Part shown: piece by piece, positions 1-64,000 of the stretch
How positions within the stretch are numbered: the stretch's first letter is position 1
Layout of the letters: every line of letters starts with the position of its first letter
Source: Ignavibacteriota bacterium
GTDB taxonomy: Bacteria; Bacteroidota; Ignavibacteria; UBA10030; UBA6906
Assembly (NCBI GenBank): GCA_963849385.1
Contig: CAWKHH010000009.1
Span: forward strand, 77,337-141,336
Length of the DNA: 64,000 bases
Reading direction: 5' to 3'
Notes under the pieces: generated by a model
What the model saw: the letters and a program-made list of their open reading frames with translations, nothing else
The model's database searches: none
What the model was told of the DNA's origin: nothing
Made by a program: the position numbers and the translations under genes

Positions 1-94
1 CTTGTGAAGACTCCCGCAGGTGGTACCGTGCATAGGCCAGAACTGAAATAGAGCAGGCGACAAACGCCAGCTTCACGAACAGGCCGCCGATCAT
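1..94 (-). CDS. ccmF: cytochrome c-type biogenesis protein CcmF, N-terminal fragment; the gene continues beyond the window start
   Basis: ATG at about 94 with a GGAG-like RBS immediately downstream of ccmE. N-terminus is hydrophobic (MIGGLFVKLAFVA...). Position matches ccmABCDE-F operon order. Confidence 0.35.
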   Translation of the reverse strand, partial: MIGGLFVKLAFVACSISVLAYARYHLRESSQ

Positions 95-277
95 AGGCAC
101 TCCGGAGTATTGAAAGAACAGTGCACATTGCCGTCATTGCGAACACGCTTCTCAGTGCGACAGTTCCGCGCTCCTTGAATCCCGCTGATAGGCGGAATCC
201 AGGAGGCGGGACAATCTCACCCTCGAGGAGAGATTGCTACGCCCCTTCGGGGCTCCCCACGACGCATCCCTAGACGG

Positions 278-673
278 TCACGACTGTGGTTTTACCACTT
301 CGCTTCCCTTTGCCTCGTACTTCGACGGACATTTTGTCAGGAGTTCGTTTGCGTGGAAGTAGCCCTCCTTGGTGAAGCGCCCTTTGGCAACGACACTTGT
401 CGCGAGTTCGAAGTTGTTCGGAGCGGCGCCCTCGAGGATCACCTGGCATTCCTTGCCGTGATCATCCACCAGGTAAAACGAGAACTGACCGGTGGAGGCA
501 TTGAATTTCGTCTCGCGTTCCTTGTTCCAGGTTCCCTTAAGCTGGACCTTCTTTCCCTTGGCCATGGCGCCGGCGATATCCGTGTACTCGACGTTACTGT
601 CGAGAAACGAAAATGCACCGAAGACGATGAAGACCAGAATGACGACTGCGCCGACAATGGTTTTCGTGTTCAT
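278..673 (-). CDS. ccmE: cytochrome c maturation heme chaperone CcmE
   Basis: N-terminal membrane anchor, OB-fold core and C-terminal FHANELLTKCPSKY motif with the heme-binding His. Internal ATG (MNTKT...) is preceded by a GGAG RBS. Confidence 0.85.
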   Translation of the reverse strand: MNTKTIVGAVVILVFIVFGAFSFLDSNVEYTDIAGAMAKGKKVQLKGTWNKERETKFNASTGQFSFYLVDDHGKECQVILEGAAPNNFELATSVVAKGRFTKEGYFHANELLTKCPSKYEAKGSEVVKPQS

Positions 674-689
674 GAGACGATTGCTCCCT

Positions 690-830
690 TTAATGCTGCT
701 CTCTGTGCATGTCACGTTCGAGTTTCTTCAGCCGCCCGTCGAGCCGGAAGAGATAGATGTACAGGCCGAGCCAGATGCCGACCGCGATGATCAGCACGAT
801 ATACAGTTGGTGTTGAGCGAGAAAATCCAC
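690..830 (-). CDS. ccmD: heme exporter protein CcmD, a small membrane protein of 46 aa that is below the ORF-track size cutoff
   Basis: Hand translation between ccmC and ccmE gives (V/M)DFLAQHQLYIVLIIAVGIWLGLYIYLFRLDGRLKKLERDMHREQH: a single TM helix followed by a basic tail, which is typical CcmD architecture. Starts on GTG right after the ccmC stop. Confidence 0.45.
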   Translation of the reverse strand: MDFLAQHQLYIVLIIAVGIWLGLYIYLFRLDGRLKKLERDMHREQH

Positions 831-832
831 AG

Positions 833-1558
833 CTATCCTTTCGGCTGGTGGTAATACTCGAGTCGCGCAGTCCGCACGCGCAGGGACAGCATCCAGAGGA
901 AGAGCATCGTAAAGGCGATCAACGAGGAGAAGAATACGACGCGCATGTTGGGTGACATTTTGAATTCGATGACGGGGCCGGCCCCGTCAGGATCCCCTTT
1001 TGCCCCGGGATGGAGGCCGGTCATGATCCGCGGCATGATGAACACGAAAAATGGCACCGTGACCGCCGCAATTATGGAATAGACGGAGGAAAGCGTGGCC
1101 CGTTTTTCCTCAACCTCCACAGCCGCGCGCAGGGAAAAGTAGGCGCCATAGATCAGGAGCAGAACGAAGATCGACGTCTCGCGGGGATCCCAGTTCCAGT
1201 AGGAACCCCAGTTGAATTTCGCCCAGACGGCTCCCGTGATCGTCGCAAGCACACAGAACAGGAATCCCAGCCCGGCCGCCGAAGCGCTCGTGAGATCATC
1301 AATCGGATCCCTGTGGCGCAGGTAGCGGATTCCGTAGAACATGCTGGTCAGAAACGCCATGACGCTCAACCAGGCGGTCGGGACATGGAAGAAAATGATT
1401 CTTGCTTTTTCTTCCAGACCGGGGATGGAGGGGAATTCGTACCAGTGCTGCGGCTGCTGCACTATCGGCATTCCGAGAGCGGCAACGATGACGAGCGTGA
1501 AGAGAACGCCGAGGAGTATTCGCAAGGCCATGCCGTCAGTCTTTCCAGATATACTCAA
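833..1558 (-). CDS. ccmC: heme exporter protein CcmC
   Basis: 241 aa polytopic membrane protein with the WGSYWNWDPRE (WWD) heme-handling motif. Follows ccmB. Confidence 0.9.
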   Translation of the reverse strand: MSISGKTDGMALRILLGVLFTLVIVAALGMPIVQQPQHWYEFPSIPGLEEKARIIFFHVPTAWLSVMAFLTSMFYGIRYLRHRDPIDDLTSASAAGLGFLFCVLATITGAVWAKFNWGSYWNWDPRETSIFVLLLIYGAYFSLRAAVEVEEKRATLSSVYSIIAAVTVPFFVFIMPRIMTGLHPGAKGDPDGAGPVIEFKMSPNMRVVFFSSLIAFTMLFLWMLSLRVRTARLEYYHQPKG

Positions 1559-2231
1559 AAAGAAGCGTGGAGACGGTGATCACCACGACAATGTACGAAA
1601 TCAGGATCTGAAATTCACCTGCAGCCTCGCCGAGAGGAGCACCGTCTGAGGACAGCCGTGTGGCGTTAATGACAGTCATAAGCAAGGGCAGTAAAATAGG
1701 GAACGATAAAACAGGGTACAACGTTCCCTTGGTATTTGCGCGGGCGATGATTGCGGCGATGATCGTGGATGCTGCGGCGAGTCCGATGCTGCCGAGGGCG
1801 ATGGTCAGCAAGAAAATACTCAGGGTGCGGACGATGAATCCGTTGATGAAAAAGGCATACAGCACAACGGTCAACAGTGTCAGCCCTGCGCCGAGGACAA
1901 GATTGAAAAGCAGTTTTCCGGCAAACACCGCACCGGGGGGAGTCAGGAGCTGCAGGGTCATGCCTGTCCCCCGTTCTTCTTCCATCACAAAGGTCCTGGA
2001 AAGCCCCGACATCGCGGCAAAGAAAATCACCACCCAGAGCATTCCTGCGAGCACATCAGGTGAAGCCCCTTCACCACCGAGGGAGAAGAGAATGATCGAG
2101 ATGGTGGTGACGACAAACATCACCAGGGCGCTCATGGCATAGCGGGTTCGCAGTTCGGATCGCCAATCCTTGAGAAACACCGCCACAGCGGCACGCATCC
2201 ACCTCAGCGTTGTGGTCTCACGCGCGGACAT
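1536..2231 (-). CDS. ccmB: heme exporter permease CcmB
   Basis: Six-TM ABC-2 type permease with a length and hydrophobicity profile like CcmB. Start ATG (MSARETTTLRW...) overlaps the ccmA stop. Confidence 0.8.
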   Translation of the reverse strand: MSARETTTLRWMRAAVAVFLKDWRSELRTRYAMSALVMFVVTTISIILFSLGGEGASPDVLAGMLWVVIFFAAMSGLSRTFVMEEERGTGMTLQLLTPPGAVFAGKLLFNLVLGAGLTLLTVVLYAFFINGFIVRTLSIFLLTIALGSIGLAAASTIIAAIIARANTKGTLYPVLSFPILLPLLMTVINATRLSSDGAPLGEAAGEFQILISYIVVVITVSTLLFEYIWKD

Positions 2232-2841
2232 TGAGATCCACCGTGCGTTCGTAGATATCGATGTCCGAGAGGTCGTTCGTTGCCACAACAAGGATCCCGC
2301 GGGTCCGCTGCTCCGTCATGATGCCGCGAACGATCATCATGCCGTCTGCATCGAGGTTGGACATGGGCTCATCGAGAATCAGTATGCGGGGGCGATGTGC
2401 CAGCGCCAACGCATATTTCAACCGCTGCTTCATACCCGAGGAGAAGCCGTGGACGGGATCCCCCCTCCTCGGGTCGAGGGCCACGCGCGCGAGCAGGTCT
2501 TCATGGGTGCGTGCATCTCCGTGGAGACCGCGCAACGCCGAGGCCAGCTGCAGGTTCTCCATTGCGGAAAACTCGTCGTACAGCTGGAGGTATGGTGACA
2601 CCAGACCGAACAGCGCCATCCGGCTGAATGCATTCAACGGGCCTGCCCCGTCGATCTCGACACTTCCCTGGCTGGGACTCAGAACCCCGCAGAGGATCTT
2701 CACGAGAGTCGACTTTCCGGAGCCATTCCTGCCGGCGATGAGGAGTGTCTCGCCTTCGCCCACGGCGGTGACGATGTTCTCAAAGACAATCCTGCGGTTG
2801 AATGCCTTACGCAAGCCATGTGTTTCGAGCCGTAGGGCCAT
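2218..2841 (-). CDS. ccmA: heme exporter ATP-binding protein CcmA
   Basis: 207 aa ABC ATPase with Walker A GRNGSGKST, signature FSSGMKQR and Walker B ILILDEP. First gene of the ccm operon. Confidence 0.9.
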   Translation of the reverse strand: MALRLETHGLRKAFNRRIVFENIVTAVGEGETLLIAGRNGSGKSTLVKILCGVLSPSQGSVEIDGAGPLNAFSRMALFGLVSPYLQLYDEFSAMENLQLASALRGLHGDARTHEDLLARVALDPRRGDPVHGFSSGMKQRLKYALALAHRPRILILDEPMSNLDADGMMIVRGIMTEQRTRGILVVATNDLSDIDIYERTVDLNVRA

Positions 2842-2844
2842 CGG

Positions 2845-4527
2845 TTACTCGCGCACTACGGGGATTTTCCCCGTCACTCTTCTTCCGGGCAGTTCGATGA
2901 CGTACATGTACACTCCTGTCGGAGCAACATTCCCGTCGGCCAAGCGTCCATCCCAGGAAAACATCTGACGCCCAAGATGCACCGTTGACGAAACGTCAGG
3001 GATCTCCCGAACGAGATCTGCGGACGCGCTGAAGATGTAGAGTGCACCCCGTTGCGGCTCCATCTCTTCTACGGGAAGGTACACGCACGGCGCCCGGCCC
3101 GGACGGAACGGTGACGGGAAAGGACGTTCACTGGAGAACGACGATGGATCAATATACGGGTTGGGTGTATTACGGACGATGTACCACGTGGACCAGAGGC
3201 TTATGTCCGTCACATCGAGTTTGCTGTAGATGCCGATCGGTGTCGGTTTGTACGAGTCGTCAACCCGGGTGGACCGCAGGCGTAACGTGTACGGCAACAG
3301 CGGAATTGACGGGAGGAGTGTTCCGGCGACGTCGACATTAGACATCATGACCGTCATTGTATCCAGTCCGTGTTGCACCTGTGCGTAGTGGGTCCCCAGA
3401 CTTTGCAGCGAACCGGGCACATCCCGTGAAGCTCCCGCAAAATCTATGGGTGATTGAACAACCTGTGGGTAGTCTGCACCATCGGTGTAGTAGGTTGCCG
3501 GGTTTGCGCGCGCACCGGTGAAGTAGTTCCAGAGGGACCACGCGGCATAGGCCCCGGCAAAATCCATTCCGTGGGCTCGGAGCGTTTGATCGATGGCGCT
3601 CTGGGGACGGGCAAACTTGATGTTTTCCCAGGTCTCTCTCATCACGTCAATACCAAAACTCTTGCTCACGTAATGCCCCCAGATGGCCCGGCTGTACATG
3701 ATCAGTTCACTCGACGCGAATGAAGTCTCAGGGTTGCGGAAGTGGCTCCACGAGGCCTTCAGATAATTGTAGTAGTCATTCACCTCCGGGTACACGACAT
3801 CCTCCATCCAGGTGGAGGTGATTTCGTAGAAGAACGCATCCTCATCCCAGTAGCCGTAGTTACCGATCTGCAAGACATGGTTCAACTCGTGGGCGATCGT
3901 CACCCTGAGTCCCGGCATTCCCCGATTCTTCTCGGGACGGACGAACACGAAATCGTTGTCTATCGTTATGGAAGAGGACGTGCGTCCGCCTGCCGGAATG
4001 CTTTCATCCGGCGTTGTGTAGCCGTACATGTTGCCCAGCTCCATGACGTAAATATCGCACTCAGGTCCGCCGCCAAGCAAGCCGTCGCTAATGGGAGGCA
4101 GATAGTGCAGCGTTCCGATCTCATAAGATGCGGCATACGAAAGGATGGAGAAGATGGAATCGACATATGCGCGCGCAGTGCCTGGAATCCGTGCGCCTGC
4201 GGAATCCAGGAGGGCAGGAGTGTTTATGCCGATGGTATCGTAGTGGACGCGAAAGTTGCCCGCCAGCACGGACACCTGCAATTCAGTCCGGGCGAGGATG
4301 CCGGCCACACCAGCCTGACGGGCCTGCTCAGTCGGACCGGTACGACGTTGATGAAGAGCGAAGCTGATGACGGGAAATCCGCATTTCACCGGTTCACCAT
4401 CCGGAGGGGCCAGGTGTGCAGGGATGGCGAGTGAGGTTCCGGATACGAGCCGAAGTGCCTGTTCCTGCGCCACACATTTCACGCAGAGCGCCAGCGCCAC
4501 GACGGCTATTACGACCGGGGCTTTCAT
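2845..4527 (-). CDS. secreted zinc metalloprotease (HEXXH) with C-terminal T9SS-type (Por_Secre_tail/FlgD-Ig-like) sorting domain
   Basis: N-terminal signal peptide and a HELNH zinc-binding motif. The last ~70 aa (LYIFSASADLVREI...WDGRLADGNVAPTGVYMYVIEL...GKIPVV) match the T9SS C-terminal domain pattern. Confidence 0.7.
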   Translation of the reverse strand: MKAPVVIAVVALALCVKCVAQEQALRLVSGTSLAIPAHLAPPDGEPVKCGFPVISFALHQRRTGPTEQARQAGVAGILARTELQVSVLAGNFRVHYDTIGINTPALLDSAGARIPGTARAYVDSIFSILSYAASYEIGTLHYLPPISDGLLGGGPECDIYVMELGNMYGYTTPDESIPAGGRTSSSITIDNDFVFVRPEKNRGMPGLRVTIAHELNHVLQIGNYGYWDEDAFFYEITSTWMEDVVYPEVNDYYNYLKASWSHFRNPETSFASSELIMYSRAIWGHYVSKSFGIDVMRETWENIKFARPQSAIDQTLRAHGMDFAGAYAAWSLWNYFTGARANPATYYTDGADYPQVVQSPIDFAGASRDVPGSLQSLGTHYAQVQHGLDTMTVMMSNVDVAGTLLPSIPLLPYTLRLRSTRVDDSYKPTPIGIYSKLDVTDISLWSTWYIVRNTPNPYIDPSSFSSERPFPSPFRPGRAPCVYLPVEEMEPQRGALYIFSASADLVREIPDVSSTVHLGRQMFSWDGRLADGNVAPTGVYMYVIELPGRRVTGKIPVVRE

Positions 4528-4550
4528 GGATGGATGCTTCTCCCCTGCTC

Positions 4551-5021
4551 TTACTCGTGCCGGCGGCGCTGCAGGCGAATTTCGCGGCGCTGCAAAGCCT
4601 CCGTGTACCGGCGTTGCTCATCCTCCGTCTCCGGTTGCACCGCGGGGACGGGCTGTGGCGTCCCCTGTTCATCGATGGCAACGAATGTCAAATACGCTGT
4701 ATTCGCCGTGCGGACAGGAAGCTTCGCATTGCCGTGAGCAGTAACTCGCACACCGATCTCCATGGAGGTGCGGAATGCCCGGTTCACCGACGCTTCCAGT
4801 GTAACCACTTCACCCAGTTTCACAGAGTGATGAAAGTTCAACGAATCCACAGACGCCGTAACGCACACCATGCCGGAATGGCGCTGGGAGGCGATGGCGG
4901 CGACAATATCGATCCAGTGCATCAACGTTCCACCAAGCAGATTTCCCAACTGATTCGTGTCGTTGGGCAACACGAGTTGGGTTGTGGTCACCTGAGATGC
5001 ACGAACGGTTTTGGCCGGCAT
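4551..5021 (-). CDS. acyl-CoA thioesterase (hotdog fold, YciA-like)
   Basis: 156 aa with the hotdog thioesterase pattern (QLVLPNDTNQLGNLLGGTLMHWID...). Start overlaps the bamD stop by 1 nt. Confidence 0.75.
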   Translation of the reverse strand: MPAKTVRASQVTTTQLVLPNDTNQLGNLLGGTLMHWIDIVAAIASQRHSGMVCVTASVDSLNFHHSVKLGEVVTLEASVNRAFRTSMEIGVRVTAHGNAKLPVRTANTAYLTFVAIDEQGTPQPVPAVQPETEDEQRRYTEALQRREIRLQRRRHE

Positions 5022-5827
5022 CAGAGCCCCATCCCCTTTCCTCCGGACCCGGGTTCGCTTTTGACCGACGGGGAGGGGATCTCCCGATCGATGTCTGTCT
5101 TCAGGGATTCCATGCGTCCGCGCAAAACGCTATTGGGATATTTCTCGAAGAAGCGCGATGCCTCGGCGGCTGCCTCACGGTACTTGTTCCGGCTCACCAG
5201 CAGTTCAACTTTCCCGATGTACGCGAGCGGCGCGTATTCGGTATCATGATATTTCTCAATGACGTCGTCGTAGTAGAAGATCGCGGACCGGTAGTACTGC
5301 ATTGTGGAATACAACCGGGCAGTGTCGTACTGCTTTTTGGCCAGCCGGATCGTCAGTTCGCGAATCTTTGACTCTGCATCGACCGCGTTGGCGTTGGCAG
5401 GAAAGTACTCCACGAAACTCTGAAACTCGTCAATGGCTTTGCGTGTGTACTGCTGATCGAGGGAAGGCTTTGGCGAGAGGTTATAGTAGCACATCGCGGT
5501 CTTGTAGCTTGCGTCAGCAACCCGTGTACTGGCCGGATAGTTCCGTCTCACCACCGAATACTCGAATGCGGCGAGCAGGTATTCCTCGCGCTTGAATCGG
5601 CATTCGCCAAGATAGAATTGCGCCTCCGGAGCCACAGCGCTTCCCTGATACTGCAATGTGATCACGGTGAACTCGTTTATTGCCGGGAGATAGTCGCCGT
5701 TGTCAAAGAGGGCCTTCGCACGTTCGAATCGCTCTTCGACGCTCATGATTTTTGTGACTTCGCCGGAACCGCATCCGGCAAGGATGAAGGCAGTGACACC
5801 AAGAACTAGAACTAAGGACTTCGCCAT
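5021..5827 (-). CDS. bamD: outer membrane protein assembly factor BamD (TPR lipoprotein)
   Basis: Lipoprotein signal MAKSLVLVLGVTAFILAGC followed by TPR-like repeats, resembling BamD/YfiO. Internal ATG at 5827 was chosen as the start. Confidence 0.75.
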   Translation of the reverse strand: MAKSLVLVLGVTAFILAGCGSGEVTKIMSVEERFERAKALFDNGDYLPAINEFTVITLQYQGSAVAPEAQFYLGECRFKREEYLLAAFEYSVVRRNYPASTRVADASYKTAMCYYNLSPKPSLDQQYTRKAIDEFQSFVEYFPANANAVDAESKIRELTIRLAKKQYDTARLYSTMQYYRSAIFYYDDVIEKYHDTEYAPLAYIGKVELLVSRNKYREAAAEASRFFEKYPNSVLRGRMESLKTDIDREIPSPSVKSEPGSGGKGMGL

Positions 5828-6846
5828 GTAAACCACTCCTCTGCTGCTCCCGTCGAGAGGTGCCTTACCCGTTCAAGGACGCGCGCGGCATCCGGACCGG
5901 GAGGGAGAATCTCCGGCTGGTACCCGCAGCGCACCGGTAAGCACCGCATTACATCCACATGATTGCCCGCACCGTCTTTCAGCAAACGGACCGCCAGCGC
6001 GAGTCCGTAGCGGGTCCAGTACCGCGATGGTTGTTCAAAAACACAATTGCCCAGAGAGTGCGCAATCACACTCCCGCCTTCACGAACGATCCCGTGCGGT
6101 ACGTGGGGATGATGCCCCAGCACCAGATCGACGCCCGCCTTTGCCGCAGCGCGCGTGAACGCCATCGTTCCCGCAGTCGGCCGGTCGGTATACTCTTCAC
6201 CTCCGTGATAACTCAAAATGACAAAGTCCACAGAATCCCGCCAGGCCCGGATTCGGGGAAAAACGCGCGCGGTGTCACTGTACGCAACCAGGGTATCCCA
6301 GCACGGCGGCCGGATATTCATGAGGCCGGCGCACGCAAACAACGCAATCTTTACACCGTTCACCGAGAACTGCACCGGTTCATAGGTCTCGCGGGTTGTT
6401 CTTCCGCTCCCCGCATGCATGATGCCTGCGGAGTCCAGGTGCGCAAGCGTTTCGCGCTGACCGCGGATCCCATAGTCCAATGCGTGATTGTTTGCCGTCG
6501 CAACGACCGTCACACCTCCCATGCGCAAGGACCACGCGCCGGACGGCGGACCTGTAAACACATAGTTGTTGTGCGGATCTTCAGTCTCCCCGTCCTGATC
6601 CGATAACGATGACTCCAGGTTCGCAAAAACAATGTCATACGCAGCCAGGGTACCGGCCAATTTCCGAAACGGGTGAAGCGTGTCACCCCGTAACAGCATT
6701 TTCCCGAGCGTCCGGCCGAGATTGATATCGCCTAGTGCTATCAGCCGGACTTCCCCGCGGTGCGGGATCGCGTCAACGGAGGAGACGACCGTCTGGGCAT
6801 TCGCACTTCCCTGGAGCGCGAGCAGAGCTGCCGCCCACCACACCAT
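5812..6846 (-). CDS. CapA-family metallophosphatase (poly-gamma-glutamate synthesis CapA-like)
   Basis: Signal peptide, LIALGDINLGR, and conserved His/Asp metallophosphoesterase motifs (GHHPHV). Confidence 0.7.
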   Translation of the reverse strand: MVWWAAALLALQGSANAQTVVSSVDAIPHRGEVRLIALGDINLGRTLGKMLLRGDTLHPFRKLAGTLAAYDIVFANLESSLSDQDGETEDPHNNYVFTGPPSGAWSLRMGGVTVVATANNHALDYGIRGQRETLAHLDSAGIMHAGSGRTTRETYEPVQFSVNGVKIALFACAGLMNIRPPCWDTLVAYSDTARVFPRIRAWRDSVDFVILSYHGGEEYTDRPTAGTMAFTRAAAKAGVDLVLGHHPHVPHGIVREGGSVIAHSLGNCVFEQPSRYWTRYGLALAVRLLKDGAGNHVDVMRCLPVRCGYQPEILPPGPDAARVLERVRHLSTGAAEEWFTWRSP

Positions 6847-6864
6847 GCCGCGAGCCGTCAAGAA

Positions 6865-7491
6865 TCAACTCCTCGTCGTAAAGAGCAGGAAAATGGCAAC
6901 GCCGATGGCGCCGACCAGAATCAGGGGTTCAAGCCACGAAGTAAAGAACCCTTCGGAAGGGACGACTGCGCGCGTCGCAGCCACTCCCGGATGCTCGACA
7001 AGGTCAACGTCACTGACATTGATCGTATCGGTGCGCTGAGATCGCCATTCCTGATCGAGCAGAAATCGTGCCGATTGACGGTCGCTCACGCGCAACCAGA
7101 GCGCCAGCGTGGCGGTGCGGTCGAGAACGCGGGCACCGAGAAGCCCTTCGCGGCGAACATTCGTGTAGCGCACATGTGCATCCTTAACACCGCAATCGAG
7201 CCGCCAGTTTCCTCCGTCGGGGACCGGCAGGAGGTTTCGTTCACGCAGCGCGCGCGCAATAGCTTCTTCGACAAACCAGTATGTGCCGGCTGGTTCAACA
7301 GCAATCAGCACCCGGAGAGAATCGGAAGGGTGCAATTGTGAACAGAGCTGCGCAATCGCATCGGCGGCGAGCGACTGATATACGCTCACTGTCGACGCGG
7401 CTCGGCCAACTTCAGGCTGTGCGGATATTTTCGGTGCGCCCGCGAAGCAAAGTGCAACGACAAGCGCTTCGACTACCCCGCTCCTCATCAA
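6865..7491 (-). CDS. hypothetical exported protein with C-terminal transmembrane anchor
   Basis: Signal peptide with AQ cleavage context and a C-terminal hydrophobic helix. No recognisable family. Confidence 0.45.
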   Translation of the reverse strand: MMRSGVVEALVVALCFAGAPKISAQPEVGRAASTVSVYQSLAADAIAQLCSQLHPSDSLRVLIAVEPAGTYWFVEEAIARALRERNLLPVPDGGNWRLDCGVKDAHVRYTNVRREGLLGARVLDRTATLALWLRVSDRQSARFLLDQEWRSQRTDTINVSDVDLVEHPGVAATRAVVPSEGFFTSWLEPLILVGAIGVAIFLLFTTRS

Positions 7492-7503
7492 GGACCTCAG
7501 GGG

Positions 7504-7785
7504 TCAGGCCCCGGCTGAACTGGCTATAGTGTTCTTCTGCTCAGCCGGCTTAGAACGTTTACGGTAAAGAATGCCGATCGGTATGATAACGCAATAGCCC
7601 AACACAAGCAGAATGGGGGAAACGACAAGTGGCAGGAAGCCCTCGATCGAACCCTCGAGCATTGCCGCATAACCCGCGGCGATCACCAGAAGAGCGAAGC
7701 CGAGGATAATGAAATTCTGTCGGTTGAGAGGAAGCGACGTTTCCCGTATTGATTTCCGGACTTTGGCTTTAGTCGGCTTGGCCAC
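7504..7785 (-). CDS. DUF3098-family small membrane protein
   Basis: Basic N-terminus then NFIILGFALLVIAAGYAAML...SPILLVLGYCVIIPIGILYR, matching the DUF3098 pattern common in the FCB group. GTG start with an upstream GGAG. Confidence 0.5.
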   Translation of the reverse strand: MAKPTKAKVRKSIRETSLPLNRQNFIILGFALLVIAAGYAAMLEGSIEGFLPLVVSPILLVLGYCVIIPIGILYRKRSKPAEQKNTIASSAGA

Positions 7786-7819
7786 GGTGCTCAGCTCCGA
7801 AATAGTGTTCGAACCCCTC

Positions 7820-7854
7820 AAAATAAAAGCCCAGCGTTGGGGGGAACGCCGGGC
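7820..7854 (-). terminator. rho-independent terminator after lolD
   Basis: Minus-strand RNA folds as a 9 bp stem (CCCGGCGUU ... AACGCUGGG, including one G-U pair), a 6 nt C loop and a UUUUAUUUU tail. A weaker hairpin with a T tract also lies at about 7926-7948. Confidence 0.5.
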
Positions 7855-7971
7855 TCGACCATGTACCGTACAACAGTCAGGGGAGTAACTGTCGTATAGG
7901 TCGTCAATAAATATACAAAAAGAAGGGTCGATTGTCAAGACCCGGCAAGCATCTATTTTGGCTAATATTCA

Positions 7972-8687
7972 TCAGGTTGCCAAAAACGGGGTCGTTTCAT
8001 GAATCACGCCGTCCACGATGCGAAGCACTCTGTCCGCCTGACGGGCGAGGTTTTCGTTATGGGTGACCACGATGAACGTTTGGCCCCATTTTGCGGCTCA
8101 GATCCCGTATCAACTCGTGCAGGTGCTCAGCATTGGCGCTGTCGAGGTTCCCGGAGGGTTCATCAGCGAGAATCACCCGGGGGGCGTTCATCAGAGCACG
8201 GGCAACCGCGACTCGCTGCTGTTCACCGCCCGAGAGCAGCGGTGGCTGTCTGTTCCGCACGGCCATCCACACCGACTTCGCGGAGCAGACGCAGGGCTTT
8301 TTGGCGAACATCCTGAAGTTTCGCCCCCATGATCAGCGAGGGCATGGCCACGTTCTCGAGCGCGGTGAACTCCGGCAGGAGATGGTGAAACTGGAAGACA
8401 AATCCGATGGAACGATTTCTGAAGCGCGCGAGGTCATCATCCCCCAGTGCAAACACATCCACATCGTCATAGTGGACATTGCCGGAAGTCGGCCGGTCGA
8501 GCGTGCCAAGAATATGCAGCAATGTGCTCTTCCCTGCCCCCGACGCACCGACAATGGCGATAATCTCACCTGCCGCGATGCGCAGCGTGACTCCGCGCAG
8601 GACACAGAGCTTGCCTCCGTCCGATGCCCCTGCCCGAAACGTTTTGGTGACTGCGGTCGCTGTGATGATACCTGGCGTAGATGTCAT
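7972..8687 (-). CDS. lolD: lipoprotein-releasing system ATP-binding protein LolD; reading frame is interrupted twice
   Basis: Walker [10 protein letters not shown] and [15 protein letters not shown]. The protein is spread over three frames (ORFs 8223-8687 and 8057-8311, plus a C-terminal [29 protein letters not shown] frame). The two +1 shifts lie near 8248 and 8085. Confidence 0.7.
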
Positions 8688-8694
8688 GCCACTG

Positions 8695-9925
8695 TTACTC
8701 CCACCGGATTGCCTGCACGGGCAGCAGACCTGCGGCCCTGCGGGCTGGATAGAGTGATGCGAGGATGCTCAAGCACATCGAAGCGAGAGCCACAGCCACA
8801 AAGTCGCTCCACCGCACCTCGACAGGAATGGCCGGAATGATGTACACGGTCGGGTCCAGCGGAAAGAGCTGGTAGCGTATCTGGAGATAGCAGACCAGGA
8901 GCCCGATGCCGGTGCCGAGAAGCGTTCCGATCGTTCCCACGAGCACGCCTTCGAACATGAATACTCTCATGATGCTCGATGATGTCGCTCCGAGCGCCTT
9001 GAGAATACCGATGTCGCGGCGTTTCTCGATGACACCCATCGTCAGCGAACCAAGCACATTGAACGTGGCCACACCGACGATCAGGCAGAGGATGATGTAC
9101 GCGGTCCACCGTTCAATCTTCATGACAGAGTATAAATCTCTGTGCAGATCGTACCATGTGGAGACCCGGTACGATGGACCGAGAGCGCGTTGCAGATCCG
9201 CCTTGACGCCGTCTGCGTCGCTGATGCTGTGCAGGCGCATCTCCACCCCGCTGACCGCATCGCCCATGTCGAAGAGCGCACGTGCAGTCGCCAGGGACAC
9301 GTACGCATAGTGGGCATCGTAATCCTTGTTGTTGGAGTCGTACACGCCGACAACCGTGCATTCGCGCATCACCGGCTGCCCGAATTGCACGACCATGGCA
9401 TCCACGCCGACCGGACTCAGGATGGTGAGATCGGCGCCGACCGTGGTTCCCAAACGGTCTGCAAGTCCCAACCCGAGCACGGTCCCCGCCTTCTCCGGTG
9501 TGTCGTTGAAGGCGAACGCTCCGAGGACCGTGCGTTGCTTCACCCCGGATACGCCCTCGACGAGAGAATCATCCACCCCTTTCACAAGGACAACGCGGTT
9601 CATCCGGCCGGCAACGAGCAGCGCTTTGTTGGCCACATACGGCGCAGCGGCTGCGATACGCGGATCGCCTCTGAGTTCCTGCATCACGCTGTCGGTGAGA
9701 CCCATGCGACCGCCGCGTGCAGCTTCGATACGCACGTGCGGATCGAATCCTACGAGCACGTTCGTCACCACGCTGTTGAATCCGTTGAACACCGAGAGGA
9801 CGATGATCAGTGCTGCAACGCCGACGGTGATCCCGATAACCGACACCAGCATGATGATGTTGATGAAGCGCATCTGGCGCTTTGAGCGCACATACCGCTG
9901 TGCCATGAATCGTTCGAAGCTCATC
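8695..9925 (-). CDS. lolE: lipoprotein-releasing ABC transporter permease, LolC/E family (FtsX domain)
   Basis: About 410 aa with an N-terminal TM, a large periplasmic loop and a C-terminal FtsX-type 3-TM bundle. ATG (MSFERF...) overlaps the upstream stop (ATGA). Confidence 0.75.
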
Positions 9926-11141
9926 AGGAGAACCGGATCGCTGTGACGGGGTTCAATCGTGACGCAAGACGCGCAGGAATCAGGGAACTCAGCAGGCAAA
10001 GTCCGATCGTAATCGCAGAGACAATGGCGAAATATTCCGCGCGCAGCAGAATCGGCACGGAGGTCATGAAGTAGATGTCGCTCGGAAGCGACAGGAACTT
10101 GAATTCCTGCTGGGCATAGCAGAGGCCGAAAGCGAGGAGATTGCCCAGTGCGGTACCGGTCAGCGCGATCGTCAATCCCTGCCTGAGGAAGATGCGTGTG
10201 ATTCCCCACCGCGTAGCTCCCATCGACGCAAGGACCCCGATCTCGCGGGTCTTGTCGAGCACCATCATCAGCAGCGTGCCGATGATGTTCACGGTGGCAA
10301 CCACAATGATCAGGCCGAGGATGATCGGGATCGGCTTTTTCTGGAGTTCGATCCAGCTGAACAGATTGCGGTAGGACTCAAAGACGGTTTGCGCGTAGTG
10401 CGGGTAGCCGAGGAGATCTGAGACACGCCCCGCGATCGCCTCCGCGCTGTCGACTCTGCTCAGGTGGACATCGTACCCGTTGACAGCGTCACCAATCTGG
10501 AAGAGGATCTGGGCATCGCGCAGGTCGGTGAAGGCATAGATGTCGTCGTACTCTGCCATGCCGCTTTCATAGATGCCCGTCACGCGGAACTGCATTGCCC
10601 GTGCCTGTCCGCCCTCAAGCATCCGGCCGACGCCGAATATCACCGCCCGATCGCCGACGTTGAGGGCCAGACGTGACGCAAGCTTGCGCCCGATGACGAG
10701 CTTTGCCCCGTCTCCCTGCGGGTGACCGATGTCATACATGCCGGCCACCATGTACTTGCGCCCGATAGGGTTCTCGATCGACGGGTCGACGCCCTTCAGC
10801 AGAATGCCGTCAACACCTTCGCGCGATCGCACGAGTGCCTCGCGTGCCACATAGGGGGATACCGCGGTGACCACGGGAGACATTGCGGCAATACGTGCAC
10901 TGTTCTCCCGGTAATCCCTGAGCGGCAGGTTCTGATACCCGACGATCTGTACATGGCTCGTGAACCCGACGACTTTCTCGGTGATTTCATGCTCGAATCC
11001 CCCGAGCACAGAGAGGGCGATGATCAATGTCGCGGTGCCCAGCATGACACCCATGACGGAGATTCCGGCAATAAATGAAAAGAACCCCGCGTTGCGCTGG
11101 GAACGGAGGTAACGCCGGGCGATCATATCGCTATAGGACAT
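9924..11141 (-). CDS. lolC: lipoprotein-releasing ABC transporter permease, LolC/E family (FtsX domain)
   Basis: 405 aa paralogue of the next gene with the same topology. Immediately follows prfB. Confidence 0.75.
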   Translation of the reverse strand: MSYSDMIARRYLRSQRNAGFFSFIAGISVMGVMLGTATLIIALSVLGGFEHEITEKVVGFTSHVQIVGYQNLPLRDYRENSARIAAMSPVVTAVSPYVAREALVRSREGVDGILLKGVDPSIENPIGRKYMVAGMYDIGHPQGDGAKLVIGRKLASRLALNVGDRAVIFGVGRMLEGGQARAMQFRVTGIYESGMAEYDDIYAFTDLRDAQILFQIGDAVNGYDVHLSRVDSAEAIAGRVSDLLGYPHYAQTVFESYRNLFSWIELQKKPIPIILGLIIVVATVNIIGTLLMMVLDKTREIGVLASMGATRWGITRIFLRQGLTIALTGTALGNLLAFGLCYAQQEFKFLSLPSDIYFMTSVPILLRAEYFAIVSAITIGLCLLSSLIPARLASRLNPVTAIRFS

Positions 11142-11143
11142 GG

Positions 11144-12255
11144 TTACGCAGGGCTCCCCGGACCGGTGGCAAGGAGGAATCCTTTGATGAAATCGTCAAT
11201 GCCTCCATCCATCACCCCCTGAACGTTGCTTGTCTCAACATCCGTGCGGTGATCTTTCACCATGTTGTAAGGATGGAACACATAGGAGCGAATCTGGCTG
11301 CCCCACTCTATTTTCTTCTTCGTGCTTTCGATGGCGTCCCTTTTCGCCTCATCTTCCTCCTTACGCCGCTGATAGAGCTGCGACTTGAGCATTTTCATGG
11401 CCGACTCGCGGTTCTGAAACTGCGACCGTTGCTGCTGGCAGGCCACGATGATGCCGCTGGGAACGTGGGTGATACGGACGGCGGTTTCCACTTTGTTGAC
11501 GTTTTGCCCTCCCTTGCCGCCCGACCGGTACGTATCGATCTTGAGATCCACAGGGTTTATTTCGATTTCCACATCGTCTTCAATTTCGGGATAGACAAAG
11601 ACTGAAGCGAACGATGTATGCCGCCGCGCATTCGAGTCAAACGGAGAGATGCGCACAAGCCGATGGACGCCATTCTCTGCTTTGAGATAGCCGTACGCAA
11701 ACTTGCCTGTGACTTCCACCGTCGCGCTCTTGATGCCCGCGGAATCCCCTTCGAGACGATCCACCAGGGCGACAGAAAAGCCTTTCCGTTCACACCAGCG
11801 CAAATACATGCGGAGCAGCATCTCACCCCAATCCTGCGCCTCCGTCCCTCCGGCACCGGCATGAATCGTGAGAATTGCATTGCGCTCATCATCATCGCCG
11901 CTGAGCATGTTGCGGAACTCAAGCTCGGCAAGACCGGAACGCATAGCCTGCCAGTTCTGTGCCGATGTCCGTGGCCAGCGATGCATCGTTCGACTCTTCC
12001 GCGAGTTCAACGAAGGTGCTCGCGTCGCTGAGACGCTTCGCCAGCCCCTTCCATGCATCAACCCACTCCTTGCGCGAACTGATGTCCTGCATCACCTTCT
12101 GGGCTGTGACATTGTCATCCCAGAAATGCGGGGCCTGGCTCTTCTCCTGCAATTCCGCTATCGCTTTTTCCTTGGCATCAATGTCAAAGATACCCCCGGA
12201 GCGCCTTCAAGCGCTCGGTGAGTTCCTTGATCTCCGTTTTTTGATCTTCGAGCAT
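11144..12255 (-). CDS. prfB: peptide chain release factor 2, with the canonical programmed +1 frameshift plus one additional frame break
   Basis: N-terminal [23 protein letters not shown] is followed by the CTT TGA C shift site with an upstream AGGGGG. Downstream are the SPF and GGQ motifs ([20 protein letters not shown]). A second, unexpected +1 shift sits near 11945 between ORFs 11919-12152 and 11144-12061. Confidence 0.9.
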
Positions 12256-12323
12256 AAAACCTTCTGCTGTTGTACAGAACGCCATCCGGGTTCTACGGCC
12301 GGAACGTCGGATTCACGGGTGGG

Positions 12324-14091
12324 CTAGACAATTCTGATATGCAACTCCCGCAGCTGCTTGTCGTCCACTTCACTCGGTGCTTCGTCCATCAGGGAGACAG
12401 CGTTGGCGGTCTTGGGAAAGGCCATGACATCTCTGATGGACTTCATTCCCGTCATGATCATCACCAGACGGTCAAAACCGAAGGCAATGCCCCCATGGGG
12501 CGGTGCGCCATACCGGAACGCGTTCAACAGAAACCCGAACCTGTGCTCCGCCTCTGTTTCTCCAATCCCGATGAGCTCGAACATCCGGCTCTGCATTGCC
12601 CTATCATGGATGCGGATGCTCCCTCCTGCAACCTCGGTTCCGTTCAGGACCAGGTCATACGCCCGTGCCCGGGCCTTCCCGGGGTCAGTGTCAAGCAAGG
12701 CTGCGTCATCCGGGTTGGGTGCAGTGAACGGGTGATGCACGGCTACAAATCGCTTCTCTTCTTCGCTGTATTCGACGAGGGGAAAATCAGTTACCCATAA
12801 TAGATCAAGTCTGTTCTCCTGAATAAGCTTAAGCCTCCTCCCCATCTCCAGACGCAGCGTACCGAGAATGGTGTACGCTTTGGTCCAGGTGTCAGAGACC
12901 AGCAGCGCCAGATCCCCCTTCTTGCCCCCCATGGCTTCGACCATCTTCTGCAGAAGATCTTTGCCGAGGAACTTCTCAATCGGGCACTCAACCCCGTTCT
13001 CGGTCCATCTGACGTACACAAGTCCGCCTGCGCCAAGGCTCTTCGTGTAGTCGACAAGCCCGTCGAGTTGGTTCCGGGTCATGCCTGCTTCGCCGGGAAC
13101 GACAAAACCCGCCACAACACCGCCTTCCTTCACAACATCTGCGAAGACCTTGAAGGGGGCATCTTTCACAATATGGCCCACGCTTCTGAGTTTCAGGCCA
13201 AATCGGGTGTCCGGTTTGTCGCTTCCGTATGTTTCCATTGCCTCGGCGTACGTGAGGCGCGGAAGAGGCAGCTTGAGCTCGACTCCCTTAAGCTCCTTGA
13301 ACATGCGCTGCATCAGCCCTTCGGTAATGTCCCTTATATCCTCCTCGTCAACAAACGACATCTCGACGTCAATCTGCGTGAATTCCGGCTGGCGGTCCGC
13401 ACGCAAGTCCTCATCCCTGAAGCACTTCACGATCTGCACGTAGCGGTCCATCCCCGAAACCATCAGCAACTGCTTGTATGTCTGGGGTGACTGTGGCAGC
13501 GCATAGAATCGTCCGCGATGCACACGACTGGGGACGAGATAGTCCCGTGCTCCTTCCGGCGTGCTCTTCATCAGAATCGGTGTTTCGACCTCGATGAACC
13601 CGTGTTCGTCAAAGTACCTGTGCACGAGCTGGTACAACCGATGACGGAACTGAAGATTCTTCTGCAGAGTCGGACGGCGGAGGTCCAGATACCGGAACTT
13701 GAGACGCAGATCCTCACCCGCATCCACATCTCCATCAATCGGAAACGGAGGAGTCTCGGCGCGATTCAGGATTGTCAGCTGCTCGGCCATCACGTCAATC
13801 TGCCCGGTCGCCAGATTCCGGGTTGACGGTCCCTTCCGGCCTCATTTCCACCGTGCCAGTCACAGAAATCACGAACTCGCTTCTCAGCTCCTTGGCTAGC
13901 TGATGGGCATCCCCGTTCTGTTGAGGATTGAAAACAACCTGCGTCTTTCCATACCGGTCACGGAGGTCGATAAAAATCACCCCTCCGAGATCCCTGCGGA
14001 CGTCTACCCATCCATTCAGGGTCACATTCTTCCCGATAAAGTCGGGACGGAGTTCACCGCATGTATGTGAACGTTTTGCAAAAGCCTGCAC
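12324..14091 (-). CDS. aspS: aspartate--tRNA ligase; frame interrupted once near 13800
   Basis: N-terminal OB anticodon-binding domain ([19 protein letters not shown]...) in ORF 13795-14631 and the class II catalytic domain ([20 protein letters not shown]...GGSIRIH) in ORF 12324-13793. GTG start at 14091 with an AAGGAG RBS. Confidence 0.85.
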
Positions 14092-14415
14092 GTGGATCTC
14101 CTTGGATATCAAACATTTAATATAGCCAAAACCTGCAAGAGTATCAAACCCGGGCGGTGCAGAATGACCCCCAGGATTGAGGTTGGCAACGCATTTGCAT
14201 ACTTTGATCAAACCTCCAACGACATCGTGCAACCCATGCGCATCATCCTTGCATTTCTGGCATTCGGCGACCATCCCGGTTCTCGCACAGGATGATCCGG
14301 CAACTCTTCGCCGTATTCGGGACGACAAGATCGAGACGATCCTCCGTATAGCAGGACCGCCGGTCGCTGCACGACGGACAATTGGTGTCACTCCTCTCCG
14401 ACGCTGATCCGGCCG

Positions 14416-16315
14416 GTGCGACGCCGTGCATATCTCTCGTACGGCAGCATCCAGGACAGCACAGCGCTTCCGCTTCTCGTTCGTGGCCTCAGCGACCCTG
14501 ACATCACCGTGGAAGAAGCTGCTGCATTCGCCATCGGACAGACCGCCGCAGGTCTTTCTCTGCCGCGGAGAACCGAGCTGGAGCATGATCTTCTCTGGAA
14601 TCGTATTCAAGCGACGCAGGTTCCTGATCAATTGATAGAAGAACTTGGAAAATTTGGCACTACGGCCGGGTTGCAGGACTTAATCATCCGCATCGGCAAT
14701 GTGTATCCCCGGAGCCACGAGGGCGGCATGACCATGGCGATCGCCCGATTTGCCATACGCGGCATTACCGACGCAGGAGCAGTGCGATATCTCCTGGCAG
14801 GAATCCGGACAGCAGACCCGGTGCCCTGGCAGGCAATGTATGCGCTGCAGCGCATAGGTGATCACCCTGAAATCCGGGCAGACCTTGAACATCTCGTACT
14901 TCTCAGGCAGAATCAGGATCCGCTTGTTCGCATGAATCTGGCGACGCTGCTTGGCAAACTCCGCGACGCGCGCACAGCCAAAGATCCATTGATCCGTCTT
15001 GCCTCCTCCGACTCCGACTGGCGCGTGCGCGTCTCCGCGCTTCGATCCCTTGCCGGTTACCCGATCGCATCCGATCCGGCAGCGCTGGACGTGTACCGCC
15101 GGGCATTTTTCGATGCCGACATGAACATCGCGCTGGCAGCCATCGCAGCGCTCAGATCATCGGACATCACTTCCGTCCGACACAGCCGGCACTGGAGGCG
15201 AGGTTCTGATGCAGCTTGGCAGCATGGCGACCAACCACGGTAATGCTTTCGCGTGGCAGTATCAGGCTGAGTCTGCCCACACAATCGCCGGTCTCCTGCG
15301 GTCAGCGGCGTTCCGGCACTTCGCTGAAGCTTCCTGGCCAAACCCCAACCTGCAGGCAGAGATGCTGCGCGCGCTGGGATCAACCGGTGTTACGCAAGCA
15401 GCCGCACCTTTGCTTGCAGCCCTTGATGACGATAATTCCATCGTCAGGTGCGGCGCACTCGAAGGTTTGGCAACCCTCGCAGCCCTTCGCCCGACAGACC
15501 ATGGATTGCGCAAGGCCGTACGTGCGACCCTGCCGGGGCTGGGCGAGAGCGGAGACGTGGCCGTCGTCGCCACTGCGGCAGGAATGCTCGCCGACTCTCT
15601 TTTTGCCGACGCACAGAGCACAACTGATCTTTTACGTTTGCTTTCCCGGGTGCGCGGTCCCGACGACGTCGAAGCACTGTTGGAGGTCATCAAGGGTCTT
15701 GGCGCCCTCGGCGAGAACCAGGCCGTTCCGCAACTGATTGAACTGCTGTCGCAGACAGAGCGCTCAATCGCATCTCAGGCCGCCGCAGCATTGCGTCGGA
15801 TCACGGGCATCGACTACTCCGGCAGGATCGTCGACCGTGAGCCGTTCTACACCGACTTTGATTTCGCATACCTCAGGTCACTCCCCGACACCATCCATGT
15901 GACGGTGTCCACGGCACGCGGCGATATTGCCGCGGAACTCTACAAGGAGCTTGCGCCGTTCACCATCATGAGCATGCTCAAACTTTCGGCGCAGCGCGGT
16001 TTCTATCGCGGACTCACCTTCCACCGCGTTGTCCCGAATTTTGTGATCCAGGGAGGTTGCCCGCGCGGAGACGGTTGGGGCGGCCCCGGGTATACGCTCC
16101 GCTCGGAATTCTCAACTGCCCGCTATCTCACCGGCACGATTGGTATCGCATCGGCGGGGAAGGATACCGAGGGTTCACAGTTCTTCGTTACGCATTCACC
16201 GCAACCGCATCTTGATGGACGGTACACCGTCATCGGCCGGGTGACTGATGGACAGCGGATCGTCGATTCGATCCAGCGCGACGATCGCCTATTTGACTTC
16301 AGAGCTCAACAATGA
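14416..16315 (+). CDS. HEAT-repeat (PBS-lyase-like) protein fused to a C-terminal cyclophilin-type peptidyl-prolyl isomerase; frame break near 15180 and the true N-terminus may lie upstream
   Basis: Repeated LxxLxDxDxxVRxxAxxALG-like HEAT units, then a cyclophilin core ([13 protein letters not shown]...GWGGPGY). ORFs 14416-15243 and 15209-16315 overlap in different frames. Confidence 0.55.
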
Positions 16316-16323
16316 GGACCCCC

Positions 16324-18783
16324 ATGGGACAACTGCTTCACTACCGTCGGCATTGTACTCTCTGCACTGTTCCTGCTTTCCGGATGCGGCAGCGGATCTA
16401 ACGCAGTGTTGCCCGGGACACTCGATGACGGCACAACTCTGTCTGCCCAACGGCTGGCGTCTCTCCCCTGCAGGCACGCATCTCGGCGTTGGCGAATTGC
16501 CTCTCAACGCGGATCTGTCTCCCGATGGTCGGTACGCAATCATTACGAATGACGGCACCTCACAGCATTCGATCTCGATAGTCGATCTGGATCGTTGGGA
16601 AGTTACGCAAACGTTGCGAATCCCGAAGGCCTGGATGGGCATCAAGTTCTTCGATGGCGGGAAGAAATTCGTCGCCTCCGGAGGCAATGATAATTGCCTT
16701 CGGATCTACCGGTTTGAGGATGGGATGGCAACGGAGGAGGACAGCGTTTCCGTCGGTCGCCCGTGGCCGAAGGATAAAATCTGGCTGGCCGGACTCGACA
16801 TTGATCACTCCACCTCCACTCTGTTTGTCGCGGGAAAAGAGGACAGCCGTCTGTACGTGATCGATCTTGCCCGCAAAGCTTGTGGGGAGAACCATTCTCT
16901 TGCCTGCCATCCCGTACGGCGTGTTGTGTGATCCCCGTTCACGCAGTGTGTGGGTTTCCATCTGGGGAGGAAGCAGCGTCGTTCGCATCGATGCGGCATC
17001 ACTCTTGCGGTGACGGATTCGCTGAAGGTAGGCGATCATCCATCGGCAATGGAATTCTGGGCAGAAGGCAATACGCTCTGGGTCACGAATTCGAATCTGA
17101 ATACCGTGTCAGTGATCGACGTTGGTTCACGCAAGGTTGTGGAAACTCTCACGACGGCACTTTCACCGCAGGCTCCTCCCGGCAGCACGCCGAACGCTCT
17201 CGCGTTCGATGCCGCACGGAAGAGACTCTACGTTGCCAATGCCGACAACAATTGTGTTGCGGTCTTCGACGTTTCCCAACCGGGCCGTTCCCGCTCGATC
17301 GGGTTCATTCCCGTCGGGTGGTATCCGACCACCGTTCGCGTCCGCCCGCGCAACGGTGAACTGCTCGTGGCCAACGGCAAGGGCTTCGCATCCCGGGCAA
17401 ACCCGCACGGACCGAATCCCACACAACGTTGAAGAAAGGACGAGGAATACATCGGTTCGCTTTTCAAGGGTTCCCTCTCGCGCATCACTCCACCGGACGA
17501 GGCCGCACTTGCTGCCTACACCACGAGGGTCTATCAGAACAGTCGTTACACAGACCAGCGCAGCATGCAGCCCGGCAATGATCCGAAGAACCCGATTCCG
17601 GCACGGACCGGAGGAGCGTCACCGATAAAGCATGTGTTCTACGTTATCAAAGAAAACAGGACCTATGATCAGGTCTTCGGCGATCTTCCTCAAGGCAATG
17701 GGGACGCGTCTCTCTGTCTGTTCCCGGAGGAGGTCACACCAAACCTGCATGCACTTGTGCGTGAGTTCGTGCTTCTCGACAATTTCTATGCGGATGCCGA
17801 AGTCAGTGCCGACGGCCACAACTGGTCGATGGGTGCGTACGCAACTGATTTCACGGAAAAAACATGGCCGACCCAGTATGGCGGCCGGGGCGGTGAGTAT
17901 GTGTACGAAGGCGGAACACCGATTGTCTTCCCTTCATCGGGGTATCTGTGGGACAACTGCCTGCGCAATGGCAGGTCATACCGCACATACGGGGAGTTTG
18001 TATTCAACCCTGAGGTGCCCGGCGATTCAGCGAGACCCGCAAAGGAGTCCATTGCCGGCCATCTCGCGCCGTTCTACCGGGGGTGGGATCTCGACTACTC
18101 TGACGTCGACCGGGTGAAAGCCTGGATGAAGGAGTTTGATGAGTTCGAGCGGACGGGTAGACCTCCCGCAGTTTCAGATCATCAAGTTGCCGAACGATCA
18201 CACGTCAGGCACACGCTCCGGGTCACTTACTCCGAGGGCGTATGTGGCGCAGAACGATCTGGCGGTGGGCATGCTTATCGAAAGGATCAGCCACAGCAGG
18301 TTCTGGAAGGAGTGCGCGATATTCATCATCGAAGATGATGCACAGAACGGACCTGACCATGTCGACGCGCATCGCACGGAGGCCCTGGTAATCAGTCCCT
18401 TCGTCCGTCGCGGCACGGTTGACAGTGAGCTCTATTCCACCACATCGATGTTGCGCACAATGGAATTGATCCTCGGATTGCCGCCGCTCACGCAGTTTGA
18501 TGCAGCTGCAACGCCCATGTATGCATCGTTTTCAGCGGTACCCGATACGACGCGGTATACAAGCCGGCCTGCACGCATCAGTATCTTCGAGCGCAATGCC
18601 GACAAATCTACGGGTCAACTGCGGAGCAACGAACTGGACTTCAGCATTCAGGATGCGATTCCGGACGTGGAGCTGAACGAGATCATCTGGAAATCGATCC
18701 GTGGAGAGCATTCGTCCATGCCGGCCCCTGTCAGAAGCGCATTTGTGCAGGTGCAGCCGGAGGCGACACGGGATCGGGACTGA
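16324..18783 (+). pseudogene. lipoprotein with YncE/YVTN-type beta-propeller fused to a phosphoesterase (phospholipase C / acid phosphatase family) domain; disrupted by at least 5 frame shifts and an in-frame TGA
   Basis: Lipobox LSALFLLSGC, beta-propeller repeats (LYVIDLA, TLWVTNSNLNTVSVIDVGSRKVV, RLYVANADNNCVAVFDV), then phosphoesterase motifs (HVFYVIKENRTYDQVFGDL, IIEDDAQNGPDHVDAHRT). Spread over ORFs 16248-16931, frame 1 at about 16870-17010, 16950-17432, 17565-18338 and 18136-18783. In-frame TGA at 17430. Confidence 0.6.
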
Positions 18784-19612
18784 TAAGCGTCGTTTGCGGT
18801 TTTCCCTGTGCGCCGTCGATGGCCTTGTAGTCTAGTTCCGATCCCAGCACGCTGTGGGGTATCAGGAAGACGATCACCACGATGATCGCGGCACCCAGAA
18901 CCCAGGGTTTCGGGTTCTTTCCTCTGCGCAGGGCAATTGCTGCGACCACCCACGCAAGGACGGCAACGAGAGTTTTGTTATCCGTAAGGTCATGTCCGAA
19001 GGGCCATCCCGTCCAGTAGGCATCGAAGGCATACTTCTGCACGATCGGTCCAAGCAGCAACCCGCCGATGGAGAGGATCCCGATGGTCCAGGCAATGAGA
19101 CGACCATATCGTGGCCTGGCGGCAAATATTTCCAATCCTGCGCGCATGGAGAACAGCATTCCGGTGAACATTGCCAGCACGTGGGGGACCAGCACGAAGG
19201 GAGGGACATCTCCTTTGAAGCGTGTGACGACACCGCCCTCGGCAGGCACGACTGCCGTCCCCTTCCTTCCTGTGAGCTGAACGCGGTAGTCCAGTTTTCC
19301 TGCAGGGGGTTGGTGGGGCAAGGTACCCGACAGATTGCCGTCGCGATAACTCATCTCCACAGCGGTCCATGCGTCGTCGGTTTTGTGGCGTCTCCATTCA
19401 AGCACGCCGCGCACGGCTGGATCCTCGGTTCGAACGAGTACTTCCTGATCACCGTCCCCTCCGTGAGAGCGATCGAACCGGTATACAACTTTCTTCTCGT
19501 CCAGGAGCGCGCTTCCTGAAAGCGGATACGTGGGTCCGGTCATCCGCTGGTAGATCGCAACGGATGAGGTGATGAGAAAGGCAATGATCCAGAGAACGGC
19601 GGTGTGCTTCAC
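18731..19612 (-). CDS. hypothetical integral membrane protein (N-terminal TM, periplasmic beta-rich domain, 4-5 C-terminal TMs)
   Basis: Hydropathy pattern and a clean 293 aa ORF. No recognised family. Confidence 0.5.
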   Translation of the reverse strand: MKHTAVLWIIAFLITSSVAIYQRMTGPTYPLSGSALLDEKKVVYRFDRSHGGDGDQEVLVRTEDPAVRGVLEWRRHKTDDAWTAVEMSYRDGNLSGTLPHQPPAGKLDYRVQLTGRKGTAVVPAEGGVVTRFKGDVPPFVLVPHVLAMFTGMLFSMRAGLEIFAARPRYGRLIAWTIGILSIGGLLLGPIVQKYAFDAYWTGWPFGHDLTDNKTLVAVLAWVVAAIALRRGKNPKPWVLGAAIIVVIVFLIPHSVLGSELDYKAIDGAQGKPQTTLISPDPVSPPAAPAQMRF

Positions 19613-19645
19613 AGATGCTCCTTCGCGTATGGCTGATCGTTCAGG

Positions 19646-19837
19646 TCAGAGATTGAAGTAGAGTTTGTATTCAAACGGATGCGGCATAGTGCCGATTGAC
19701 CGGATCTCCTTCTCCTTTAAACTCACCCACTGCTCAATCAGTTCCGTCGTGAAGACCCCGCCCCGCTTGAGAAACTCCTGATCGGTGTTGTGACGGCGCA
19801 ATAAGGTCGCGCAGTGTTGAAGAAGTCTTTTGTCCAT
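19646..19837 (-). CDS. small hypothetical protein (63 aa) directly upstream of the membrane protein
   Basis: Intact ORF co-oriented with and 33 nt upstream of the 18731-19612 gene. No family recognised. Confidence 0.35.
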   Translation of the reverse strand: MDKRLLQHCATLLRRHNTDQEFLKRGGVFTTELIEQWVSLKEKEIRSIGTMPHPFEYKLYFNL

Positions 19838-19981
19838 GAATCAGTCCGGGAGTGTCGCTGGAGGCGTCGGTAATGTAGTAATATAGCAATAATTGAGCTT
19901 CCTTGCTTAAATGAAGTCATTTTGCTAGGTTTTAGTTTACCCGTTCATCCTCACATTGCACATCAGGAGGCGCAGTCCTTC

Positions 19982-21199
19982 ATGGGTATCAGCCAACTGG
20001 CACGTTCGATTGCCGAGTCCCCCACCCTTGCCATGAATGAGCAGGCACGGCTGCTGCGGGAACGCGGCGAGGCCGTGATTCATCTCGGTGCCGGAGAGCC
20101 AAAGAACAAGGCCCCGATCAACGCCATCCTTTCCTCAGCGGCCAAGCTTAACACGGGTGATATCAAATACACCCCCACCGAGGGGATCCCGTCTCTCCGC
20201 AAAGCCATCATCCGCTATACCGAAGAGAATTATGACCGGGTTGTGGCACCGGAGAACGTCCTGGTCTCCGCCGGCGCAAAACAGGTTTTGTTCCAACTGT
20301 TGTTCACGTTGCTCAACCCTCAGGAAGAGGTGATCGTCCTTGCTCCGTACTGGGTCAGCTATCCCGAGATGATCAAGATGGTATATGCGGTGCCGGTGAT
20401 CGTGACACCGGAAGATGGATCGTTTCATCCGCGGATGGAGGACATTGAAAAGGCCGTTACCGGCTACACCAAAGCAATCATCGTCAATAGTCCCAACAAC
20501 CCCTCCGGGGTCATGTACAATGAGGAGTTCATCGCCCGCATTGTCGAGTTCTGCGAACGCAAGGGCATCTATCTGATTATGGATGATATCTACCATAAGC
20601 TAGTCTTCGACGGCAAGACACCTATCTCCGCCTACAAGCACACCGACAAAGATACTGAGAACACACACGTCATCTCGATCAACGGTATTTCAAAGCTGTA
20701 CGGAATGACGGGATTCCGCATCGGTTGGGTTGTCGCACCCCGGAAAATCGTCCAGGTGATGACCAACGTGCAGGCGCAGACATCATCCTGCACATCGATT
20801 ATCCTGCAGGCCGCCGCCGAGGGAGCGTTGACGGGATTGCAGAGCGTTGTGGAGACGCTCCGGATGACTCTGGAGAATAACCGCAACGTCATGATGCAGG
20901 AATTGCAGGCATTCTCCGGCATCAAGACTACCAAGCCCGACGGGACCTATTACTGTCTTCCTGATTTCCGGGCATACAGCAAGGAGTCCGTCAAGCTCTC
21001 CAGCTTCCTTCTGCAGAAGGCACTCGTGGTCACAGTCCCGGGCAAGGAATTCGGCATGGAGGGGCATCTCCGGCTGAGCTATGCGACCACCGTGAAGGAC
21101 ATCAAGCAGGGCCTGGAGCGCATCAAATGGGCTCTTGATCCCAATGCGCCCAATGAGATCTACATCGGCGAACGAAAACTGATCCGGGATTGGCAATGA
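19982..21199 (+). CDS. pyridoxal-phosphate-dependent aminotransferase, class I (aspartate aminotransferase-like)
   Basis: AGGAGG RBS before ATG (MGISQLARS...). Conserved SPNNPSG motif and the SKxY lysine region (SKLYGMTGFRIGW). Confidence 0.85.
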   Translation: MGISQLARSIAESPTLAMNEQARLLRERGEAVIHLGAGEPKNKAPINAILSSAAKLNTGDIKYTPTEGIPSLRKAIIRYTEENYDRVVAPENVLVSAGAKQVLFQLLFTLLNPQEEVIVLAPYWVSYPEMIKMVYAVPVIVTPEDGSFHPRMEDIEKAVTGYTKAIIVNSPNNPSGVMYNEEFIARIVEFCERKGIYLIMDDIYHKLVFDGKTPISAYKHTDKDTENTHVISINGISKLYGMTGFRIGWVVAPRKIVQVMTNVQAQTSSCTSIILQAAAEGALTGLQSVVETLRMTLENNRNVMMQELQAFSGIKTTKPDGTYYCLPDFRAYSKESVKLSSFLLQKALVVTVPGKEFGMEGHLRLSYATTVKDIKQGLERIKWALDPNAPNEIYIGERKLIRDWQ

Positions 21200-22836
21200 A
21201 CAATTTGCTCGACATCAAAACTCCAGCCCAGGGCGAGGCGCAAGCCCTCAAAAGCGACTACACTCTGGAGAACCAGGGACTCACGAATTTGCGCATGGCG
21301 TACTGGAACCTCCCGACCGAGGCGCTGTACGAAGAAATCGCATTCAGGCGCGAGGCACGCGTAGCACGCGACGGTCCGATTGTCGTCCATACCGGAAAAC
21401 ACACGGGTCGGTCCGCCAACGACAAGTTCGTCGTGAAGGAAGGCAGTACCGATGAGCACATCTGGTGGGGTGAATATAACCGTCCTTTCAGCCCGGAAAA
21501 GTTCAACGATCTCTACAACCGGATGCAGGGGTATCTGCAGGGCCGGGATGTGTTCGTGCAGGATTGCTACGCCGGCGCGGATCCCAACTACAAACTTCCG
21601 ATCCGCATTATCACCGAGTATGCGTGGCAATCACACTTCGCACGGAACATGTTCCTCCTGGCGCGCACGAACGAGGAACTCCGCCGGCACATCCCGGAAT
21701 TCACGGTGATTGCAGCCCCCGGCTTCAAAGGGATCCCGCAGATAGACAGCACGGCGACTAACACATTCATCGTGCTGAACTTTGCGCAGAAGCTCTGTCT
21801 CATCGGCAACACCGGTTACGGTGGAGAGATCAAGAAGTCGATCTTCACGATCCTCAATTATCTTCTGCCGCTGCAAAGTGTGATGCCGATGCACTGCTCC
21901 GCGAACATCGGCGCAAAGGGCGACACCGCGCTCTTCTTCGGGCTTTCGGGCACAGGCAAAACCACGCTTTCAGCCGATCCGCAGCGCCGCCTGATAGGTG
22001 ATGACGAACATGGCTGGAGCGATGACGGCATCTTCAACTTTGAGGGCGGGTGCTACGCCAAGGTGATCCAACTCTCCCCCTCTGCCGAGCCGCAGATCTA
22101 TGCGTGCACGCGCAGGTTCGGAACGATACTCGAAAACGTGGTCTATGATCCGGTCTCGAGGCTGATCGACCTCGACGACGAATCCATCACCGAAAACACC
22201 CGGGCGTCCTATCCGCTCGATTACATTGAAAACGCTGTGCCCGAGAAGATGGGCGGACACCCGAAGAATATCATCCTTCTCACCTGCGATGCCTCCGGGG
22301 TCATGCCGCCAATCGCGAAGCTCACAGTCGACCAGGCGCTGTATCAGTTCATTTCCGGCTACACCTCGAAGATCGCCGGCACGGAAGCCGGCCTTGGCAA
22401 GGAGCCGGAGATGACGTTCAGCACATGCTTCGGCGCCCCGTTCATGGTGCACAGACCTCCCTTCTATGCGGACCTGCTGAAGCGAAAAATCCTGAAGTAC
22501 GGCGCCAACTGCTGGCTCGTGAACACCGGATGGATCGGTGGTCCGTACGGGGTGGGCAAACGCATCAGCATCCGGTACACTCGCGCATTGCTGAATGCCG
22601 CCCTGGATGGCAAGTTGCTGACTGTTCCTTATAAGACCGATCCGGTGTTCGGGTTTGCAGTGCCGCAGAAGTGCGAAGGGGTTCCCGAGAACGTCCTGGA
22701 TCCGTCGGGTTCCTGGTCGGACAAGAACTACTACACGCAGAAGTACCGCGAGCTGGCGACGCGCTTTGTCGAGAACTTCAAGAAGTATGAAGATGGGTGC
22801 GCACCGGAGGTGAAAGCGGCGGGACCGAAAAGATAA
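21196..22836 (+). CDS. pckA: phosphoenolpyruvate carboxykinase (ATP)
   Basis: [23 protein letters not shown] kinase-1a and IGDDEHGW motifs. About 545 aa. Start overlaps the aminotransferase stop. Confidence 0.9.
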
Positions 22837-24305
22837 GACTGTTCACTCCTCTTCCCTCCGAAGATCGACCCCAGCACCCCCCTCATGATCTGTCTGCCGA
22901 CCTGCGTCCCGGCCGCCCTGATTGCGCTTTGAGCCATCGCGGAGATCAATTTTCCTGCCTCGCTGGGTTTTTCTTTTACAGGTCGTGGGGCTTCGGCAGG
23001 CGGCATCCCCTGCGGGCTCGTCTGCTGTCTTCCCCTCAGTCGTTCGTACGCCGACTCCCTGTCGACGGCGGCTTCGTAATGCCCGAAGATCGTTGACGAC
23101 TTGATGATGGCTTGTCGTTGATCCGGCGTGATCGGGCCGATCTGCCCGTTCGGCGGGAGGACGAATGCCCGCTCGACTATCCCCGGCGCTCCCTTCGGCT
23201 CGAGGAAAGAAATGAGGGCCTCTCCCACGGCGAGTTCAGTGATGACCTTTTCGACGTTGAGTTTGGGGTTTCCGCGGAATGTGTCTGCAGCCGCCTTCAC
23301 GGCTTTCTGATCGCGCGGGGTGAACGCACGAAGCGCATGCTGCACGCGATTCCCGAGTTGTCCGAGCACAATGTCCGGAACATCGAGGGGATTCTGTGTA
23401 ATGAAGTAGACGCCGACTCCTTTCGAGCGCACCAGCCTGACAACCTGCTCGATCTTGTCGAGCAACGGCTTCGGTGCGTCAGAGAACAGCAAATGCGCCT
23501 CATCAAAGAAGAAGACAAGTTTTGGTTTCTCCTGATCGCCGACCTCAGGCATCCGTTCGAAGAGCTCAGAGAGCATCCAGAGCAGAAATGTCGCATAGAT
23601 CTTCGGGGTCTGAAGGAGTCGGTCCGCTGCCAGGATGTTGATCATCCCCCCGCCTTCCGCGTCGGTCTGCATCAGGTCATCGAGATCAAGTGCGGGTTCT
23701 CCGAAGAATGTCGTTCCTCCCTGTTCCTCAAGCGTGAGGAGGCCCCGCTGAATCGAACCCACGCTCGCGGCCGAGACATTGCCGTACTGTGTCCTGTACC
23801 CCGAGGCATTGTCGCCGACGTGCTGCAGCATCGCACGCAGATCTTTGAGGTCTAGCAACAGCAGACCCTGATCATCGGCGATGCGAAAGACCATCGTCAA
23901 CACGCCTTCCTGCGTTTCGTTGAGATTCAACAGGCGCGCGAGCAAGAGTGGTCCCATCTCGGATATCGTCGCCCGGACAGGGTGTCCCTGTTCACCGAAG
24001 ACATCCCAGAATGTTACGGGACTTCCGCGGTAGGCAAAGTCCTTCAGGCCGAGCAGCTTGATTCTTTCCGCGATTTTCGGTTTCGCCGTTCCGGCCTGAC
24101 TGACTCCTGAGAGGTCGCCTTTGACGTCTGCCATGAAGACCGGCACGCCGATGCGGCTGAATTGTTCCGCCATAACCTGCAGCGAGACCGTTTTGCCCGT
24201 GCCCGTTGCGCCGGCTATCAATCCGTGACGATTGGCCATGGCGGGGAGAAGGTAGAGTGGTTGATCGCTCTGAGCAATCAGGAGGCCGCTGGATGCGTCG
24301 GACAT
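22731..24305 (-). CDS. DUF853-family HerA-like NTPase (YjgR-like)
   Basis: Walker A GATGTGKT and a HerA/FtsK-like core, with a conserved C-terminal [11 protein letters not shown]. The last ~35 aa look non-homologous and overlap the pckA 3' end by about 100 bp, so a 3' frame error is possible. Confidence 0.7.
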
Positions 24306-24457
24306 GGCACGCTCTTGATAATGGGTACGAATTGTTAAAGGAACGGGGCAGCATGAATATAGAAACAGAAAGGACGAATTACAAAGGGGCCATGTCAACC
24401 CACGGTGCGTTCCCGTGAATGCCGATCGAACGCCCTGGGCATAGTTCTGACGCCGTG

Positions 24458-25051
24458 TTACTTCTGTTTCTGAAGCTCCATAAGGAAGGTCAGATCCACC
24501 TTGTCACTCACGATGAGGCCGCCGGCTTCGATCTCCTTGTTCCATTTAACACCATAATCGAACCTATTGATGGATGTCGTGGCTTTGAATCCTGCTTTCA
24601 GATTCCCGCGGCCGTCTGCAACCTGTCCGAGAAACTTTGCCTCGAGCACGACGGGCTTGGTAACATCGCGCAGGGTGAGGTTTCCGGTGATCTTGTAGGT
24701 GTTCTCCCCCGTCTTCTCAAAAGAGGTACTTTTGAAGGAGATGACAGGATACTTTTCGGCATTCAGGAAGTCGTCTGAACGGAGGTGCTTGTCACGCATC
24801 TCGTTTTCGGTATTGATGCTGGCGGTCTTGATCGTCGCTTCCAGCGTGCTACCGGAGAAGTCGTCCTTCCCTTCGGTCAGCGTGACGTCGAAATCTTTGA
24901 AGCCCCCGGTGACTTCGCTGATCACCATATGCGTGACCGAAAAATTCACCCGGCTATGTGCGTTATCCTGCTTCCATACGTTAGCCTGGGCGGATCCGAC
25001 GCTGCCGAGAAGGGCGAACGCGACTGCGATGGCGAACATGTGTTTCATGGT
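24458..25051 (-). CDS. YceI-family periplasmic polyisoprenoid-binding protein
   Basis: Signal peptide [22 protein letters not shown] and YceI-like beta-barrel sequence features. Downstream of the MarR gene in the same orientation. Confidence 0.75.
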
Positions 25052-25113
25052 AATGCTCCTTGTAAGGTTCGTGGAGAGTTCAGAGTTTGTGAGGTTCATA
25101 GTGGATGGGCCGG

Positions 25114-25575
25114 TTAGCCGTAGCGTTCTGTGAGAGCGAGTCCCAGCTTTTTGAGCAGCGCGCCGAGACGATCCTGTTCCTGTTCCCCAAGCACAGCGAT
25201 GAGTTCCGACATTGCTGCTGCATGTTTTGGGAAGACCTCCAGAAAGAATTTGCGTCCTTTCGGGGTCAGCTGAACAACTTTAACACGACGGTCTTCGGAA
25301 TGCGCAGTCCGTTCCAGGAGCCCTTCCTCTTCGAGGTTGTCGACGATGACCGTGGTGTTCCCGCAGCTGATGAGCATTTTCCGGGCAAGTTCACCCAGAC
25401 GCATGGGTCCGAGGTGGCCAAGCGCCTCCAGTACACCGAATTGCGCCTGTGTCACTCCGTAGGCGCGGATATCGTCACCCGAGAGACGGTTCAGGGTGGA
25501 ATACGCACGCGCAAGCTTCACCCACATGCGAAGTGCGGTGTCTGCCTTCCTCCCATAACGCCGGGTGGTGCTCAT
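25114..25575 (-). CDS. MarR-family transcriptional regulator
   Basis: 153 aa winged-helix MarR pattern (LTQAQFGVLEAL...GELARKMLISCGNTTVIVDNLEEEGLLER). Confidence 0.8.
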   Translation of the reverse strand: MSTTRRYGRKADTALRMWVKLARAYSTLNRLSGDDIRAYGVTQAQFGVLEALGHLGPMRLGELARKMLISCGNTTVIVDNLEEEGLLERTAHSEDRRVKVVQLTPKGRKFFLEVFPKHAAAMSELIAVLGEQEQDRLGALLKKLGLALTERYG

Positions 25576-25597
25576 GGGCCTCTTATGTTTTCAATTG

Positions 25598-25621
25598 ATA
25601 TATTTCGAATTCAAAATATAT
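25598..25621. promoter_or_regulatory. imperfect 22 bp palindrome (TATATTTCGAATTCAAAATATA) in the divergent MarR/epimerase intergenic region; candidate MarR operator
   Basis: 20 of 22 positions are symmetric. Lies 20-45 nt upstream of the MarR start codon. Confidence 0.4.
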
Positions 25622-25704
25622 AACGGTGCGGGCAGCCGAAAAGTTCCTGCGTCGTTGCATCTCCGTGAATTATTTTCGACATTTGCATGCGAAAGGAGCC
25701 ACCC

Positions 25705-26623
25705 ATGACCATTCTCGTCACCGGCGGTGCAGGATTCATCGGCAGCCATATCGTCGAACACTTCCACACAAAAGCCGACGTCATCGTCCTCGACAACCTC
25801 CGCTCCGGCTTCCAAGAGCAACGTCGACCCGTTCAAAGTCCGGTTCATCCACGGCAGCATCACCGATGCCGTGCTCGTCAACGACATCATGAAGGATGTG
25901 GACCATGTCTTTCATCTGGCGGCTCTGGTGAGCGTGCCGGAATCCATGGAGAAACCCCGGGAAGCAGTGGAAATCAATGTACTGGGAACACTGCACGTTC
26001 TCGAAGCGGCTCGCGCGTGCAAGGTAAAAAAGGTGGTGATTTCCTCATCCGCGGCAATCTATGGCGACAATCCGACCGTACCGAAGATCGAGACCATGAC
26101 ACCCGAACCCCGAAGTCCATACGCCATCACCAAACTTGACGACGAGTACTATGCCCGGATGTTCACCGCCGACTTCGGTCTGCCCGTTACATGCTTGCGG
26201 TATTTCAACGTCTTCGGACCGCGGCAGAACCCCACATCCCAGTACGCTGCGGCAGTGCCGATACTCATCGACAAATGTCTTCGCGGTGAAGAAATCGTGA
26301 TCTACGGTGATGGAGAACAGACGCGCGACTTCATCTATGTCAAAGACATCGTTGCTGCGAATCTGCTGGCGGCGACTTCAGATGTTACGGGGGTCTACAA
26401 CGTGGCGAATGGACGGAGCGTAAGCATCAACAGGCTCGCAGAGATGATCGTCCGGATTACCGGTGCAGACGTACCGGTCCGTCACGCCCCGGTTCGTTCC
26501 GGCGATGTGAAACACTCCCTTGCTGATACCGGCCGTGTGCGAGGGGTCGGGTTTACGCCGCATACGACGCTCGAGGAGGGGTTGAAGGCAACAATCGAGG
26601 ATATGATGGCCCGGAGAGTCTGA
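25705..26623 (+). CDS. NAD-dependent epimerase/dehydratase (UDP-sugar 4-epimerase-like); frame break near 25810
   Basis: AAGGAG RBS, GGAGFIGSH Rossmann motif, and YxxxK active site (YAITKLDDEYYARMF). ORFs 25687-26139 and 25727-26623 are in adjacent frames. Confidence 0.8.
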
Positions 26624-26710
26624 TCGCCTCTCCGGCACCATGGCCGTTCAGACGGGGGTGCGGGTGCTTTACCCGGTGGCTTCGCCCCGCGCGTGTCCGC
26701 TGCAAGAGCT

Positions 26711-29386
26711 TCAACACTTCGGCAGAACCAAAAACCGACGATGGACGCAACAAGGGCCGCCCCGAATCCCTGCAACTTCAATGGAGCCGTTTGGAACGGC
26801 TCCTTGCAGAGCGGGTACGTACATGACTGTTGCAGTAAGCATGCACGTAAGGAGGATCCCGCCGATCAATGCGACATTACGCTTTCGTTTCATCGTCAGA
26901 GCGGATTCGGTCAGGGACCGGCAATTGAGGGCATTCACCAATCTGGCGGCGATCAATGTCGCAAAGAAGAGACTCATCGCCTCCCGATGAGGATACTGCC
27001 ATACCTCAATTGCCACGGCGTACACGCCCAGGCTTGCCAATCCGATGACTGCCCCCAGAATGCCAATGTACATGTACGCCGAAAAATTCAGCATCCCCTC
27101 CTTGATCGGACGCGGGCGGTGGCGCATTATTCCGGGCTCGGGTGGCTCGACGCCGAGAGAAATTGCGATCAGGCCGTCCATGATAAAATTGATGAAGAGC
27201 ACCTGCACTGCGGCCAGCGGAAGGGGCATTCCCGCAAGCAACGCGATAATCAGCGCCAGCACTGTTCCCATGTTTCCGCTCAGGAGGAAGACCAGGTACT
27301 TCCGGATGTTCAAGAAAATGCTTCTTCCCTCCTCAATCGCACGCACAATCGTGGCAAAATTATCATCCGTCAGGATCATGTCGGATGCTTCCTTGCTGAC
27401 GTCGGTGCCGGCAATGCCCATGGCGATGCCGATGTCAGCCCGCTTGAGAGCCGGGGCGTCGTTGACGCCGTCGCCCGTCATCGCGACCACGCTGCCCTGT
27501 GCGAGAAATGCATTGACAATGCGGAGCTTGTGCTCGGGAGCGATGCGCGCGAAGATGTCGGTGGTGGCAATCTTCGCTTCCAGTTCGGCATCCGTCATGG
27601 TGGAGAGTTCCGATCCGGTGAGGACGCCGCCGCCTTTGAGGATTCCGAGTTCCTGACCCACCGAAAGCGCAGTCAGGCGATGATCACCGGTGATCATCAC
27701 GGGCCGGATGCCGGCATGTTCGCATTTCAGGATGGCCTCCTTCACCTCAGGCCTCACGGGGTCCTGCATCGCCATCAATCCCAACAAGACCATTCCTTCT
27801 TCGGGATTGGCATTGAAACCCGCCGGGTGATGCGAGGAGGCAAAGGCCAGAACGCGCAGGCCGCTGCCTGCAAGGCTATGCCCGCTTTCCACGATCCGTG
27901 CACGGATCTCCGCCGTGAGGGGCTTCAGGCCCGCGGTGGTGAGTACTTCTTTGCAGTTGTCCAGCACCACTTCGGGCGCACCCTTGCTGCACACGAGCAT
28001 ACCGGCACCATCGCGATGGACGGAGGTCATTCTCTTGCGTTCCGAGCTGAAGGGGATTTCGTACATCCGCGGATGCTCGTGGCGTAACGCGTGCAGGTCC
28101 AACCCGGATTTCGCTGCAGCAACCAGAAGCGCTCCTTCGGTGGGATCCCCCAGCATTTCCCATTTCCGCTTTGCCTCATGAAACTGGAGAACCGCATCAT
28201 TGCAGAGAACCGCGGTGCGCAGCAGCTCGCGGAGACCAGGATCCGCCTTCCCCAGGACCGTCTGCTTGAAGGTGAAGACACCCCGCGGCTCATATCCGGT
28301 TCCCGACACTTCGATGATGCGATCGCCGGTGACGACGCGCCGTACAGTCATTTCATTCTGGGTCAACGTTCCCGTTTTGTCGGAGCATATGACCGACGTT
28401 GCCCCGAGAGTTTCGACTGCGGGAAGTTTGCGGATCAACGCCTTCCGTTCCGCCATACGACGGACACCCAGGGCAAGGGTGATCGTCATGACCGCCGGAA
28501 GCGCCTCGGGAATCACCGCGACGGCGATGGCGACGCCCCACACGAACATCTCCACAATACCATGGCCGCGGAGAACGCCGAGGATGCTCATGGCCGCTGC
28601 AAGAATGATGGAAAATATTCCGAGGTTGCGGCCGAGTGTGTCGAGATTTGCCTGCAGCGGAGTCTGTCGTTGCGTCGTGGTCTGGAGCAGCGAAGCTATC
28701 CTGCCAATTTCCGTGTTGAGACCCGTCCCCACAACGACCGCACCACCCCGGCCATACTGAATTGTGGTTGCCGTGTAGACCATGTTCGCACGGTCCCCCA
28801 CTTGCGCCGATGCATCGAAAACCGCATCGCAGTTCTTTTCGGCCGGTCGGGATTCGCCCGTCAACATGGACTCATCGATCGTCAGGTTCATCGATTCGAT
28901 CAACCTGCCATCAGCCGGAATGGCGTCACCGGTCTTCAGGATAATCGTGTCACCCGGCACCAGCTCCCGCGCGGGTATCAACATCTCGATGCCATTCCGC
29001 AACACCACAGCGTGCGGCACGGCGAGCTTTTGCAGAGCTTGCAGAGCCTGTTCGGCCTTGTATTCCTGGATGAAGCCGACGACCCCTGCAAGAACCACGA
29101 TGATGATGATTGCCAGGGCCTCCACTATCTCGCCCATTGCACCCGAGACGACAGCAGCAATGATCAGCACCACCATTAGCAGACTGAAGAACTGTCTCGC
29201 AAACAGAAGAAGCACCGAGTCTTTCTTCGGCGGTGGAAGTTCATTGAAACCGGTTTTCCGCCGGATGTCGTCCGCCTGTTTGGAGGTCAGACCGTTCGTT
29301 GAGGCGTGAAGACGGGAAAGGACGTCGTGCACCCTGAGAGAGTGCCATGCTGCGGCGTTCTCGCGGGATTGATCTGTGTGTGGCAT
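26711..29386 (-). CDS. P-type cation-transporting ATPase (P2-type, Ca2+/Mg2+-like); C-terminal frame break
   Basis: DKTGTLT phosphorylation site, TGDGVNDAPAL hinge, cation ATPase N-terminal domain and 10 TM segments. The last TM (FQTAPLKLQGFGAALVASIVGFWF...) is in a +1 frame (ORF 26482-26781). Confidence 0.85.
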   Translation of the reverse strand: MPHTDQSRENAAAWHSLRVHDVLSRLHASTNGLTSKQADDIRRKTGFNELPPPKKDSVLLLFARQFFSLLMVVLIIAAVVSGAMGEIVEALAIIIIVVLAGVVGFIQEYKAEQALQALQKLAVPHAVVLRNGIEMLIPARELVPGDTIILKTGDAIPADGRLIESMNLTIDESMLTGESRPAEKNCDAVFDASAQVGDRANMVYTATTIQYGRGGAVVVGTGLNTEIGRIASLLQTTTQRQTPLQANLDTLGRNLGIFSIILAAAMSILGVLRGHGIVEMFVWGVAIAVAVIPEALPAVMTITLALGVRRMAERKALIRKLPAVETLGATSVICSDKTGTLTQNEMTVRRVVTGDRIIEVSGTGYEPRGVFTFKQTVLGKADPGLRELLRTAVLCNDAVLQFHEAKRKWEMLGDPTEGALLVAAAKSGLDLHALRHEHPRMYEIPFSSERKRMTSVHRDGAGMLVCSKGAPEVVLDNCKEVLTTAGLKPLTAEIRARIVESGHSLAGSGLRVLAFASSHHPAGFNANPEEGMVLLGLMAMQDPVRPEVKEAILKCEHAGIRPVMITGDHRLTALSVGQELGILKGGGVLTGSELSTMTDAELEAKIATTDIFARIAPEHKLRIVNAFLAQGSVVAMTGDGVNDAPALKRADIGIAMGIAGTDVSKEASDMILTDDNFATIVRAIEEGRSIFLNIRKYLVFLLSGNMGTVLALIIALLAGMPLPLAAVQVLFINFIMDGLIAISLGVEPPEPGIMRHRPRPIKEGMLNFSAYMYIGILGAVIGLASLGVYAVAIEVWQYPHREAMSLFFATLIAARLVNALNCRSLTESALTMKRKRNVALIGGILLTCMLTATVMYVPALQGAVPNGSIEVAGIRGGPCCVHRRFLVLPKC

Positions 29387-29391
29387 GCCGG

Positions 29392-30264
29392 TTACGGTTT
29401 GTGGGATGGCAGTGACTGGCCGTACGCCATTGCTTCGAGCCTCGCAATCCGTTCTTCCATCGGCGGATGCGTGCTGAAGAGCTTCGCTATCCCGCCGCCG
29501 CTGAGCGGGTTGACAATGAACATGTGCGCGGTGGAAGGTGAAGCGTTCATCGGAATCTGGTGGGCACGCGTTTCGAGCTTGCGCAGCGCATTTGCAAGGG
29601 AGAGGGGGTTGCCGGCCATCTGTGCGCCGGCTTCGTCAGCCATGAACTCGCGCGAGCGTGAGATCGCGAGCTGTATGAGCATTGCGGCAATCGGCGCCAC
29701 AATCATCATGACGAGGCCGGCGATCGGACTGCCCCCTTCGCGATCATTGGAGCTGCGACCGCCGCCGAACATCATCCCCCATTGCGCCATATTTGCCAGC
29801 ATACTGATTGCGCCGGCCATTGTCGCAGCAATCGTTCCGACCAGAATGTCCCTGTGCTTCACGTGGGAAAGCTCATGTGCCAGCACACCTCTCAATTCAT
29901 CGCGGGAAAGGATGCTGACGATGCCCTTCGTCACTGCCACAGCGGCGTGCTCCGGATTGCGGCCGGTGGCAAATGCGTTCGGCTGATCTCCTTCGATCAT
30001 GTAGAGTTTCGGCATGGGCAGCCCAGCACGGCCGGTCAAGTCTTGCACGGTTTGAAACAGCTCCGGAGCATCCGCAGGAGCGAGTTCCTGAGCTCCGTAC
30101 ATGCGGAGGACTATCTTATCACTGAACCAGTAGCTTCCGAAGTTCATAACGACCGCGATGACAAAAGCCATCATCATCCCGCCCCGTCCGCCGATAAGGC
30201 TCCCTACAAAGACGAGGAGAACGGTCATCATCGCCATCAGAAAGAAGGTCTTCGTCGTATTCAT
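29392..30264 (-). CDS. htpX: zinc metalloprotease HtpX (M48 family)
   Basis: N-terminal TMs, HELSHVKH zinc motif, and length 290 aa. Confidence 0.85.
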
Positions 30265-30266
30265 TT

Positions 30267-31151
30267 TCAGTATCCTCCGGAGGTATGTCCCTCCGGACCC
30301 TTAGTTTTTGATTGTTGACAGAACAGCATTCTAGGGGCTGTGACGTGCAGAAACTCACCAACCGAGAACCCTCGCAGATGGGATTTCTTCCGAGCGATGG
30401 AAAAACTCCTGAATTGGAGAAGATCTGTCAAATAAATGAACCTCCGAGTCTCAGTGCCTCGCGGTAATGCTTTCATCTGCGCTTCTAGGGAAACTCTCCT
30501 AATACCTTCTGATACAATACGATGTCCGCCGTAATCTCTACAATTGCATATCTGCTCGTCGCGCACTGAGCCGCAGTTTACCATCCTGGTGCGTCCAATG
30601 CTGTCCACCCCGGAAGACTCATGGATGTGCCCGCAAATCACAGCGTCAGGCTGACGCTTTTCGACAAATGTTCTCACGGCAGTGCTCCCGACGTGGCGTC
30701 CGCTCCTGATGACGTCCAATGTGGTTCCGTACGGCGGTGCATGCGGGACAAAGATCTTGTATTTACAGTCCGCCACCTCCTTCCACCCCTTTTCTGCAAG
30801 ATCGAGAATCGCATCCTCACTCAGTTCGAAGGGTGTATGCAAGGGAGAGAGCGGGCATCCGGAGACGCCGAAGAATGACACGTCGCCGATGCATACTCCC
30901 CGGCCGCTGATGCACACACCATCATCTTCGTACGCGCGTTCAATCTCCCGGGTGTCCATATTGCCGGCGACGGCGAGAACGCGCGGCGCAAGCGAACGAA
31001 GATCGGCGATGGCGCCGGCGGCTTCGACGCGGGTGCCGTTGGTTGTCAGGTCGCCCGCTAAGACCAGGACGTCTATGCCTTGCTCCGCGCGCGCGATCTG
31101 CCTCGCGAGTTCGTAGGCACCATGTATGTCAGAGAGTGCAAGTATGCGCAT
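30267..31151 (-). CDS. calcineurin-like metallophosphoesterase (YfcE/MJ0936-like); 3' end uncertain
   Basis: [15 protein letters not shown] and ICGHIHE motifs. The final ~65 aa lack homology and run through the htpX promoter region, so a 3' frame error is likely. Confidence 0.65.
30278..30305 (-). promoter_or_regulatory. SD-sequestering hairpin in the htpX 5' leader (candidate RNA thermometer)
   Basis: mRNA reads GGUCCGGAGGGACAUACCUCCGGAGGAUACUGAAAAUG. The 8 bp stem UCCGGAGG/CCUCCGGA overlaps the GGAGGA Shine-Dalgarno, which is 8 nt before the AUG. Confidence 0.35.
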
Positions 31152-31189
31152 TGCTTGAATCCGATGAAGAAGCGTCGTAGATTGATTTC

Positions 31190-31972
31190 ATGAGAGCGTA
31201 TATCCGAACACTCTGGATCTGGGGGGCAGTCATGCTTCTGATGCTGTTCTGGCTCCCTCTCCTTGCCATTATCCGGTTATTCGATCGGGATCCTGCCCTG
31301 TACAGAACGGGACGCTGGTTTCGCCGGCTTGGTTCTGCTATGACCCGGGTGAATCCGGTCTGGAAAATTTCGGTTAAAGGGCTCCCGGAACACTATGTGC
31401 GCAAAGCCGTTGTTGTAGTCAGCAACCACCAGTCATTGGCCGACATTCCGGTGATCTCCCGGCTCCCCTGGGAGATGAAGTGGGTTGCCAAACGCGAACT
31501 TTTCCGGTTGCCTATTGTGGGATGGATGATGCGACTGGCTGGGGACATTCCGCTGGAGCGTGGAGACGCCCGGAGCGGGGCCCGTGTTCTCGCGCATGCG
31601 GCCCGGTACCTCAGAAAGAATTGCCCCGTATTCATTTTCCCGGAGGGAACCCGATCACCCGACGGTCTGGTGGGCCGCTTCACCGACGGAGCGTTTCACC
31701 TGGCCGTTGCATCACAGGTTCCGGTCCTTCCTGTGGCGGTTGAGGGTACCAGAGATGCCCTGCCGAAGAAGAACTGGCGATTCGGCAACACCGTCAGCAT
31801 CACGGTGTCTGTACTTCCCGAAGTTTCTACGACGGGTCTCACACGCGACGATGTAGAGGCCCTGCGCGAACGGATCCGCGCGATGATTTGCGAGAATATC
31901 GCTTTATCACGCAACGTGCTTCCGGCCTCAGTCGACGGAGTGCTTCAGCGTAGCGGACAGAAGAGCGGCTAG
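31190..31972 (+). CDS. plsC: 1-acyl-sn-glycerol-3-phosphate acyltransferase
   Basis: NHQSLADIP (HX4D) and FPEGTRS motifs, with an N-terminal TM. Confidence 0.8.
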   Translation: MRAYIRTLWIWGAVMLLMLFWLPLLAIIRLFDRDPALYRTGRWFRRLGSAMTRVNPVWKISVKGLPEHYVRKAVVVVSNHQSLADIPVISRLPWEMKWVAKRELFRLPIVGWMMRLAGDIPLERGDARSGARVLAHAARYLRKNCPVFIFPEGTRSPDGLVGRFTDGAFHLAVASQVPVLPVAVEGTRDALPKKNWRFGNTVSITVSVLPEVSTTGLTRDDVEALRERIRAMICENIALSRNVLPASVDGVLQRSGQKSG

Positions 31973-32481
31973 TTTCTCCTCCGGTTCATTGCTGGCAGAC
32001 TTCCTTCCGGAGTTGATGCAGCGCCACCTCTGCGACTACCGATATCCGATGCCAACCAGTAGAGGCGTTGGTTGCAGACAAAGAAGAAGTGCGCCTGACC
32101 CAGGCCCAGGCACATGAACACCGGGTTCCTGCCTTCTTCGAACGTCCTGAAATGTTCAAAGGGAGCGAGGCCGGCGGCGATCCGGTGCGCCATCGCCAGC
32201 GAAACGTTTCTGGCTGAATCGGCGGTCGGATAGTACGACACATAGAGAGTCGCTGATCCGTCATCCCCCTTGTATGTGCCCACCACGTTCTCCTGCGGCG
32301 TCACTGCCCTTCCATGCAACTTGTTCACCAGGACGCGGGCATCAGATCCGGCAACAGATTGCGCGAGGCTGAGCGTTCCGAGCAACTTGGGCACGCCATG
32401 CCCGCTCAGGGACAATTTCACGGCCACCGTTGCCAGCACGACGGCAATGGTTGCGCCGACAATCCAAGGAATCTTCTTCAT
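31969..32481 (-). CDS. hypothetical exported protein
   Basis: ATG at 32481 preceded by a GGGGG RBS. Signal/TM MKKIPWIVGATIAVVLATVAV. No family recognised. Confidence 0.45.
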   Translation of the reverse strand: MKKIPWIVGATIAVVLATVAVKLSLSGHGVPKLLGTLSLAQSVAGSDARVLVNKLHGRAVTPQENVVGTYKGDDGSATLYVSYYPTADSARNVSLAMAHRIAAGLAPFEHFRTFEEGRNPVFMCLGLGQAHFFFVCNQRLYWLASDIGSRRGGAASTPEGSLPAMNRRRN

Positions 32482-32494
32482 AGCCCCCGACAAA

Positions 32495-32818
32495 TCAGTG
32501 GAGATGCGGCAGAAGTTTGTCCATGAGGTTTTTCTTCGGCATGGCACCGATAAGCTGTTCCACAACTTTCCCCCCATTGAAGATCATGACCGTGGGGATG
32601 CTGCGGATGCTGAATTTCATGGAGGTTTCGGGATTATTATCGACGTCGACCTTTACGACCTTGACCTTGCCGGCATATTCGTTGGCGATTTCTTCGACAA
32701 CCGGTGCGATCATCTTGCACGGGCCGCACCAGGTCGCCCAGAAATCCACGAGCACCGGAACATTCGATTTCAGCACTTCTGTTTCAAAGTTCGAGTCAGA
32801 CACTTCCGTTGGTTTCAT
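32495..32818 (-). CDS. trxA: thioredoxin
   Basis: 107 aa with the WCGPC active site. Confidence 0.9.
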   Translation of the reverse strand: MKPTEVSDSNFETEVLKSNVPVLVDFWATWCGPCKMIAPVVEEIANEYAGKVKVVKVDVDNNPETSMKFSIRSIPTVMIFNGGKVVEQLIGAMPKKNLMDKLLPHLH

Positions 32819-32833
32819 CGTCCCTCCTTATGT

Positions 32834-35800
32834 TCATGATCGGGCCGACAGATCACCGATGAATCGCACGCTCCGGTCTCCCAGCAGGAGTTTTGCTCCT
32901 TCCTGAAATCGGTCCGTCGGATCCACTTTGTATCGCGGCGAATGGTACATGCTGCGTGTTCGCTGTGTCCCTTCGAGAGCAATATAACACGGGCAATTCC
33001 CCGGGTGTTGCTCCAGGAGTTTCCGTAATTCTTGAACAACATTTTCACGGACGGCGTCCACGTTTATCGAGAGAATCACGCTGCGGGTGAATTTTTCCTT
33101 CACTTTACTGATCGGGTACACTTCGTTCACGAGGATGCGCAATTGGTCTCCGTTGAGCTCTCCTTTGCCGACAACCATCACGATGGCATCCGCGACGAGA
33201 AGATCCTGATACCTGGTGTACGGATCAGAAAAGACAATACACTCGCACCTACCGCTGAAGTCCTCGAGGCCCACGAACGCCATCATGTTGTTCCGCTTAT
33301 CCGGCTTCTTCTTGAGTGAAGTGACAATGCCGCATGCGCGCACCGTTGCGCTGCCTTTCAGATCACCCACCTCACCGAGCCGCACAGTGGCAAATTCCTT
33401 TATCTCTTCCTCGTATTTGAGAAGCGGGTGCCCCGATGCATAAAGTCCGAGCATGCCTTTCTCTCTCGCCAGCCTTTCCATCTCGCTCCAGGGGGCGACG
33501 TCGCCAAGCGGAGGATAGCCCACGTCCGCGCTGCCGCTCCCCGCTCCGCCAAAGAGACTCTCCTGCCCGGTCGCCGTGCTGTTTTGAGACGACTGCCCGA
33601 ACTGCAACGCGCGGTCGATGTTTTCAAAGAAAAGAGCACGGTGTCCCGACAACGAATCGAACGCCCCCGCCTGGATCAGGCCTTCAAGGCACTTGCGATT
33701 TGCCAGCCGGAGGTCAATCCGCGAGCAGAAGTCGAAGAGATTCTTGAAAAATCCCGCCGAACTCCGGGCCAGCACCACACTCTCAATGGCGCTCTGTCCA
33801 ACGTTCTTGATTGCGACAAGGCCGAATCGGATGGCTCCGTGAACGACGGTAAAATCCTTTCCGCTTTCGTTCACATCGGGCGGCAGCACCTGGATCCCGA
33901 CGTGGCGGCAATCGTCAATCAGCGGCGGAATTTTGTCCGTGTTGCCGATTTCGGAGGTCAGCGTGGCGGCCATGTATTCGGCCGGATAGTGTGCCTTGAG
34001 ATATGCGGTCTGGTAGGCGATCACAGAGTAGGCAACGCTGTGCGATTTGTTGAAACCGTACGACGCGAATTTTTCGATGAGGTCAAAGATATCTTCCGCG
34101 GACTTCTTGTCCAGGCCCCTTCCCATGGCCCCCGTCACAAACTCCTTTTTCATGTTTGCCATGAGGTCTTTGTCTTTCTTCCCCATCGCACGACGCATCA
34201 GATCCGCTTTGGCCAGTGAGAATCCGGCAACCTCGCTGGCGATTTTCATCACCTGTTCCTGATACACGATGATGCCGTACGTTTCCCGCAGAATCGGTTC
34301 CAGCAGCCGGTGCGTGTACCTGATCGGTTCGATGCCATGCTTCCGGGCAATGAAATCGCCGATCATTTCCATCGGACCGGGACGGTAGAGTGCGTTCATT
34401 GCGACAAGATCGCTGATCGTCGTCGGTTTGAGCTTGCGCAGCCAGTCGCGCATCCCCGAACTTTCAAACTGAAAAACGGCGACGGTATCGCCCCGGGCAA
34501 ACAATTCGAAGGTCTTCTGATCGTCTTCGGGAATTTCATCCAGATCGATCGTCACGCCATGGTTTTCCCTGATCATGCGCATGGCGTTTTCCATCACGGA
34601 AAGCGTTCGCAGTCCCAGGAAGTCCATCTTGAGCAAACCCGCCTTCTCGAGGTCCTTCATGTTGTACTGCGTCATGACCCCGGTGGTGGGCGTCTTGTAC
34701 AGCGGCACATAATCAGAGATGATTCCGGGAGCGATGACCACACCGGCGGCATGCATCCCCGCGTTCCGATTCAATCCCTCAAGCGCCAATGAAGCCGATA
34801 CCAGGGTTTGTATCTTCTCGTCGGGACTTTCCTTCACCCACTTGAGGTCCGCAATCGTGTCAAGAGCGTCTTTAAGCGGGCGCACCTTCCCCTGTTCCAC
34901 CGGGATCTGCTTCGTGATCGACTCGATTGTGCTCAGCGGAATGCCCAGGACGCGGCCGACGTCCTTCAGTACCGCACGGGCCGACAGCGTGCCGAAGGTG
35001 ATAATCTGCGACACGGAATCTGGGCCGTACTTGTCCCTCACGTACTGGATCACTTTTTCCCGTTTGTCATCGGCAAAATCCACGTCGATGTCAGGCATAC
35101 TGATGCGGTCGGGGTTGAGGAAACGCTCGAACAGGAGGTCGTATTTCAGCGGATCGACATTGGTAATTCGCAGAGCGTAGGAGACAATGCTCCCGGCAGC
35201 GCTCCCCCGGCCCGGTCCCACGGATACGCCCATCTCGCGCGCGGCGCGAATGAAATCCTGCACGATAAGGAAATACCCTGCATACCCCATCGTCTTAATG
35301 ACACCCATTTCATGCTCGAGCCGCTGCACCATTTGGGGCGTCGATTGCGGATAACGCTCCACGAACCCTTTTCGCGCAAGCTGCTCGAAGAAATCATCAA
35401 GATTCCCGACACCTGCAGTCGGCAGGTATCGGGAACAGCGGCATGCGGCTCCCTTTGAGCGACAACTTGAGGTCGCACTTTTCGGCTATCTCTAATGTTG
35501 AGGAAATGGCCTCAGGATAATCTCTGAAGAGCTCGGTCATCTCCTTGGTGGACTTGAAGTAAGCCTGATCCGTTTGATAGCGCAGTTTGGTATAATCCTG
35601 CGAGCTTCCGCTCGTCGAATCCGGGATCAGCAGGAGGATGTTGTGGGCTATCGCGTGTTCATGCTTCAGGTAATGGATATCGTTTGTACATACGAGCTTC
35701 AGGCCCAGGTCCTTTGCAAGCCTGGGGGCCTTCCTGCGAATCACCGCCTCGCGATCTATGCCATGATCCTGTATCTCGATGTAGAAATCGTCGCCGAAAA

Positions 35801-36315
35801 TGTCTTTGTAGATCTCTCCGGCTTCATACGCTTCCCGGTCGTTGCCGTTTGCCAGATGGGCAGACACGACGCCGCCGGCACACGCCGAGGTGGCAACAAG
35901 CCCCTCCCTGTACATGCGGAGCACTTCGGTATCTATACGGGGTTTGTAGTAGAACCCCTCGAGATGAGCGATTGAGCAAAGCTTTATAAGGTTCTTATAG
36001 CCGACCTCGTTCTTTGCCAGCAGGACCAGATGGTGATATGCTCCCCGTTTTCCCGCCCGATTCGGTTTGTTGCGTGCTCTTTTCCCGCCGATTCCCTTTC
36101 GTCAGGATGTAGGCTTCCATCCCTATGATCGGTTTGATCCCGGCGTCCTTTGCCTTTTTGTAGAACTCAATGGCACCAAACAGCACACCATGGTCGGTGA
36201 GGGCAATGGCCGGCATTTTCTCGGCGACGGCCGCGGCGATGAGATCGTCAATACGGCAGGCGGCGTCAAGAAGACTGTAATGCGAATGATTGTGAAGATG
36301 TACGAACTGATTCAT
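32834..36315 (-). CDS. dnaE: DNA polymerase III alpha subunit; reading frame interrupted twice near the 5' end
   Basis: PHP domain (HLHNHSHYSLLD), then AYHHLVLLAKNEVGYKNL, the palm/fingers region and an OB domain. Spread over ORFs 35995-36315, 35397-35924 and 32834-35362 in three frames. The +1 shifts lie near 36065 and 35400. Confidence 0.9.
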
Positions 36316-36528
36316 TGACTATTCAGAGAGAATCGACAGACACCGCGCATAAGCGCAGAGAAACACTCTCGTTGATTTCAGGCAGCAGCTCTGAGCAAAG
36401 TAGTTTCATTGACGTGTGAAGTCAAGAGGCACCGCAGATAATTTGTACACATTCTTTGCGCATAGGGACGTGGACAACACATGCGGCCCATCTAATCTAC
36501 ACTCAATGAAACGGGGAAACCCCCTTTG

Positions 36529-37952
36529 CTAGAACGTATTCACCACAAGGAGCTTAAGTTCAGTCATCTCTTCAATTGCGTAGCGAATGCCTTCCCGGCC
36601 AAAGCCTGAATCTTTTATGCCGCCGTACGGCATGTGATCTATGCGATACGTCGGGACGTCATTCACTACCACTCCTCCGACCTGCAATTCATTAAAGGCC
36701 TTGAACGTTTTGTGAAGATCCCGCGTGAAGAGTCCGGCCTGCAGCCCGAATTCGGATGCATTCACCCGGGCAAAGCATCGTCAAAGCTGTCATACGGCTC
36801 TATCGTCATGATCGGGGCAAAGGCTTCCAGGCAGCTTATCTTCATGCGGGGCTCGACATCCTGAAGGATGGCAGGAGTCAGGACGGCACCATCCCTTAGC
36901 CCACCGCAAACAAGCTTTGCACCGCCTTCTACAGCCTCCTTGATCCATGCTTCAATCTTCCTGGCTGCATCCCCGGTAATCATCGGGCCGACGATGGTAC
37001 GATCGTCGAACGGATCGCCTGCCACGAGATGTGTGGTAAGGGAGAGCAGGCGTTCCCTCGCGTGCTCCCAGATGGAATTGTGAATATACACCCGCTGGAC
37101 CGATATGCACGATTGTCCGGCATTGGCGAACGCCCCGTTGACGGTCTTGGGAAGAGCGGAATCAAGATCGGCATCGGGCTCGATTATGACACCTGCGTTT
37201 CCACCAAGTTCCAACGTGACCTTCTTCTTCCCCGCCTTTGATTTCAGGGGCCAGCCGACTGCTGGACTCCCGGTGAAGGTAACCAACTTAATGCGTTGAT
37301 CCTCAATTAGTTGAGAGCTTTCATCTCCAGTACAGGGAACGACATTGAATGCCCCTTGTGAGAGTGCAGTACCCGACACTACCTCGGCGAGCATGAGTGC
37401 CACCTGAGGCGAGTTGGAGGATGGTTTCACGACGATTGTATTTCCGGCGGCTATGGCGGGGGCGACCTTGTGCGCGACAAGATTCAAGGGAAAATTGAAG
37501 GGGGTTATTGCGCTGATTGGGCCAATGGGAAAGTGACGCACGAGGCCGAACCGACCTAGTGATTGGGCATTGAGGTCCAACGGGAGCACGTCGCCGCCGA
37601 TCCTTCGTGCTTCATCTGCAGCGATGGAGAATGTGAGGATGCTCCGTTCAACCTCAGACCGGGACAGGGAGATTGGTTTCCCTGTCTCCAGGGTTATCAT
37701 CTGCGCGAATTCCTCCCGTCGGGCCTCGATACACCGAACGATTTCGCTCAATATTCCGTGTCTCTCGAACCCGCTGGATCGGCGCGTCACTTCAAACGCA
37801 GCAGTGGCAGCACCAATCGCGTCGTCAATGTCCCGGGAGGATGCCTGGCACACGTCTCCTGCCGGGCGTCCGTCGAATGGGTTGCGGACGGCCCGAACCA
37901 CATCCGACCGCCGCCACTGACCGGCAACGTAGAATGGCTTCCCCATCCTCAA
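36529..37952 (-). CDS. NAD(P)-dependent aldehyde dehydrogenase family protein; frame break near 36765
   Basis: ALDH glutamate and cysteine regions (ELGGNAG; [10 protein letters not shown]). The C-terminal EEMTELK region is in ORF 36529-36765 in another frame. Overlaps the proS stop by 4 nt. Confidence 0.8.
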
Positions 37953-39682
37953 TTCCCATCAGCCAACAGCTTCAGGTGAGCAATCGAATTCTCCCGTTCC
38001 ACGAACGTCCGCTCCCCTGTCTTCCGCACCTTGATCTCGATCTTGCCTTGAGCGAGGTTCTTCTCTCCCACAATCACCTGGAACGGCATCCCGAGCAGGT
38101 CGGCATCCTTGAATTTGAATCCGGGGCTCACGTCCGTACGGTCGTCGAAGAGCACCTCGAGTCCAATGCCCTGCATTTCAACGTAAAGCTGCTCCGCTGC
38201 ATCCATCACCGCTTTGCTCTTTGTCCCCACCGCAATGAGATGGAACATGAAGGGCGCAAGTGACTTGTCCCATATGATGCCGTTCTCGTCGTGGTTCTGC
38301 TCAATGTGGCATGCGACGATGCGTTCTACGCCAATTCCATAGCTGCCCATGATAATCGGCTGTTCTTTTCCGTTCTCGTCGAGGAACTTTGCATTCAATG
38401 CATCAGCGTACTTGGTCCCCAGCTTGAAGATGTGGCCAAGTTCTACTCCTTTGACCACGCGCAACGGACCCGTGCCATTAGGACTTTCCTCGCCGGGAGT
38501 AATGGTGCGCAAATCATAGTAGCCGTCGATCGTGCAGTCACGTTCAAGATCGATATTCGTGATGTGATAGTCGTTCCTGTTCGCACCGCTGACAAGATTG
38601 TTCGCGCCTTTCAATCGGTTGTCGGCAACGATCCTGAATTTCGCACTCGCCGGTGTGCGTTCGCGAAGCCCGACCGGACCGATTGAACCACCATCTGCGC
38701 CGGTCAGCGCGATCAGTTTCTCTGCTTCGATAGGCCGGACCTCCGTGCCCATCGCTGTCATGAGTTTGGCCTCATTTAATGCATCATTGCCGAGCATCAG
38801 CACAAGGACAGGGATCTCATCCGCCCAGTAGACGACGGATTTTGCCAGCCGGTTGTGGTCAACCTTAAGAAAATCCGCAACCTGGTCGATGGTCTTGATG
38901 TTCGGTGTATGGACTTCCTTGAGCGCCTTGCTTTCGGTGTCCCGGGGAGCGACCGGTACACGAGATGTTGCGACTTCGACGTTTGCGGCATAGCTATTGT
39001 CGGCCGACACGGCGATGACGTCTTCGCCCGCGTTCGACTCCATCATGAACTCTTGTGAGCCCGTACCGCCCATCGCTCCGCTGGAAGCGCCCACGATGAA
39101 GAAGTTCAGTCCACAGCGGGCGAAGATCTTCTTGTAGGCATGCGCATGAAGATCATAGCTCTTGTCCAGGCCTTTCCACGTGGAGTCGAGACTATAGCTG
39201 TCTTTCATGATGAACTGGCGGCCCCGGAGTACGCCTGAACGTGGCCGCGGCTCATTCCGGAACTTCGTCTGGATTTGATACCATATCTGCGGCATCTCCT
39301 TGTAGGAAGAGATGTGGTTCTTCGCCAGCCAGCAGATGACTTCTTCATGAGTCGGCGCCAGAACCAGAGGCCGGTTCTTCAGGTGGAACAGGATGTCGCC
39401 GAACGCCTTGACGCGGCCGGTTTCCTCCCAGAGCTCTATCGGGCTCAGAGCGGGCAGGTGCAGTTCCTGTGCGCCGATGGCATCCATTTCCTGACGGATA
39501 ATTTCCATCGCTTTCTTGAAGGAACGGTAGCACAACGGCAGGTACGCATACACTCCGGCAGCAAGTGCGCGGACCATGCCAGCACGGATCATCAATTGAT
39601 GGCTGGGAATGACTGCGTCCGCAGGTGTCTCTTTGACTGTGGGAATGAATCCGGAACTAAAACGCATACTGGTCTTTTTCAT
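37949..39682 (-). CDS. proS: proline--tRNA ligase (bacterial type with editing domain)
   Basis: Class II motifs, an INS editing domain and a C-terminal anticodon-binding domain. ATG at 39682 (MKKTSMRFSSGFIPTVKE...). Confidence 0.9.
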   Translation of the reverse strand: MKKTSMRFSSGFIPTVKETPADAVIPSHQLMIRAGMVRALAAGVYAYLPLCYRSFKKAMEIIRQEMDAIGAQELHLPALSPIELWEETGRVKAFGDILFHLKNRPLVLAPTHEEVICWLAKNHISSYKEMPQIWYQIQTKFRNEPRPRSGVLRGRQFIMKDSYSLDSTWKGLDKSYDLHAHAYKKIFARCGLNFFIVGASSGAMGGTGSQEFMMESNAGEDVIAVSADNSYAANVEVATSRVPVAPRDTESKALKEVHTPNIKTIDQVADFLKVDHNRLAKSVVYWADEIPVLVLMLGNDALNEAKLMTAMGTEVRPIEAEKLIALTGADGGSIGPVGLRERTPASAKFRIVADNRLKGANNLVSGANRNDYHITNIDLERDCTIDGYYDLRTITPGEESPNGTGPLRVVKGVELGHIFKLGTKYADALNAKFLDENGKEQPIIMGSYGIGVERIVACHIEQNHDENGIIWDKSLAPFMFHLIAVGTKSKAVMDAAEQLYVEMQGIGLEVLFDDRTDVSPGFKFKDADLLGMPFQVIVGEKNLAQGKIEIKVRKTGERTFVERENSIAHLKLLADGN

Positions 39683-39795
39683 GTTGGCGAATATGTAAAG
39701 ATACGAAAATGCGTTTGGCGAAGCAAGGAAACGGGAATAGCAAGGGCGCCCGGCAGGGCGCCCTTGGCGTGGCACATCGGGACCGGAAGGCCGGA

Positions 39796-41248
39796 CTAGT
39801 TGGCAGCCGGATTCCCGTCTACATCTGATATCACGATTGGTCCAAACTTCATCTGCTCGATCCCCGGTCTGATGACCTTCGTGTCACCAACGACAACCAT
39901 CGCCATCCGGGATGTGTCAAGATACTTTTGTGCGACACGTTGGACATCCGCGAGTGTCACAGCATCAACATTCTTCAAGTAGTTCACAAAGTAGTCGTCC
40001 GGCAACTTGTACACGACAAGGTTCACCAGGGCACCGGCAATCTGTTGCGGACTTTCAAATCCGGTTGCGAACACGCCTTTTGTCCGGTTCTTCGCGAATT
40101 CCAGTTCTACTGCGGACAGGCCTTTTTCGCGCATGAGATCAATCTCGCGCAAAAATTCCTGCAGCGAACTATCCGTTTTCGCAGAATGCACGCCGCCGGA
40201 AGCCATAAACGGCCCGGGCATCCGCGTGAACTGGAACGCGGAACGGACACCGTAGCTGAACCCCCTTCGCTCGCGAATATTCGAGTTCAGGCGGCTCGAA
40301 AACTGCCCGCCCAGAACAAGATTCATCAGATTCACAGGGAAAAAATCCGGGGACGTGCGTGCGAGTGCCGGAAACCCGATGCGTATTTCCGATTGCGGCG
40401 CGCCGGGCTTATCGATGAGATACACCTTTCGAGTATCCACCTGCGGCGTGGGGAACGACTGAACTACAGGCACTTCGGCCTTCAGCCAGGAGGCGAACAT
40501 GTTCGTGATTTTCGGCAGCAGTGTCTCCATTGAGGCATCACCGTATACAATCAGCGTTGCACTGTTCGGGCGGTAGTATGTCCCATAGAATTTCACAAGA
40601 TCTTCGCGGGTCAGCCCCTTGACCGATTGCTCCGTCCCGGAGATATCATTGCCATACGGATGGTTGGCACCGTAGAGAATACGGGAGAATGCCAACGAGG
40701 CAATCACCGTCGGCCTGTCCTTTTGCTGCAGGAGCGACGTCAGTCGTTCATTCTTTACGCGTGAAAATTCCTTTTCGGGGAACGTGGCGCGTGTGAGAAC
40801 GTCCGCGTATACATCGAGTGCAGCGTCGAAGTGTTTGGTCAAACAATCCAGGGACACACTGACAAAATCGGATTGCGAAGAGACCCGCATGCTCGCTCCT
40901 ATGCGATCGATCTCGTCGGCTATCTGAAGTGAGGTTCTGGACTTCGTCCCCTCCTGGAGCATGGAGGCGGTGAGTGAGGCCAGACCCGGCGTGTTCAACG
41001 GATCACGTTCTGATCCGGCAAACAGCACGAGGTTGCATGCAATGATTGGCAGCTTATGATTTTCGACAAGCCACACACGGAGGCCGTTGGGCAACTCCGC
41101 GCGTTGGATCTTCGGAAGGTGCATTTCCGGCGTGGGTCCGAGCTTCGGACGAATGGTCCGATCCGGGTCCTGTTGAGCCACAGCAAGCGAGTGCAGGGCG
41201 AGGGTCCCCGGCCAGAATAAAGCAATAGAGCTTATGCGAGCGGTTCAT
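39796..41248 (-). CDS. M16-family peptidase, non-catalytic-type subunit (no HXXEH); probable frame break in the signal peptide region
   Basis: Pitrilysin-family fold over 460 aa without the zinc motif. The upstream in-frame stretch ISSIALFWPGTLALHSLAVA looks like a signal peptide, but ATG (MNRSHK...) at 41248 is in an adjacent frame. Confidence 0.65.
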
Positions 41249-41261
41249 TGAAGGTCTCCAG

Positions 41262-42623
41262 TCATTTCGATGCAGGCGGTTGGGCGGCCAGATTTGGTTT
41301 CCCTTGCGGGACGATACTCAGCACCACCTTGTGTTGGGCGAATGCCTTACGCGCATCGGCAAGGATTTCGGCGGGAGTGATCCCTTTGAACCTCTCCAGT
41401 TCTTTGTTGAGGTTCCCGGCATCTCCGCTCAGGGTGAACGCACTTGCGAGTCCGATGGTTTTCCCAAACACCGTTGCCTGTCGGTTGATGACGGAGGCCT
41501 CTTTCTGATTCAGAGGAAGTCTGCACCTCTTTTTCCGTCACGCCATTCTTCAGCATCTCATCAAGCACCTGCTGACACCGCCGTTTCGATCTCCGTCAGT
41601 GTCTTGCCCGGTTTGGCGGTCACGGTAATGGACAACTCTCCTGCGATTTCAGAACCACCCTGTGATGCGGTGACGGATTGTGCGATCTGCTTCTCGTACA
41701 CAAGGCTCTTATAGAGCCGCGAGTTCTTTCCCGCACCAAGAATATCGGTCATGACATCACGCACGGCATCCGTCCGCGTGAATCCACGGGCACTCGGCCA
41801 GGTAAGATAGAGCCGGGGAAGTTGTACTCTGTCTTCAAGAACGAGGCGGTTGTCTGCGCCGAGAGTGATCTCCTGCGGTGCCGGACGATCAAAGGCCTTC
41901 CCGCGCGGAATCGGACCGAAATACTTGGCGACCCATGTCTCTCACTTGCGCCGGGTCAATGTCCCCGGCGATCACGACGCACGCATTGTTCGGCGCATAG
42001 TACGTGGCAAAGAACGTCTTCACGTCTTCAAGTGAGGCGGCGCTCAGGTCGGCCATGGATCCGATCACCGGCCAGCTATAGGGGTGAGTGTCGGGATACA
42101 GGGCTTTGGCAATCGTCTCGTAAGACATTCCATATGGCACGTTTTCCGTCGTTTGCCGGCGTTCGTTCTTGACGACGTCCCGCTGGTTGTCGAGCTTTGT
42201 CTGGTCCATGGCAGGCAGGAGAAAACCCATTCTGTCGGATTCCAGGTAGATGGCAAGTTCAAGTCCGTTGCTGGGCAGAGTCTCGAAGTAGTTGGTGCGA
42301 TCTTCGCTCGTTGAGCCGTTGACATTTGCTCCGACCTGCTGGAGGAGCCTGAAGTGTTCCTCTTTCTGCACATGCTGGGATCCCTGGAACATCATATGTT
42401 CGAAGAGATGCGCGAAGCCGGTCTTGCCCTTCTTCTCGTTCTTCGAACCCACGTGATACATCATCATGATAGATGCTACAGGGGCCGCGTGATCCTCATG
42501 GAGGATCACCGTCAGGCCGTTGTCGAGTACGTATTGCTCGAACTTCACGTCATATTGGGCAAGCAGGATGCCGGGGAGCAACAGTAAAAGGGCGGCAAGC
42601 GTGCCCCGCAGTCGCCGGGTCAT
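41262..42623 (-). CDS. M16-family zinc peptidase (HXXEH, catalytic); reading frame interrupted at least 3 times
   Basis: AGGAGA RBS, signal peptide MTRRLRGTLAALLLLLPGILLA, and the HLFEHMMFQG zinc motif. Spread over ORFs 41889-42869, 41561-41764, 41347-41568 and 41262-41471. Confidence 0.7.
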
Positions 42624-42711
42624 AGCGAATTCTCCTGAACGTTTGTGTGGAATGGCAAGTACGATGCTGTCAATATCGGAAAATTCCGCACAACTGTCTA
42701 CACCCCTGAGT

Positions 42712-42780
42712 GTGACAAACAGATCTATGTGACAAACAGATCTATGACAGACAGATCTGACACACGAGTCTGACAAAGAC
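42712..42780. repeat. tandem direct repeat (GTGACAAACAGATCTAT x2 plus a degenerate third copy) in the divergent M16 / amidohydrolase promoter region
   Basis: Two exact 17 bp units, then GACAGACAGATCTGACACACGAGTCTGACAAAGAC. Multiple TGACA half-sites. Confidence 0.4.
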
Positions 42781-42867
42781 GTCCGGTCACCCCGGGCGGG
42801 GTCAGACCACGAAATGCCCCGAACCGCGTGAGATTGCGTCTCAGAAGAGATTTGCGCATGATGTATC

Positions 42868-44640
42868 ATGAAAGAGACCTACACGCGGTGCATCTTCCTC
42901 CTGGTGTGTTTGGCATCTACTCTTCCCGCTGTCGCCGGCCCGCCCACTTTCCCGTCAGTCTCCGATACTTCTGATAACCACCGGTTCGATATCGTCATCA
43001 GAAACGGCCGGGTCGTGGACCCTGAACGACGGCTGGATTCTGTGCTGAACATTGGAATAACCCGGGGAACAATCCTCGAAATTTCGGCTGATTCGTTGCG
43101 GGGACGCCAGATCATTGATGCAACCGGGTTGGTCGTTGCTCCGGGGTTCATTGACCTTCTCTCCTATGATCCGATCGAGCCAGGTGTATGGACCAAGATA
43201 GGAGATGGTGTCACCACAACGCTTGCCATGCATGGGGGAACGGCTGATCCTGATCGCTGGTATGCTGCTTATGCCAAACAAAGACCTCCTGTAAATTACG
43301 GCGCGTCATTCTTCTACAACGAAGCAAGGGTTCAGATCGTCAAGGACCGGTACCAGCCGGCATCGGCTGAGGCGCGGGGAATATTGCTGGCACGGGCAGA
43401 GAAAGCGCTCCGCCGCGGTGCTCTCGGTGCATCGTTTGCACTTGAGTATGTTCCCGGCACCGCCAGCGGGGAGATTCTCCCCGTCATGTCCCTTGCAGCA
43501 AAATACGCACTGCCCGTATTCTTCCATGCGCGGTATTCAGACATGGAAGAGCCCGGCACCAACCTTGACGGTCTTCGGGAAATCATCGGGTATGCACGCA
43601 CGACGCATGCGGCTGTACACATTGATCATATTAACAGCACAGGTGGCACGTTCTCCATGCCACGGTCGCTTGCCATGCTCGATTCTGCACGCTCGGAAGG
43701 GCTGGACATCACTGCGTGCATGTATCCCTACCCCTATTGGGCAACATACCTCAACAGTGCCCGGTTTGACGCCGGGTGGCAGCACCGGTTCCATATTTCG
43801 TATGGAGATCTCCAGCTCGGCGGATCATCAGCTCGACTCACGCGTGAAACATTCCTGGAGAATCGCCGGCTCGGCAAACTGGCAGTAGCGTATGCAATTC
43901 CTGACGAAGACAACCGGGCCGCACTCCGGTCGTCGTACGTGATGATCGGCAGTGATGCGATCCTCGAGCCCGGTTTCAACAATCACCCCCGGGCATCCGG
44001 AACATTCTCCCGCACGATAGCGGTGTACGTCCGCGAGCAAAAAACCATCTCGCTCATGGATGCTGTCGCGAAAATGACTATTCTGCCGGCCCATCGCATG
44101 GAGAGTGCAAGCGCGTCGATGAAGCGGAAAGGACGTCTGCAGGTGGGCGCCGATGCCGATGTGGTCGTGTTCGATGCGTCGCGCATTCGCGACCGGGCGA
44201 CAGTGGAGCACCCCGAGGCACCTTCCGAAGGGATTCAGTACGTTCTTGTTGGCGGGAAAGTCGTTCTTGACGGATCGGGACTGCACAAGAACGTGCGGAA
44301 TGGATCGGCAATCAGGGGGAAGATCATGAATAGCACAAGAAACCCCGCCCGGCATTTCACCGAGCGGGGTTTCGCATTAATCCGGAGCCCCGAAAGCTCG
44401 CGCTACCAGGCTTCACCGGAGGCTCCTATGTTTGTTGTCAAGATAGGATCACCTCCCTTCCCCAGGGCACTTAGAACGCGACAGAAGCTTCCCTGTAAAA
44501 CTTCCGGCGCAGCGTGGACTGCACCGGAAATGTACAAAGAGACGGACAAAAAGCAAAGGGTTTTTCTCAACCGGGCATCGTCACGCAGCACAATGAGAAA
44601 GAAGGCCCGGCAATGTGCCGGGCCTTCTCGTGAACGGTGA
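42868..44640 (+). CDS. amidohydrolase-family protein (N-acyl-D-amino-acid deacylase/D-aminoacylase-like); 3' end probably earlier (about 44325)
   Basis: Signal peptide, metal-dependent hydrolase core (RNGRVVDP...GFIDLLSY...) and a beta-sandwich C-domain. The last ~100 aa are low-complexity and read through a terminator-like hairpin. Confidence 0.65.
   Translation: MKETYTRCIFLLVCLASTLPAVAGPPTFPSVSDTSDNHRFDIVIRNGRVVDPERRLDSVLNIGITRGTILEISADSLRGRQIIDATGLVVAPGFIDLLSYDPIEPGVWTKIGDGVTTTLAMHGGTADPDRWYAAYAKQRPPVNYGASFFYNEARVQIVKDRYQPASAEARGILLARAEKALRRGALGASFALEYVPGTASGEILPVMSLAAKYALPVFFHARYSDMEEPGTNLDGLREIIGYARTTHAAVHIDHINSTGGTFSMPRSLAMLDSARSEGLDITACMYPYPYWATYLNSARFDAGWQHRFHISYGDLQLGGSSARLTRETFLENRRLGKLAVAYAIPDEDNRAALRSSYVMIGSDAILEPGFNNHPRASGTFSRTIAVYVREQKTISLMDAVAKMTILPAHRMESASASMKRKGRLQVGADADVVVFDASRIRDRATVEHPEAPSEGIQYVLVGGKVVLDGSGLHKNVRNGSAIRGKIMNSTRNPARHFTERGFALIRSPESSRYQASPEAPMFVVKIGSPPFPRALRTRQKLPCKTSGAAWTAPEMYKETDKKQRVFLNRASSRSTMRKKARQCAGPSRER
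44341..44371. terminator. terminator-like hairpin AACCCCGC(N15)GCGGGGTT
   Basis: 8 bp GC-rich stem followed by TTCGCATT, lying between convergent genes. Confidence 0.3.
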
Positions 44641-44652
44641 TCGGATGTGCGG

Positions 44653-45198
44653 CTACAGTTTGTACGACACCCCAACCTTGAAGAATCCTATGTCATAGCC
44701 GAGTTCGGCCGTAGCGGCAAATTTCGGCGTGAAGTAGTATCGTCCGCCGACGTAGATCCCAAAACCAAAGTAGCCCCCACCGGCACTGTAGGCGTACAGT
44801 TTCTCATTTTGACCCGAGAACGACGCACTCACAATATGAAACCCGAGCGTAAGACCGCCATAGAGGTCGACATTTTTGAGATCTTTGATTTGGTCGGCGA
44901 AGTGGTACGTTCCGCGTGCACCGACGAAGATGTAGCTGTAGGACCACTTGTCAACTGCGAAATTGTAGCTGGAAGTGGCATACGACACAATGCCTCCGAC
45001 CGCAATGTTTTGCACCACTGCATGATCAAAGGAGAGGAAAATCGGCGGCATGCCGGCGGATCCGTACGCACCCGGGTATCCCAGGCCGAGTCCGGCCGTA
45101 ATGACGTTTTCTCCTTTTTTGGCCTGCGCATTGGACACCGAAACAAGCAGCGCGGTGATGACGGCCATCACGGTGAGAACTGCCAGGATTCTTTTCAT
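44653..45198 (-). CDS. outer-membrane beta-barrel protein (OmpW/OMP_b-brl-like)
   Basis: Signal peptide MKRILAVLTVMAVITALLVSVSNAQA and alternating amphipathic beta-strands with a C-terminal aromatic. Confidence 0.65.
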   Translation of the reverse strand: MKRILAVLTVMAVITALLVSVSNAQAKKGENVITAGLGLGYPGAYGSAGMPPIFLSFDHAVVQNIAVGGIVSYATSSYNFAVDKWSYSYIFVGARGTYHFADQIKDLKNVDLYGGLTLGFHIVSASFSGQNEKLYAYSAGGGYFGFGIYVGGRYYFTPKFAATAELGYDIGFFKVGVSYKL

Positions 45199-45301
45199 CT
45201 ACCTGCTCCGATTGATGTGTGAGTGACGGTCAGACGAGTACCGGGAATATAGAATTTTCCAGGATTATTCACAAACAGATACTTGTTCCCACGCCGCCCG
45301 G

Positions 45302-46915
45302 TCAGGCGCCCGGTCTCCTGTCGGGACGTGGTCTTCGCCTCTGTCCTCCCCGCCCCGGAGCGCGCGAGGATCTCTTCCGGGGCTCGACGGTTCCTTCAGC
45401 AAGGGGAGGCAATGGCGTGAGCAGGTCTGCGTCCGGATGTATCGCCGGAAGATCACGACCAATAAACTTTTCGATGTCCGGAAGTTCGTACGCTTCCGTT
45501 TCTGTCGCAAAGCTGACCGATGTTCCGCTCGCGCCCGCCCGGCCGGTACGCCCGATCCGATGGAGATAGTCTTCTGGATCCATGGGCAATGAGTAGTTGA
45601 CAACGTGACTCACGCCTTCAATGTGCAAACCGCGCGCGGCCACGTCGGTAGCCACGAGCACTTTGAGCTTCCCGCCCCGGAACGCCTCCAACGTTTTGAC
45701 CCGCTGGTCCTGTGACACGTCTCCTGACAGAAGTCCCACTTTGATCCCACGTGCTGCGAGCCGATCCTTAAGGAACTGCGTCTCGTCGCGCCGATTGGCA
45801 AAGACCATGACACGTTCCAGATTGAGCCTGGTGATGATATTGTAAAGCAGCGTAAATTTTGCATCGTCTGTGGTAATGTAGACCAACTGGTCGATTGAGG
45901 CGAGCGTGATATCGCGGGGTGGGGTTACATCAACCTGCACCGCGTCGCGGGTCCATGCAGCGGCGAGGCGGTGCACTTCCGGCGTGAGGGTCGCGCTGAA
46001 AAACATCGTCTGCCGCTTTCCCTTCATCGGGGTGCTCTCTATGATCCGGCGCACATCGGGGATGAATCCCATATCCAGCATACGGTCCGCCTCATCGATC
46101 ACAAGAATCTCGACGCTGCTCAAGTCAATGTTGCCTTTGCGCTTGAAGTCCAGGAGACGCCCCGGAGTCGCGGCAACGATGTCAACGAATCCGTCTTTCA
46201 GCAGGCGTTCTTGTTTCGAGTATTCCATTCCACCGAACACCGCCATCGTAATACAGTCCGAATACTTGCCGAGGGCTTTCGCGTCCTTCTCAATCTGGAG
46301 CACGAGTTCGCGAGTGGGGGCAAGGATAAGGGCTCGTGGCGTTCCGCTCTTTCGAGGTTTCGGCAAGGGCTTGCGGCTGAAGTGTGTCAGGATGGTGATA
46401 AGGAATGCCGCAGTCTTTCCTGTTCCCGTTTGCGCGCGGCCCGATGCATCGGCCCCTGAGAGCGTCACGTTGAGGATGCCCGCCTGAATGGGTGTGCAAT
46501 ACAGAAAGCCGAGGTCATGGATTGCATGCATTACATCGAGAGAGAGTCCGAGGTCATGAAAGCGGACCTTTCCCTCCTCGACCGGGACGGCAAATTCCGA
46601 AGGATCCCATGCGACCTTCGGGCGCCGGGCTTCAGGCGTCGGTTCCGGCCTGGGACGACGTGTTCTCGGTGGACGGGTCTGTCGATCCTGCTGCGGCTGG
46701 CGGGGCCCGCGCTGGTCACCCCGACCGCCCGGAGAAGGAGTTTCACGTCGGCCCCCCGGAGAAGGAGTTTCACGCCGGCCCCCTGAAGAAGGAGCTTCAC
46801 GCCGGCCTCCGGGAGAAGGCGTTTCACGTCTCACACGCGTTCTCTGCTCACGCACTTGTGTGTGAGGGTGTTGAGGGGGAATCACGGGAGTGCCGGTGGA
46901 CGCTGCCTGGAGCAC
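45302..46915 (-). CDS. DEAD-box ATP-dependent RNA helicase with Arg/Pro-rich repetitive N-terminal extension
   Basis: Q motif, AQTGTGKT, PTRELV, DEAD (VIDEADRM), SAT and HRIGRTGR motifs. There is no start codon between the repeats and the Q motif, so the extension is coding. Confidence 0.8.
   Translation of the reverse strand: MLQAASTGTPVIPPQHPHTQVREQRTRVRRETPSPGGRREAPSSGGRRETPSPGGRRETPSPGGRGDQRGPRQPQQDRQTRPPRTRRPRPEPTPEARRPKVAWDPSEFAVPVEEGKVRFHDLGLSLDVMHAIHDLGFLYCTPIQAGILNVTLSGADASGRAQTGTGKTAAFLITILTHFSRKPLPKPRKSGTPRALILAPTRELVLQIEKDAKALGKYSDCITMAVFGGMEYSKQERLLKDGFVDIVAATPGRLLDFKRKGNIDLSSVEILVIDEADRMLDMGFIPDVRRIIESTPMKGKRQTMFFSATLTPEVHRLAAAWTRDAVQVDVTPPRDITLASIDQLVYITTDDAKFTLLYNIITRLNLERVMVFANRRDETQFLKDRLAARGIKVGLLSGDVSQDQRVKTLEAFRGGKLKVLVATDVAARGLHIEGVSHVVNYSLPMDPEDYLHRIGRTGRAGASGTSVSFATETEAYELPDIEKFIGRDLPAIHPDADLLTPLPPLAEGTVEPRKRSSRAPGRGGQRRRPRPDRRPGA
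46724..46831. repeat. four tandem 27 bp repeats (encode RRETPSPGG x4) inside the helicase 5' coding region
   Basis: GGAGAAGGAGTTTCACG(Y)CGGCCCC units. The period is a multiple of 3 and in frame. Confidence 0.5.
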
Positions 46916-47108
46916 CGGTAATCTTCTTGATCAGGTCGCCAATTCTCTTAAACACGGATAGTGCCAACGACCGCTCGCTTTCTTGATAAGAGGTAGAGTG
47001 TTTAAACCTACGCTATTATGGTGCGAGTATCAAGTTCTCTTTCGGTGTTGCCGTCGAGTGTGATTCTTTGTATCCTGAATGATCACAACCGGACCTCAGA
47101 AGCGTACA

Positions 47109-48986
47109 ATGTCGAAACCACCAGCTGCTGTACTGCTTACCGCGCACACCGTCTCCGTCCGGTTCGGAGAACACCTTGTCTTGCGCGGCGCAACCCTGAG
47201 CATTCACCAGAATGACAAAATCGGGCTGATCGGGAATAACGGATCCGGCAAGTCAACTTTCCTGAAGGCACTCGCCGGTCTGATTCAACCTGACACGGGA
47301 ACGATATCGCGCCGACGCGATCTGCTGATCGGGTATCTCTCCCAGGATTTCCAGCTTGACCCGGCAAAATCCGTGTATGACAACATCCTTGACGGGGCGC
47401 ATGACGTCATTGATATCCTGCGCGAATATGAGGCGCTTCCCTATACATCGGAAAGACGCCATCTCCTCGAGAGTCAGATACATCACCGGGATGGATGGAA
47501 TCTCGAAAACAGAATCGAAGCGGCGATGCATTCGCTTAACGTTCCCGAGAAGAACCGCGACATTCGCACGCTTTCCGGCGGGGAGAGAAGACGCGTGGCT
47601 CTCTGCAAAGCAATCATTGCGCGGCCCGACCTGCTCCTCCTCGACGAACCGACGAATCACCTCGACACTGAATCCATCGAATGGGTGGAAGAGTTCCTGA
47701 ACACTTTTCCGGCAGCATGCCTCTTTGTGACACACGACAGATATTTTCTCGATTCCATCGCGAATAGGATTGTTGAGCTGTCAGACGGAGTCTGCGTTTC
47801 GCACACAGGGAATTATGGCGACTACCTGGTCGACAAGGCGGAACGGGAGGCACAGCAGGAGACCGAAGAGAAGAAGCGAAAGAGCTTCCTCCGCCGGGAA
47901 CTCGAGTGGGTGCGCAAGGGACCACGGGCTCGAAGAACAAAATCAAAAAGCCGGCTCCAGAAATACTTCGAGAGTGGTTGACGAGGGCGGTTACGAAGCG
48001 GAGCAGGAGGTGGAACTCATCATTCCCCCCGCCCACCCCTCTCGGATCCAAAATCCTGAATCTGAAAAATCTCAGTGCCGCTCAGGGGGGAAGACAACTG
48101 TTCGAAGGCCTGACGCTGAATTTTACCAAGACACGTAAGCTTGGAATCATCGGACGGAACGGACTCGGTAAGACAACGCTGCTGAGAATCATCCTTGGAG
48201 AAATCCAGCCTGCCGGCGGAGAGGTGGATGCCGGCGAGAATACCACGTTCAACTACGTCGATCAATCGCGAGTCTCTGTTAACAACGAGAACACCGTTCT
48301 CCAGGAAATCGGCGAAGGAAGGGAATGGCTCCTCCTGGGTGAGGAACGCATTACCGTGTGGAGATACCTGCGTCGCTTCCTCTTCGCGGACGACAGGATG
48401 AACGCAAAGGTGGGAAGTTTGTCGGGTGGTGAACGGAGCAGGCTTCTTCTCGCCAAAATACTGAAGAACGGCGGCAACTTTCTGATTCTCGACGAACCGA
48501 CCAACGACCTCGATCTGGCGACGCTTCGCATCCTCGAAGAGGCGCTGGCTGCATTTGATGGATGCGTGATTGCCGTGAGTCACGACCGCTATTTTCTGAA
48601 CCGCGTGTGCAATGGCATCCTTGCATTCGAAGGGCAAGGGGTCGTCCACTTCAGCGAAGGCGACTACGACTACTATATCGACAAGCGCAACGCCCGCCTT
48701 GCGGAGGCAGCACCCCCCTCTGCGCCCCGGAAAGAGGATCCGCGCGTGAAATCCCGGCCGACGAAGTTGAAATGGAAGGAAGCAAAGGAGCTGGAAACAA
48801 TCGAGGATGACATCATGAAGGCGGAAGCACGTGGTTGAGAAGATCGAGTCGCTCTTCTCGGCGCCTGACTTTTATGCGCAACACGGCGAGCAGACTGCCC
48901 GGTTAAGAGATGAGCTTGCCTCCGCAAAAGCAGAAGTCGAACGTCTTTATGCGAGGTGGCATGAACTGGAAGCGCTGAGGACGTGA
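47109..48986 (+). CDS. ABC-F family ATPase (EttA/Uup-like, two ABC domains); reading frame interrupted 3 times
   Basis: Two Walker A sites (GNNGSGKST, GRNGLGKTT), two LSGGE signatures and a C-terminal coiled-coil region. Spread over ORFs 47079-47981, 47770-48138 and 47906-48838, plus a C-terminal frame ending at 48986. Confidence 0.8.
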
Positions 48987-49141
48987 TGCCGCGGGCCCGC
49001 TCCGGAGATCATCGATTCCGGATTCCGATCGTCCCGGCACCACTGTACGGAGGGTCATCGGGATGAGCAAGGGGGGGCTCGGATACCTGAGGTGCGTGGC
49101 GCCTCGTCACCGATCCCCCTCAAGAGCATCAGCAATAGCGG

Positions 49142-49714
49142 CTATTTTGATGCTTTTTCAGCGGCCATTTGTGCGGCGGTCCAGGGCGGCACCACTCCCA
49201 CTATGCGTGCATAGGCAATAGACTGTCCGAGATGCTCGTGAATGTGCGACAAGAGGACAAGCAGAACGCTCCGCACAGTCATCTTGCTCCCGAACATCTC
49301 CACCATATTCTCCAGGCTGGCGTCTGACATGGTATTGATCGCATTCTTGACGAAGTCAAATGACTTCACCAGCTGTTCGCGGATGACCTTCTTGTCCGTT
49401 GAAGCTTTTTCCCATTTTGATCCGTCGGCCGGGGTGCCTACGGTGATATCTTCGGGCAATGTGGCGCCGGCAAACTTAGCGAACAGGTAGTTGGTAAAGG
49501 CAATATGTGAATACACTTCACTGACAGAGCGGACCTCCTTGGTCGGACGCCACGTCATCTTTTTGTCAGGGATACTACTTTCGAGATCGAGGACCTGTTT
49601 CTGTACGTACTGGATCTGGCCGGCCAAATCCGAACGGAACCCTTCCGCACGAACTAGCGTGGTGCCTGTCACAAGCAACAGGCAAAGGACAATCGCAAAA
49701 ACAGCACTCTTCAT
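49142..49714 (-). CDS. DinB-family (DinB_2) metal-dependent protein with signal peptide
   Basis: Signal peptide, four-helix DinB-like pattern and a conserved His triad region (SHIHEHLGQ). Confidence 0.65.
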   Translation of the reverse strand: MKSAVFAIVLCLLLVTGTTLVRAEGFRSDLAGQIQYVQKQVLDLESSIPDKKMTWRPTKEVRSVSEVYSHIAFTNYLFAKFAGATLPEDITVGTPADGSKWEKASTDKKVIREQLVKSFDFVKNAINTMSDASLENMVEMFGSKMTVRSVLLVLLSHIHEHLGQSIAYARIVGVVPPWTAAQMAAEKASK

Positions 49715-49849
49715 AACAGTACTCCTTTTGTGTGTATGTAATGTTAACCACCGTCAAGGCGATATGGTTCCCCTCCTCCCCCCGACCGTGACCGGGGGGA
49801 TGTGAGTTCAAAGTCCCCGTCTCGTTTCGGCCGGAGGACTCAGCGATTC

Positions 49850-50317
49850 CTAGTGATGTCGTCCACCCCGATGGAACCCGCCGTAGACTCGAAGGCCGTA
49901 GTAACGACCCGGCCACCCATAATACCCGGGCCAATACCAGGGGTCATAATAGGGATAACCGCCCCACCAGTAGTAGTCAGGCGGATAGTAGTGTGCCATT
50001 GTTGTCCGCTCCACATTCTGTGACGACCCATCCGCCTGGAGCATGGCATGAATGACTGAGTCGGCAACGCCCGATTGTTTGAGGGCCACGACATCCGGTG
50101 TGTGCAGCTGGAATGTCGAGCCGGTAGTGTTGATCATCTTCATTATGACATCGTTGCCGACTCCCGCCTTAGTCAGCGTGATGACATCCTCTTTGGTCAT
50201 CATCGCGAGCGAGTCTTGCGGTGAACGCCGGGCATGCGTTGCATAATGTTCTGACGCGCATCCCGACGCCCCAAGGATGCACACAGCGGCAATTGCGGCC
50301 ACTGCGAATCCTTTCAT
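49850..50317 (-). CDS. small lipoprotein with two internal ~28 aa repeats and an aromatic/Gly/Pro-rich C-terminal tail
   Basis: AGGAGG RBS, lipobox LGASGC, repeats DVITLTKAGVGNDVIMKMI and DVVALKQSGVADSVIHAML, and tail YYPPDYYWWGGYPYYDPWYWPGYYGWPGRYYG. Confidence 0.55.
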   Translation of the reverse strand: MKGFAVAAIAAVCILGASGCASEHYATHARRSPQDSLAMMTKEDVITLTKAGVGNDVIMKMINTTGSTFQLHTPDVVALKQSGVADSVIHAMLQADGSSQNVERTTMAHYYPPDYYWWGGYPYYDPWYWPGYYGWPGRYYGLRVYGGFHRGGRHH

Positions 50318-50651
50318 ACTCTTACCCTCCTTCTCTCCATTTTGCTGATTAGTGAATTGTCCGTTATCTTGTTCACAGCTTTGACAACTCTGCACTGCGT
50401 AAGGTTTATTGGTAATACAGGAGGGGGTGCGCGCTTGCAGATAAAGTTTCGTGTGCGGCACATTCTCACCGGGAGAGCCGGATTCTCTATAGAATAAACA
50501 CTGTGGGTGCACCCACGGTTCCCGGCGCGCTATCCAACTGAGTCGAATTGATTTTGGATGTCCTCTCTCTTACATTACCGCCGTCCTGTCACCTGTTCCA
50601 GGCAGTAGAAGGAAGCCAATAGTTCTGCGTGATCTTCGAAAGGAGTCGATC

Positions 50652-51128
50652 ATGGAAGAGAAGGTCCAGTTTAGACTCAATGGGAAGCAAACGTCGGTGA
50701 CCGTAGATAGCGACCGTATGCTCTTGTGGGTGTTGCGGACCGATCTCGGGCTCACAGGAACCAAGTACGGTTGTGGAGAGAGCCACTGCGGAGCCTGTAC
50801 GGTTCTTGTCAACAACGAAGCTGTCCGGTCGTGCGTGACACCCGTCGGAGACGTCAACGGGAAAGATGTGGTTACTATTGAGGGGTTGGCCGGCAAGGGG
50901 ACACTTCATCCGCTGCAGAAAGCATTCATGGAATCCGATGCTCTCCAGTGCGGATACTGTACGCCGGGAATGATCATGAACGCTTATGCGTTCCTTCGCA
51001 AGAACCCTCACCCTGCACCCGCCGACATCGTCGCCGGGATGGATGACAACCTGTGCCGTTGCGGGGCTCACACACGCATCATTCAGGCCATCCAAAACGC
51101 AGCCCTGGAGATGAAAGGAGGATCCTGA
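50652..51128 (+). CDS. (2Fe-2S)-binding small subunit of a xanthine dehydrogenase / aldehyde oxidoreductase family enzyme (CoxS/IorA-like)
   Basis: Plant-type and second 2Fe-2S cysteine clusters (CGESHCGACTV; CGYCTPG...CRCGAH). Confidence 0.85.
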   Translation: MEEKVQFRLNGKQTSVTVDSDRMLLWVLRTDLGLTGTKYGCGESHCGACTVLVNNEAVRSCVTPVGDVNGKDVVTIEGLAGKGTLHPLQKAFMESDALQCGYCTPGMIMNAYAFLRKNPHPAPADIVAGMDDNLCRCGAHTRIIQAIQNAALEMKGGS

Positions 51129-51129
51129 G

Positions 51130-53284
51130 ATGAATGAAAGCCTGGATCTCGAAGTCCAGGAGTCGACGACCGACTCCCGTATCACTCGGCGCGATTTTCT
51201 CAAGACGACAGGCAGCGGCATCTTCCTCTACTTCACCATCAGAGATCCGGAGTTGCTTCAGCAAGAGGTCGGGGGTCGAAGACCATCACCCGGACTGCCG
51301 ACTGATTTCAACGCGTTTCTGAAGATTGGAGACGACGGACGTGTTACCTGCTTTACCGGCAAAATCGAGATGGGCCAGGGTCCGATCACCTCTCTCGCGC
51401 AGGAGCTGGCAGATGAACTCGATGTTCCTCTTGATGCCGTCGATATGGTCATGGGAGATACCGACCTTTGCCCGTGGGACATGGGGACGTTCGGCTCGAT
51501 GACAACGCGTATCTTCGGCCCCGCCCTTCGGACCGCAGGCGCGCAGGCAAGACAGGTCTTGCTGGAACTGGCTTCTGAGAATCTGAAAATACCTGTTTCA
51601 CATCTGGCTGTCGAAAACGGAGTCGTAGTCGACTCAGGCAGCACTCTGCGTCGCATCTCCTACGGCCAGCTGACCCAGGGAAAGAGAATCGAACGTCACC
51701 TCACACAGCCGGCAGTCACTAAGAAGCCTTCGGAGTTCAAAGTGATGGGGAAACCGGAACTCCGTAGAGACGCACGGGTGAAGGTGACCGGCAGCGCGAA
51801 ATACGCCGGAGATATCCAGCTACCCGGGATGCTCTATGCAAGACTGCTTCGGCCTCCCGCACATGGCGCGAAACTCCTTGGTGCCGACCTCTCCGAAGCA
51901 AAGAAGGTGCAGGGAGTTCAGATCATCCAGGAGGGAGATTTCATCGCCGTCCTCCATAGATATCCGGATGTCGCTGAGACTGCGCTGTAAGAATTAAGGC
52001 CACATTCGACAAACCCAAATCAGGTATTAATGATGCAACGATTTTCGATCATCTGCTGAAAGTCGCCCCAGAAGGCCGGATGGTGGCACAGGGAGGAAAT
52101 CTTCAGGAAGGCGAGCGCGCCGCAACGGCCACCATTGAAGAGACCTATCTCGACGGCTACAAAGCGCACTCACCGATCGAGCCCCACACGGCTGTGGTGA
52201 AGATCGAAGGGAACAAGGCAACCGTCTGGGCGTCTACACAAACGCCGTTTGGTGCGAAAGATGAAGTCGCGAAGGAGCTTGGCTTCCGTCCGGAAAATGT
52301 GAGAGTCATCACCCCCTTTGTCGGCGGCGGATTTGGTGGCAAGTCAAGGAATCTGCAGGTTGTTGAAGCCGCCCGCTGTGCGAAACTCAGCGGAAAGCCG
52401 GTTCAGGTGGCCTGGTCCAGAAAGGAGGAGTTTTTCTTCGATTCGTTCCGGCCGGCGGCAGTCATCAAGGTGCGATCAGGAATGACGGCGGAGGGAAGGA
52501 TAACTTTCTGGGATTATCATGTCTACTTTGCGGGCGAACGCGGGTCCCAGCAATTCTACGATATCCCCCACCACCGTACTGTTGCACACAATTCAAGCTG
52601 GGTGGGAGCAGCGGGTTCCCACCCGTTTGCCACAGGGCCCTGGCGTGCACCGGGAAACAACACGAACACGTTTGGCCGCGAATGCCACATTGACGCGTTG
52701 GCAGCTCGATCCGGTATCGATCCCGTCGGATTCCGGCTCCGTAACCTGTCGGACGCAAAAATGAAACGCGTCCTGCAGGCTGCTGCGGACAAATTTGGAT
52801 GGAAACCGGCGAAATCACCCAGCGCCAGAGGATACGGTGTGGCGTGTGGGATTGACGCGGGAACGTACGTGGCTGCCATCGCTGAAGTGGCCGTCGACAA
52901 AGCCACTGGACGGGTGAAGACCAAGAGGGTCGTTTGTGCTCAGGATATGGGTCTGGTGATCAACCCGGAAGGAGCCACTATCCAGATGGAAGGCTGCATT
53001 ACGATGGGCCTTGGCTATGCCTTAAGGAGGACATCCATTTCAAAGACGGAGAGATTCTGGACGTCAATTTTGACACGTATGAAATCCCGAGGTTTTCCTG
53101 GCTGCCGAAGATAGAGACCGTTATCCTTGACAGCAAGGAAGACCCGGCCCAGGGCGGGGGCGAGCCGGCAATCGTGGTGATGGGAGCGGTCGTTGGAAAT
53201 GCGATCTATGATGCCGTCGGCGTACGATTGCATCAGATGCCGATGAACCCTGAGAGAATCACAGAAGCACTGAAGCGGGGTTAG
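51130..53284 (+). CDS. molybdopterin-binding large subunit (IorB/CoxL-like) with Tat signal; reading frame interrupted twice
   Basis: RRDFLK twin-arginine motif and an MoCo-binding domain. Spread over ORFs 51130-51990, 52080-53114 and 52934-53284. Translationally coupled to the 2Fe-2S subunit. Confidence 0.8.
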
Positions 53285-53324
53285 CGTCCCTGACCGACAG
53301 TAGCATTTCATTTGACCACGAACC

Positions 53325-53357
53325 GACGCCGCCATTCTGCTGGAATATGGCGGCGTC
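53325..53357. terminator. bidirectional terminator hairpin GACGCCGCCAT(N11)ATGGCGGCGTC between convergent genes
   Basis: Perfect 11 bp inverted repeat with an 11 nt loop. Confidence 0.5.
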
Positions 53358-53416
53358 AGCATTCTTGTGGCGCATCGGTCCAGGTAATCGCGGCCTCACG
53401 TTGCCGCCAGGGGCGC

Positions 53417-54109
53417 CTAGCGCAGATCCGGGAGCAGTGCGATCTCGATGCGGCGATTCTGACTCCGGCCTTTCACTGTCGCATTGCCCGCAACCGGATG
53501 GTATTCGGATAGCCCTACTGCCTCCAGCCGTGCAGGGTCAATCGCGACTGTCTCCTGCAGAAAGCGGACCACGTTCGCTGCACGCGCCATGGAGAGCTCC
53601 CAGTTTGTTGGAAATCTGTCCGCGAGTTTGCTGATCGGCACATTGTCCGTGTGTCCTTCAACCCGGATGACTTTCTTCTCTGCGTTCTTGAGCACATTCC
53701 CGACACGCTGGAGCACTTTGAGTCCTGCCGGGGTGATGTCCGCCTCACCCGAAGGAAAGAGTATACGATCCACCATGCTGACGGAAAGCCGGTCAGCGAG
53801 TTTTGTGATCGTCACCTGGCCTTGTTCGATCTCTGCCTTCATATCGGCCATCAGGGTGTCATACGTGGCCTTGACCCGATCGATCTCTTCTTGTTTCGCC
53901 TTTGAGAGACTGGCGATTTGCAGTGCGAGACGATTTTCTAAAGTTATCTTATCCTGACCCAGATTTTTCACCTGCACCTGCAACTCCTCCCGCGCATTTA
54001 TCAGGTCATCACGCTCCTTCTCCAACGCTGACGACGATTGCGAATAATACCATGCCGTAATTCCAAGGATGACTGCGACGATGGCACACAGGATAGCTGC
54101 AAGTTTCAT
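53417..54109 (-). CDS. OmpA-family protein (N-terminal TM, coiled coil, C-terminal OmpA-like peptidoglycan-binding domain)
   Basis: C-terminal RVEGHTDNVPI...NWELSMARAANVVRFL...NRRIEI OmpA_C pattern. Confidence 0.75.
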   Translation of the reverse strand: MKLAAILCAIVAVILGITAWYYSQSSSALEKERDDLINAREELQVQVKNLGQDKITLENRLALQIASLSKAKQEEIDRVKATYDTLMADMKAEIEQGQVTITKLADRLSVSMVDRILFPSGEADITPAGLKVLQRVGNVLKNAEKKVIRVEGHTDNVPISKLADRFPTNWELSMARAANVVRFLQETVAIDPARLEAVGLSEYHPVAGNATVKGRSQNRRIEIALLPDLR

Positions 54110-54208
54110 CTGAACCTCCTATTGATCGTGCCTGAGTTGGGTCCGAGTCTTGTCTGCCCAGCGACGCCCCCGCTATCGGGGAACTCCCGGGAACACTGGG
54201 CCGTAGAA

Positions 54209-55363
54209 TTAGGGCAGCGAGGCGCGGGATCTTTCGTGGATGATCTTCGCTCCGTCGAACCCGTTGAAATGTGTTGAGGATGCAGTGCTGTACGCTCCGA
54301 TATTCTCCGTGTAGAGGAAGTCTCCGACCTCGAGATTCCACGGGAGTTCAACGGACAGAGAGATCTTGTCGAAGCTGTCGCAGGTTGGTCCTACCACCGC
54401 ACAGATTTCCGATTCGCCTCCCTTGAAGGCGCGAAAATTCGGAATCCAATGATCGTACACCACACCCGAAAAAGTGTGATAGACGCCGTCATTGATGTGG
54501 TAGAACACCTTGCCATCCCTGCGAGCCTTGCCGATGATCTCCGAAACCAGAGTCGCGGTGGTGGCCACGATAAATCGACCGGGTTCGGCAAGGATTTCGA
54601 TCTCATCAGGGAACAGCCGCGTGAACTCGGAATTCAGGATTGTGGCAAGCTGCTCGAATTGCGGAACGCCGGGTTCGTAAGGGACTGGAAACCCGCCTCC
54701 GATGTCGACGAGATTCAATGGGAACCCCTTCTTCCGTGCATCGTTGAGAATCGTCGAGGCGATATCGAGCGCCACAGTGTAGTTATCGAAGTTCGTACAC
54801 TGGCTGCCTACGTGGAAACTGACCCCTTCGACCTTCAGTCCCATATCGAACGCCTGCTGGATCAATTGCTGCGCGTCGCCCGGCTCCGCGCCGAATTTCG
54901 AGGCCATCTCGACCTGCGATCCGGTGTCCGGAACCTTCAACCGCAACACCAATCCTGCCGTATCGCAGTGGTGCTTGAGTTTGATCAACTCGGCATTGTT
55001 GTCGTACGTTACCAGCGGCTTGTACTGTTTTATTTTCGCAAGCGTAGTGCGGTCTTTGATGGTGTTGGAAAAGATAATCTTGTCCCAAACAAAGTACTTC
55101 TTTTCCTTCCTCTCAAAGTGCTTGATGTATTGATAGACCTGCATGAATTCGTTGTACGAGGCAACATCGAAACTCGATCCTTCTTCGAACAACGTCTCGA
55201 CTATCTGTTGCTGGGAGTTGGCCTTCACTGCATAGTAGCACTGAACCCGTGGCAGGTGTTTCTTGAATGTCCGGTAATTTTCCCGGAGGATGTCATGGTT
55301 CACAATGAACAAGGGGGAGCCGTGCTGCTCCACCAGTTTCAGAAGTTTCTCGTGGCTGTCCAA
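54209..55363 (-). CDS. type III PLP-dependent decarboxylase (ornithine/lysine decarboxylase, eukaryotic-type fold)
   Basis: YAVKAN lysine motif, a GGG loop (IGGGFP) and 384 aa. Confidence 0.75.
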   Translation of the reverse strand: MDSHEKLLKLVEQHGSPLFIVNHDILRENYRTFKKHLPRVQCYYAVKANSQQQIVETLFEEGSSFDVASYNEFMQVYQYIKHFERKEKKYFVWDKIIFSNTIKDRTTLAKIKQYKPLVTYDNNAELIKLKHHCDTAGLVLRLKVPDTGSQVEMASKFGAEPGDAQQLIQQAFDMGLKVEGVSFHVGSQCTNFDNYTVALDIASTILNDARKKGFPLNLVDIGGGFPVPYEPGVPQFEQLATILNSEFTRLFPDEIEILAEPGRFIVATTATLVSEIIGKARRDGKVFYHINDGVYHTFSGVVYDHWIPNFRAFKGGESEICAVVGPTCDSFDKISLSVELPWNLEVGDFLYTENIGAYSTASSTHFNGFDGAKIIHERSRASLP

Positions 55364-55403
55364 GTCTCTCTCCAGGTAAGGGTTCTGAGGCGCGGGAAGC
55401 GCA

Positions 55404-56588
55404 TCATGTGGAAAGCTTTTTCATGAGGGATTTCAGCTCCTCAACTTCCTTGTTGTTTTCCAGATACGACTTAATCAATTTCTTCCGCAGCTCATCGCCG
55501 CGATCGTACAGGTGCTTCAGCTTCTTCGGCTTTGTCGTCTGCAGTACGTACGCTACCAGCAACGGAAACGCGACCGTCACATCGACGTAGGCGGTCACGG
55601 TCTCTTCCAGCTTTGTGGGGTCGATCTTGCCCCAGCTCACCGCTTCGCTGGGAGGGGCGCCGGAAAGCCCGCCGGTGTCCGGACGTGCATCGGTGATGTT
55701 GATATCGTAGTCCTGGCCGGCCTCCGGGATCATCAGCACTTCCTGGATTTGCGGTTCCGTCTGCAGCAGGAAGTTTTTCGGGCTTCCCCCTCCGATAAGG
55801 AGGACGCCGGTCTTCCCTTTCTCGTAGGTCTTGGCGTTGAGGATAATGGCGGTTGAATCGTTGACGTCGATGCTTGGATTGATCTTGAGTTTGAAATGGT
55901 TCTGAAGTCCCCCGGCCTCAGCGAGGAGTTCCAGTCCCGCCACGTTCATTCCGATCGTGGAATCACCCGGCGAGGAGGTGAACACCGGGATTCCGTTGCG
56001 GTATGCCGCCGCCAGAACGCTCACCTCGCCCAGTTTGTTTTTCTGTTCGTACTCGTTCAGAACTTTCCCGAGGTGATGGTAGAATTCTCTCGTTCCCATT
56101 TCTTTCTGGAATTCCGGCTGGAGCATGATCTTCCGCAAAATGCGGTCAGTCGCCATCAGAACGTCCTGGTAGTCGAACAGTATATCGTAAATCCGGGTCA
56201 CTCCCTTGTCTCGCAGATCGGCATCGTCCACAGTGTGGCTGCCGCGGAACAGAGGCATGTTAAGGGCAAAGTGCATGTCATGGTACATGTTGGCCCCCGT
56301 CGCGACGAGCCAGTCCACGAAGCCATGATTCATGAGCGGTATGATTGTTGATGGGCCAAGACCGGCCGGCGTCAACGCACCCGCAATGCTCAACCCGATG
56401 GTGACGTCCTTCTGCGAGTACTTGTCGCGCATCAACTGACATGCAGCCCTCAATCTTCCTCCATTGTAGGCATCCATGTTGTCGATGACACTGGCGACAT
56501 CGCTCTCTTTCGTAATTGGCTTGGGTAGCACTCGTTTCCCCGAAAGATACGAATGCCGGTCAACATGGTGTTTCTTAGAGTGGTCCAT
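55404..56588 (-). CDS. deoxyhypusine synthase-like protein (candidate homospermidine synthase)
   Basis: DHS-family spermidine/NAD-binding fold. Located between the decarboxylase and agmatinase genes. Confidence 0.75.
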   Translation of the reverse strand: MDHSKKHHVDRHSYLSGKRVLPKPITKESDVASVIDNMDAYNGGRLRAACQLMRDKYSQKDVTIGLSIAGALTPAGLGPSTIIPLMNHGFVDWLVATGANMYHDMHFALNMPLFRGSHTVDDADLRDKGVTRIYDILFDYQDVLMATDRILRKIMLQPEFQKEMGTREFYHHLGKVLNEYEQKNKLGEVSVLAAAYRNGIPVFTSSPGDSTIGMNVAGLELLAEAGGLQNHFKLKINPSIDVNDSTAIILNAKTYEKGKTGVLLIGGGSPKNFLLQTEPQIQEVLMIPEAGQDYDINITDARPDTGGLSGAPPSEAVSWGKIDPTKLEETVTAYVDVTVAFPLLVAYVLQTTKPKKLKHLYDRGDELRKKLIKSYLENNKEVEELKSLMKKLST

Positions 56589-56607
56589 AGTTTTCCTTCT
56601 TTATGTG

Positions 56608-57531
56608 CTATGTGGTATGAGGTTTCTGGAAAGCGTAGTTCATCAGCTTGTAGGTGAGCTTTGCTGTCGTATAATCCGGATACGGCAGAGCTTTGATCGG
56701 GGCGAACTCAACGACGTCGCATCCCACGATGGTCTTCTGCTCGCCGATCATGCGCAGAAGCTTCATAGTCTCCGCCCAGAAAAGTCCGTTGGGTTCGGGC
56801 GTCCCGGTGCTTGGCATGATCGGTGGATCGAATGCATCTACATCAAACGTCACGTAGACGTGCTGCGTAAGTCTCGGAAGAATCGAGGGAATCCAGTCTT
56901 CTGTGGCGCGAATCTGGTGTGCATACAGGGTGGTCATCCCGCTGCGACGGATGAACTCCGCTTCCTCAGGAGACAACGCGCGAATGCCCACCTGCACTAC
57001 CCGCGCCGGATCCATAAATTCGCATACGCGCGCCATCACGCAGGCATGGCTGAATTTCGAGCCTTCGTAGGTGTCTCGCAGATCCGCATGAGCGTCGAAC
57101 TGAATCACCGAGAGATCGGGGTATCTCTCCAGATGGGCTTTGATCGGCGCCTGAGAGATGGTATGCTCACCTCCCAGAACGGTGACAAATTTCCCGTCAT
57201 CAATGAGCTTCTTCACCGCCCCATAAATCTTCGCAATCGCTCTGTCGTCGGTGCTCTTGCCGAGGTTCAGGGCCGGCAGCGTGGCGATGCCGATGCTCTC
57301 GCAGAGTTCCGTGCCAAGCTCTTCGTCATAGAACTCCACATACCGCGAAGCATCAAGGATGGCCCGGGGGCCGCGTCCGGTGCCTCCACCATAGCTTACC
57401 GTGTGTTCATAGGGAACGGGGAGCACGACGATTTGTGAAGAACCGTACGAAGAGTTCTGGCTCTCAATACCGAGGAAGTTCTTTCTTTTTCCAAGAACTG
57501 TGAATCCCGACGCTGTTTTCATATCGCGCAT
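56608..57531 (-). CDS. speB: agmatinase (arginase/ureohydrolase family)
   Basis: Arginase-family Mn-binding motifs (GGEHTIS, DAHADL, DVDAFDP). Start ATG is ambiguous (57531 or 57522). Confidence 0.8.
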   Translation of the reverse strand: MRDMKTASGFTVLGKRKNFLGIESQNSSYGSSQIVVLPVPYEHTVSYGGGTGRGPRAILDASRYVEFYDEELGTELCESIGIATLPALNLGKSTDDRAIAKIYGAVKKLIDDGKFVTVLGGEHTISQAPIKAHLERYPDLSVIQFDAHADLRDTYEGSKFSHACVMARVCEFMDPARVVQVGIRALSPEEAEFIRRSGMTTLYAHQIRATEDWIPSILPRLTQHVYVTFDVDAFDPPIMPSTGTPEPNGLFWAETMKLLRMIGEQKTIVGCDVVEFAPIKALPYPDYTTAKLTYKLMNYAFQKPHTT

Positions 57532-58294
57532 TTGGGTTTGGTGAGTGAACGGGAAACGTGACTGAAATCTAGGACAGAAAGGGGTTATTCGCAAGCAAAA
57601 CAAAAGTTAAGGATGACAGTGAGTTTCGTTCGTGATAGCTCTGGACATATCGATTCAGGGCTGTACCTCTTCAATATTCCATCCGCTCCAACATAGCGAA
57701 TCCGGACCTCTGTCGCTACTTTGAAATGTGTATCAACCAACCGGACAGAAGCCCAGACCGAGGGGGGAGATTGACCAGGTGGGTGTGGTGAACGGGCCGC
57801 ATCACTATTACTACCGAAGGGTCGTGTAAGAGCTACTGAAGAGTTGATTGCCGCAATGTTGGCAGTGTGGATCGAGGGAAATCTATTTCATCGGTCGAAC
57901 AAACGCGTCTCTTCGGACAGAACTTGCGCGCTCTTCCCTCTTGACAAACCCAGAACTCTCCCCCACGCACCTTCTCATGGAACAGAATATCGCACTTAAC
58001 TCATGAACCGCGATGGGAGTATGCCTCGGATGGAATATTGACGACGGACAACTCCCCTCTCTTTGACTCGAGATACCCCGACAGGTACATCATCGGCCGG
58101 TTTGGCCAAGGAGACAGGCATACCCGGAGAACTCTCAAAGATGACATGTGCACGTCTTGGACACGTTCGAAAGACGTGTCAACTCCAGGGACGGGATCAA
58201 ATACTCAATAGGCCAGTCGCTCACCCAATTCGCGTTTGACTATTCTCTTGTTCTGAGTTATTTTGTCGGCGTGAACCCACTTGAAGGAACTGTC

Positions 58295-60576
58295 ATGGCT
58301 GCCCTCGTTGGTCAGATGGTCTCTCACTACAGGATCCTCGCACACCTCGGCAGCGGCGGCATGGGCGTCGTCTACAAGGCCGAGGACACCCGGCTGAAGC
58401 GAACCATTGCGCTGAAGTTCCTCCCTCCCGAGTTCACGCAAGATCAGACCGCACGGGAACGCCTTTTCCACGAAGCCCAGGCAGCCTCCGCATTGGAGCA
58501 TACCAACATATGCTCGGTCCATGAGCTCGGAGAGCACGACGGCCGCACGTTCCTCGTCATGGGGTTCTACGAAGGCGAGACTCTCAGGAAAAGATCGATC
58601 ACGGGCCGATGCCGATTGACGCTGTCCTGGATATCGCGATCCAGGTTGCCCGGGGGCTCTCCCGTGCACACGAAGCGGGCATCACCCATCGCGACATCAA
58701 GCCGGCGAATCTCATCGTGACCACCCGGGGTGAGGTAAAGATCCTGGATTTCGGCCTGGCGAAGCTCGCCGGACGGACAATGCTCACCAGGAGCGGATCG
58801 ACGCTCGGCACAGCGGCCTACATGTCCCCGGAGCAGGCGCGGGGAGAGAGCGTTGATCATCGGACGGACATCTGGTCGCTGGGGGTGGTGCTCTACGAGA
58901 TGATCGCGGGCCGTCGGCCGTTCGCCAGCGAATACGAGCAGGCGCTGGTCTATCAGATTCTCAACACAGAGCCGGAGCCGTTGACGAGGGTCCGTCCCGA
59001 GACGCTCCCCGGCCTGGCACAGATCGTCGGACATGCCCTGGCAAAGCAGCCGGCAGAGCGTTATCAGACCATGGAGGAGTTCCGGGACGATCTCGCGGCC
59101 GTCGCCGAGGGCCTCAAACCCCTCAAAGCCAAGCCTCTGGTCGACCATCCCGAGAAGTCCATCGCCGTGCTACCCTTTATCAACGACAGCCCCGACCAGG
59201 AGAATACCTATTTCATCAACGGGGTGATGGAGGAGATTCTGAACAACCTCCAGAAGATCAAGGCGCTCAGGGTCATCTCCCGCACGTCGGTCGAACAATA
59301 TCGGGAAAGGAAAAAAACCGTCCGCGAGATCGCCGAGGAGCTGGGCGTGAACTACATCGTGGAGGGCAGCGGTCAGAAATACGGCAACGTCTTCCGCCTG
59401 AGGGCCCAGCTGATCATGGCCGAGCATGAGTCACATCTCTGGGGGGAGTCTTTCCAGCAAAAGATCACCGATGTTGAGGATATCTTTAACATCCAGATCA
59501 GAATCGCCAAATCCATAGCCGAGGAGCTCCGAGCGGTCATATCCCCTGAAGAGAAAAAGCTCATTGAGAAGATACCGGTCGCGGACCTTGCCGTTTATGA
59601 CGAATATCTGAAGGCCCGCTCTTACGTTTATGATGGTCGAAGGGAAGCTTTGAACAAAGCCCTGAAGTTCCTGACCAGCGGCGTCGCGAAAAACCCCGGC
59701 TGGGCGCCTCTCTATGCGGGTCTGGCGGAAGCCTGGCTGTGGATACAACAGAACGCGTACGAACAGCCGTCCGTCACCGCTCCCCAGATCATCGAGAACC
59801 TGAACAAGGCGCTGGCATTGGACCCGGATCTTGCTGAAGCTCATTATCTCAGCGCCCTGATCGCACATCTCGTGGATTGGGACTGGGAGAAGAGCGAAAA
59901 GGAGTTCTTGAAGGCCCTGGCCATCAACCCCAACGATGCCCTTTCCAGGGGACTCTATGCGCAGCTCTTGTTGATCCTGCACAGGAAAGATGAGGCTTTG
60001 GCCCAGAATGAGCTGGCGCTGAGCCTTGACCCGCTGAATCCCATGATGAAGCTCTTCAATATCGGAACGCTGTTGCAGGCCGGTGAATATCAGACCAGCT
60101 TGTCTCTCGCGGAAGAAGCTTTGGCCGACGATCCGGACAATTTCAACCTCAATCAGATGATCGAGATCGCCGCTTACAGGTTAAAGCAGTACGACAAAGT
60201 CCTCCGAGCGGTCCGATATGTTCTTCCCTTTCCCCTCGAGGAAGATGCTTATAAGGACATCGAGAGGATCTACAGCGAATCGGGGATCGTTACGGCGTAT
60301 GAAAAGATCGTGGAACGTCTTGAGAAATACGCTGAAAGCCAGCCCGTCGGCTTTTGGGATATGGCCTTCAGGTATCTTGTGGCGGATCAACCCGATAAAT
60401 CCATGGATTGGGTCGAGAAGGGATTCGAGATGCACGACCCGCTCATGACCTACATCACCACACCAGCGCAATATTTCGATCGACTGTTCGGAAATCCGAG
60501 ATTCATGGCCATATGTGAGAAGATGAACCTTTCGCTTCCAAGATACCTCCCCCCCCGAGGCGTTCAAGGATCTTAG
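58295..60576 (+). CDS. serine/threonine protein kinase with C-terminal TPR-repeat domain; frame break near 58595
   Basis: [11 protein letters not shown] glycine loop, IALK lysine, [12 protein letters not shown] and SPE motifs, then TPR-like repeats. ORFs 58148-58720 and 58609-60576 are in adjacent frames. Confidence 0.8.
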
Positions 60577-60792
60577 GGAGAACGAAACCGCGAAAGTGGG
60601 ACCACATCGCAACGACCGCCGATGGGCTAGACCGGATCCACAACATTGCCTGCCCAACGGACGGTTTTCCACATGAGTGCAGAGTGATGAGCCTCTTGTA
60701 ATCTTGAACATCGTGTTTCCCCCGCAATGGCTCCTCCGACGGTTGTTCGGTCAGCTCCATAGCCGTGTTAAGCGCCCGCACCCTTCCTCACG

Positions 60793-61020
60793 TCAAGGTA
60801 TATCAGATAATCCGTAGTCGGCGGCACAACGTCCAATTGACGCAATAACGTCCCCAACTGCCCATCCATTATTCCGGTCAACAAACCATAGTCCGTGAAA
60901 ATAACCCAATTGAACATCTCGAACGAGCTTCCATTCGCCTTGTGGTGGATTCGGTTCCGTGGCATTCTTGCATCCAATACTCATTATCAACAGACAGAAA
61001 GTCAATATGCTCTTTGTCAT
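60793..61020 (-). CDS. small hypothetical lipoprotein (lower-GC patch)
   Basis: ATG with lipobox LLIMSIGC. 75 aa. Confidence 0.35.
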   Translation of the reverse strand: MTKSILTFCLLIMSIGCKNATEPNPPQGEWKLVRDVQLGYFHGLWFVDRNNGWAVGDVIASIGRCAADYGLSDIP

Positions 61021-61150
61021 AAGGTCTTTTCCAGAACCCAGAATGTTGACAACGCACGGCGCATTCTGCAGCACTCGGTCCACCTGCGCCCCTCACACCA
61101 TTGTTTAAATCCACGCGGCATCAGGTACAGGCGGTTGGTAGGCGGACAAC

Positions 61151-61642
61151 CTATTGATGACGAACTGGAATTTTCCGCTCGGCCGTCCAAGCAAAGGGAC
61201 CCAAGCTACTTGGCTGCCCAGTGGCAGGATTCCAGAATCCTCCACTCAAGGCACACTGAATCACAACACTGTCCAGATGTGCAAGACTGCTATTTGTCCA
61301 GAAACCCTGTGATAAAACATACGACCTGCCAACCGAACCCGGATATAGATAATAGTAAAAAACACTAGTAGACATAAATCCAATCGGGACGAAGTCCACT
61401 TCATCCAACGTACCCGGAAGCCCCTCGAAATGATACTTAACAGTGCAAGGGAAATACGCCCAAAGACTGTCGTTGCCCGGATTCACCTTGACAGTACATT
61501 CCACTGCGAACACATCGACTACGAACTTCCCTGACCCGGGTTGGGGTGCAGTCGTAGCGTCTGGTGTCATTACCAAACCAACATCCTTGCACCCAACAAT
61601 CGCTGATGCGAGCAATATTGCGAAGCATGCGTATCGGATCAA
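61151..61642 (-). CDS. hypothetical lipoprotein (lower-GC patch)
   Basis: TTG start preceded by an AAAGGAG RBS, lipobox LLASAIVGC, and 163 aa with 4 Cys. Confidence 0.45.
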   Translation of the reverse strand: MIRYACFAILLASAIVGCKDVGLVMTPDATTAPQPGSGKFVVDVFAVECTVKVNPGNDSLWAYFPCTVKYHFEGLPGTLDEVDFVPIGFMSTSVFYYYLYPGSVGRSYVLSQGFWTNSSLAHLDSVVIQCALSGGFWNPATGQPSSLGPFAWTAERKIPVRHQ

Positions 61643-61672
61643 GGTTCCATTCTCCTTTCGAAGGGTGGCGCC

Positions 61673-61696
61673 CTAACGCGGCTCACCTGCGCCGCC
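61673..61696 (-). promoter_or_regulatory. conserved upstream motif (copy A); minus-strand reading GGCGGCGCAGGTGAGCCGCGTTAG
   Basis: Nearly identical to a motif at 63346-63370 and related to 62560-62575. Each lies 31-59 nt upstream of a minus-strand start codon. Confidence 0.35.
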
Positions 61697-61876
61697 AACT
61701 CAATTGTGGAGAGTGACAACAAACAACTATTCCCGAACTGCCAAAATGTGAGCCACGCATGCCGAGCCAGTTCCATCGGCATTCATCGCCTTAATCCAAC
61801 CCCAGCTCAGATATATGTCAGTAGTGTCTTTTGCGACACATTCCATTGCGAGTACTGCTCAACCGGGCAACCGCCA

Positions 61877-62530
61877 CTACTTCAGCTGTGCTCTCAGCAT
61901 GTAAGACGTACCGGTGTAATTGGTGCCCGCGTTTGAATATGAGGTGAAACGGGTCACGCCGCGCAAAGATTCAAGTTGGACTGTGTCATTGGCGCTAATG
62001 GTCTGTGTGGCGTCGAGAAACTGCAACCGCAAGAGACTGGACGTTGAAGTCAAGTATCTCATGACCACCACCGAGTCCTTGATTGGAACGCTGTCCTCCC
62101 GAAGAGGGAACCGCCAGACACGCGATGTCACCGAGAGCGAATGCAACCCAACCGTACTCTCGCTCAGCGTCAATGTTAGTGAAGTATCAATCCAATAGGG
62201 CGCTGGGCTTCCTGCGAACGTTGACGACACACGACGAAACAAGTGTGATTTTTCCACAACAGTCCATTGCACTCTGCCATAGGAGTCCGTAGTGGAATCG
62301 ATAACGCTGTATTCCACGGTCCCAGAATCAGAGGTGGTCGATGACTGACCCATTTGGCGCCGGTATTCTACGGAATACTGATAGTCGTAAACGTACTTGA
62401 GACCAGCGTGAAGGGGGAGGCCATCATATCTCGATTCAGCCATCCCAACTGAATTGTCACTATTGGTACAGGATAGGCTGACCCCTAAGGAGATCAAGAG
62501 TATCACGGTTGAAACCGGGTTGATTCGCAC
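61877..62530 (-). CDS. hypothetical Ser/Thr/Tyr-rich lipoprotein (lower-GC patch)
   Basis: Lipobox LGVSLSC and 217 aa. No family recognised. Confidence 0.45.
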   Translation of the reverse strand: MRINPVSTVILLISLGVSLSCTNSDNSVGMAESRYDGLPLHAGLKYVYDYQYSVEYRRQMGQSSTTSDSGTVEYSVIDSTTDSYGRVQWTVVEKSHLFRRVSSTFAGSPAPYWIDTSLTLTLSESTVGLHSLSVTSRVWRFPLREDSVPIKDSVVVMRYLTSTSSLLRLQFLDATQTISANDTVQLESLRGVTRFTSYSNAGTNYTGTSYMLRAQLK

Positions 62531-62642
62531 ATGCCCCTAAGTGTATGATCGAGCCATTGCGAGCCGCCTAACGGTTGAGTTCAGCGGCGCACCTGCAGGG
62601 TGCGTCCGCTTCAACGAGTTGTTAGCGCGCATGCTCCTCACA

Positions 62643-63311
62643 TCACCACATATTATTCGCCATCTTTTTGCGGCGGGCCAACTCTTTTTCGCTCGGCTCG
62701 ATACTCGCGAACGAACCGGGCCGGATATCGCCGATAGGCACATAGGTACTCATCACAACGCCAGTTTTTGAAACCTTCGAAGCCACGAGCCGCAGTGCAC
62801 ATGGTCTTGCACTATTTTCAAACAGTCGCTTTCCACGACCAAGAACGACGGGGTACGCCCATACGGTGTATTCGTCAATGAGCGATGCGGCTTGTAGCGT
62901 CTGAATCAGATTTCCGCTGCCAATGATTTGAAGCTCTTGTCCGGGCTGACCCTTGAGCGCGGTTATGGCTGAAACGATGTCACCGCCAAGTACCGACGAA
63001 TTGTTCCACTGCAATGACTTCAACGTGCGGGACGCCACATGCTTTTTTGCCGCGTTGAGCGTCCTCGCAATCTCATTGTCCTCTGATTGGTAAGGCCAAT
63101 ACGCCTCGAATATTTCATAGGTTTTACGACCCAGTACAAGCTCTCTATCTTTACCATCGAAACCTGCCGCAGAAAGATCCACCTCTGCGTCCATGAAAGC
63201 GAATAGCCAACCACCTAACGTGAAATTGCCGGTTGGATCTTCGGTCGGTCCTCCTGGTGCCTGCATGACACCGTCCAGTGATGTAAATGTGGACGCAACG
63301 AGTTTCCTCAT
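62643..63311 (-). CDS. dihydrofolate reductase-family protein (RibD C-terminal domain-like)
   Basis: LDGVMQAPGGP...GRKTYE...GSGNLIQTL pattern of the RibD_C/DHFR-like family. Good RBS (TAGGAGAG). Confidence 0.7.
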   Translation of the reverse strand: MRKLVASTFTSLDGVMQAPGGPTEDPTGNFTLGGWLFAFMDAEVDLSAAGFDGKDRELVLGRKTYEIFEAYWPYQSEDNEIARTLNAAKKHVASRTLKSLQWNNSSVLGGDIVSAITALKGQPGQELQIIGSGNLIQTLQAASLIDEYTVWAYPVVLGRGKRLFENSARPCALRLVASKVSKTGVVMSTYVPIGDIRPGSFASIEPSEKELARRKKMANNMW

Positions 63312-63345
63312 ATAACTCTCCTACGATTGAATGTCATTGTGCGCG

Positions 63346-63370
63346 CTAACGATCGGCTCGCCTGCGCCGC
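63346..63370 (-). promoter_or_regulatory. conserved upstream motif (copy B); minus-strand reading GCGGCGCAGGCGAGCCGATCGTTAG
   Basis: See copy A. Lies 35-59 nt upstream of the DHFR-family gene ATG. Confidence 0.35.
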
Positions 63371-63473
63371 AAATAGCGCAAAAGCCACTCACCATCGAGA
63401 GGCCTCTCATTTCATCCCCCGATGCCTGTAATTAATGTAAGGTGGCGGTTTGGCATTGTCAATTGACGTGTCA

Positions 63474-64000
63474 TCACAGCACGAAGACGTAAAGTACTTT
63501 GAGACTAAACAGCGCATAAACCCTATCGTCAGTATTTGACAAACACACTAAGGAGGGTTCAAGACATATGTTCCCGGAAATCCTTGCGACAGCCCCGGCA
63601 CCGAGCATATAGATCCAATAGTGCCTGGCTCGCGGTTCAATCTGAAATCCGTCGTTCGATTCCCTATTCAACGATATCCTGCCAATCCGTTCAAGGACAT
63701 ATCCGCCTCCTATCTGGAAGAATGGCTTGATCCGGTTTGTATCGGACGGCTCGGTGAAGCGAATACCCATATCCAAACGAAGATGATGGATGCCATCGCC
63801 AGATGCGGAAGGTTGTCCTGATGTTCCGTTTGCGCTCATCGTAATGTATTTCCAGTCGTCATCGCGCAGGGGAAACAGATTGTATGTGATACTTGGGACA
63901 ATCCTAAGCCAATTTGCCACCACAATTCCTCCGACTACACCCGCGCTAAGACCAACCGCCCAATAACCGTCCAGGAAGAATGGATCGCCTAATGATATTG
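63474..64000 (-). CDS. outer-membrane beta-barrel (porin-like) protein, partial; the 5' end lies beyond the window
   Basis: Open frame continues to the window edge. Alternating amphipathic strands with a C-terminal LYVFVL. Confidence 0.4.
   Translation of the reverse strand, partial: ISLGDPFFLDGYWAVGLSAGVVGGIVVANWLRIVPSITYNLFPLRDDDWKYITMSANGTSGQPSASGDGIHHLRLDMGIRFTEPSDTNRIKPFFQIGGGYVLERIGRISLNRESNDGFQIEPRARHYWIYMLGAGAVARISGNICLEPSLVCLSNTDDRVYALFSLKVLYVFVL

Follow-up and report, generated by a model that had tools for sequence, protein, structure and literature searches.

Single-base frame breaks across housekeeping genes of an Ignavibacteriota contig most probably reflect errors in the deposited consensus

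The DNA analysed here, called the window throughout, is a stretch of 64,000 nucleotides belonging to one contig of 175,259 bp held at NCBI and ENA. It encodes, among others, the lipoprotein transport gene lolD next to two intact lolC/E-like permeases (8698-11141), prfB, aspS, dnaE, several peptidase, oxidoreductase and ATPase genes, and a Ser/Thr kinase with a TPR tail (Table 1). Scanning it for Rfam families and tRNAs gave no match at gathering thresholds. When the window was aligned to close relatives at the nucleotide level, 15 genes proved to contain 32 robust frame breaks, which lie between 8.0 and 58.6 kb (0.61 per kb). This bears out the original prediction of at least 30 frame breaks in conserved genes, as nearly all breaks lie within a few bases of where they had been placed. 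The counts per gene changed in two respects: the HEAT-repeat/cyclophilin PPIase gene holds four breaks instead of one, and a hypothetical protein gene (hyp164, for its 164 aa in relatives) was added.

Table 1. Genes with frame breaks or extended reading frames in the window, and positions of the robust events.
Feature	Position	Strand	Details
lolD	7975..8768	-	three frames; extra base near 8087-8091 and near 8241-8254
prfB	11147..12255	-	one non-programmed extra base near 11946-11965, besides the programmed site
aspS	12327..14085	-	one inserted base, 13814; about 590 aa in relatives
HEAT-repeat/cyclophilin PPIase	14236..16320	+	insertions 14269, 14351, 14411, 15176; 691 aa in relatives
YncE beta-propeller/phosphoesterase	16325..18783	+	insertions 16340, 16442, 16879, 17005-17006 (TT), 18158; 817 aa in relatives
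DUF853/HerA_C ATPase	22734..24290	-	stop codon of relative L141 absent; 48-nt gap at ~22847
NAD-dependent epimerase	25690..26623	+	inserted base 25813-25816
P-type ATPase	26650..29386	-	robust insertion 26803/26804; 911 aa in relatives, 891-aa ORF here
Metallophosphoesterase	30490..31151	-	inserted base 30558, 25 codons ahead of stop
Hypothetical protein hyp164	31969..32470	-	insertion 32037; C-terminus altered and extended
dnaE	32837..36318	-	inserted bases 35418, 36055; 1159 aa in relatives
Aldehyde dehydrogenase	36532..37958	-	one base missing, 36775
Two M16 peptidase genes	39799..42630	-	first: insertions 41516, 41576, 41941; second: 41211
Amidohydrolase	42868..44640	+	489 aa in relatives, 590-aa ORF here
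ABC-F (Uup-like) ATPase	47079..48983	+	inserted bases 47974, 48032, 48830; 634 aa in relatives
IorB-like molybdopterin oxidoreductase subunit	51130..53284	+	missing bases 51988, 53026
Ser/Thr kinase with TPR tail	58295..60576	+	one base missing, 58589; 750-753 aa in relatives
Insertions (nucleotide alignment to relatives)	8087, 8252, 11946, 13814, 14269, 14351, 14411, 15176, 16340, 16442, 16879, 17005 (2 nt), 18158, 25813, 26653, 26746, 26803, 30558, 32037, 35418, 36055, 41211, 41516, 41576, 41941, 47974, 48032, 48830
Deletions (nucleotide alignment to close relatives)	36775, 51988, 53026, 58589

Both profile coordinates and tblastn frame switches show that a single conserved gene carries on in a neighbouring frame beyond the break, and in NCBIfam scans adjacent ORFs in different frames match consecutive parts of one family model, in agreement with the earlier view that ORFs of this contig must be merged across frames. 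In lolD, positions 1-140, 136-191 and 192-220 of TIGR02211 are found in three frames, and the tblastn frame switches amount to a net +1. The dnaE gene is likewise split over three frames (profile positions 2-84, 77-292 and 294-1143), as is the ABC-F ATPase across its frames (3-286, 316-585 and 588-635), while prfB (13-94, then 89-352), aspS (3-90, then 87-586) and the aldehyde dehydrogenase (3-385, then 388-463) each continue in a different frame. The P-type ATPase carries one or two further insertions near 26735-26746 and 26649-26653. The only in-frame stop is the TGA of the YncE/phosphoesterase gene, which had been predicted and is present at 17430-17432 within a cluster of C/G transversions.

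Three genes end in non-homologous 3' tails, as originally proposed, and all three tails are real, although their cause is clear in one case only. The tail of the metallophosphoesterase results from the insertion at 30558. In the DUF853 ATPase the stop codon is missing and the ORF therefore continues antisense into the PEPCK gene, while the amidohydrolase ORF crosses a terminator-like hairpin and a conserved intergenic element. With one G fewer in the G5 run at about 44318-44322, the amidohydrolase would regain a stop two codons on. Since the tails of the DUF853 ATPase and the amidohydrolase each coincide with a 48-nt gap that removes the stop of the relative, their cause is ambiguous.

Counts of breaks in 4-kb bins fit a uniform rate (chi-square P = 0.065). 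No break was detected at positions 1-7970 or 53.4-57.6 kb of the window. Read support may have differed locally in these break-free stretches, which cover about 8 kb on the left and about 5.5 kb around 53-58 kb, though chance fits at the same P value. Several candidate events were dropped. Those at about 9922 and 10332 turned out to be two intact paralogous permease genes together with a frameshift in the relative L011 itself, and the gap at 51173 is a frameshift of the relative L090. Three more, at 14173 (ahead of the probable start of aspS), 45226 and 46901, fall in poorly aligned gene starts.

In contigs from short-read metagenomes of related populations (83-92% nucleotide identity), the genes compared were intact and their order was kept, which is the outcome of the comparison with orthologues that had been advised. 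The intact comparators (L001-L009, L091, L094 and L141-L143) originate from several separate samples and share 87-92% nucleotide identity with the window; the nearest relative reaches 91-92%, and no independent assembly of the same species was found. In a scan of a collection of genome contigs with aspS, the best match among those listed had 74% amino acid identity. Synteny and intergenic spacing in the window match those of the intact relatives, and in L090 (83% nucleotide identity) the IorB frame is open across both break sites of the window. Once corrected for indels, the genes of the window translate end to end with one in-frame stop overall, and at nearly all breaks with flanks of measurable length dN/dS falls within 0.04-0.16 both upstream and downstream. 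The three segments of dnaE compared to L009 have amino acid identities of 0.96-0.98 and dN/dS of 0.037, 0.054 and 0.061, the corrected PPIase reading aligned to L091 (91% nucleotide identity) is stop-free with dN/dS of 0.11-0.28, and aspS has values of 0.21 upstream and 0.05 downstream of its break. Relaxed selection, with dN/dS approaching 1, was not seen in the broken genes.

The events are strongly uneven in direction. Shifts of both signs had been reported and both occur, but insertions make up 28 of the 32 robust events (P = 1e-5) and deletions only four. The inserted base is G or C in 27 of 34 located insertions (P = 0.004) and repeats an adjoining base in seven of 34, compared to 47% expected by chance (P = 0.0014). 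The proposal that several breaks sit at short homopolymers was not supported; in addition, none of the three runs of at least seven bases in the window lies at a break, among them the only A7 run of the window at 59311. A methylation-like motif (GACGC/GCGTC) noticed by eye in the break contexts occurs at three sites and fails multiple testing.

One site in prfB stands apart from the breaks. The sequence GGGGGTATCTTTGAC at 12197-12183 on the minus strand contains the Shine-Dalgarno-like GGGGG followed by TAT CTT TGA C, and is a genuine, canonical recoding site that matches the programmed +1 frameshift of RF2 autoregulation. A shift-prone codon combined with a stimulatory element and an in-frame stop occurs at this site only, whereas the other 32 breaks have neither the motif nor a stop at the shift. 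We considered whether the DNA might be correct and expression rescued site by site by +1 frameshifting, transcriptional slippage or RNA editing, which appears barely credible. Most events are indeed +1, the direction of the real prfB site, but four are -1 and one is +2, and the break contexts are heterogeneous, sharing no slippery sequence and no upstream Shine-Dalgarno-like stimulator. The distance from the shift to the next stop of the old frame ranges from 0 to >800 nt, and recoding at stop codons was rejected. The breaks lack the long A or T tracts that transcriptional slippage would need, the same proteins are encoded without a shift in relatives of 87-92% identity, and one-base insertions like the genic ones also occur in intergenic DNA, e.g. 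at 44468 and 44601. A related and equally far-fetched reading would have the extra G or C truly genomic, removed by RNA-level deletion editing or bypassed by motif-independent +1 decoding; if true, essential genes would still work although their frames break about 0.6 times per kb.

Genomes in decay, such as those of Mycobacterium leprae and recent endosymbionts, contain many frameshifted genes along with relaxed selection, nonsense codons, deletions and IS expansion, but retain essential genes. The window resembles them in its many frameshifted genes, and a lineage of many pseudogenes, whether a hypermutator or one in very recent, advanced decay, would explain why the breaks exist in the deposited sequence, why one in-frame TGA is present and why two genes lack the stop codon of their relatives; very recent events would also leave dN/dS still low. 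Unlike in pseudogene-rich genomes, however, selection is not relaxed (dN/dS being the same downstream as upstream of breaks), and no IS elements or large deletions were seen in the window. Decay would be expected to combine nonsense codons and deletions with slippage-type indels, a combination that was not found, as 32 frameshifts face one nonsense codon. The insertions are not the slippage-type duplications of neighbouring bases that replication errors or mismatch-repair defects generate, and spacing and synteny are those of intact relatives. Moreover, the essential single-copy genes dnaE, aspS, prfB and lolD are all broken within the window, and their loss would not be viable unless functional copies exist elsewhere in the genome. 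The dN/dS values and the non-slippage indels contradict advanced genome decay, which had been offered as the alternative, and genuine mutations are very improbable.

From the observed breaks, intact orthologues and unchanged selection, we infer that the frame breaks are very probably errors in the deposited consensus and not mutations in the organism, with a long-read metagenome assembly of limited read depth or polishing as the most likely origin of the contig. Building of the consensus would have written in spurious single bases, and less often dropped true ones, about once per 1.6 kb. One intact cellular gene would thereby appear as two to six ORF fragments or receive a false C-terminal tail, as each indel shifts the reading frame and gene callers consequently report fragments or a false tail. 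The sequencing or assembly indel error favoured by the original prediction thus gains support from intact orthologues, unchanged selection, the essential genes that were hit, the lack of a recoding motif and a similar case elsewhere. In that case, L093, a contig of 285 kb at ENA/NCBI whose name is Flye-style, one-base insertions break the same kinase at three other positions.

The pattern resembles long-read indel errors (Nanopore or PacBio CLR) as revealed by the IDEEL test, with conserved genes split across frames, here at about 0.6 per kb. It also resembles them in that the short-read orthologues are full length, as in reports on Nanopore-only MAGs of low coverage (PMC9262707, PMC12313526, PMC12007338). 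In a control of 80 related GTDB loci (about 1.3 Mb), only seven frame breaks were found; the four that come from Nanopore MAGs of the Microflora Danica project are all net +1. The Microflora Danica MAGs, which include members of the same phylum, were assembled from Nanopore reads alone by metaFlye with one round of Medaka polishing, and their authors looked for errors associated with Nanopore data where coverage was low (PMC12313526). The same project also has shallow Illumina data (PMC12313526). Frameshifted gene calls are documented in such assemblies below about 40x coverage (PMC9262707), and related ENA contigs with Flye-style names carry similar breaks. The signature differs, however, from published descriptions of Nanopore consensus error, which chiefly concern homopolymer indels (PMC9262707), as here mostly G or C was inserted between unlike bases. 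A variant of the artefact might account for this, namely that, at positions where strains assembled together differ, both alleles of a SNP enter the consensus instead of one of them; insertions dominate, mostly next to unlike neighbours, and soil metagenomes are microdiverse (PMC12313526). Yet by a hand count only about 18 of 34 insertions adjoin their transition partner, compared to about 15 by chance, so that there is no enrichment, and we regard this variant as rather unlikely.

Consensus errors instead of gene decay make the broken frames a data-quality problem, not a biological one. The broken ORFs, all from this one contig, stand unaltered in public databases. Entries already listed there as separate proteins include an IorB fragment of 344 aa, a kinase of 655 aa and, with its false tail, an ATPase of 891 aa. 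Such fragments will inflate pseudogene counts and mimic C-terminal extensions, overlapping genes and domain architectures that do not exist. On the other hand, the insertion-biased signature outside homopolymers may help in tuning polishers for low-coverage metagenome bins. The breaks affect ordinary housekeeping genes in an uncultured member of the Ignavibacteriota and are of no biological significance, and annotation or comparative work on this contig needs frameshift-aware gene models or a re-polished sequence.

Housekeeping genes fill the window at high density, with a G+C content of 56% and no ambiguous bases. When stop-to-stop segments were scanned with NCBIfam models, adjacent segments in differing frames matched successive stretches of one family model (see table). 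Since consecutive profile matches across frames cannot be chance, the frame breaks that the original prediction had noticed in conserved genes are confirmed. Global alignment to relatives and tblastn frame switches placed 32 robust frame breaks within coding sequence (0.61 per kb across 7972-60576), comprising 28 insertions (27 of one base, one of two bases) and four one-base deletions. Nearly all positions read from the sequence alone, including three in the ABC-F gene, lie within 5-40 nt of an aligned break; the HEAT-PPIase gene, thought to carry a single break, has four, and one at 32037 in a 164-aa hypothetical gene had been missed. About ten further one-base indels lie in intergenic DNA, where they are indistinguishable from real divergence. 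The gap at 51173 was rejected as a window break, the frameshift belonging to the IorB-bearing relative L090, and the apparent events near 9922 and 10332 come from a pair of paralogous permease genes, both intact, and from a frameshift that the related contig L011 itself carries. Break counts in 4-kb bins showed no significant departure from uniformity (P = 0.065). Pfam coverage gives no sign of breaks in the genes of 1-7970 and 53.4-57.6 kb, and a polyamine-type cluster is intact, with zero frame breaks over 3.4 kb.

Sequence features, frame-split genes and comparison contigs (dN/dS by Nei-Gojobori; profile ranges from NCBIfam; window coordinates unless a contig is named)
Feature	Coordinates	Observation
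dnaE	35998-36318; 35400-36101; 32837-35485	profile 2-84; 77-292; 294-1143; dN/dS 0.037, 0.054, 0.061 vs L009
aspS		profile 3-90, then 87-586
Aldehyde dehydrogenase		profile 3-385, then 388-463
prfB		profile 13-94, then 89-352
lolD		profile 1-140, 136-191, 192-220
Uup-like ABC-F protein		profile 3-286, 316-585, 588-635; dN/dS 0.00-0.13
First M16 peptidase		dN/dS 0.05-0.08, four segments
IorB		dN/dS 0.10-0.16
Kinase		dN/dS 0.12 and 0.16
prfB programmed +1 site (minus)	12255; 12197-12183	ATG; GGGGG TAT CTT TGA C
Substitution cluster	17419-17436	three C/G transversions within 12 nt vs L091 (TCA to TGA, ACA to AGA, GAG to GAC)
17-nt tandem repeat	42711-42758	2.9 copies (TGTGACAAACAGATCTA)
Conserved intergenic element	44340-44590	88-96% per 50 nt vs L002
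27-nt in-frame tandem repeat	46716-46828	4.2 copies, DEAD-box helicase N-terminal region
Polyamine-type cluster (minus)	54212-57606	arginase/agmatinase family, deoxyhypusine synthase family, Orn/DAP/Arg decarboxylase
L001-L008, JGI and ENA metagenomes	22.85-46.29 kb	87% nt identity
L009, Logan assembly	32.0-37.4 kb	91% nt identity
L141-L143, Logan assemblies, three runs	17.9-30.3 kb	88-92% nt identity
L091, ENA metagenome	12.4-21.7 kb	91% nt identity
L094, JGI metagenome	45.4-49.0 kb	88% nt identity
L090, NCBI MAG	50.5-53.3 kb	83% nt identity
L092, L093, ENA metagenomes	58.3-60.5 kb	88-89% nt identity
Glutamine synthetase, L141	10751-12133 of L141	between aminotransferase and 293-aa gene; also in L142
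lolC/E-like permease, L011	about 8107 of L011	own break
IorB N-terminus, L090	about 9760-10047 of L090	shifted
Kinase, L093	about 9228-11480 of L093	three extra bases
L014, Microflora Danica MAG	14459, 16013, 16721 of L014	net +1 breaks

The comparison contigs were chosen for carrying close orthologues of window genes and share its gene order. In the short-read contigs, each of the genes that are split in the window forms one uninterrupted ORF of normal length. The large dnaE fragment retrieved full-length 1159-aa orthologues at 96%, 93% and 84% identity in a protein search, in which remoter matches were labelled Bacteroidota, Ignavibacteria or Ignavibacteriae. In a scan with one genome per species, the nearest relatives among the matches listed were Ignavibacteriota MAGs, with at most 74% identity for aspS. 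Gene content differs among close relatives, as the glutamine synthetase gene of L141 and L142 is missing at the matching spot in the window (about 19612-19922) and in L091.

With inserted bases taken out and deletions padded, each corrected gene can be translated over its full length in the frame of its relative, and TGA at 17430 is the sole in-frame stop across all 15; the transversion cluster that creates it resembles a localized burst of erroneous substitutions. Moreover, dN/dS is low and similar upstream and downstream of the breaks. A gene dead from codon 86 would keep 96% amino acid identity over the following 1070 codons (dS about 0.33) only if it had been broken extremely recently. The essentiality of dnaE, aspS, prfB and lolD is established, and 32 such very recent breaks, several of them in these genes, would be incompatible with a living cell. 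Intact short-read relatives, unchanged dN/dS and the single stop thus support the indel errors favoured by the original prediction. Recoding offers another route to intact proteins, and prfB does possess a canonical programmed site, a genuine recoding signal in which a Shine-Dalgarno-like GGGGG precedes CTT TGA C. At the remaining breaks recoding is excluded: they share no common motif, reading on in the original frame meets a stop after anything from 0 to over 800 nt, and relatives encode the same proteins without a shift.

In biology, one-base indels arise mainly through replication slippage or defective mismatch repair, both of which add or remove one copy of a base inside a run. The window insertions do the opposite: of the 34 one-base insertions placeable against a close relative, 27 added a G or C (P = 0.004, given a G+C content of 56%) and only seven repeat a neighbouring base, whereas random placement predicts 47% (P = 0.0014). 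None of the three runs of seven or more bases in the window sits at a break, and the A run at 58589 is, by alignment, the consequence of a missing G or C and not its cause. The data thus do not bear out the proposal that several breaks lie at short homopolymers. This insertion-biased, G/C-rich, non-homopolymer signature also differs from the homopolymer pattern that textbooks give for Nanopore; candidate causes are low depth, mixed strains or the behaviour of the polisher. A simple model in which both alleles of a SNP are written out is not supported, with about 18 of the 34 inserted bases having an adjacent transition partner by hand count against about 15 expected.

Three genes had been described as having non-homologous 3' tails. 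That of the metallophosphoesterase is accounted for by an insertion at 30558, 25 codons ahead of the stop. For the amidohydrolase and the DUF853 ATPase the read-through holds, the former ORF continuing across a hairpin that resembles a terminator and across a conserved intergenic element, and the latter entering PEPCK antisense, but a 48-nt stretch holding the relative's stop codon is missing in each (at 44323 and 22847, respectively). With one G fewer in its G5 run (about 44318-44322), the amidohydrolase would reach a stop two codons on, and one extra base would put TGA in the DUF853 frame; neither fix can be proved because the gene ends diverge. The equal gaps, each removing a stop codon plus spacer, may be coincidence.

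The element 3' of the amidohydrolase, conserved as well as or better than coding DNA relative to L002, contains a GC-rich hairpin (AAACCCCGCCCGGCA...CGGGGTTT) and may represent a novel small RNA or leader; an Rfam scan returned no family at threshold, with a weak STnc390 match alone (E = 0.05). The 17-nt repeat, located in the spacer that separates the amidohydrolase gene from the divergently oriented M16 peptidase operon, is missing from the relatives L002 and L003 and could be an operator array. Copy number of the 27-nt repeat varies among relatives, the window being 81 nt longer than L094 there.

The breaks are present in the deposited record, since several window ORFs, fragments included, match public protein entries exactly (a 344-aa IorB piece, a 655-aa kinase piece, the 891-aa ATPase and the 590-aa amidohydrolase bearing the false tail), all tracing to a single NCBI and ENA contig of 175,259 bp. 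Likewise, the kinase-bearing L093, an ENA/NCBI contig of 285 kb whose name follows the Flye style, has its orthologous kinase called in three pieces, with extra bases relative to both L092 and the window, which is intact there; as their positions differ from those of the window, these are independent events of a similar kind. A control of 80 related GTDB loci (about 1.3 Mb), counting frame switches backed by at least three other loci, yielded seven breaks, four of them in Microflora Danica MAGs (three in L014, one in L020) and all four net +1. These MAGs were built from Nanopore reads alone, using metaFlye and a single round of Medaka polishing, and their authors checked low-coverage bins for Nanopore-associated errors (PMC12313526); frameshifted gene calls are documented for Nanopore below roughly 40x coverage (PMC9262707). 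The window might derive from this or a similar project.

The frame breaks of the window are thus very probably a consensus or assembly artefact. The contig calls for re-polishing or frameshift-aware annotation, in which the prfB recoding site must be spared, and the biological interest of the broken genes is low.

Follow-up and report, generated by a model that had tools for sequence, protein, structure and literature searches.

The prfB gene in the window (i.e. the whole 64-kb stretch of DNA that was analysed) changes reading frame twice, and two things very probably coincide in this single orthologous gene: the canonical programmed +1 frameshift site of release factor 2 (RF2) and, downstream of it, a spurious extra base that was introduced by sequencing or consensus building. 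The true gene would then be read in a single frame between the programmed site and the TAA codon, the extra base not being present in the organism. An earlier reading of the letters alone (hereafter the sequence-only reading) had read the second break either as an error or as a lesion of an essential gene; between these two the evidence is strongly in favour of an error, because the extra base is missing in seven relatives, because the codons downstream of it are under purifying selection, and because like breaks are present in dnaE, aspS, lolD and six other genes of the window.

The prfB gene and its programmed frameshift site

As assembled, prfB extends over three reading frames on the minus strand (12255..11144), from an ATG at 12255 to a TAA at 11146-11144. 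The start was set at this ATG because one of the close relatives (L086) carries an in-frame TAG just upstream. The gene is composed as follows:

12187 to 12255, minus strand: frame-0 leader of 23 codons, the last of which is the slip codon CTT (Leu) at 12189-12187
12183 to 12197, minus strand: +1 frameshift cassette GGGGG TAT CTT TGA C, i.e. the G-run at 12197-12193 (with a C at 12198 before it), the spacer TAT, CTT at 12189-12187, TGA at 12186-12184 and C at 12183
11952 to 12185, minus strand: +1-frame segment of 78 codons, up to ...TDIGTEL, RF2 domain 1; 100% identity to the RF2 of L081 (residues 1-67 of a 335-aa call)
11947 to 11951, minus strand: single extra base; the window reads CTGGCAGGCT where relatives read CTGGAAGCT or CTGCAAGCT
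11144 to 11947, minus strand: third-frame segment of 267 codons plus TAA, up to ...GPGSPA, RF2 domains 2-4; 98.5% identity over 268 aa

When one base is removed at the second break, the repaired product counts 369 aa and matches the prfB model of NCBIfam (TIGR00020) end to end (profile positions 1-352 of 353), with a score of 536.7 bits at a cutoff of 370; the RF1 models score 270-274 bits on the same protein, below their cutoffs. The motifs for stop-codon recognition (SPF) and for peptidyl-hydrolysis (GGQ) are both located in the third-frame segment. An alignment of the joined translation to related RF2 proteins, which the sequence-only reading had proposed as a check, yielded 98-99% identity to the closest database proteins (P0001-P0003), and the relatives are continuous across the second break; more distant RF2 proteins, at 72-84% identity, derive from MAGs that bear the label Ignavibacteriota or Bacteroidota. 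The window and the syntenic contigs of relatives (L081-L083) share the gene order aspS-prfB-lolE-lolC-lolD, and this conserved order therefore identifies the window's prfB as the orthologous copy and not as a stray duplicate. A decaying duplicate had been raised earlier as the condition under which the frame breaks would have to be read differently; besides the orthologous context of this copy, tblastn recovered no further release-factor gene within the 64-kb window. Judged by homology and genome context, the gene is peptide chain release factor 2 (prfB), in its orthologous copy. TGA is the commonest stop codon and terminates 27 of the 47 long ORFs in the window, and RF2 is therefore required by the organism.

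The context of the first frame change is CTC CGG GGG TAT CTT TGA C, in which the in-frame TGA follows after 23 codons, and beyond this TGA the remaining RF2 is encoded in the +1 frame. The sequence-only reading had recognized both the programmed site and the +1 continuation past the TGA into ORF 11919-12152. On re-reading, CTT TGA C, the 3-nt TAT spacer and the G5 core were found as it had given them, and they are conserved in relatives; its Shine-Dalgarno (SD)-like hexamer AGGGGG has to be corrected, since the first base is C and the sequence reads CGGGGG.

The window contains a single exact copy of GGGGGNNNCTTTGAC (12183-12197, minus strand); a search that tolerates one mismatch gives 2 matches, where 0.47 are expected. 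Such a match is not significant by itself, and what makes it significant is that it lies at codon 24 of an RF2 gene and that it is conserved in relatives. The full CGGGGG TAT CTTTGAC is identical in five close metagenomic relatives (L081-L085), and in L086 only the SD-like run differs, by one base (CGGAGG), the remaining cassette being the same, so that the cassette is kept in 6 of 6 close relatives. At a larger evolutionary distance, we inspected 80 Ignavibacteriota/Bacteroidota loci, taken from genomes that represent species of the wider clade, and 68 of them have CTTTGAN, after which a +1 frame with GGQ stays open for more than 250 codons. The peptide ...LRGYLD... spans the site in RF2 annotations that were joined by NCBI (e.g. 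P0012), and our conceptual join reads identically. In a survey of 12,753 genomes the motif was defined by an SD-like element with the consensus AGGGGG, a gap of 3 nt, CTTT, TGA and C, and 64% of the genomes had a prfB with a premature stop (PMC12421855). Most Bacteroidota that have the prfB site retain a strong SD (PMC10798248). In Flavobacterium johnsoniae the SD was found to contribute little at the prfB site under laboratory conditions.

All sequence-level features of an RF2 autoregulatory +1 frameshift are present at the first site, which by these features is a genuine and canonical example of the known mechanism. On the basis of the same features and of the established work on E. coli, the site may be expected to function as follows. 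When RF2 is scarce, the ribosome would pause at UGA-C, a poor termination signal, its P site being occupied by tRNA-Leu paired to CUU, and the anti-SD of the 16S rRNA could pair with the G-rich SD-like run located 3 nt upstream; tRNA-Leu would re-pair from CUU to UUU, and translation in the +1 frame would yield full-length RF2. When RF2 is abundant, termination would take place at the UGA and a peptide of 23 residues would be released.

The resemblance to the E. coli paradigm (AGG GGG UAU CUU UGA C) extends to the gene and to the N-terminal position within it, i.e. codon 24 here and codon 26 in E. coli. In both cases one finds the L-R-G-Y-L-stop peptide, a G-rich SD-like run, the 3-nt UAU spacer, CUU, and UGA followed by C, with the rest of RF2 encoded in the +1 frame. 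The two differ in the first base of the hexamer, which is C in the window (an Arg codon CGG versus AGG) and which implies one potential anti-SD pair fewer. This form is the commonest one among the Ignavibacteriota/Bacteroidota loci examined (CGGGGG-TAT-CTTTGAC in 20 of the 68 loci with a site), and the effect of the SD is small in some Bacteroidia.

The second frame break

After ...TDIGTEL the frame changes again, and also in the +1 direction. The window holds one extra base at 11950, whose placement is ambiguous within 11947-11951 (CTGG[C]AGGCT) and which forms the sole gap column in a 1161-nt DNA alignment of the window with L081-L086 (89.7-93.1% nucleotide identity). This agrees with the single extra base that the sequence-only reading had put near 11945. 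The junction given there (TELAG/MRSGL) had the right length, although the exact join has to be replaced by TEL[E/Q/A]AMRSGL as the best one: deletion of a base at 11947-11951 leads to Leu-Glu-Ala, Leu-Gln-Ala or Leu-Ala-Ala; relatives have Glu as well as Gln at this position.

None of the seven close relatives (L081-L087) has the extra base. They represent about four independent populations, at 90-93% nucleotide and 98-99% amino acid identity, none of them being the same strain (the nearest are at ~93% in DNA), and the RF2 proteins of the relatives are uninterrupted across the site. The seventh of these contigs (L087) came from the JGI metagenome contigs, which were searched across the second break with a degenerate pattern that allowed a gap of 2-4 nt; it carries the in-frame version with 3 bases, and no contig with a 4-base version was encountered. 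With no same-strain contig among the matches, the scan is weakly in line with an error.

At the junction itself (GAA CTG GCA GGC TAT) we found neither a slippery codon or possibility for re-pairing, nor a stop or rare codon, nor an upstream SD-like run. The term non-canonical frame break, as used in the sequence-only reading, therefore does not hold in the sense of a recoding event, there being neither conservation nor a motif.

The coding sequence on both sides of the break appears to be well maintained. In comparison with the four relative populations, the 78 codons upstream show 9-15 synonymous versus 0-4 non-synonymous differences and the 268 codons downstream show 51-56 synonymous versus 2-13 non-synonymous differences, and no stop codon occurs in these 268 codons. 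By these codon counts, prfB downstream of the break is intact and under full purifying selection, with no sign of decay.

Frame breaks elsewhere in the window

The DNA of the window could be compared with the syntenic contigs L081-L083 over 17.8 kb (window positions 3183-20973). Within this region, the window shows 17 small insertions, all of 1 nt apart from one of 2 nt, and 3 deletions. An identical base adjoins only ~4 of the 17 insertions, so that there is no homopolymer bias. The insertions are clustered, with for instance 4 in 320 nt, 7 in 600 nt and none in 3.6 kb. Outside the comparable region, breaks were inferred from the continuity of Pfam domains. Taken over the complete 64 kb, DNA and protein mapping and domain continuity together yield at least 19 in-gene frame breaks in 10 genes. 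The affected genes other than prfB are:

7975 to 8687, minus strand: lolD (ABC ATPase of the Lol system), two 1-nt insertions at ~8246 and ~8083 that result in three frames
12324 to 14095, minus strand: aspS, 1-nt insertion at ~13814-13835; OB anticodon-binding domain in ORF 13798-14679, catalytic core and GAD in ORF 12327-13841
within 14154 to 18200, plus strand: HEAT-repeat/peptidyl-prolyl isomerase (PPIase) gene, 691 aa, broken at four sites
within 14154 to 18200, plus strand: phosphoesterase gene, 817 aa, broken at five sites
32837 to 36318, minus strand: dnaE (DNA polymerase III alpha), breaks at ~36090 and ~35430; PHP 1-68, PHP 71-164, then DNA_pol3_alpha 3-260 onward, finger, HHH and OB, in three frames
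~36770, minus strand: aldehyde dehydrogenase, profile 9-386, then 387-459
~41920, minus strand: peptidase M16, domain split over pieces
~47800 to 47980, plus strand: ABC-F ATPase, domain split over pieces
~58585, plus strand: Ser/Thr kinase-TPR protein, Pkinase 1-88, then 91-256

Protein-level mapping showed that the aspS, lolD, HEAT/PPIase and phosphoesterase genes are unbroken in the relatives, where aspS for instance encodes a continuous protein of 588 aa. Two extra insertions are located just downstream of lolD (7948 and 7928), which brings the number to four in a stretch of 320 nt, and the adjacent 3.6 kb is free of them. Some nine insertions of 1-2 nt fall in the HEAT/PPIase and phosphoesterase genes (14269, 14350, 14416, 15176, 16338, 16442, 16882, 17005 and 18158), and three further indels are found upstream of aspS (14154-14176). 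In the same syntenic stretch lolE, lolC and six more genes are intact in the window. In the case of dnaE both shifts are +1, as single-base insertions would give. Three of the four other breaks that were inferred from Pfam domains (aldehyde dehydrogenase, M16, ABC-F and kinase) are shifts of -1/+2, and the errors are therefore not all single insertions. No other damage was found in the broken genes.

Several other observations concern the window at large. A cytochrome c maturation operon (281-2844, minus strand; a CcmA-like ABC ATPase, CcmB, a CcmC-like and a CcmD-like protein, and CcmE) is apparently intact, and parts of the window are therefore free of frame breaks. The glutamine synthetase gene (19649-19837, minus strand) lacks 1191 nt (397 codons, in frame) in comparison with L081; the junction at 19782/19783 shows a microhomology of 2 nt, and the remnant comprises 63 codons, the first ~18 being joined to the last 46. 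This gap could represent a real deletion or an assembly collapse. The spacer between aspS and prfB contains a paired +1/-1 indel relative to the relatives (12290-12310), in a divergent stretch, which probably reflects real sequence divergence and not an error. An Rfam scan of the whole 64-kb window yielded no family at the gathering threshold, and beyond ~60.6 kb the coding potential looks low.

Origin of the extra base

The base is present in the sequence as given, and it could in principle be a genuine recent mutation that made prfB a fresh pseudogene, tolerated through a second RF2 copy or through a recent relaxation of selection; our view is limited to 64 kb and a paralogue could lie elsewhere. 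We consider this very improbable. The affected copy sits in the aspS-prfB-lolECD context and is thus the orthologue, of which the relatives have an intact version, it shows no decay after the break, and TGA is the main stop codon. Moreover, dnaE, aspS and lolD would have to be pseudogenes as well. Like prfB, these genes are normally indispensable, and frameshifts in all four at the same time, without other decay, are incompatible with a living cell. The kind of change argues in the same direction: true mutations in bacteria favour deletions, and substitutions build up in real pseudogenes, whereas the window combines an insertion excess of 17:3, without homopolymer bias, with the absence of decay, a pattern that is unlike real mutation and fits errors in a consensus sequence. 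The window does share the presence of many frameshifted genes with the pseudogenes that result from reductive evolution; it differs from them in that the breaks hit dnaE, aspS, prfB and lolD without added substitutions, stops or deletions, in that non-synonymous change is very low and in that insertions outnumber deletions.

Two other explanations would make the second break functional. A split prfB, in which domain 1 (~113 aa after the shift) ends at the TGA at 11921-11919 and domains 2-4 re-initiate at the ATG at 11944-11942, has in its favour that this in-frame ATG (the M of AMRSGL) shortly precedes that TGA and overlaps the end of the upstream frame, a layout that can support translational coupling. 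It is highly improbable all the same, as the ATG corresponds to a conserved Met/Val codon of the continuous protein of the relatives and is not a new start, has no SD-like sequence ahead of it, and belongs to a layout that is unique to an assembly full of like breaks in unrelated genes. A second programmed +1 shift, either at CUG GCA GGC or at the RF2-specific stop that follows (GCU UGA G, 11924-11918), would imply a double autoregulation. Both breaks are indeed +1 and the segment ends in UGA, where a shift would likewise be sensitive to RF2 and would produce a protein of the right length with a substitution of 10 residues. Nevertheless, such a shift is extremely unlikely: it is conserved in none of the relatives (L081-L087), tRNA-Ala on GCU cannot re-pair on CUU so that there is no slippery codon, an upstream SD-like stimulator is lacking, and the nucleotides that distinguish the window from the relatives within the 30-nt overlap are synonymous changes when read in the homologous frame. 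In addition, at least 18 comparable breaks occur in unrelated genes and can be understood without such a shift, and the published surveys, which cover more than 12,000 genomes, report a single site (PMC12421855). None of the three alternatives has positive support, and each of them leaves the breaks in dnaE, aspS and lolD unexplained.

We therefore return to an error in the assembly. The window resembles the indel errors of draft, long-read and metagenome assemblies in that single-base indels affect otherwise conserved genes, including essential ones, and are unique to one assembly; it differs from this class in the strong excess of insertions (17:3), in the absence of a homopolymer bias and in the clustering. 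The deletion in homopolymers that is the classic signature of nanopore and 454 sequencing is different from the pattern in the window, and a homopolymer artefact was ruled out on the basis of the ~4 of 17 insertions that lie beside an identical base. A consensus of mixed strains, for which the clusters should track divergence, was likewise rejected: we observed no clear relation, clusters being present both in the 86-89% and in the 92-96% identity bins. Where relatives show either G or C, the window has GC (11950-11951); this might reflect a SNP that was rendered as two bases, although the pattern does not apply generally at the other sites.

Overall, there is in our view little doubt that the second break is a base inserted in an under-polished assembly and not a biological feature. 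Conversely, it is exceedingly unlikely that the extra base is real and that RF2 is made via two +1 events, the second being a shift at GCU UGA G or a re-initiation at the ATG at 11944. If true, that would amount to a double-checkpoint or split autoregulation of prfB that is absent from the surveys of more than 12,000 genomes.

The programmed frameshift in prfB is itself already known; it is a textbook case that occurs in about two thirds of the bacteria, and the window provides an ordinary, Ignavibacteriota-like example of it. The practical value of the analysis is one of quality control, namely, that the assembly needs polishing. The density of indel-type frame breaks amounts to about one per 3 kb and locally reaches up to about one per 100 bp. 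Automated annotation will report prfB as disrupted past its programmed site, and calls of pseudogenes, split genes or recoding from this assembly (including those for dnaE, aspS and lolD) are to be distrusted until it has been re-polished.

What the first reader, a model, noticed from the sequence alone, without database searches (positions are those of the whole stretch)
60600..63473. Lower-GC patch with three unrelated small lipoproteins and a shared upstream sequence motif
GC drops from about 60% to about 45-48% from the end of the kinase gene to the window end. The patch carries three consecutive minus-strand lipoprotein genes with lipoboxes MSIGC, ASAIVGC and GVSLSC and no recognisable domains. 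These are followed by a DHFR-family gene and a porin-like gene. Two of the genes are preceded, 31-59 nt before the start codon, by an almost identical about 25 nt element (TTGGCGGCGCAGGTGAGCCGCGTTAGGG and TTTGCGGCGCAGGCGAGCCGATCGTTAGCG on the coding strand). The third has a related CCGTTAGGCGG at the same spacing, plus a perfect 15 bp palindrome GCACCTGCAGGGTGC. A shared element at fixed distance suggests one dedicated regulator or alternative sigma factor controlling a horizontally acquired envelope module that sits next to a Ser/Thr kinase. Its function is unknown.
Basis: seen in the sequence. Interest (0 to 1): 0.55.

Follow-up and report, generated by a model that had tools for sequence, protein, structure and literature searches.

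The report
Decaying integron gene-cassette array
The "shared upstream motif" is the right-hand half of integron attC recombination sites, so this patch is the far end of an array of captured gene cassettes, most of which have lost a working site. It is a known kind of element and not a regulon with its own regulator.

Summary
The repeat is real, but it is not a promoter or an operator. GCGGCGCAGG(T/C)GAGCCG…GTTAG(G/C)(G/C) is the L'–R' arm of an attC family. In soil and freshwater MAGs and metagenome contigs, this family forms classic integron cassette arrays. One array has 14 sites in 8 kb, and 29 of 31 cassettes carry the circular-cassette signature.

In one Bacteroidetes MAG, such an array begins next to fragments of an integron integrase (TIGR02249, E 1e-22 and 4e-13).

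The window holds four co-oriented attC-derived sites on the minus strand, one between each pair of ORFs:
- **Site B (62562-62630):** structurally intact. It has RYYYAAC/GTTRRRY ends, an extrahelical T, and a bottom-strand fold z of -4.06.
- **Sites A, C and D:** decayed remnants.

The RibD_C cassette (62572-63349) shows a perfect 11-nt match between its first bases and the R'' end of its own attC.

The 33-42 nt spacing to start codons is ordinary cassette geometry (median 31.5 nt in related arrays). The GC dip is real but modest (51.2% against 56.5%).

Lpp2 belongs to a small lipoprotein family that is repeatedly cassette-borne. Lpp3 is an ORFan.

No integrase is visible in the window, because the array runs off its end. 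The verdict is a new member of a known kind, of modest interest.

The parts
63474..64000 (-).
   Evidence: The reading frame is open from 63998 down to the stop at 63474. No Pfam match, even at E 5.
63344..63454 (-). attC remnant A. R'' GCCAAAC 63448-63454; central stretch GGCATCGGGGG 63416-63426; L' GCGGCGCAGGCGAGCCG 63354-63370; R' GTTAGCG 63344-63350. The 5' arm has decayed.
   Evidence: L' matches the family consensus at 16 of 17 bases. The central stretch matches the consensus. The bottom strand does not fold better than shuffles, z -0.08. The full attC model does not find it.
62572..63349 (-). RibD_C gene cassette (778 nt): from TTAGCGCGCA… after the crossover G of site A to the G of site B's GTTAGGC. 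The ORF is 62643-63311.
   Evidence: The first bases GTTAGCGCGCA (63350-63340) are the exact reverse complement of TGCGCGCTAAC (62621-62631), the R'' end of the cassette's own attC. Related arrays show the same signature in 29 of 31 cassettes. RibD_C domain, E 4.5e-16.
62562..62630 (-). attC site B, structurally intact. R'' CGCTAAC; L'' GCGG-A-CGCACC; 5-nt apex; L' GGTGCGCCGC; R' GTTAGGC (62566-62572).
   Evidence: Best hit of attC model R1 in the whole window, 22 bits, E 0.0064. Bottom-strand fold -21.8 kcal/mol, z -4.06, 0 of 200 shuffles as good, with one extrahelical T and a 4x4 internal loop. Same subfamily as L010:3775-3841 and L005:7691-7761.
61877..62530 (-). Cassette ORF Lpp3 (217 aa, putative lipoprotein, ORFan)
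   Evidence: The only database match is itself. No Pfam match. Its start codon is 42 nt after the G of site B's R'.
61671..61776 (-). attC remnant C. L' GCGGCGCAGGTGAGCCGC 61678-61695 runs straight into R' GTTAGGG 61671-61677 with no spacer. The central part matches a full attC elsewhere. The 5' arm is partly deleted.
   Evidence: L' matches the consensus at 18 of 18 bases. GGGAATAGTTGT and CACAATTGAGTT match L002:7710-7864. Fold z -0.70. The full model does not find it. L003:3727 has the same spacer-less junction.
61151..61642 (-). Cassette ORF Lpp2 (163 aa lipoprotein, Ig-like beta-sandwich)
   Evidence: 42 related clusters among 1.84 billion representatives. The lipobox Cys is nearly invariant. 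AlphaFold pLDDT 89, all-beta fold, with only generic beta-sandwich matches. Homologues are flanked by attC sites in L020, L019 and L021.
61047..61146 (-). attC remnant D. R'' GCCTACC; L'' CCGCCTGTACCTGATGCCGC 61115-61134; L' GGGGCGCAGGTGGACCG 61076-61092. R' is degenerate, possibly GTTGTCA 61047-61053.
   Evidence: Second-best hit of model R1 in the window, 17.2 bits, E 0.072. It resembles L002:7077-7163 and L003:2994-3080, including the central stretch. It does not fold, z +1.94.
60793..61020 (-). Last ORF, Lpp1 (75 aa, lipobox-like N-terminus, probably a truncated gene). The array ends between here and the kinase stop at 60576.
   Evidence: No significant family match. No convincing attC between 60577 and 60792.

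Best explanation
Positions 60.8-64.0 kb are the distal end of an integron gene-cassette array read on the minus strand. Seen from the window alone, it is a cluster of attC sites with no integrase in view. Each ORF is a separately captured cassette, and the repeats between ORFs are attC recombination sites.

In a working integron, the bottom strand of an attC folds into an imperfect hairpin. This hairpin has R''/R' and L''/L' boxes, extrahelical bases and a variable apex. The integron integrase recognises it and cuts between G and TT of GTTRRRY. Cassettes are excised as circles and reinserted, and they are transcribed from a promoter at the head of the array.

It sits 33-42 nt before each start codon because cassettes carry only a short leader after the crossover point.

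In this window only site B still has the full structure. Sites A, C and D have lost one arm or their core, so most of these cassettes are probably fixed in place.

- **Shown:** the identity of the repeat, the cassette boundaries, and the link of the family to an integrase elsewhere.
- **Inferred:** that an integrase exists or once existed beyond 64000, that sites A, C and D are inactive, and how the genes are expressed.
For: 1. **Spread of the motif.** The pattern GGCGCAGGYGAGCCG-N0-4-CGTTAG hit 10 genome loci in Acidobacteriota/Terriglobia, Bacteroidota, Ignavibacteriota and Cellvibrionaceae MAGs. I estimate about 3 hits by chance.
2. **Full element in related arrays.** In L006, L009, L013 and L015 the motif is the 3' arm of a ~135-nt element: CCTAAC-CA-GCGGCTGCACCTGACGCCGC…GCGGCGCAGGTGAGCCGC-GATCC-GTTAGGC. 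It repeats every 0.45-1.1 kb on one strand between small co-oriented ORFs. The L''/L' stem has two extrahelical positions. The bottom strand folds with z -3.5 to -7.1.
3. **Circular-cassette signature.** The 8 nt after GTT at a cassette's start match the flank of that cassette's own R'' at 8 of 8 positions in 29 of 31 cases. Other pairings average 5.2 of 8. The window's RibD_C cassette matches at 11 of 11.
4. **Model search of the window.** A covariance model of the family was run over the whole window on both strands with filters off. Its only hits below E 0.1 are site B (E 0.0064) and site D (E 0.072), both on the minus strand inside the finding.
5. **Site B.** It has RYYYAAC/GTTRRRY ends, an internal loop, an extrahelical T on the R''-L'' arm, and z -4.06.
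6. **Integrase link.** Integrase fragments lie divergently at the head of an array of this family that also carries the closest Lpp2 homologue (54% identity). They match TIGR02249 at E 1.1e-22 and 4e-13, and PF13495 at E 9e-12.
7. **Lpp2 homologues are cassettes.** They are bracketed by attC sites in L020 and followed by one in L019.
8. **Foreign composition and content.** GC and GC3 are lower than in the rest of the window, and the ORFs are ORFan or rare. Both are typical of cassettes.
9. **Leader length.** The distance from R' to the next start codon in related arrays has a median of 31.5 nt (IQR 17-42.5, n=36). In the window it is 33-42 nt.
Against: - No integron integrase is seen in the window. 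The sequence beyond 64000, where one would be expected, could not be retrieved.
- Only one of the four sites is structurally intact. Sites A and C fail the full attC model, and sites A, C and D do not fold better than shuffled sequence.
- The model's E-values are rough, and 0.0064 and 0.072 are not strong on their own.
- No attC was found after the last ORF.
- The only integrase found for this family is a fragmentary pseudogene in another genome.
- IntegronFinder's own attC model could not be run.
Confidence: 0.9

Rival explanations
1. The shared block is the binding site of a dedicated transcription factor, or the promoter of an alternative (ECF-type) sigma factor, and it co-regulates an acquired envelope module.
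For: The block lies 33-42 nt upstream of four consecutive start codons. CGTT resembles the -10 element of many ECF promoters (my own knowledge, not tested here). Three of the products have lipoprotein-like N-termini.
Against: - The conserved bases fill what would be the promoter spacer, and the gap to GTTAG varies from 0 to 5 nt.
- The same sequence recurs in several phyla in front of unrelated genes, always as one arm of a long palindrome ending in GTTRRRY.
- It shows the cassette-circle signature.
- It does not occur elsewhere in the 64 kb.
- No regulator or sigma-factor gene lies next to it.
- Sigma-70-like promoter matches in the patch are at chance level: 4 found against 3.6 expected.
Confidence: 0.03
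2. A family of repetitive extragenic palindromes (REP/BIME-like) or a miniature transposable element, unrelated to integrons, that happens to sit between these genes.
For: The elements are intergenic imperfect palindromes of 60-150 nt, present in many copies in several genomes.
Against: - All copies in an array share one orientation and strictly alternate with single ORFs.
- The ends are the integron core sites RYYYAAC and GTTRRRY.
- The flank of each R'' matches the start of its own cassette, which only excision and insertion at G|TT explains.
- An integron integrase remnant heads one array.
- There are no target-site duplications and no copies elsewhere in the window.
Confidence: 0.04
3. A structured RNA leader (a riboswitch-like or attenuator element) shared by the 5' untranslated regions of these genes.
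For: The block lies in the putative 5' leader, and small hairpins can be drawn in sites A and C.
Against: - No Rfam family matches.
- Sites A and C do not fold better than shuffles.
- The conserved structure of intact family members spans the whole spacer and starts right after the previous stop codon.
- The pairing partner of the motif is the upstream arm, which is missing at A and C.
Confidence: 0.02

Closest known systems
Sedentary chromosomal integron cassette arrays, such as the Vibrio cholerae superintegron with its VCR-type attC sites and the Xanthomonas integrons with decayed attC sites and inactivated intI
   Same: - Co-oriented single-ORF cassettes, mostly of unknown function, separated by attC sites that resemble each other within an array.
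- R''/L''/L'/R' architecture with extrahelical bases on the R''-L'' arm.
- Crossover at G|TT.
- Atypical composition.
- Decay of sites, and of the integrase in the related Bacteroidetes array.
   Different: - The host is an uncultured soil or freshwater bacterium.
- The attC family is different: its L boxes are GCGGCTGCACCTGACGCCGC and GCGGCGCAGGTGAGCCGC.
- Only the last ~3.4 kb of the array is visible, and three of its four sites are no longer intact.
- No integrase is in view.
CALIN, a cluster of attC sites lacking an integron integrase (Cury et al. 2016, PMC4889954)
   Same: Two or more attC-type sites less than 4 kb apart on one strand, no integrase within the sequence available, and cassettes unrelated to resistance genes.
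   Different: The window ends inside the array, so absence of an integrase cannot be established. Only two sites reach model significance, and the model used was built here rather than being IntegronFinder's.
The soil/freshwater clade of attC sites, and taxon-specific attC models including one for Acidobacteria (Ghaly et al. 2021, PMC8352920)
   Same: That paper reports that attC sites cluster by environment rather than by host phylogeny. Here one attC family occurs in MAGs assigned to Terriglobia, Bacteroidota and Ignavibacteriota.
   Different: I could not compare this family with the published models, so whether it equals one of them is unknown.

Membership tests
Integron attC recombination site | Terminal inverted core sites: R'' RYYYAAC at the 5' end and R' GTTRRRY at the 3' end of the top strand | tested here: met
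   - Site B has CGCTAAC … GTTAGGC.
- Family members have (C/G)CCTAAC … GTTAGGC.
- Sites A and C keep R' (GTTAGCG, GTTAGGG). Site A keeps R'' GCCAAAC.
- Site D has a degenerate R'' GCCTACC and a doubtful R'.
Integron attC recombination site | An imperfect palindrome (L''/L' boxes) that folds as a single strand, with extrahelical bases on the R''-L'' arm and an unpaired spacer between the R and L boxes | tested here: met
   Met for site B: z -4.06, one extrahelical T and a 4x4 internal loop. Met for intact relatives: two extrahelical positions, z -3.5 and -7.1. Not met for sites A, C and D, with z -0.08, -0.70 and +1.94. I read these three as decayed sites.
Integron attC recombination site | Each site lies just downstream of a single ORF, in a co-oriented array with spacing of about 0.4-2 kb | tested here: met
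   In the window, the G of R' lies at 63350, 62572, 61677 and possibly 61053, giving spacings of 778, 895 and 624 nt. All sites are on the minus strand, with one ORF between each pair.
Integron attC recombination site | Cassette signature: the bases after the crossover point at the start of a cassette are complementary to the R'' end of that cassette's own attC | tested here: met
   The RibD_C cassette matches at 11 of 11. Related arrays match at 8 of 8 in 29 of 31 cassettes, against a mean of 5.2 in other pairings. For the Lpp3 and Lpp2 cassettes the result is inconclusive: 6/8 (D vs Lpp3 start) and 5/8 (D vs Lpp2 start), judged by eye, both near the 5.2 background.
Integron attC recombination site | Detection by the curated attC covariance model of IntegronFinder | not testable with these tools
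   That model is not in Rfam (one search found nothing) and is not available here. A family model built here was used instead.
Integron attC recombination site | Recombined by an integron integrase | not testable with these tools
   This needs an experiment.
Complete integron | An integron integrase gene (a tyrosine recombinase with the IntI-specific insertion) next to the array, usually divergent, with attI and a cassette promoter | tested here: inconclusive
   No IntI-like sequence in the window by tblastn or among 10 mid-size ORFs. The head of the array lies beyond 64000 and could not be fetched. In a related array (L022), integrase fragments match TIGR02249 at E 1e-22 and 4e-13. They are divergent from the array and lie at its head.
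CALIN (Cury et al. 2016) | At least two attC sites less than 4 kb apart on one strand, with no integron integrase nearby | tested here: inconclusive
   Two model hits lie 1.4 kb apart on one strand, with two half-sites besides. Absence of an integrase cannot be judged because the window ends inside the array.
Alternative-sigma promoter or operator of a dedicated regulator | Conserved -35 and -10 elements at fixed spacing (or an operator dyad), confined to the regulon of one organism | tested here: not met
   The conserved block is continuous, and its distance to GTTAG varies from 0 to 5 nt. The same sequence occurs in several phyla in front of unrelated genes. Promoter-like matches are at chance level.
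REP / MITE-type dispersed repeat | Copies dispersed around the genome in either orientation, independent of integrases | tested here: not met
   There are no copies in the other 60 kb of the window. Within arrays, all copies share one orientation and alternate with ORFs.

The most novel reading that the evidence does not exclude
One attC family with nearly identical L boxes is shared by chromosomal arrays in at least three phyla (Terriglobia, Bacteroidota, Ignavibacteriota; two of these sit on 3-3.8 Mb contigs, so mis-binning is unlikely). Its sites are typically inactivated by loss of a single arm while the other arm stays almost perfect. The most novel reading not excluded is that this one-arm loss is a selected way of fixing useful cassettes in place. 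The retained L'-R' arm, which always lies about 35-40 nt before the start codon, might then be reused as an expression signal for domesticated cassettes.
Probability: 0.08. Interest if true: 0.55.

Novelty: new member of a known kind. Interest (0 to 1): 0.3.

Why it matters
It replaces a speculative 'regulon with an unknown regulator' by a concrete and well-understood mechanism, integron cassette capture. It gives base-level boundaries for at least one cassette.

It adds an example of a chromosomal cassette array in an uncultured soil or freshwater lineage, where integrons are poorly charted. It also points to an attC family shared across phyla, and shows how such arrays decay at their far end.

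It flags Lpp2 as a member of a small, repeatedly mobilised lipoprotein family of unknown function. None of this overturns current knowledge of integrons.

Tried and rejected
**Attempts that gave nothing**
- An Rfam scan of 60400-64000 at E ≤ 10 gave only a chance viral hit.
- The source contig beyond 64000 could not be fetched. Exact-protein look-ups failed for RibD_C, for a 394-aa neighbour and for P0001. Lpp3 was found only on a 1.8-kb Logan contig with no DNA held. A 27-mer from the window end had no match in metagenome contigs.
- No integrase was found in loci L001-L020 or in L021.
- The attC consensus has no match in PLSDB plasmids.
I got round this with a homology search.

**Ideas considered and dropped**
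- I took ATTAGGC at 63987-63993 for the R' of a further attC. I rejected this because it lies inside the open reading frame of the cut ORF.
- I looked for a final attC after Lpp1 (GAACAAC 60742-60748 … GTTGGGC 60652-60658). It does not fold (z +0.3 to +1.1), so I do not claim it.
- I tried to decide from R'' flanks whether Lpp3 and Lpp2 now form one fused cassette. The matches, 6/8 for site D's R'' flank against the Lpp3 cassette start and 5/8 against the Lpp2 cassette start, do not discriminate.
- The fold search for Lpp2 gave only generic beta-sandwich matches with TM around 0.4, so no function can be inferred.
- The RibD_C cassette here and the one in the related array are only 25% identical, so they are not the same cassette.
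Full report
**1. The observation**

The minus strand of 60.8-64.0 kb carries five co-oriented ORFs:
- a 3' ORF fragment that is open to the end of the window (63474-64000)
- a RibD_C-domain gene (62643-63311, E 4.5e-16)
- three ORFs with lipoprotein-like N-termini: Lpp3 (61877-62530), Lpp2 (61151-61642) and Lpp1 (60793-61020, only 75 aa)

The five products are unrelated to each other.

GC is 0.512 over 60577-64000. Same-size windows elsewhere give 0.565 ± 0.013, with a minimum of 0.530. GC3 is 0.39-0.60, against 0.60-0.73 in flanking genes. The dip is therefore real, but about 5 points rather than the 12-15 reported.

The motif GCGGCGCAGGYGAGCCG occurs exactly twice and once with 3 mismatches, and nowhere else in 64 kb. 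GTTAG[GC][GC] occurs on the minus strand only three times in the whole window. Each occurrence lies 35-42 nt before a start codon.

**2. What the motif is**

The three elements end in GTTAGCG, GTTAGGC and GTTAGGG, which fit the integron core site GTTRRRY. The spacer before Lpp3 (62562-62630) is a complete imperfect palindrome: CGCTAAC … GCGG-A-CGCACC, a 5-nt apex, GGTGCGCCGC … GTTAGGC.

Its bottom strand folds at -21.8 kcal/mol (z -4.06, 0 of 200 shuffles as stable).

**3. Evidence from other genomes**

An exact-pattern scan of one genome per species found the motif in 10 loci. The MAGs are assigned to Acidobacteriota/Terriglobia, Bacteroidota, Ignavibacteriota and Cellvibrionaceae. I estimate about 3 hits by chance.

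In L006 (an 8-kb contig of a Bacteroidota MAG), the motif is the 3' arm of a ~135-nt element that occurs 14 times on one strand. The element reads (G/C)CCTAAC-CA-GCGGCTGCACCTGACGCCGC, then about 70 nt, then GCGGCGCAGGTGAGCCGC-GATCC-GTTAGGC. L009 shows the same, as do metagenome contigs L011-L016. L015 has at least 16 sites in 8.9 kb between small co-oriented ORFs.

The two L boxes pair, with two extrahelical positions on the R''-L'' arm. That is the arm where canonical attC sites carry theirs (established knowledge of attC structure; scheme in Cury et al. 2016, PMC4889954).

The most telling result is the cassette-circle signature. The 8 nt after GTT at the start of a cassette match the flank of that cassette's own R'' at 8 of 8 positions in 29 of 31 cassettes. 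All other pairings average 5.2 of 8. Only excision and insertion at G|TT produces this pattern.

**4. The same tests in the window**

The RibD_C cassette begins GTTAGCGCGCA (63350-63340). The R'' end of the attC that closes it reads TGCGCGCTAAC (62621-62631). This is an 11-of-11 reverse-complement match, which sets the cassette at 62572-63349.

I built a covariance model from 26 family members and ran it over the whole window, both strands, filters off. It gave only two hits below E 0.1: site B (22 bits, E 0.0064) and site D (61060-61146, 17.2 bits, E 0.072). Both are on the minus strand between ORFs.

- **Site B** belongs to a short subfamily that shares arrays with the long one (L010:3775-3841, L005:7691-7761).
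- **Site D** resembles L002:7077-7163 and L003:2994-3080, including the central stretch. Its L boxes are mismatched, its R' is doubtful, and it does not fold (z +1.94).
- **Sites A and C** keep the L'-R' arm at 16/17 and 18/18 identity to the consensus, and stretches of the central region. Their R''-L'' arms are decayed or partly deleted, and they do not fold (z -0.08 and -0.70).

The window therefore holds one structurally intact attC and three remnants.

**5. Link to an integrase**

The closest Lpp2 homologue (54% identity) lies on contig_55325 of a Bacteroidetes MAG. It sits in an array of more than 25 co-oriented small genes, including Glyoxalase, DUF1697, ADH, GHL6, RibD_C and Cupin cassettes. 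The attC sites near the head of that array are intact, and those further along are decayed.

Walking upstream reached the head of the array. On the opposite strand, just before the first cassettes, lie two fragments that match the integron-integrase model TIGR02249:
- E 1.1e-22, profile positions 41-126
- E 4e-13, profile positions 164-221, which on my reading includes the IntI-specific insertion with its …ERKYP… stretch

The first fragment also matches PF13495 at E 9e-12. The gene is frameshifted and lacks the catalytic C-terminal third.

This attC family is thus tied to an integron integrase, here a degraded one. Other Lpp2 homologues are bracketed by attC sites (L020) or followed by one (L019).

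**6. The 'fixed distance'**

In related arrays, the distance from the G of R' to the next start codon has a median of 31.5 nt (IQR 17-42.5, n=36). In the window it is 39, 42, 35 and possibly 33 nt. The spacing is ordinary cassette geometry and needs no regulator.

**7. Mechanism and status**

*Shown:*
- The repeats are attC sites or their remnants.
- The ORFs are cassettes.
- The patch is compositionally foreign.

*Inferred from established integron biology:*
- The cassettes were captured one at a time by an IntI acting on the folded bottom strand.
- They are read from a promoter at the head of the array.
- With three of four sites decayed, most are now immobile.

The array ends between 60793 and the stop codon of the convergent kinase gene at 60576. 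No final attC was found there.

The head of the array lies beyond 64000 and could not be retrieved. No IntI-like sequence exists in the window itself. From the window alone I cannot say whether this is the tail of a complete integron, of one with a dead integrase, or a CALIN.

**8. The cargo**

- **Lpp3** is an ORFan: it matches only itself among 5.8 billion clusters.
- **Lpp2** belongs to a small family of 42 clusters among 1.84 billion representatives. The lipobox Cys is nearly invariant, and the predicted fold is an Ig-like beta-sandwich (pLDDT 89). Only generic structural neighbours were found, so no function can be inferred.
- **Lpp1** looks like a gene fragment.
- **The 'porin-like' ORF** has no family match.

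Nothing ties these genes together functionally, or to the kinase.

**9. Rivals**

- **Promoter or operator.** The conserved block is continuous and its distance to GTTAG varies. The same sequence occurs across phyla in front of unrelated genes. Promoter-like matches are at chance level.
- **REP or MITE-type repeat.** Copies have a single orientation and strictly alternate with ORFs. They have the integron core sites, the cassette-circle signature and the integrase link.
- **RNA leader.** No Rfam match, and sites A and C show no fold signal.

**10. Comparison and novelty**

This is an integron cassette array of the kind described for sedentary chromosomal integrons and CALINs (PMC4889954, PMC9024848). 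It sits in an uncultured soil or freshwater bacterium.

Finding one attC family in several phyla agrees with the report that attC sites cluster by environment rather than by host (PMC8352920).

One point remains unexplained. These sites seem to die by losing one arm while the other stays nearly perfect, and either arm can be the one lost.

The verdict is a new member of a known kind, of modest interest.

Noticed in passing
window 58148-60576 (+), break near 58590-58610: The Ser/Thr kinase gene is split between two reading frames. The N-lobe (Pkinase profile 1-88) is in one frame and the rest (profile 100-256, plus TPR repeats) in another. The break lies close to a short A-run. It is either a pseudogene or a homopolymer error of a long-read assembly.
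   Followed up: partly
L022 8556-9142 (-), contig_55325 of Bacteroidetes MAG MFD09964.bin.3.183: A degraded integron integrase: two fragments match TIGR02249 (E 1e-22 and 4e-13). The gene is frameshifted and lacks the catalytic C-terminal third. It lies at the head of an array of more than 25 cassettes whose distal attC sites are also decayed. Gene callers placed spurious ORFs on the opposite strand.
   Followed up: yes
L002, L003, L005, L010 (genome loci): The same attC family, with nearly identical L boxes, occurs in MAGs assigned to Bacteroidota, Ignavibacteriota and Terriglobia. Two of these sit on contigs of 3.0 and 3.75 Mb. This suggests cassette exchange across phyla in soil.
   Followed up: partly
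window 61671-61695 and L003 ~3705-3727: Both loci show the same unusual junction, in which the L' box runs straight into GTTAGG without the usual 4-5 nt spacer (GAGCCGC|GTTAGG). In both cases the 5' arm of the attC is missing.
   Followed up: partly
window 61151-61642 (-) and P0002-P0043: Lpp2 defines a small family of ~160-aa lipoproteins. Conserved motifs are FVVDS, YHFE..PGT and DSV…G.FW. The predicted fold is an Ig-like beta-sandwich, and the family is repeatedly found as an integron cassette. Function unknown.
   Followed up: yes
window 46716-46830: Four tandem copies of a 27-nt unit (79-100% identity to the reference copy) lie within the span of the long minus-strand ORF 45302-46915. This probably encodes a 9-residue peptide repeat.
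   Followed up: no
window 11144-12061 (-): A release-factor ORF (PCRF + RF-1 domains) matches the PCRF profile only from position 71. This would fit the usual programmed +1 frameshift of prfB, with the N-terminal part in another frame.
   Followed up: no
window 57662-57685 and 58027-58050: A 24-nt inverted repeat (88% complementary) whose arms are 341 nt apart, in the spacer between the agmatinase-like gene and the kinase gene.
   Followed up: no
window 36762-37952, 41889-42869, 52080-53114: Several ORFs cover only part of their Pfam domains (Aldedh profile 9-386 of 461; Peptidase_M16_C 3-41 of 181; MoCoBD_2 201-255 of 283). Together with the split kinase, this suggests scattered frameshifts, possibly assembly errors.
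   Followed up: no
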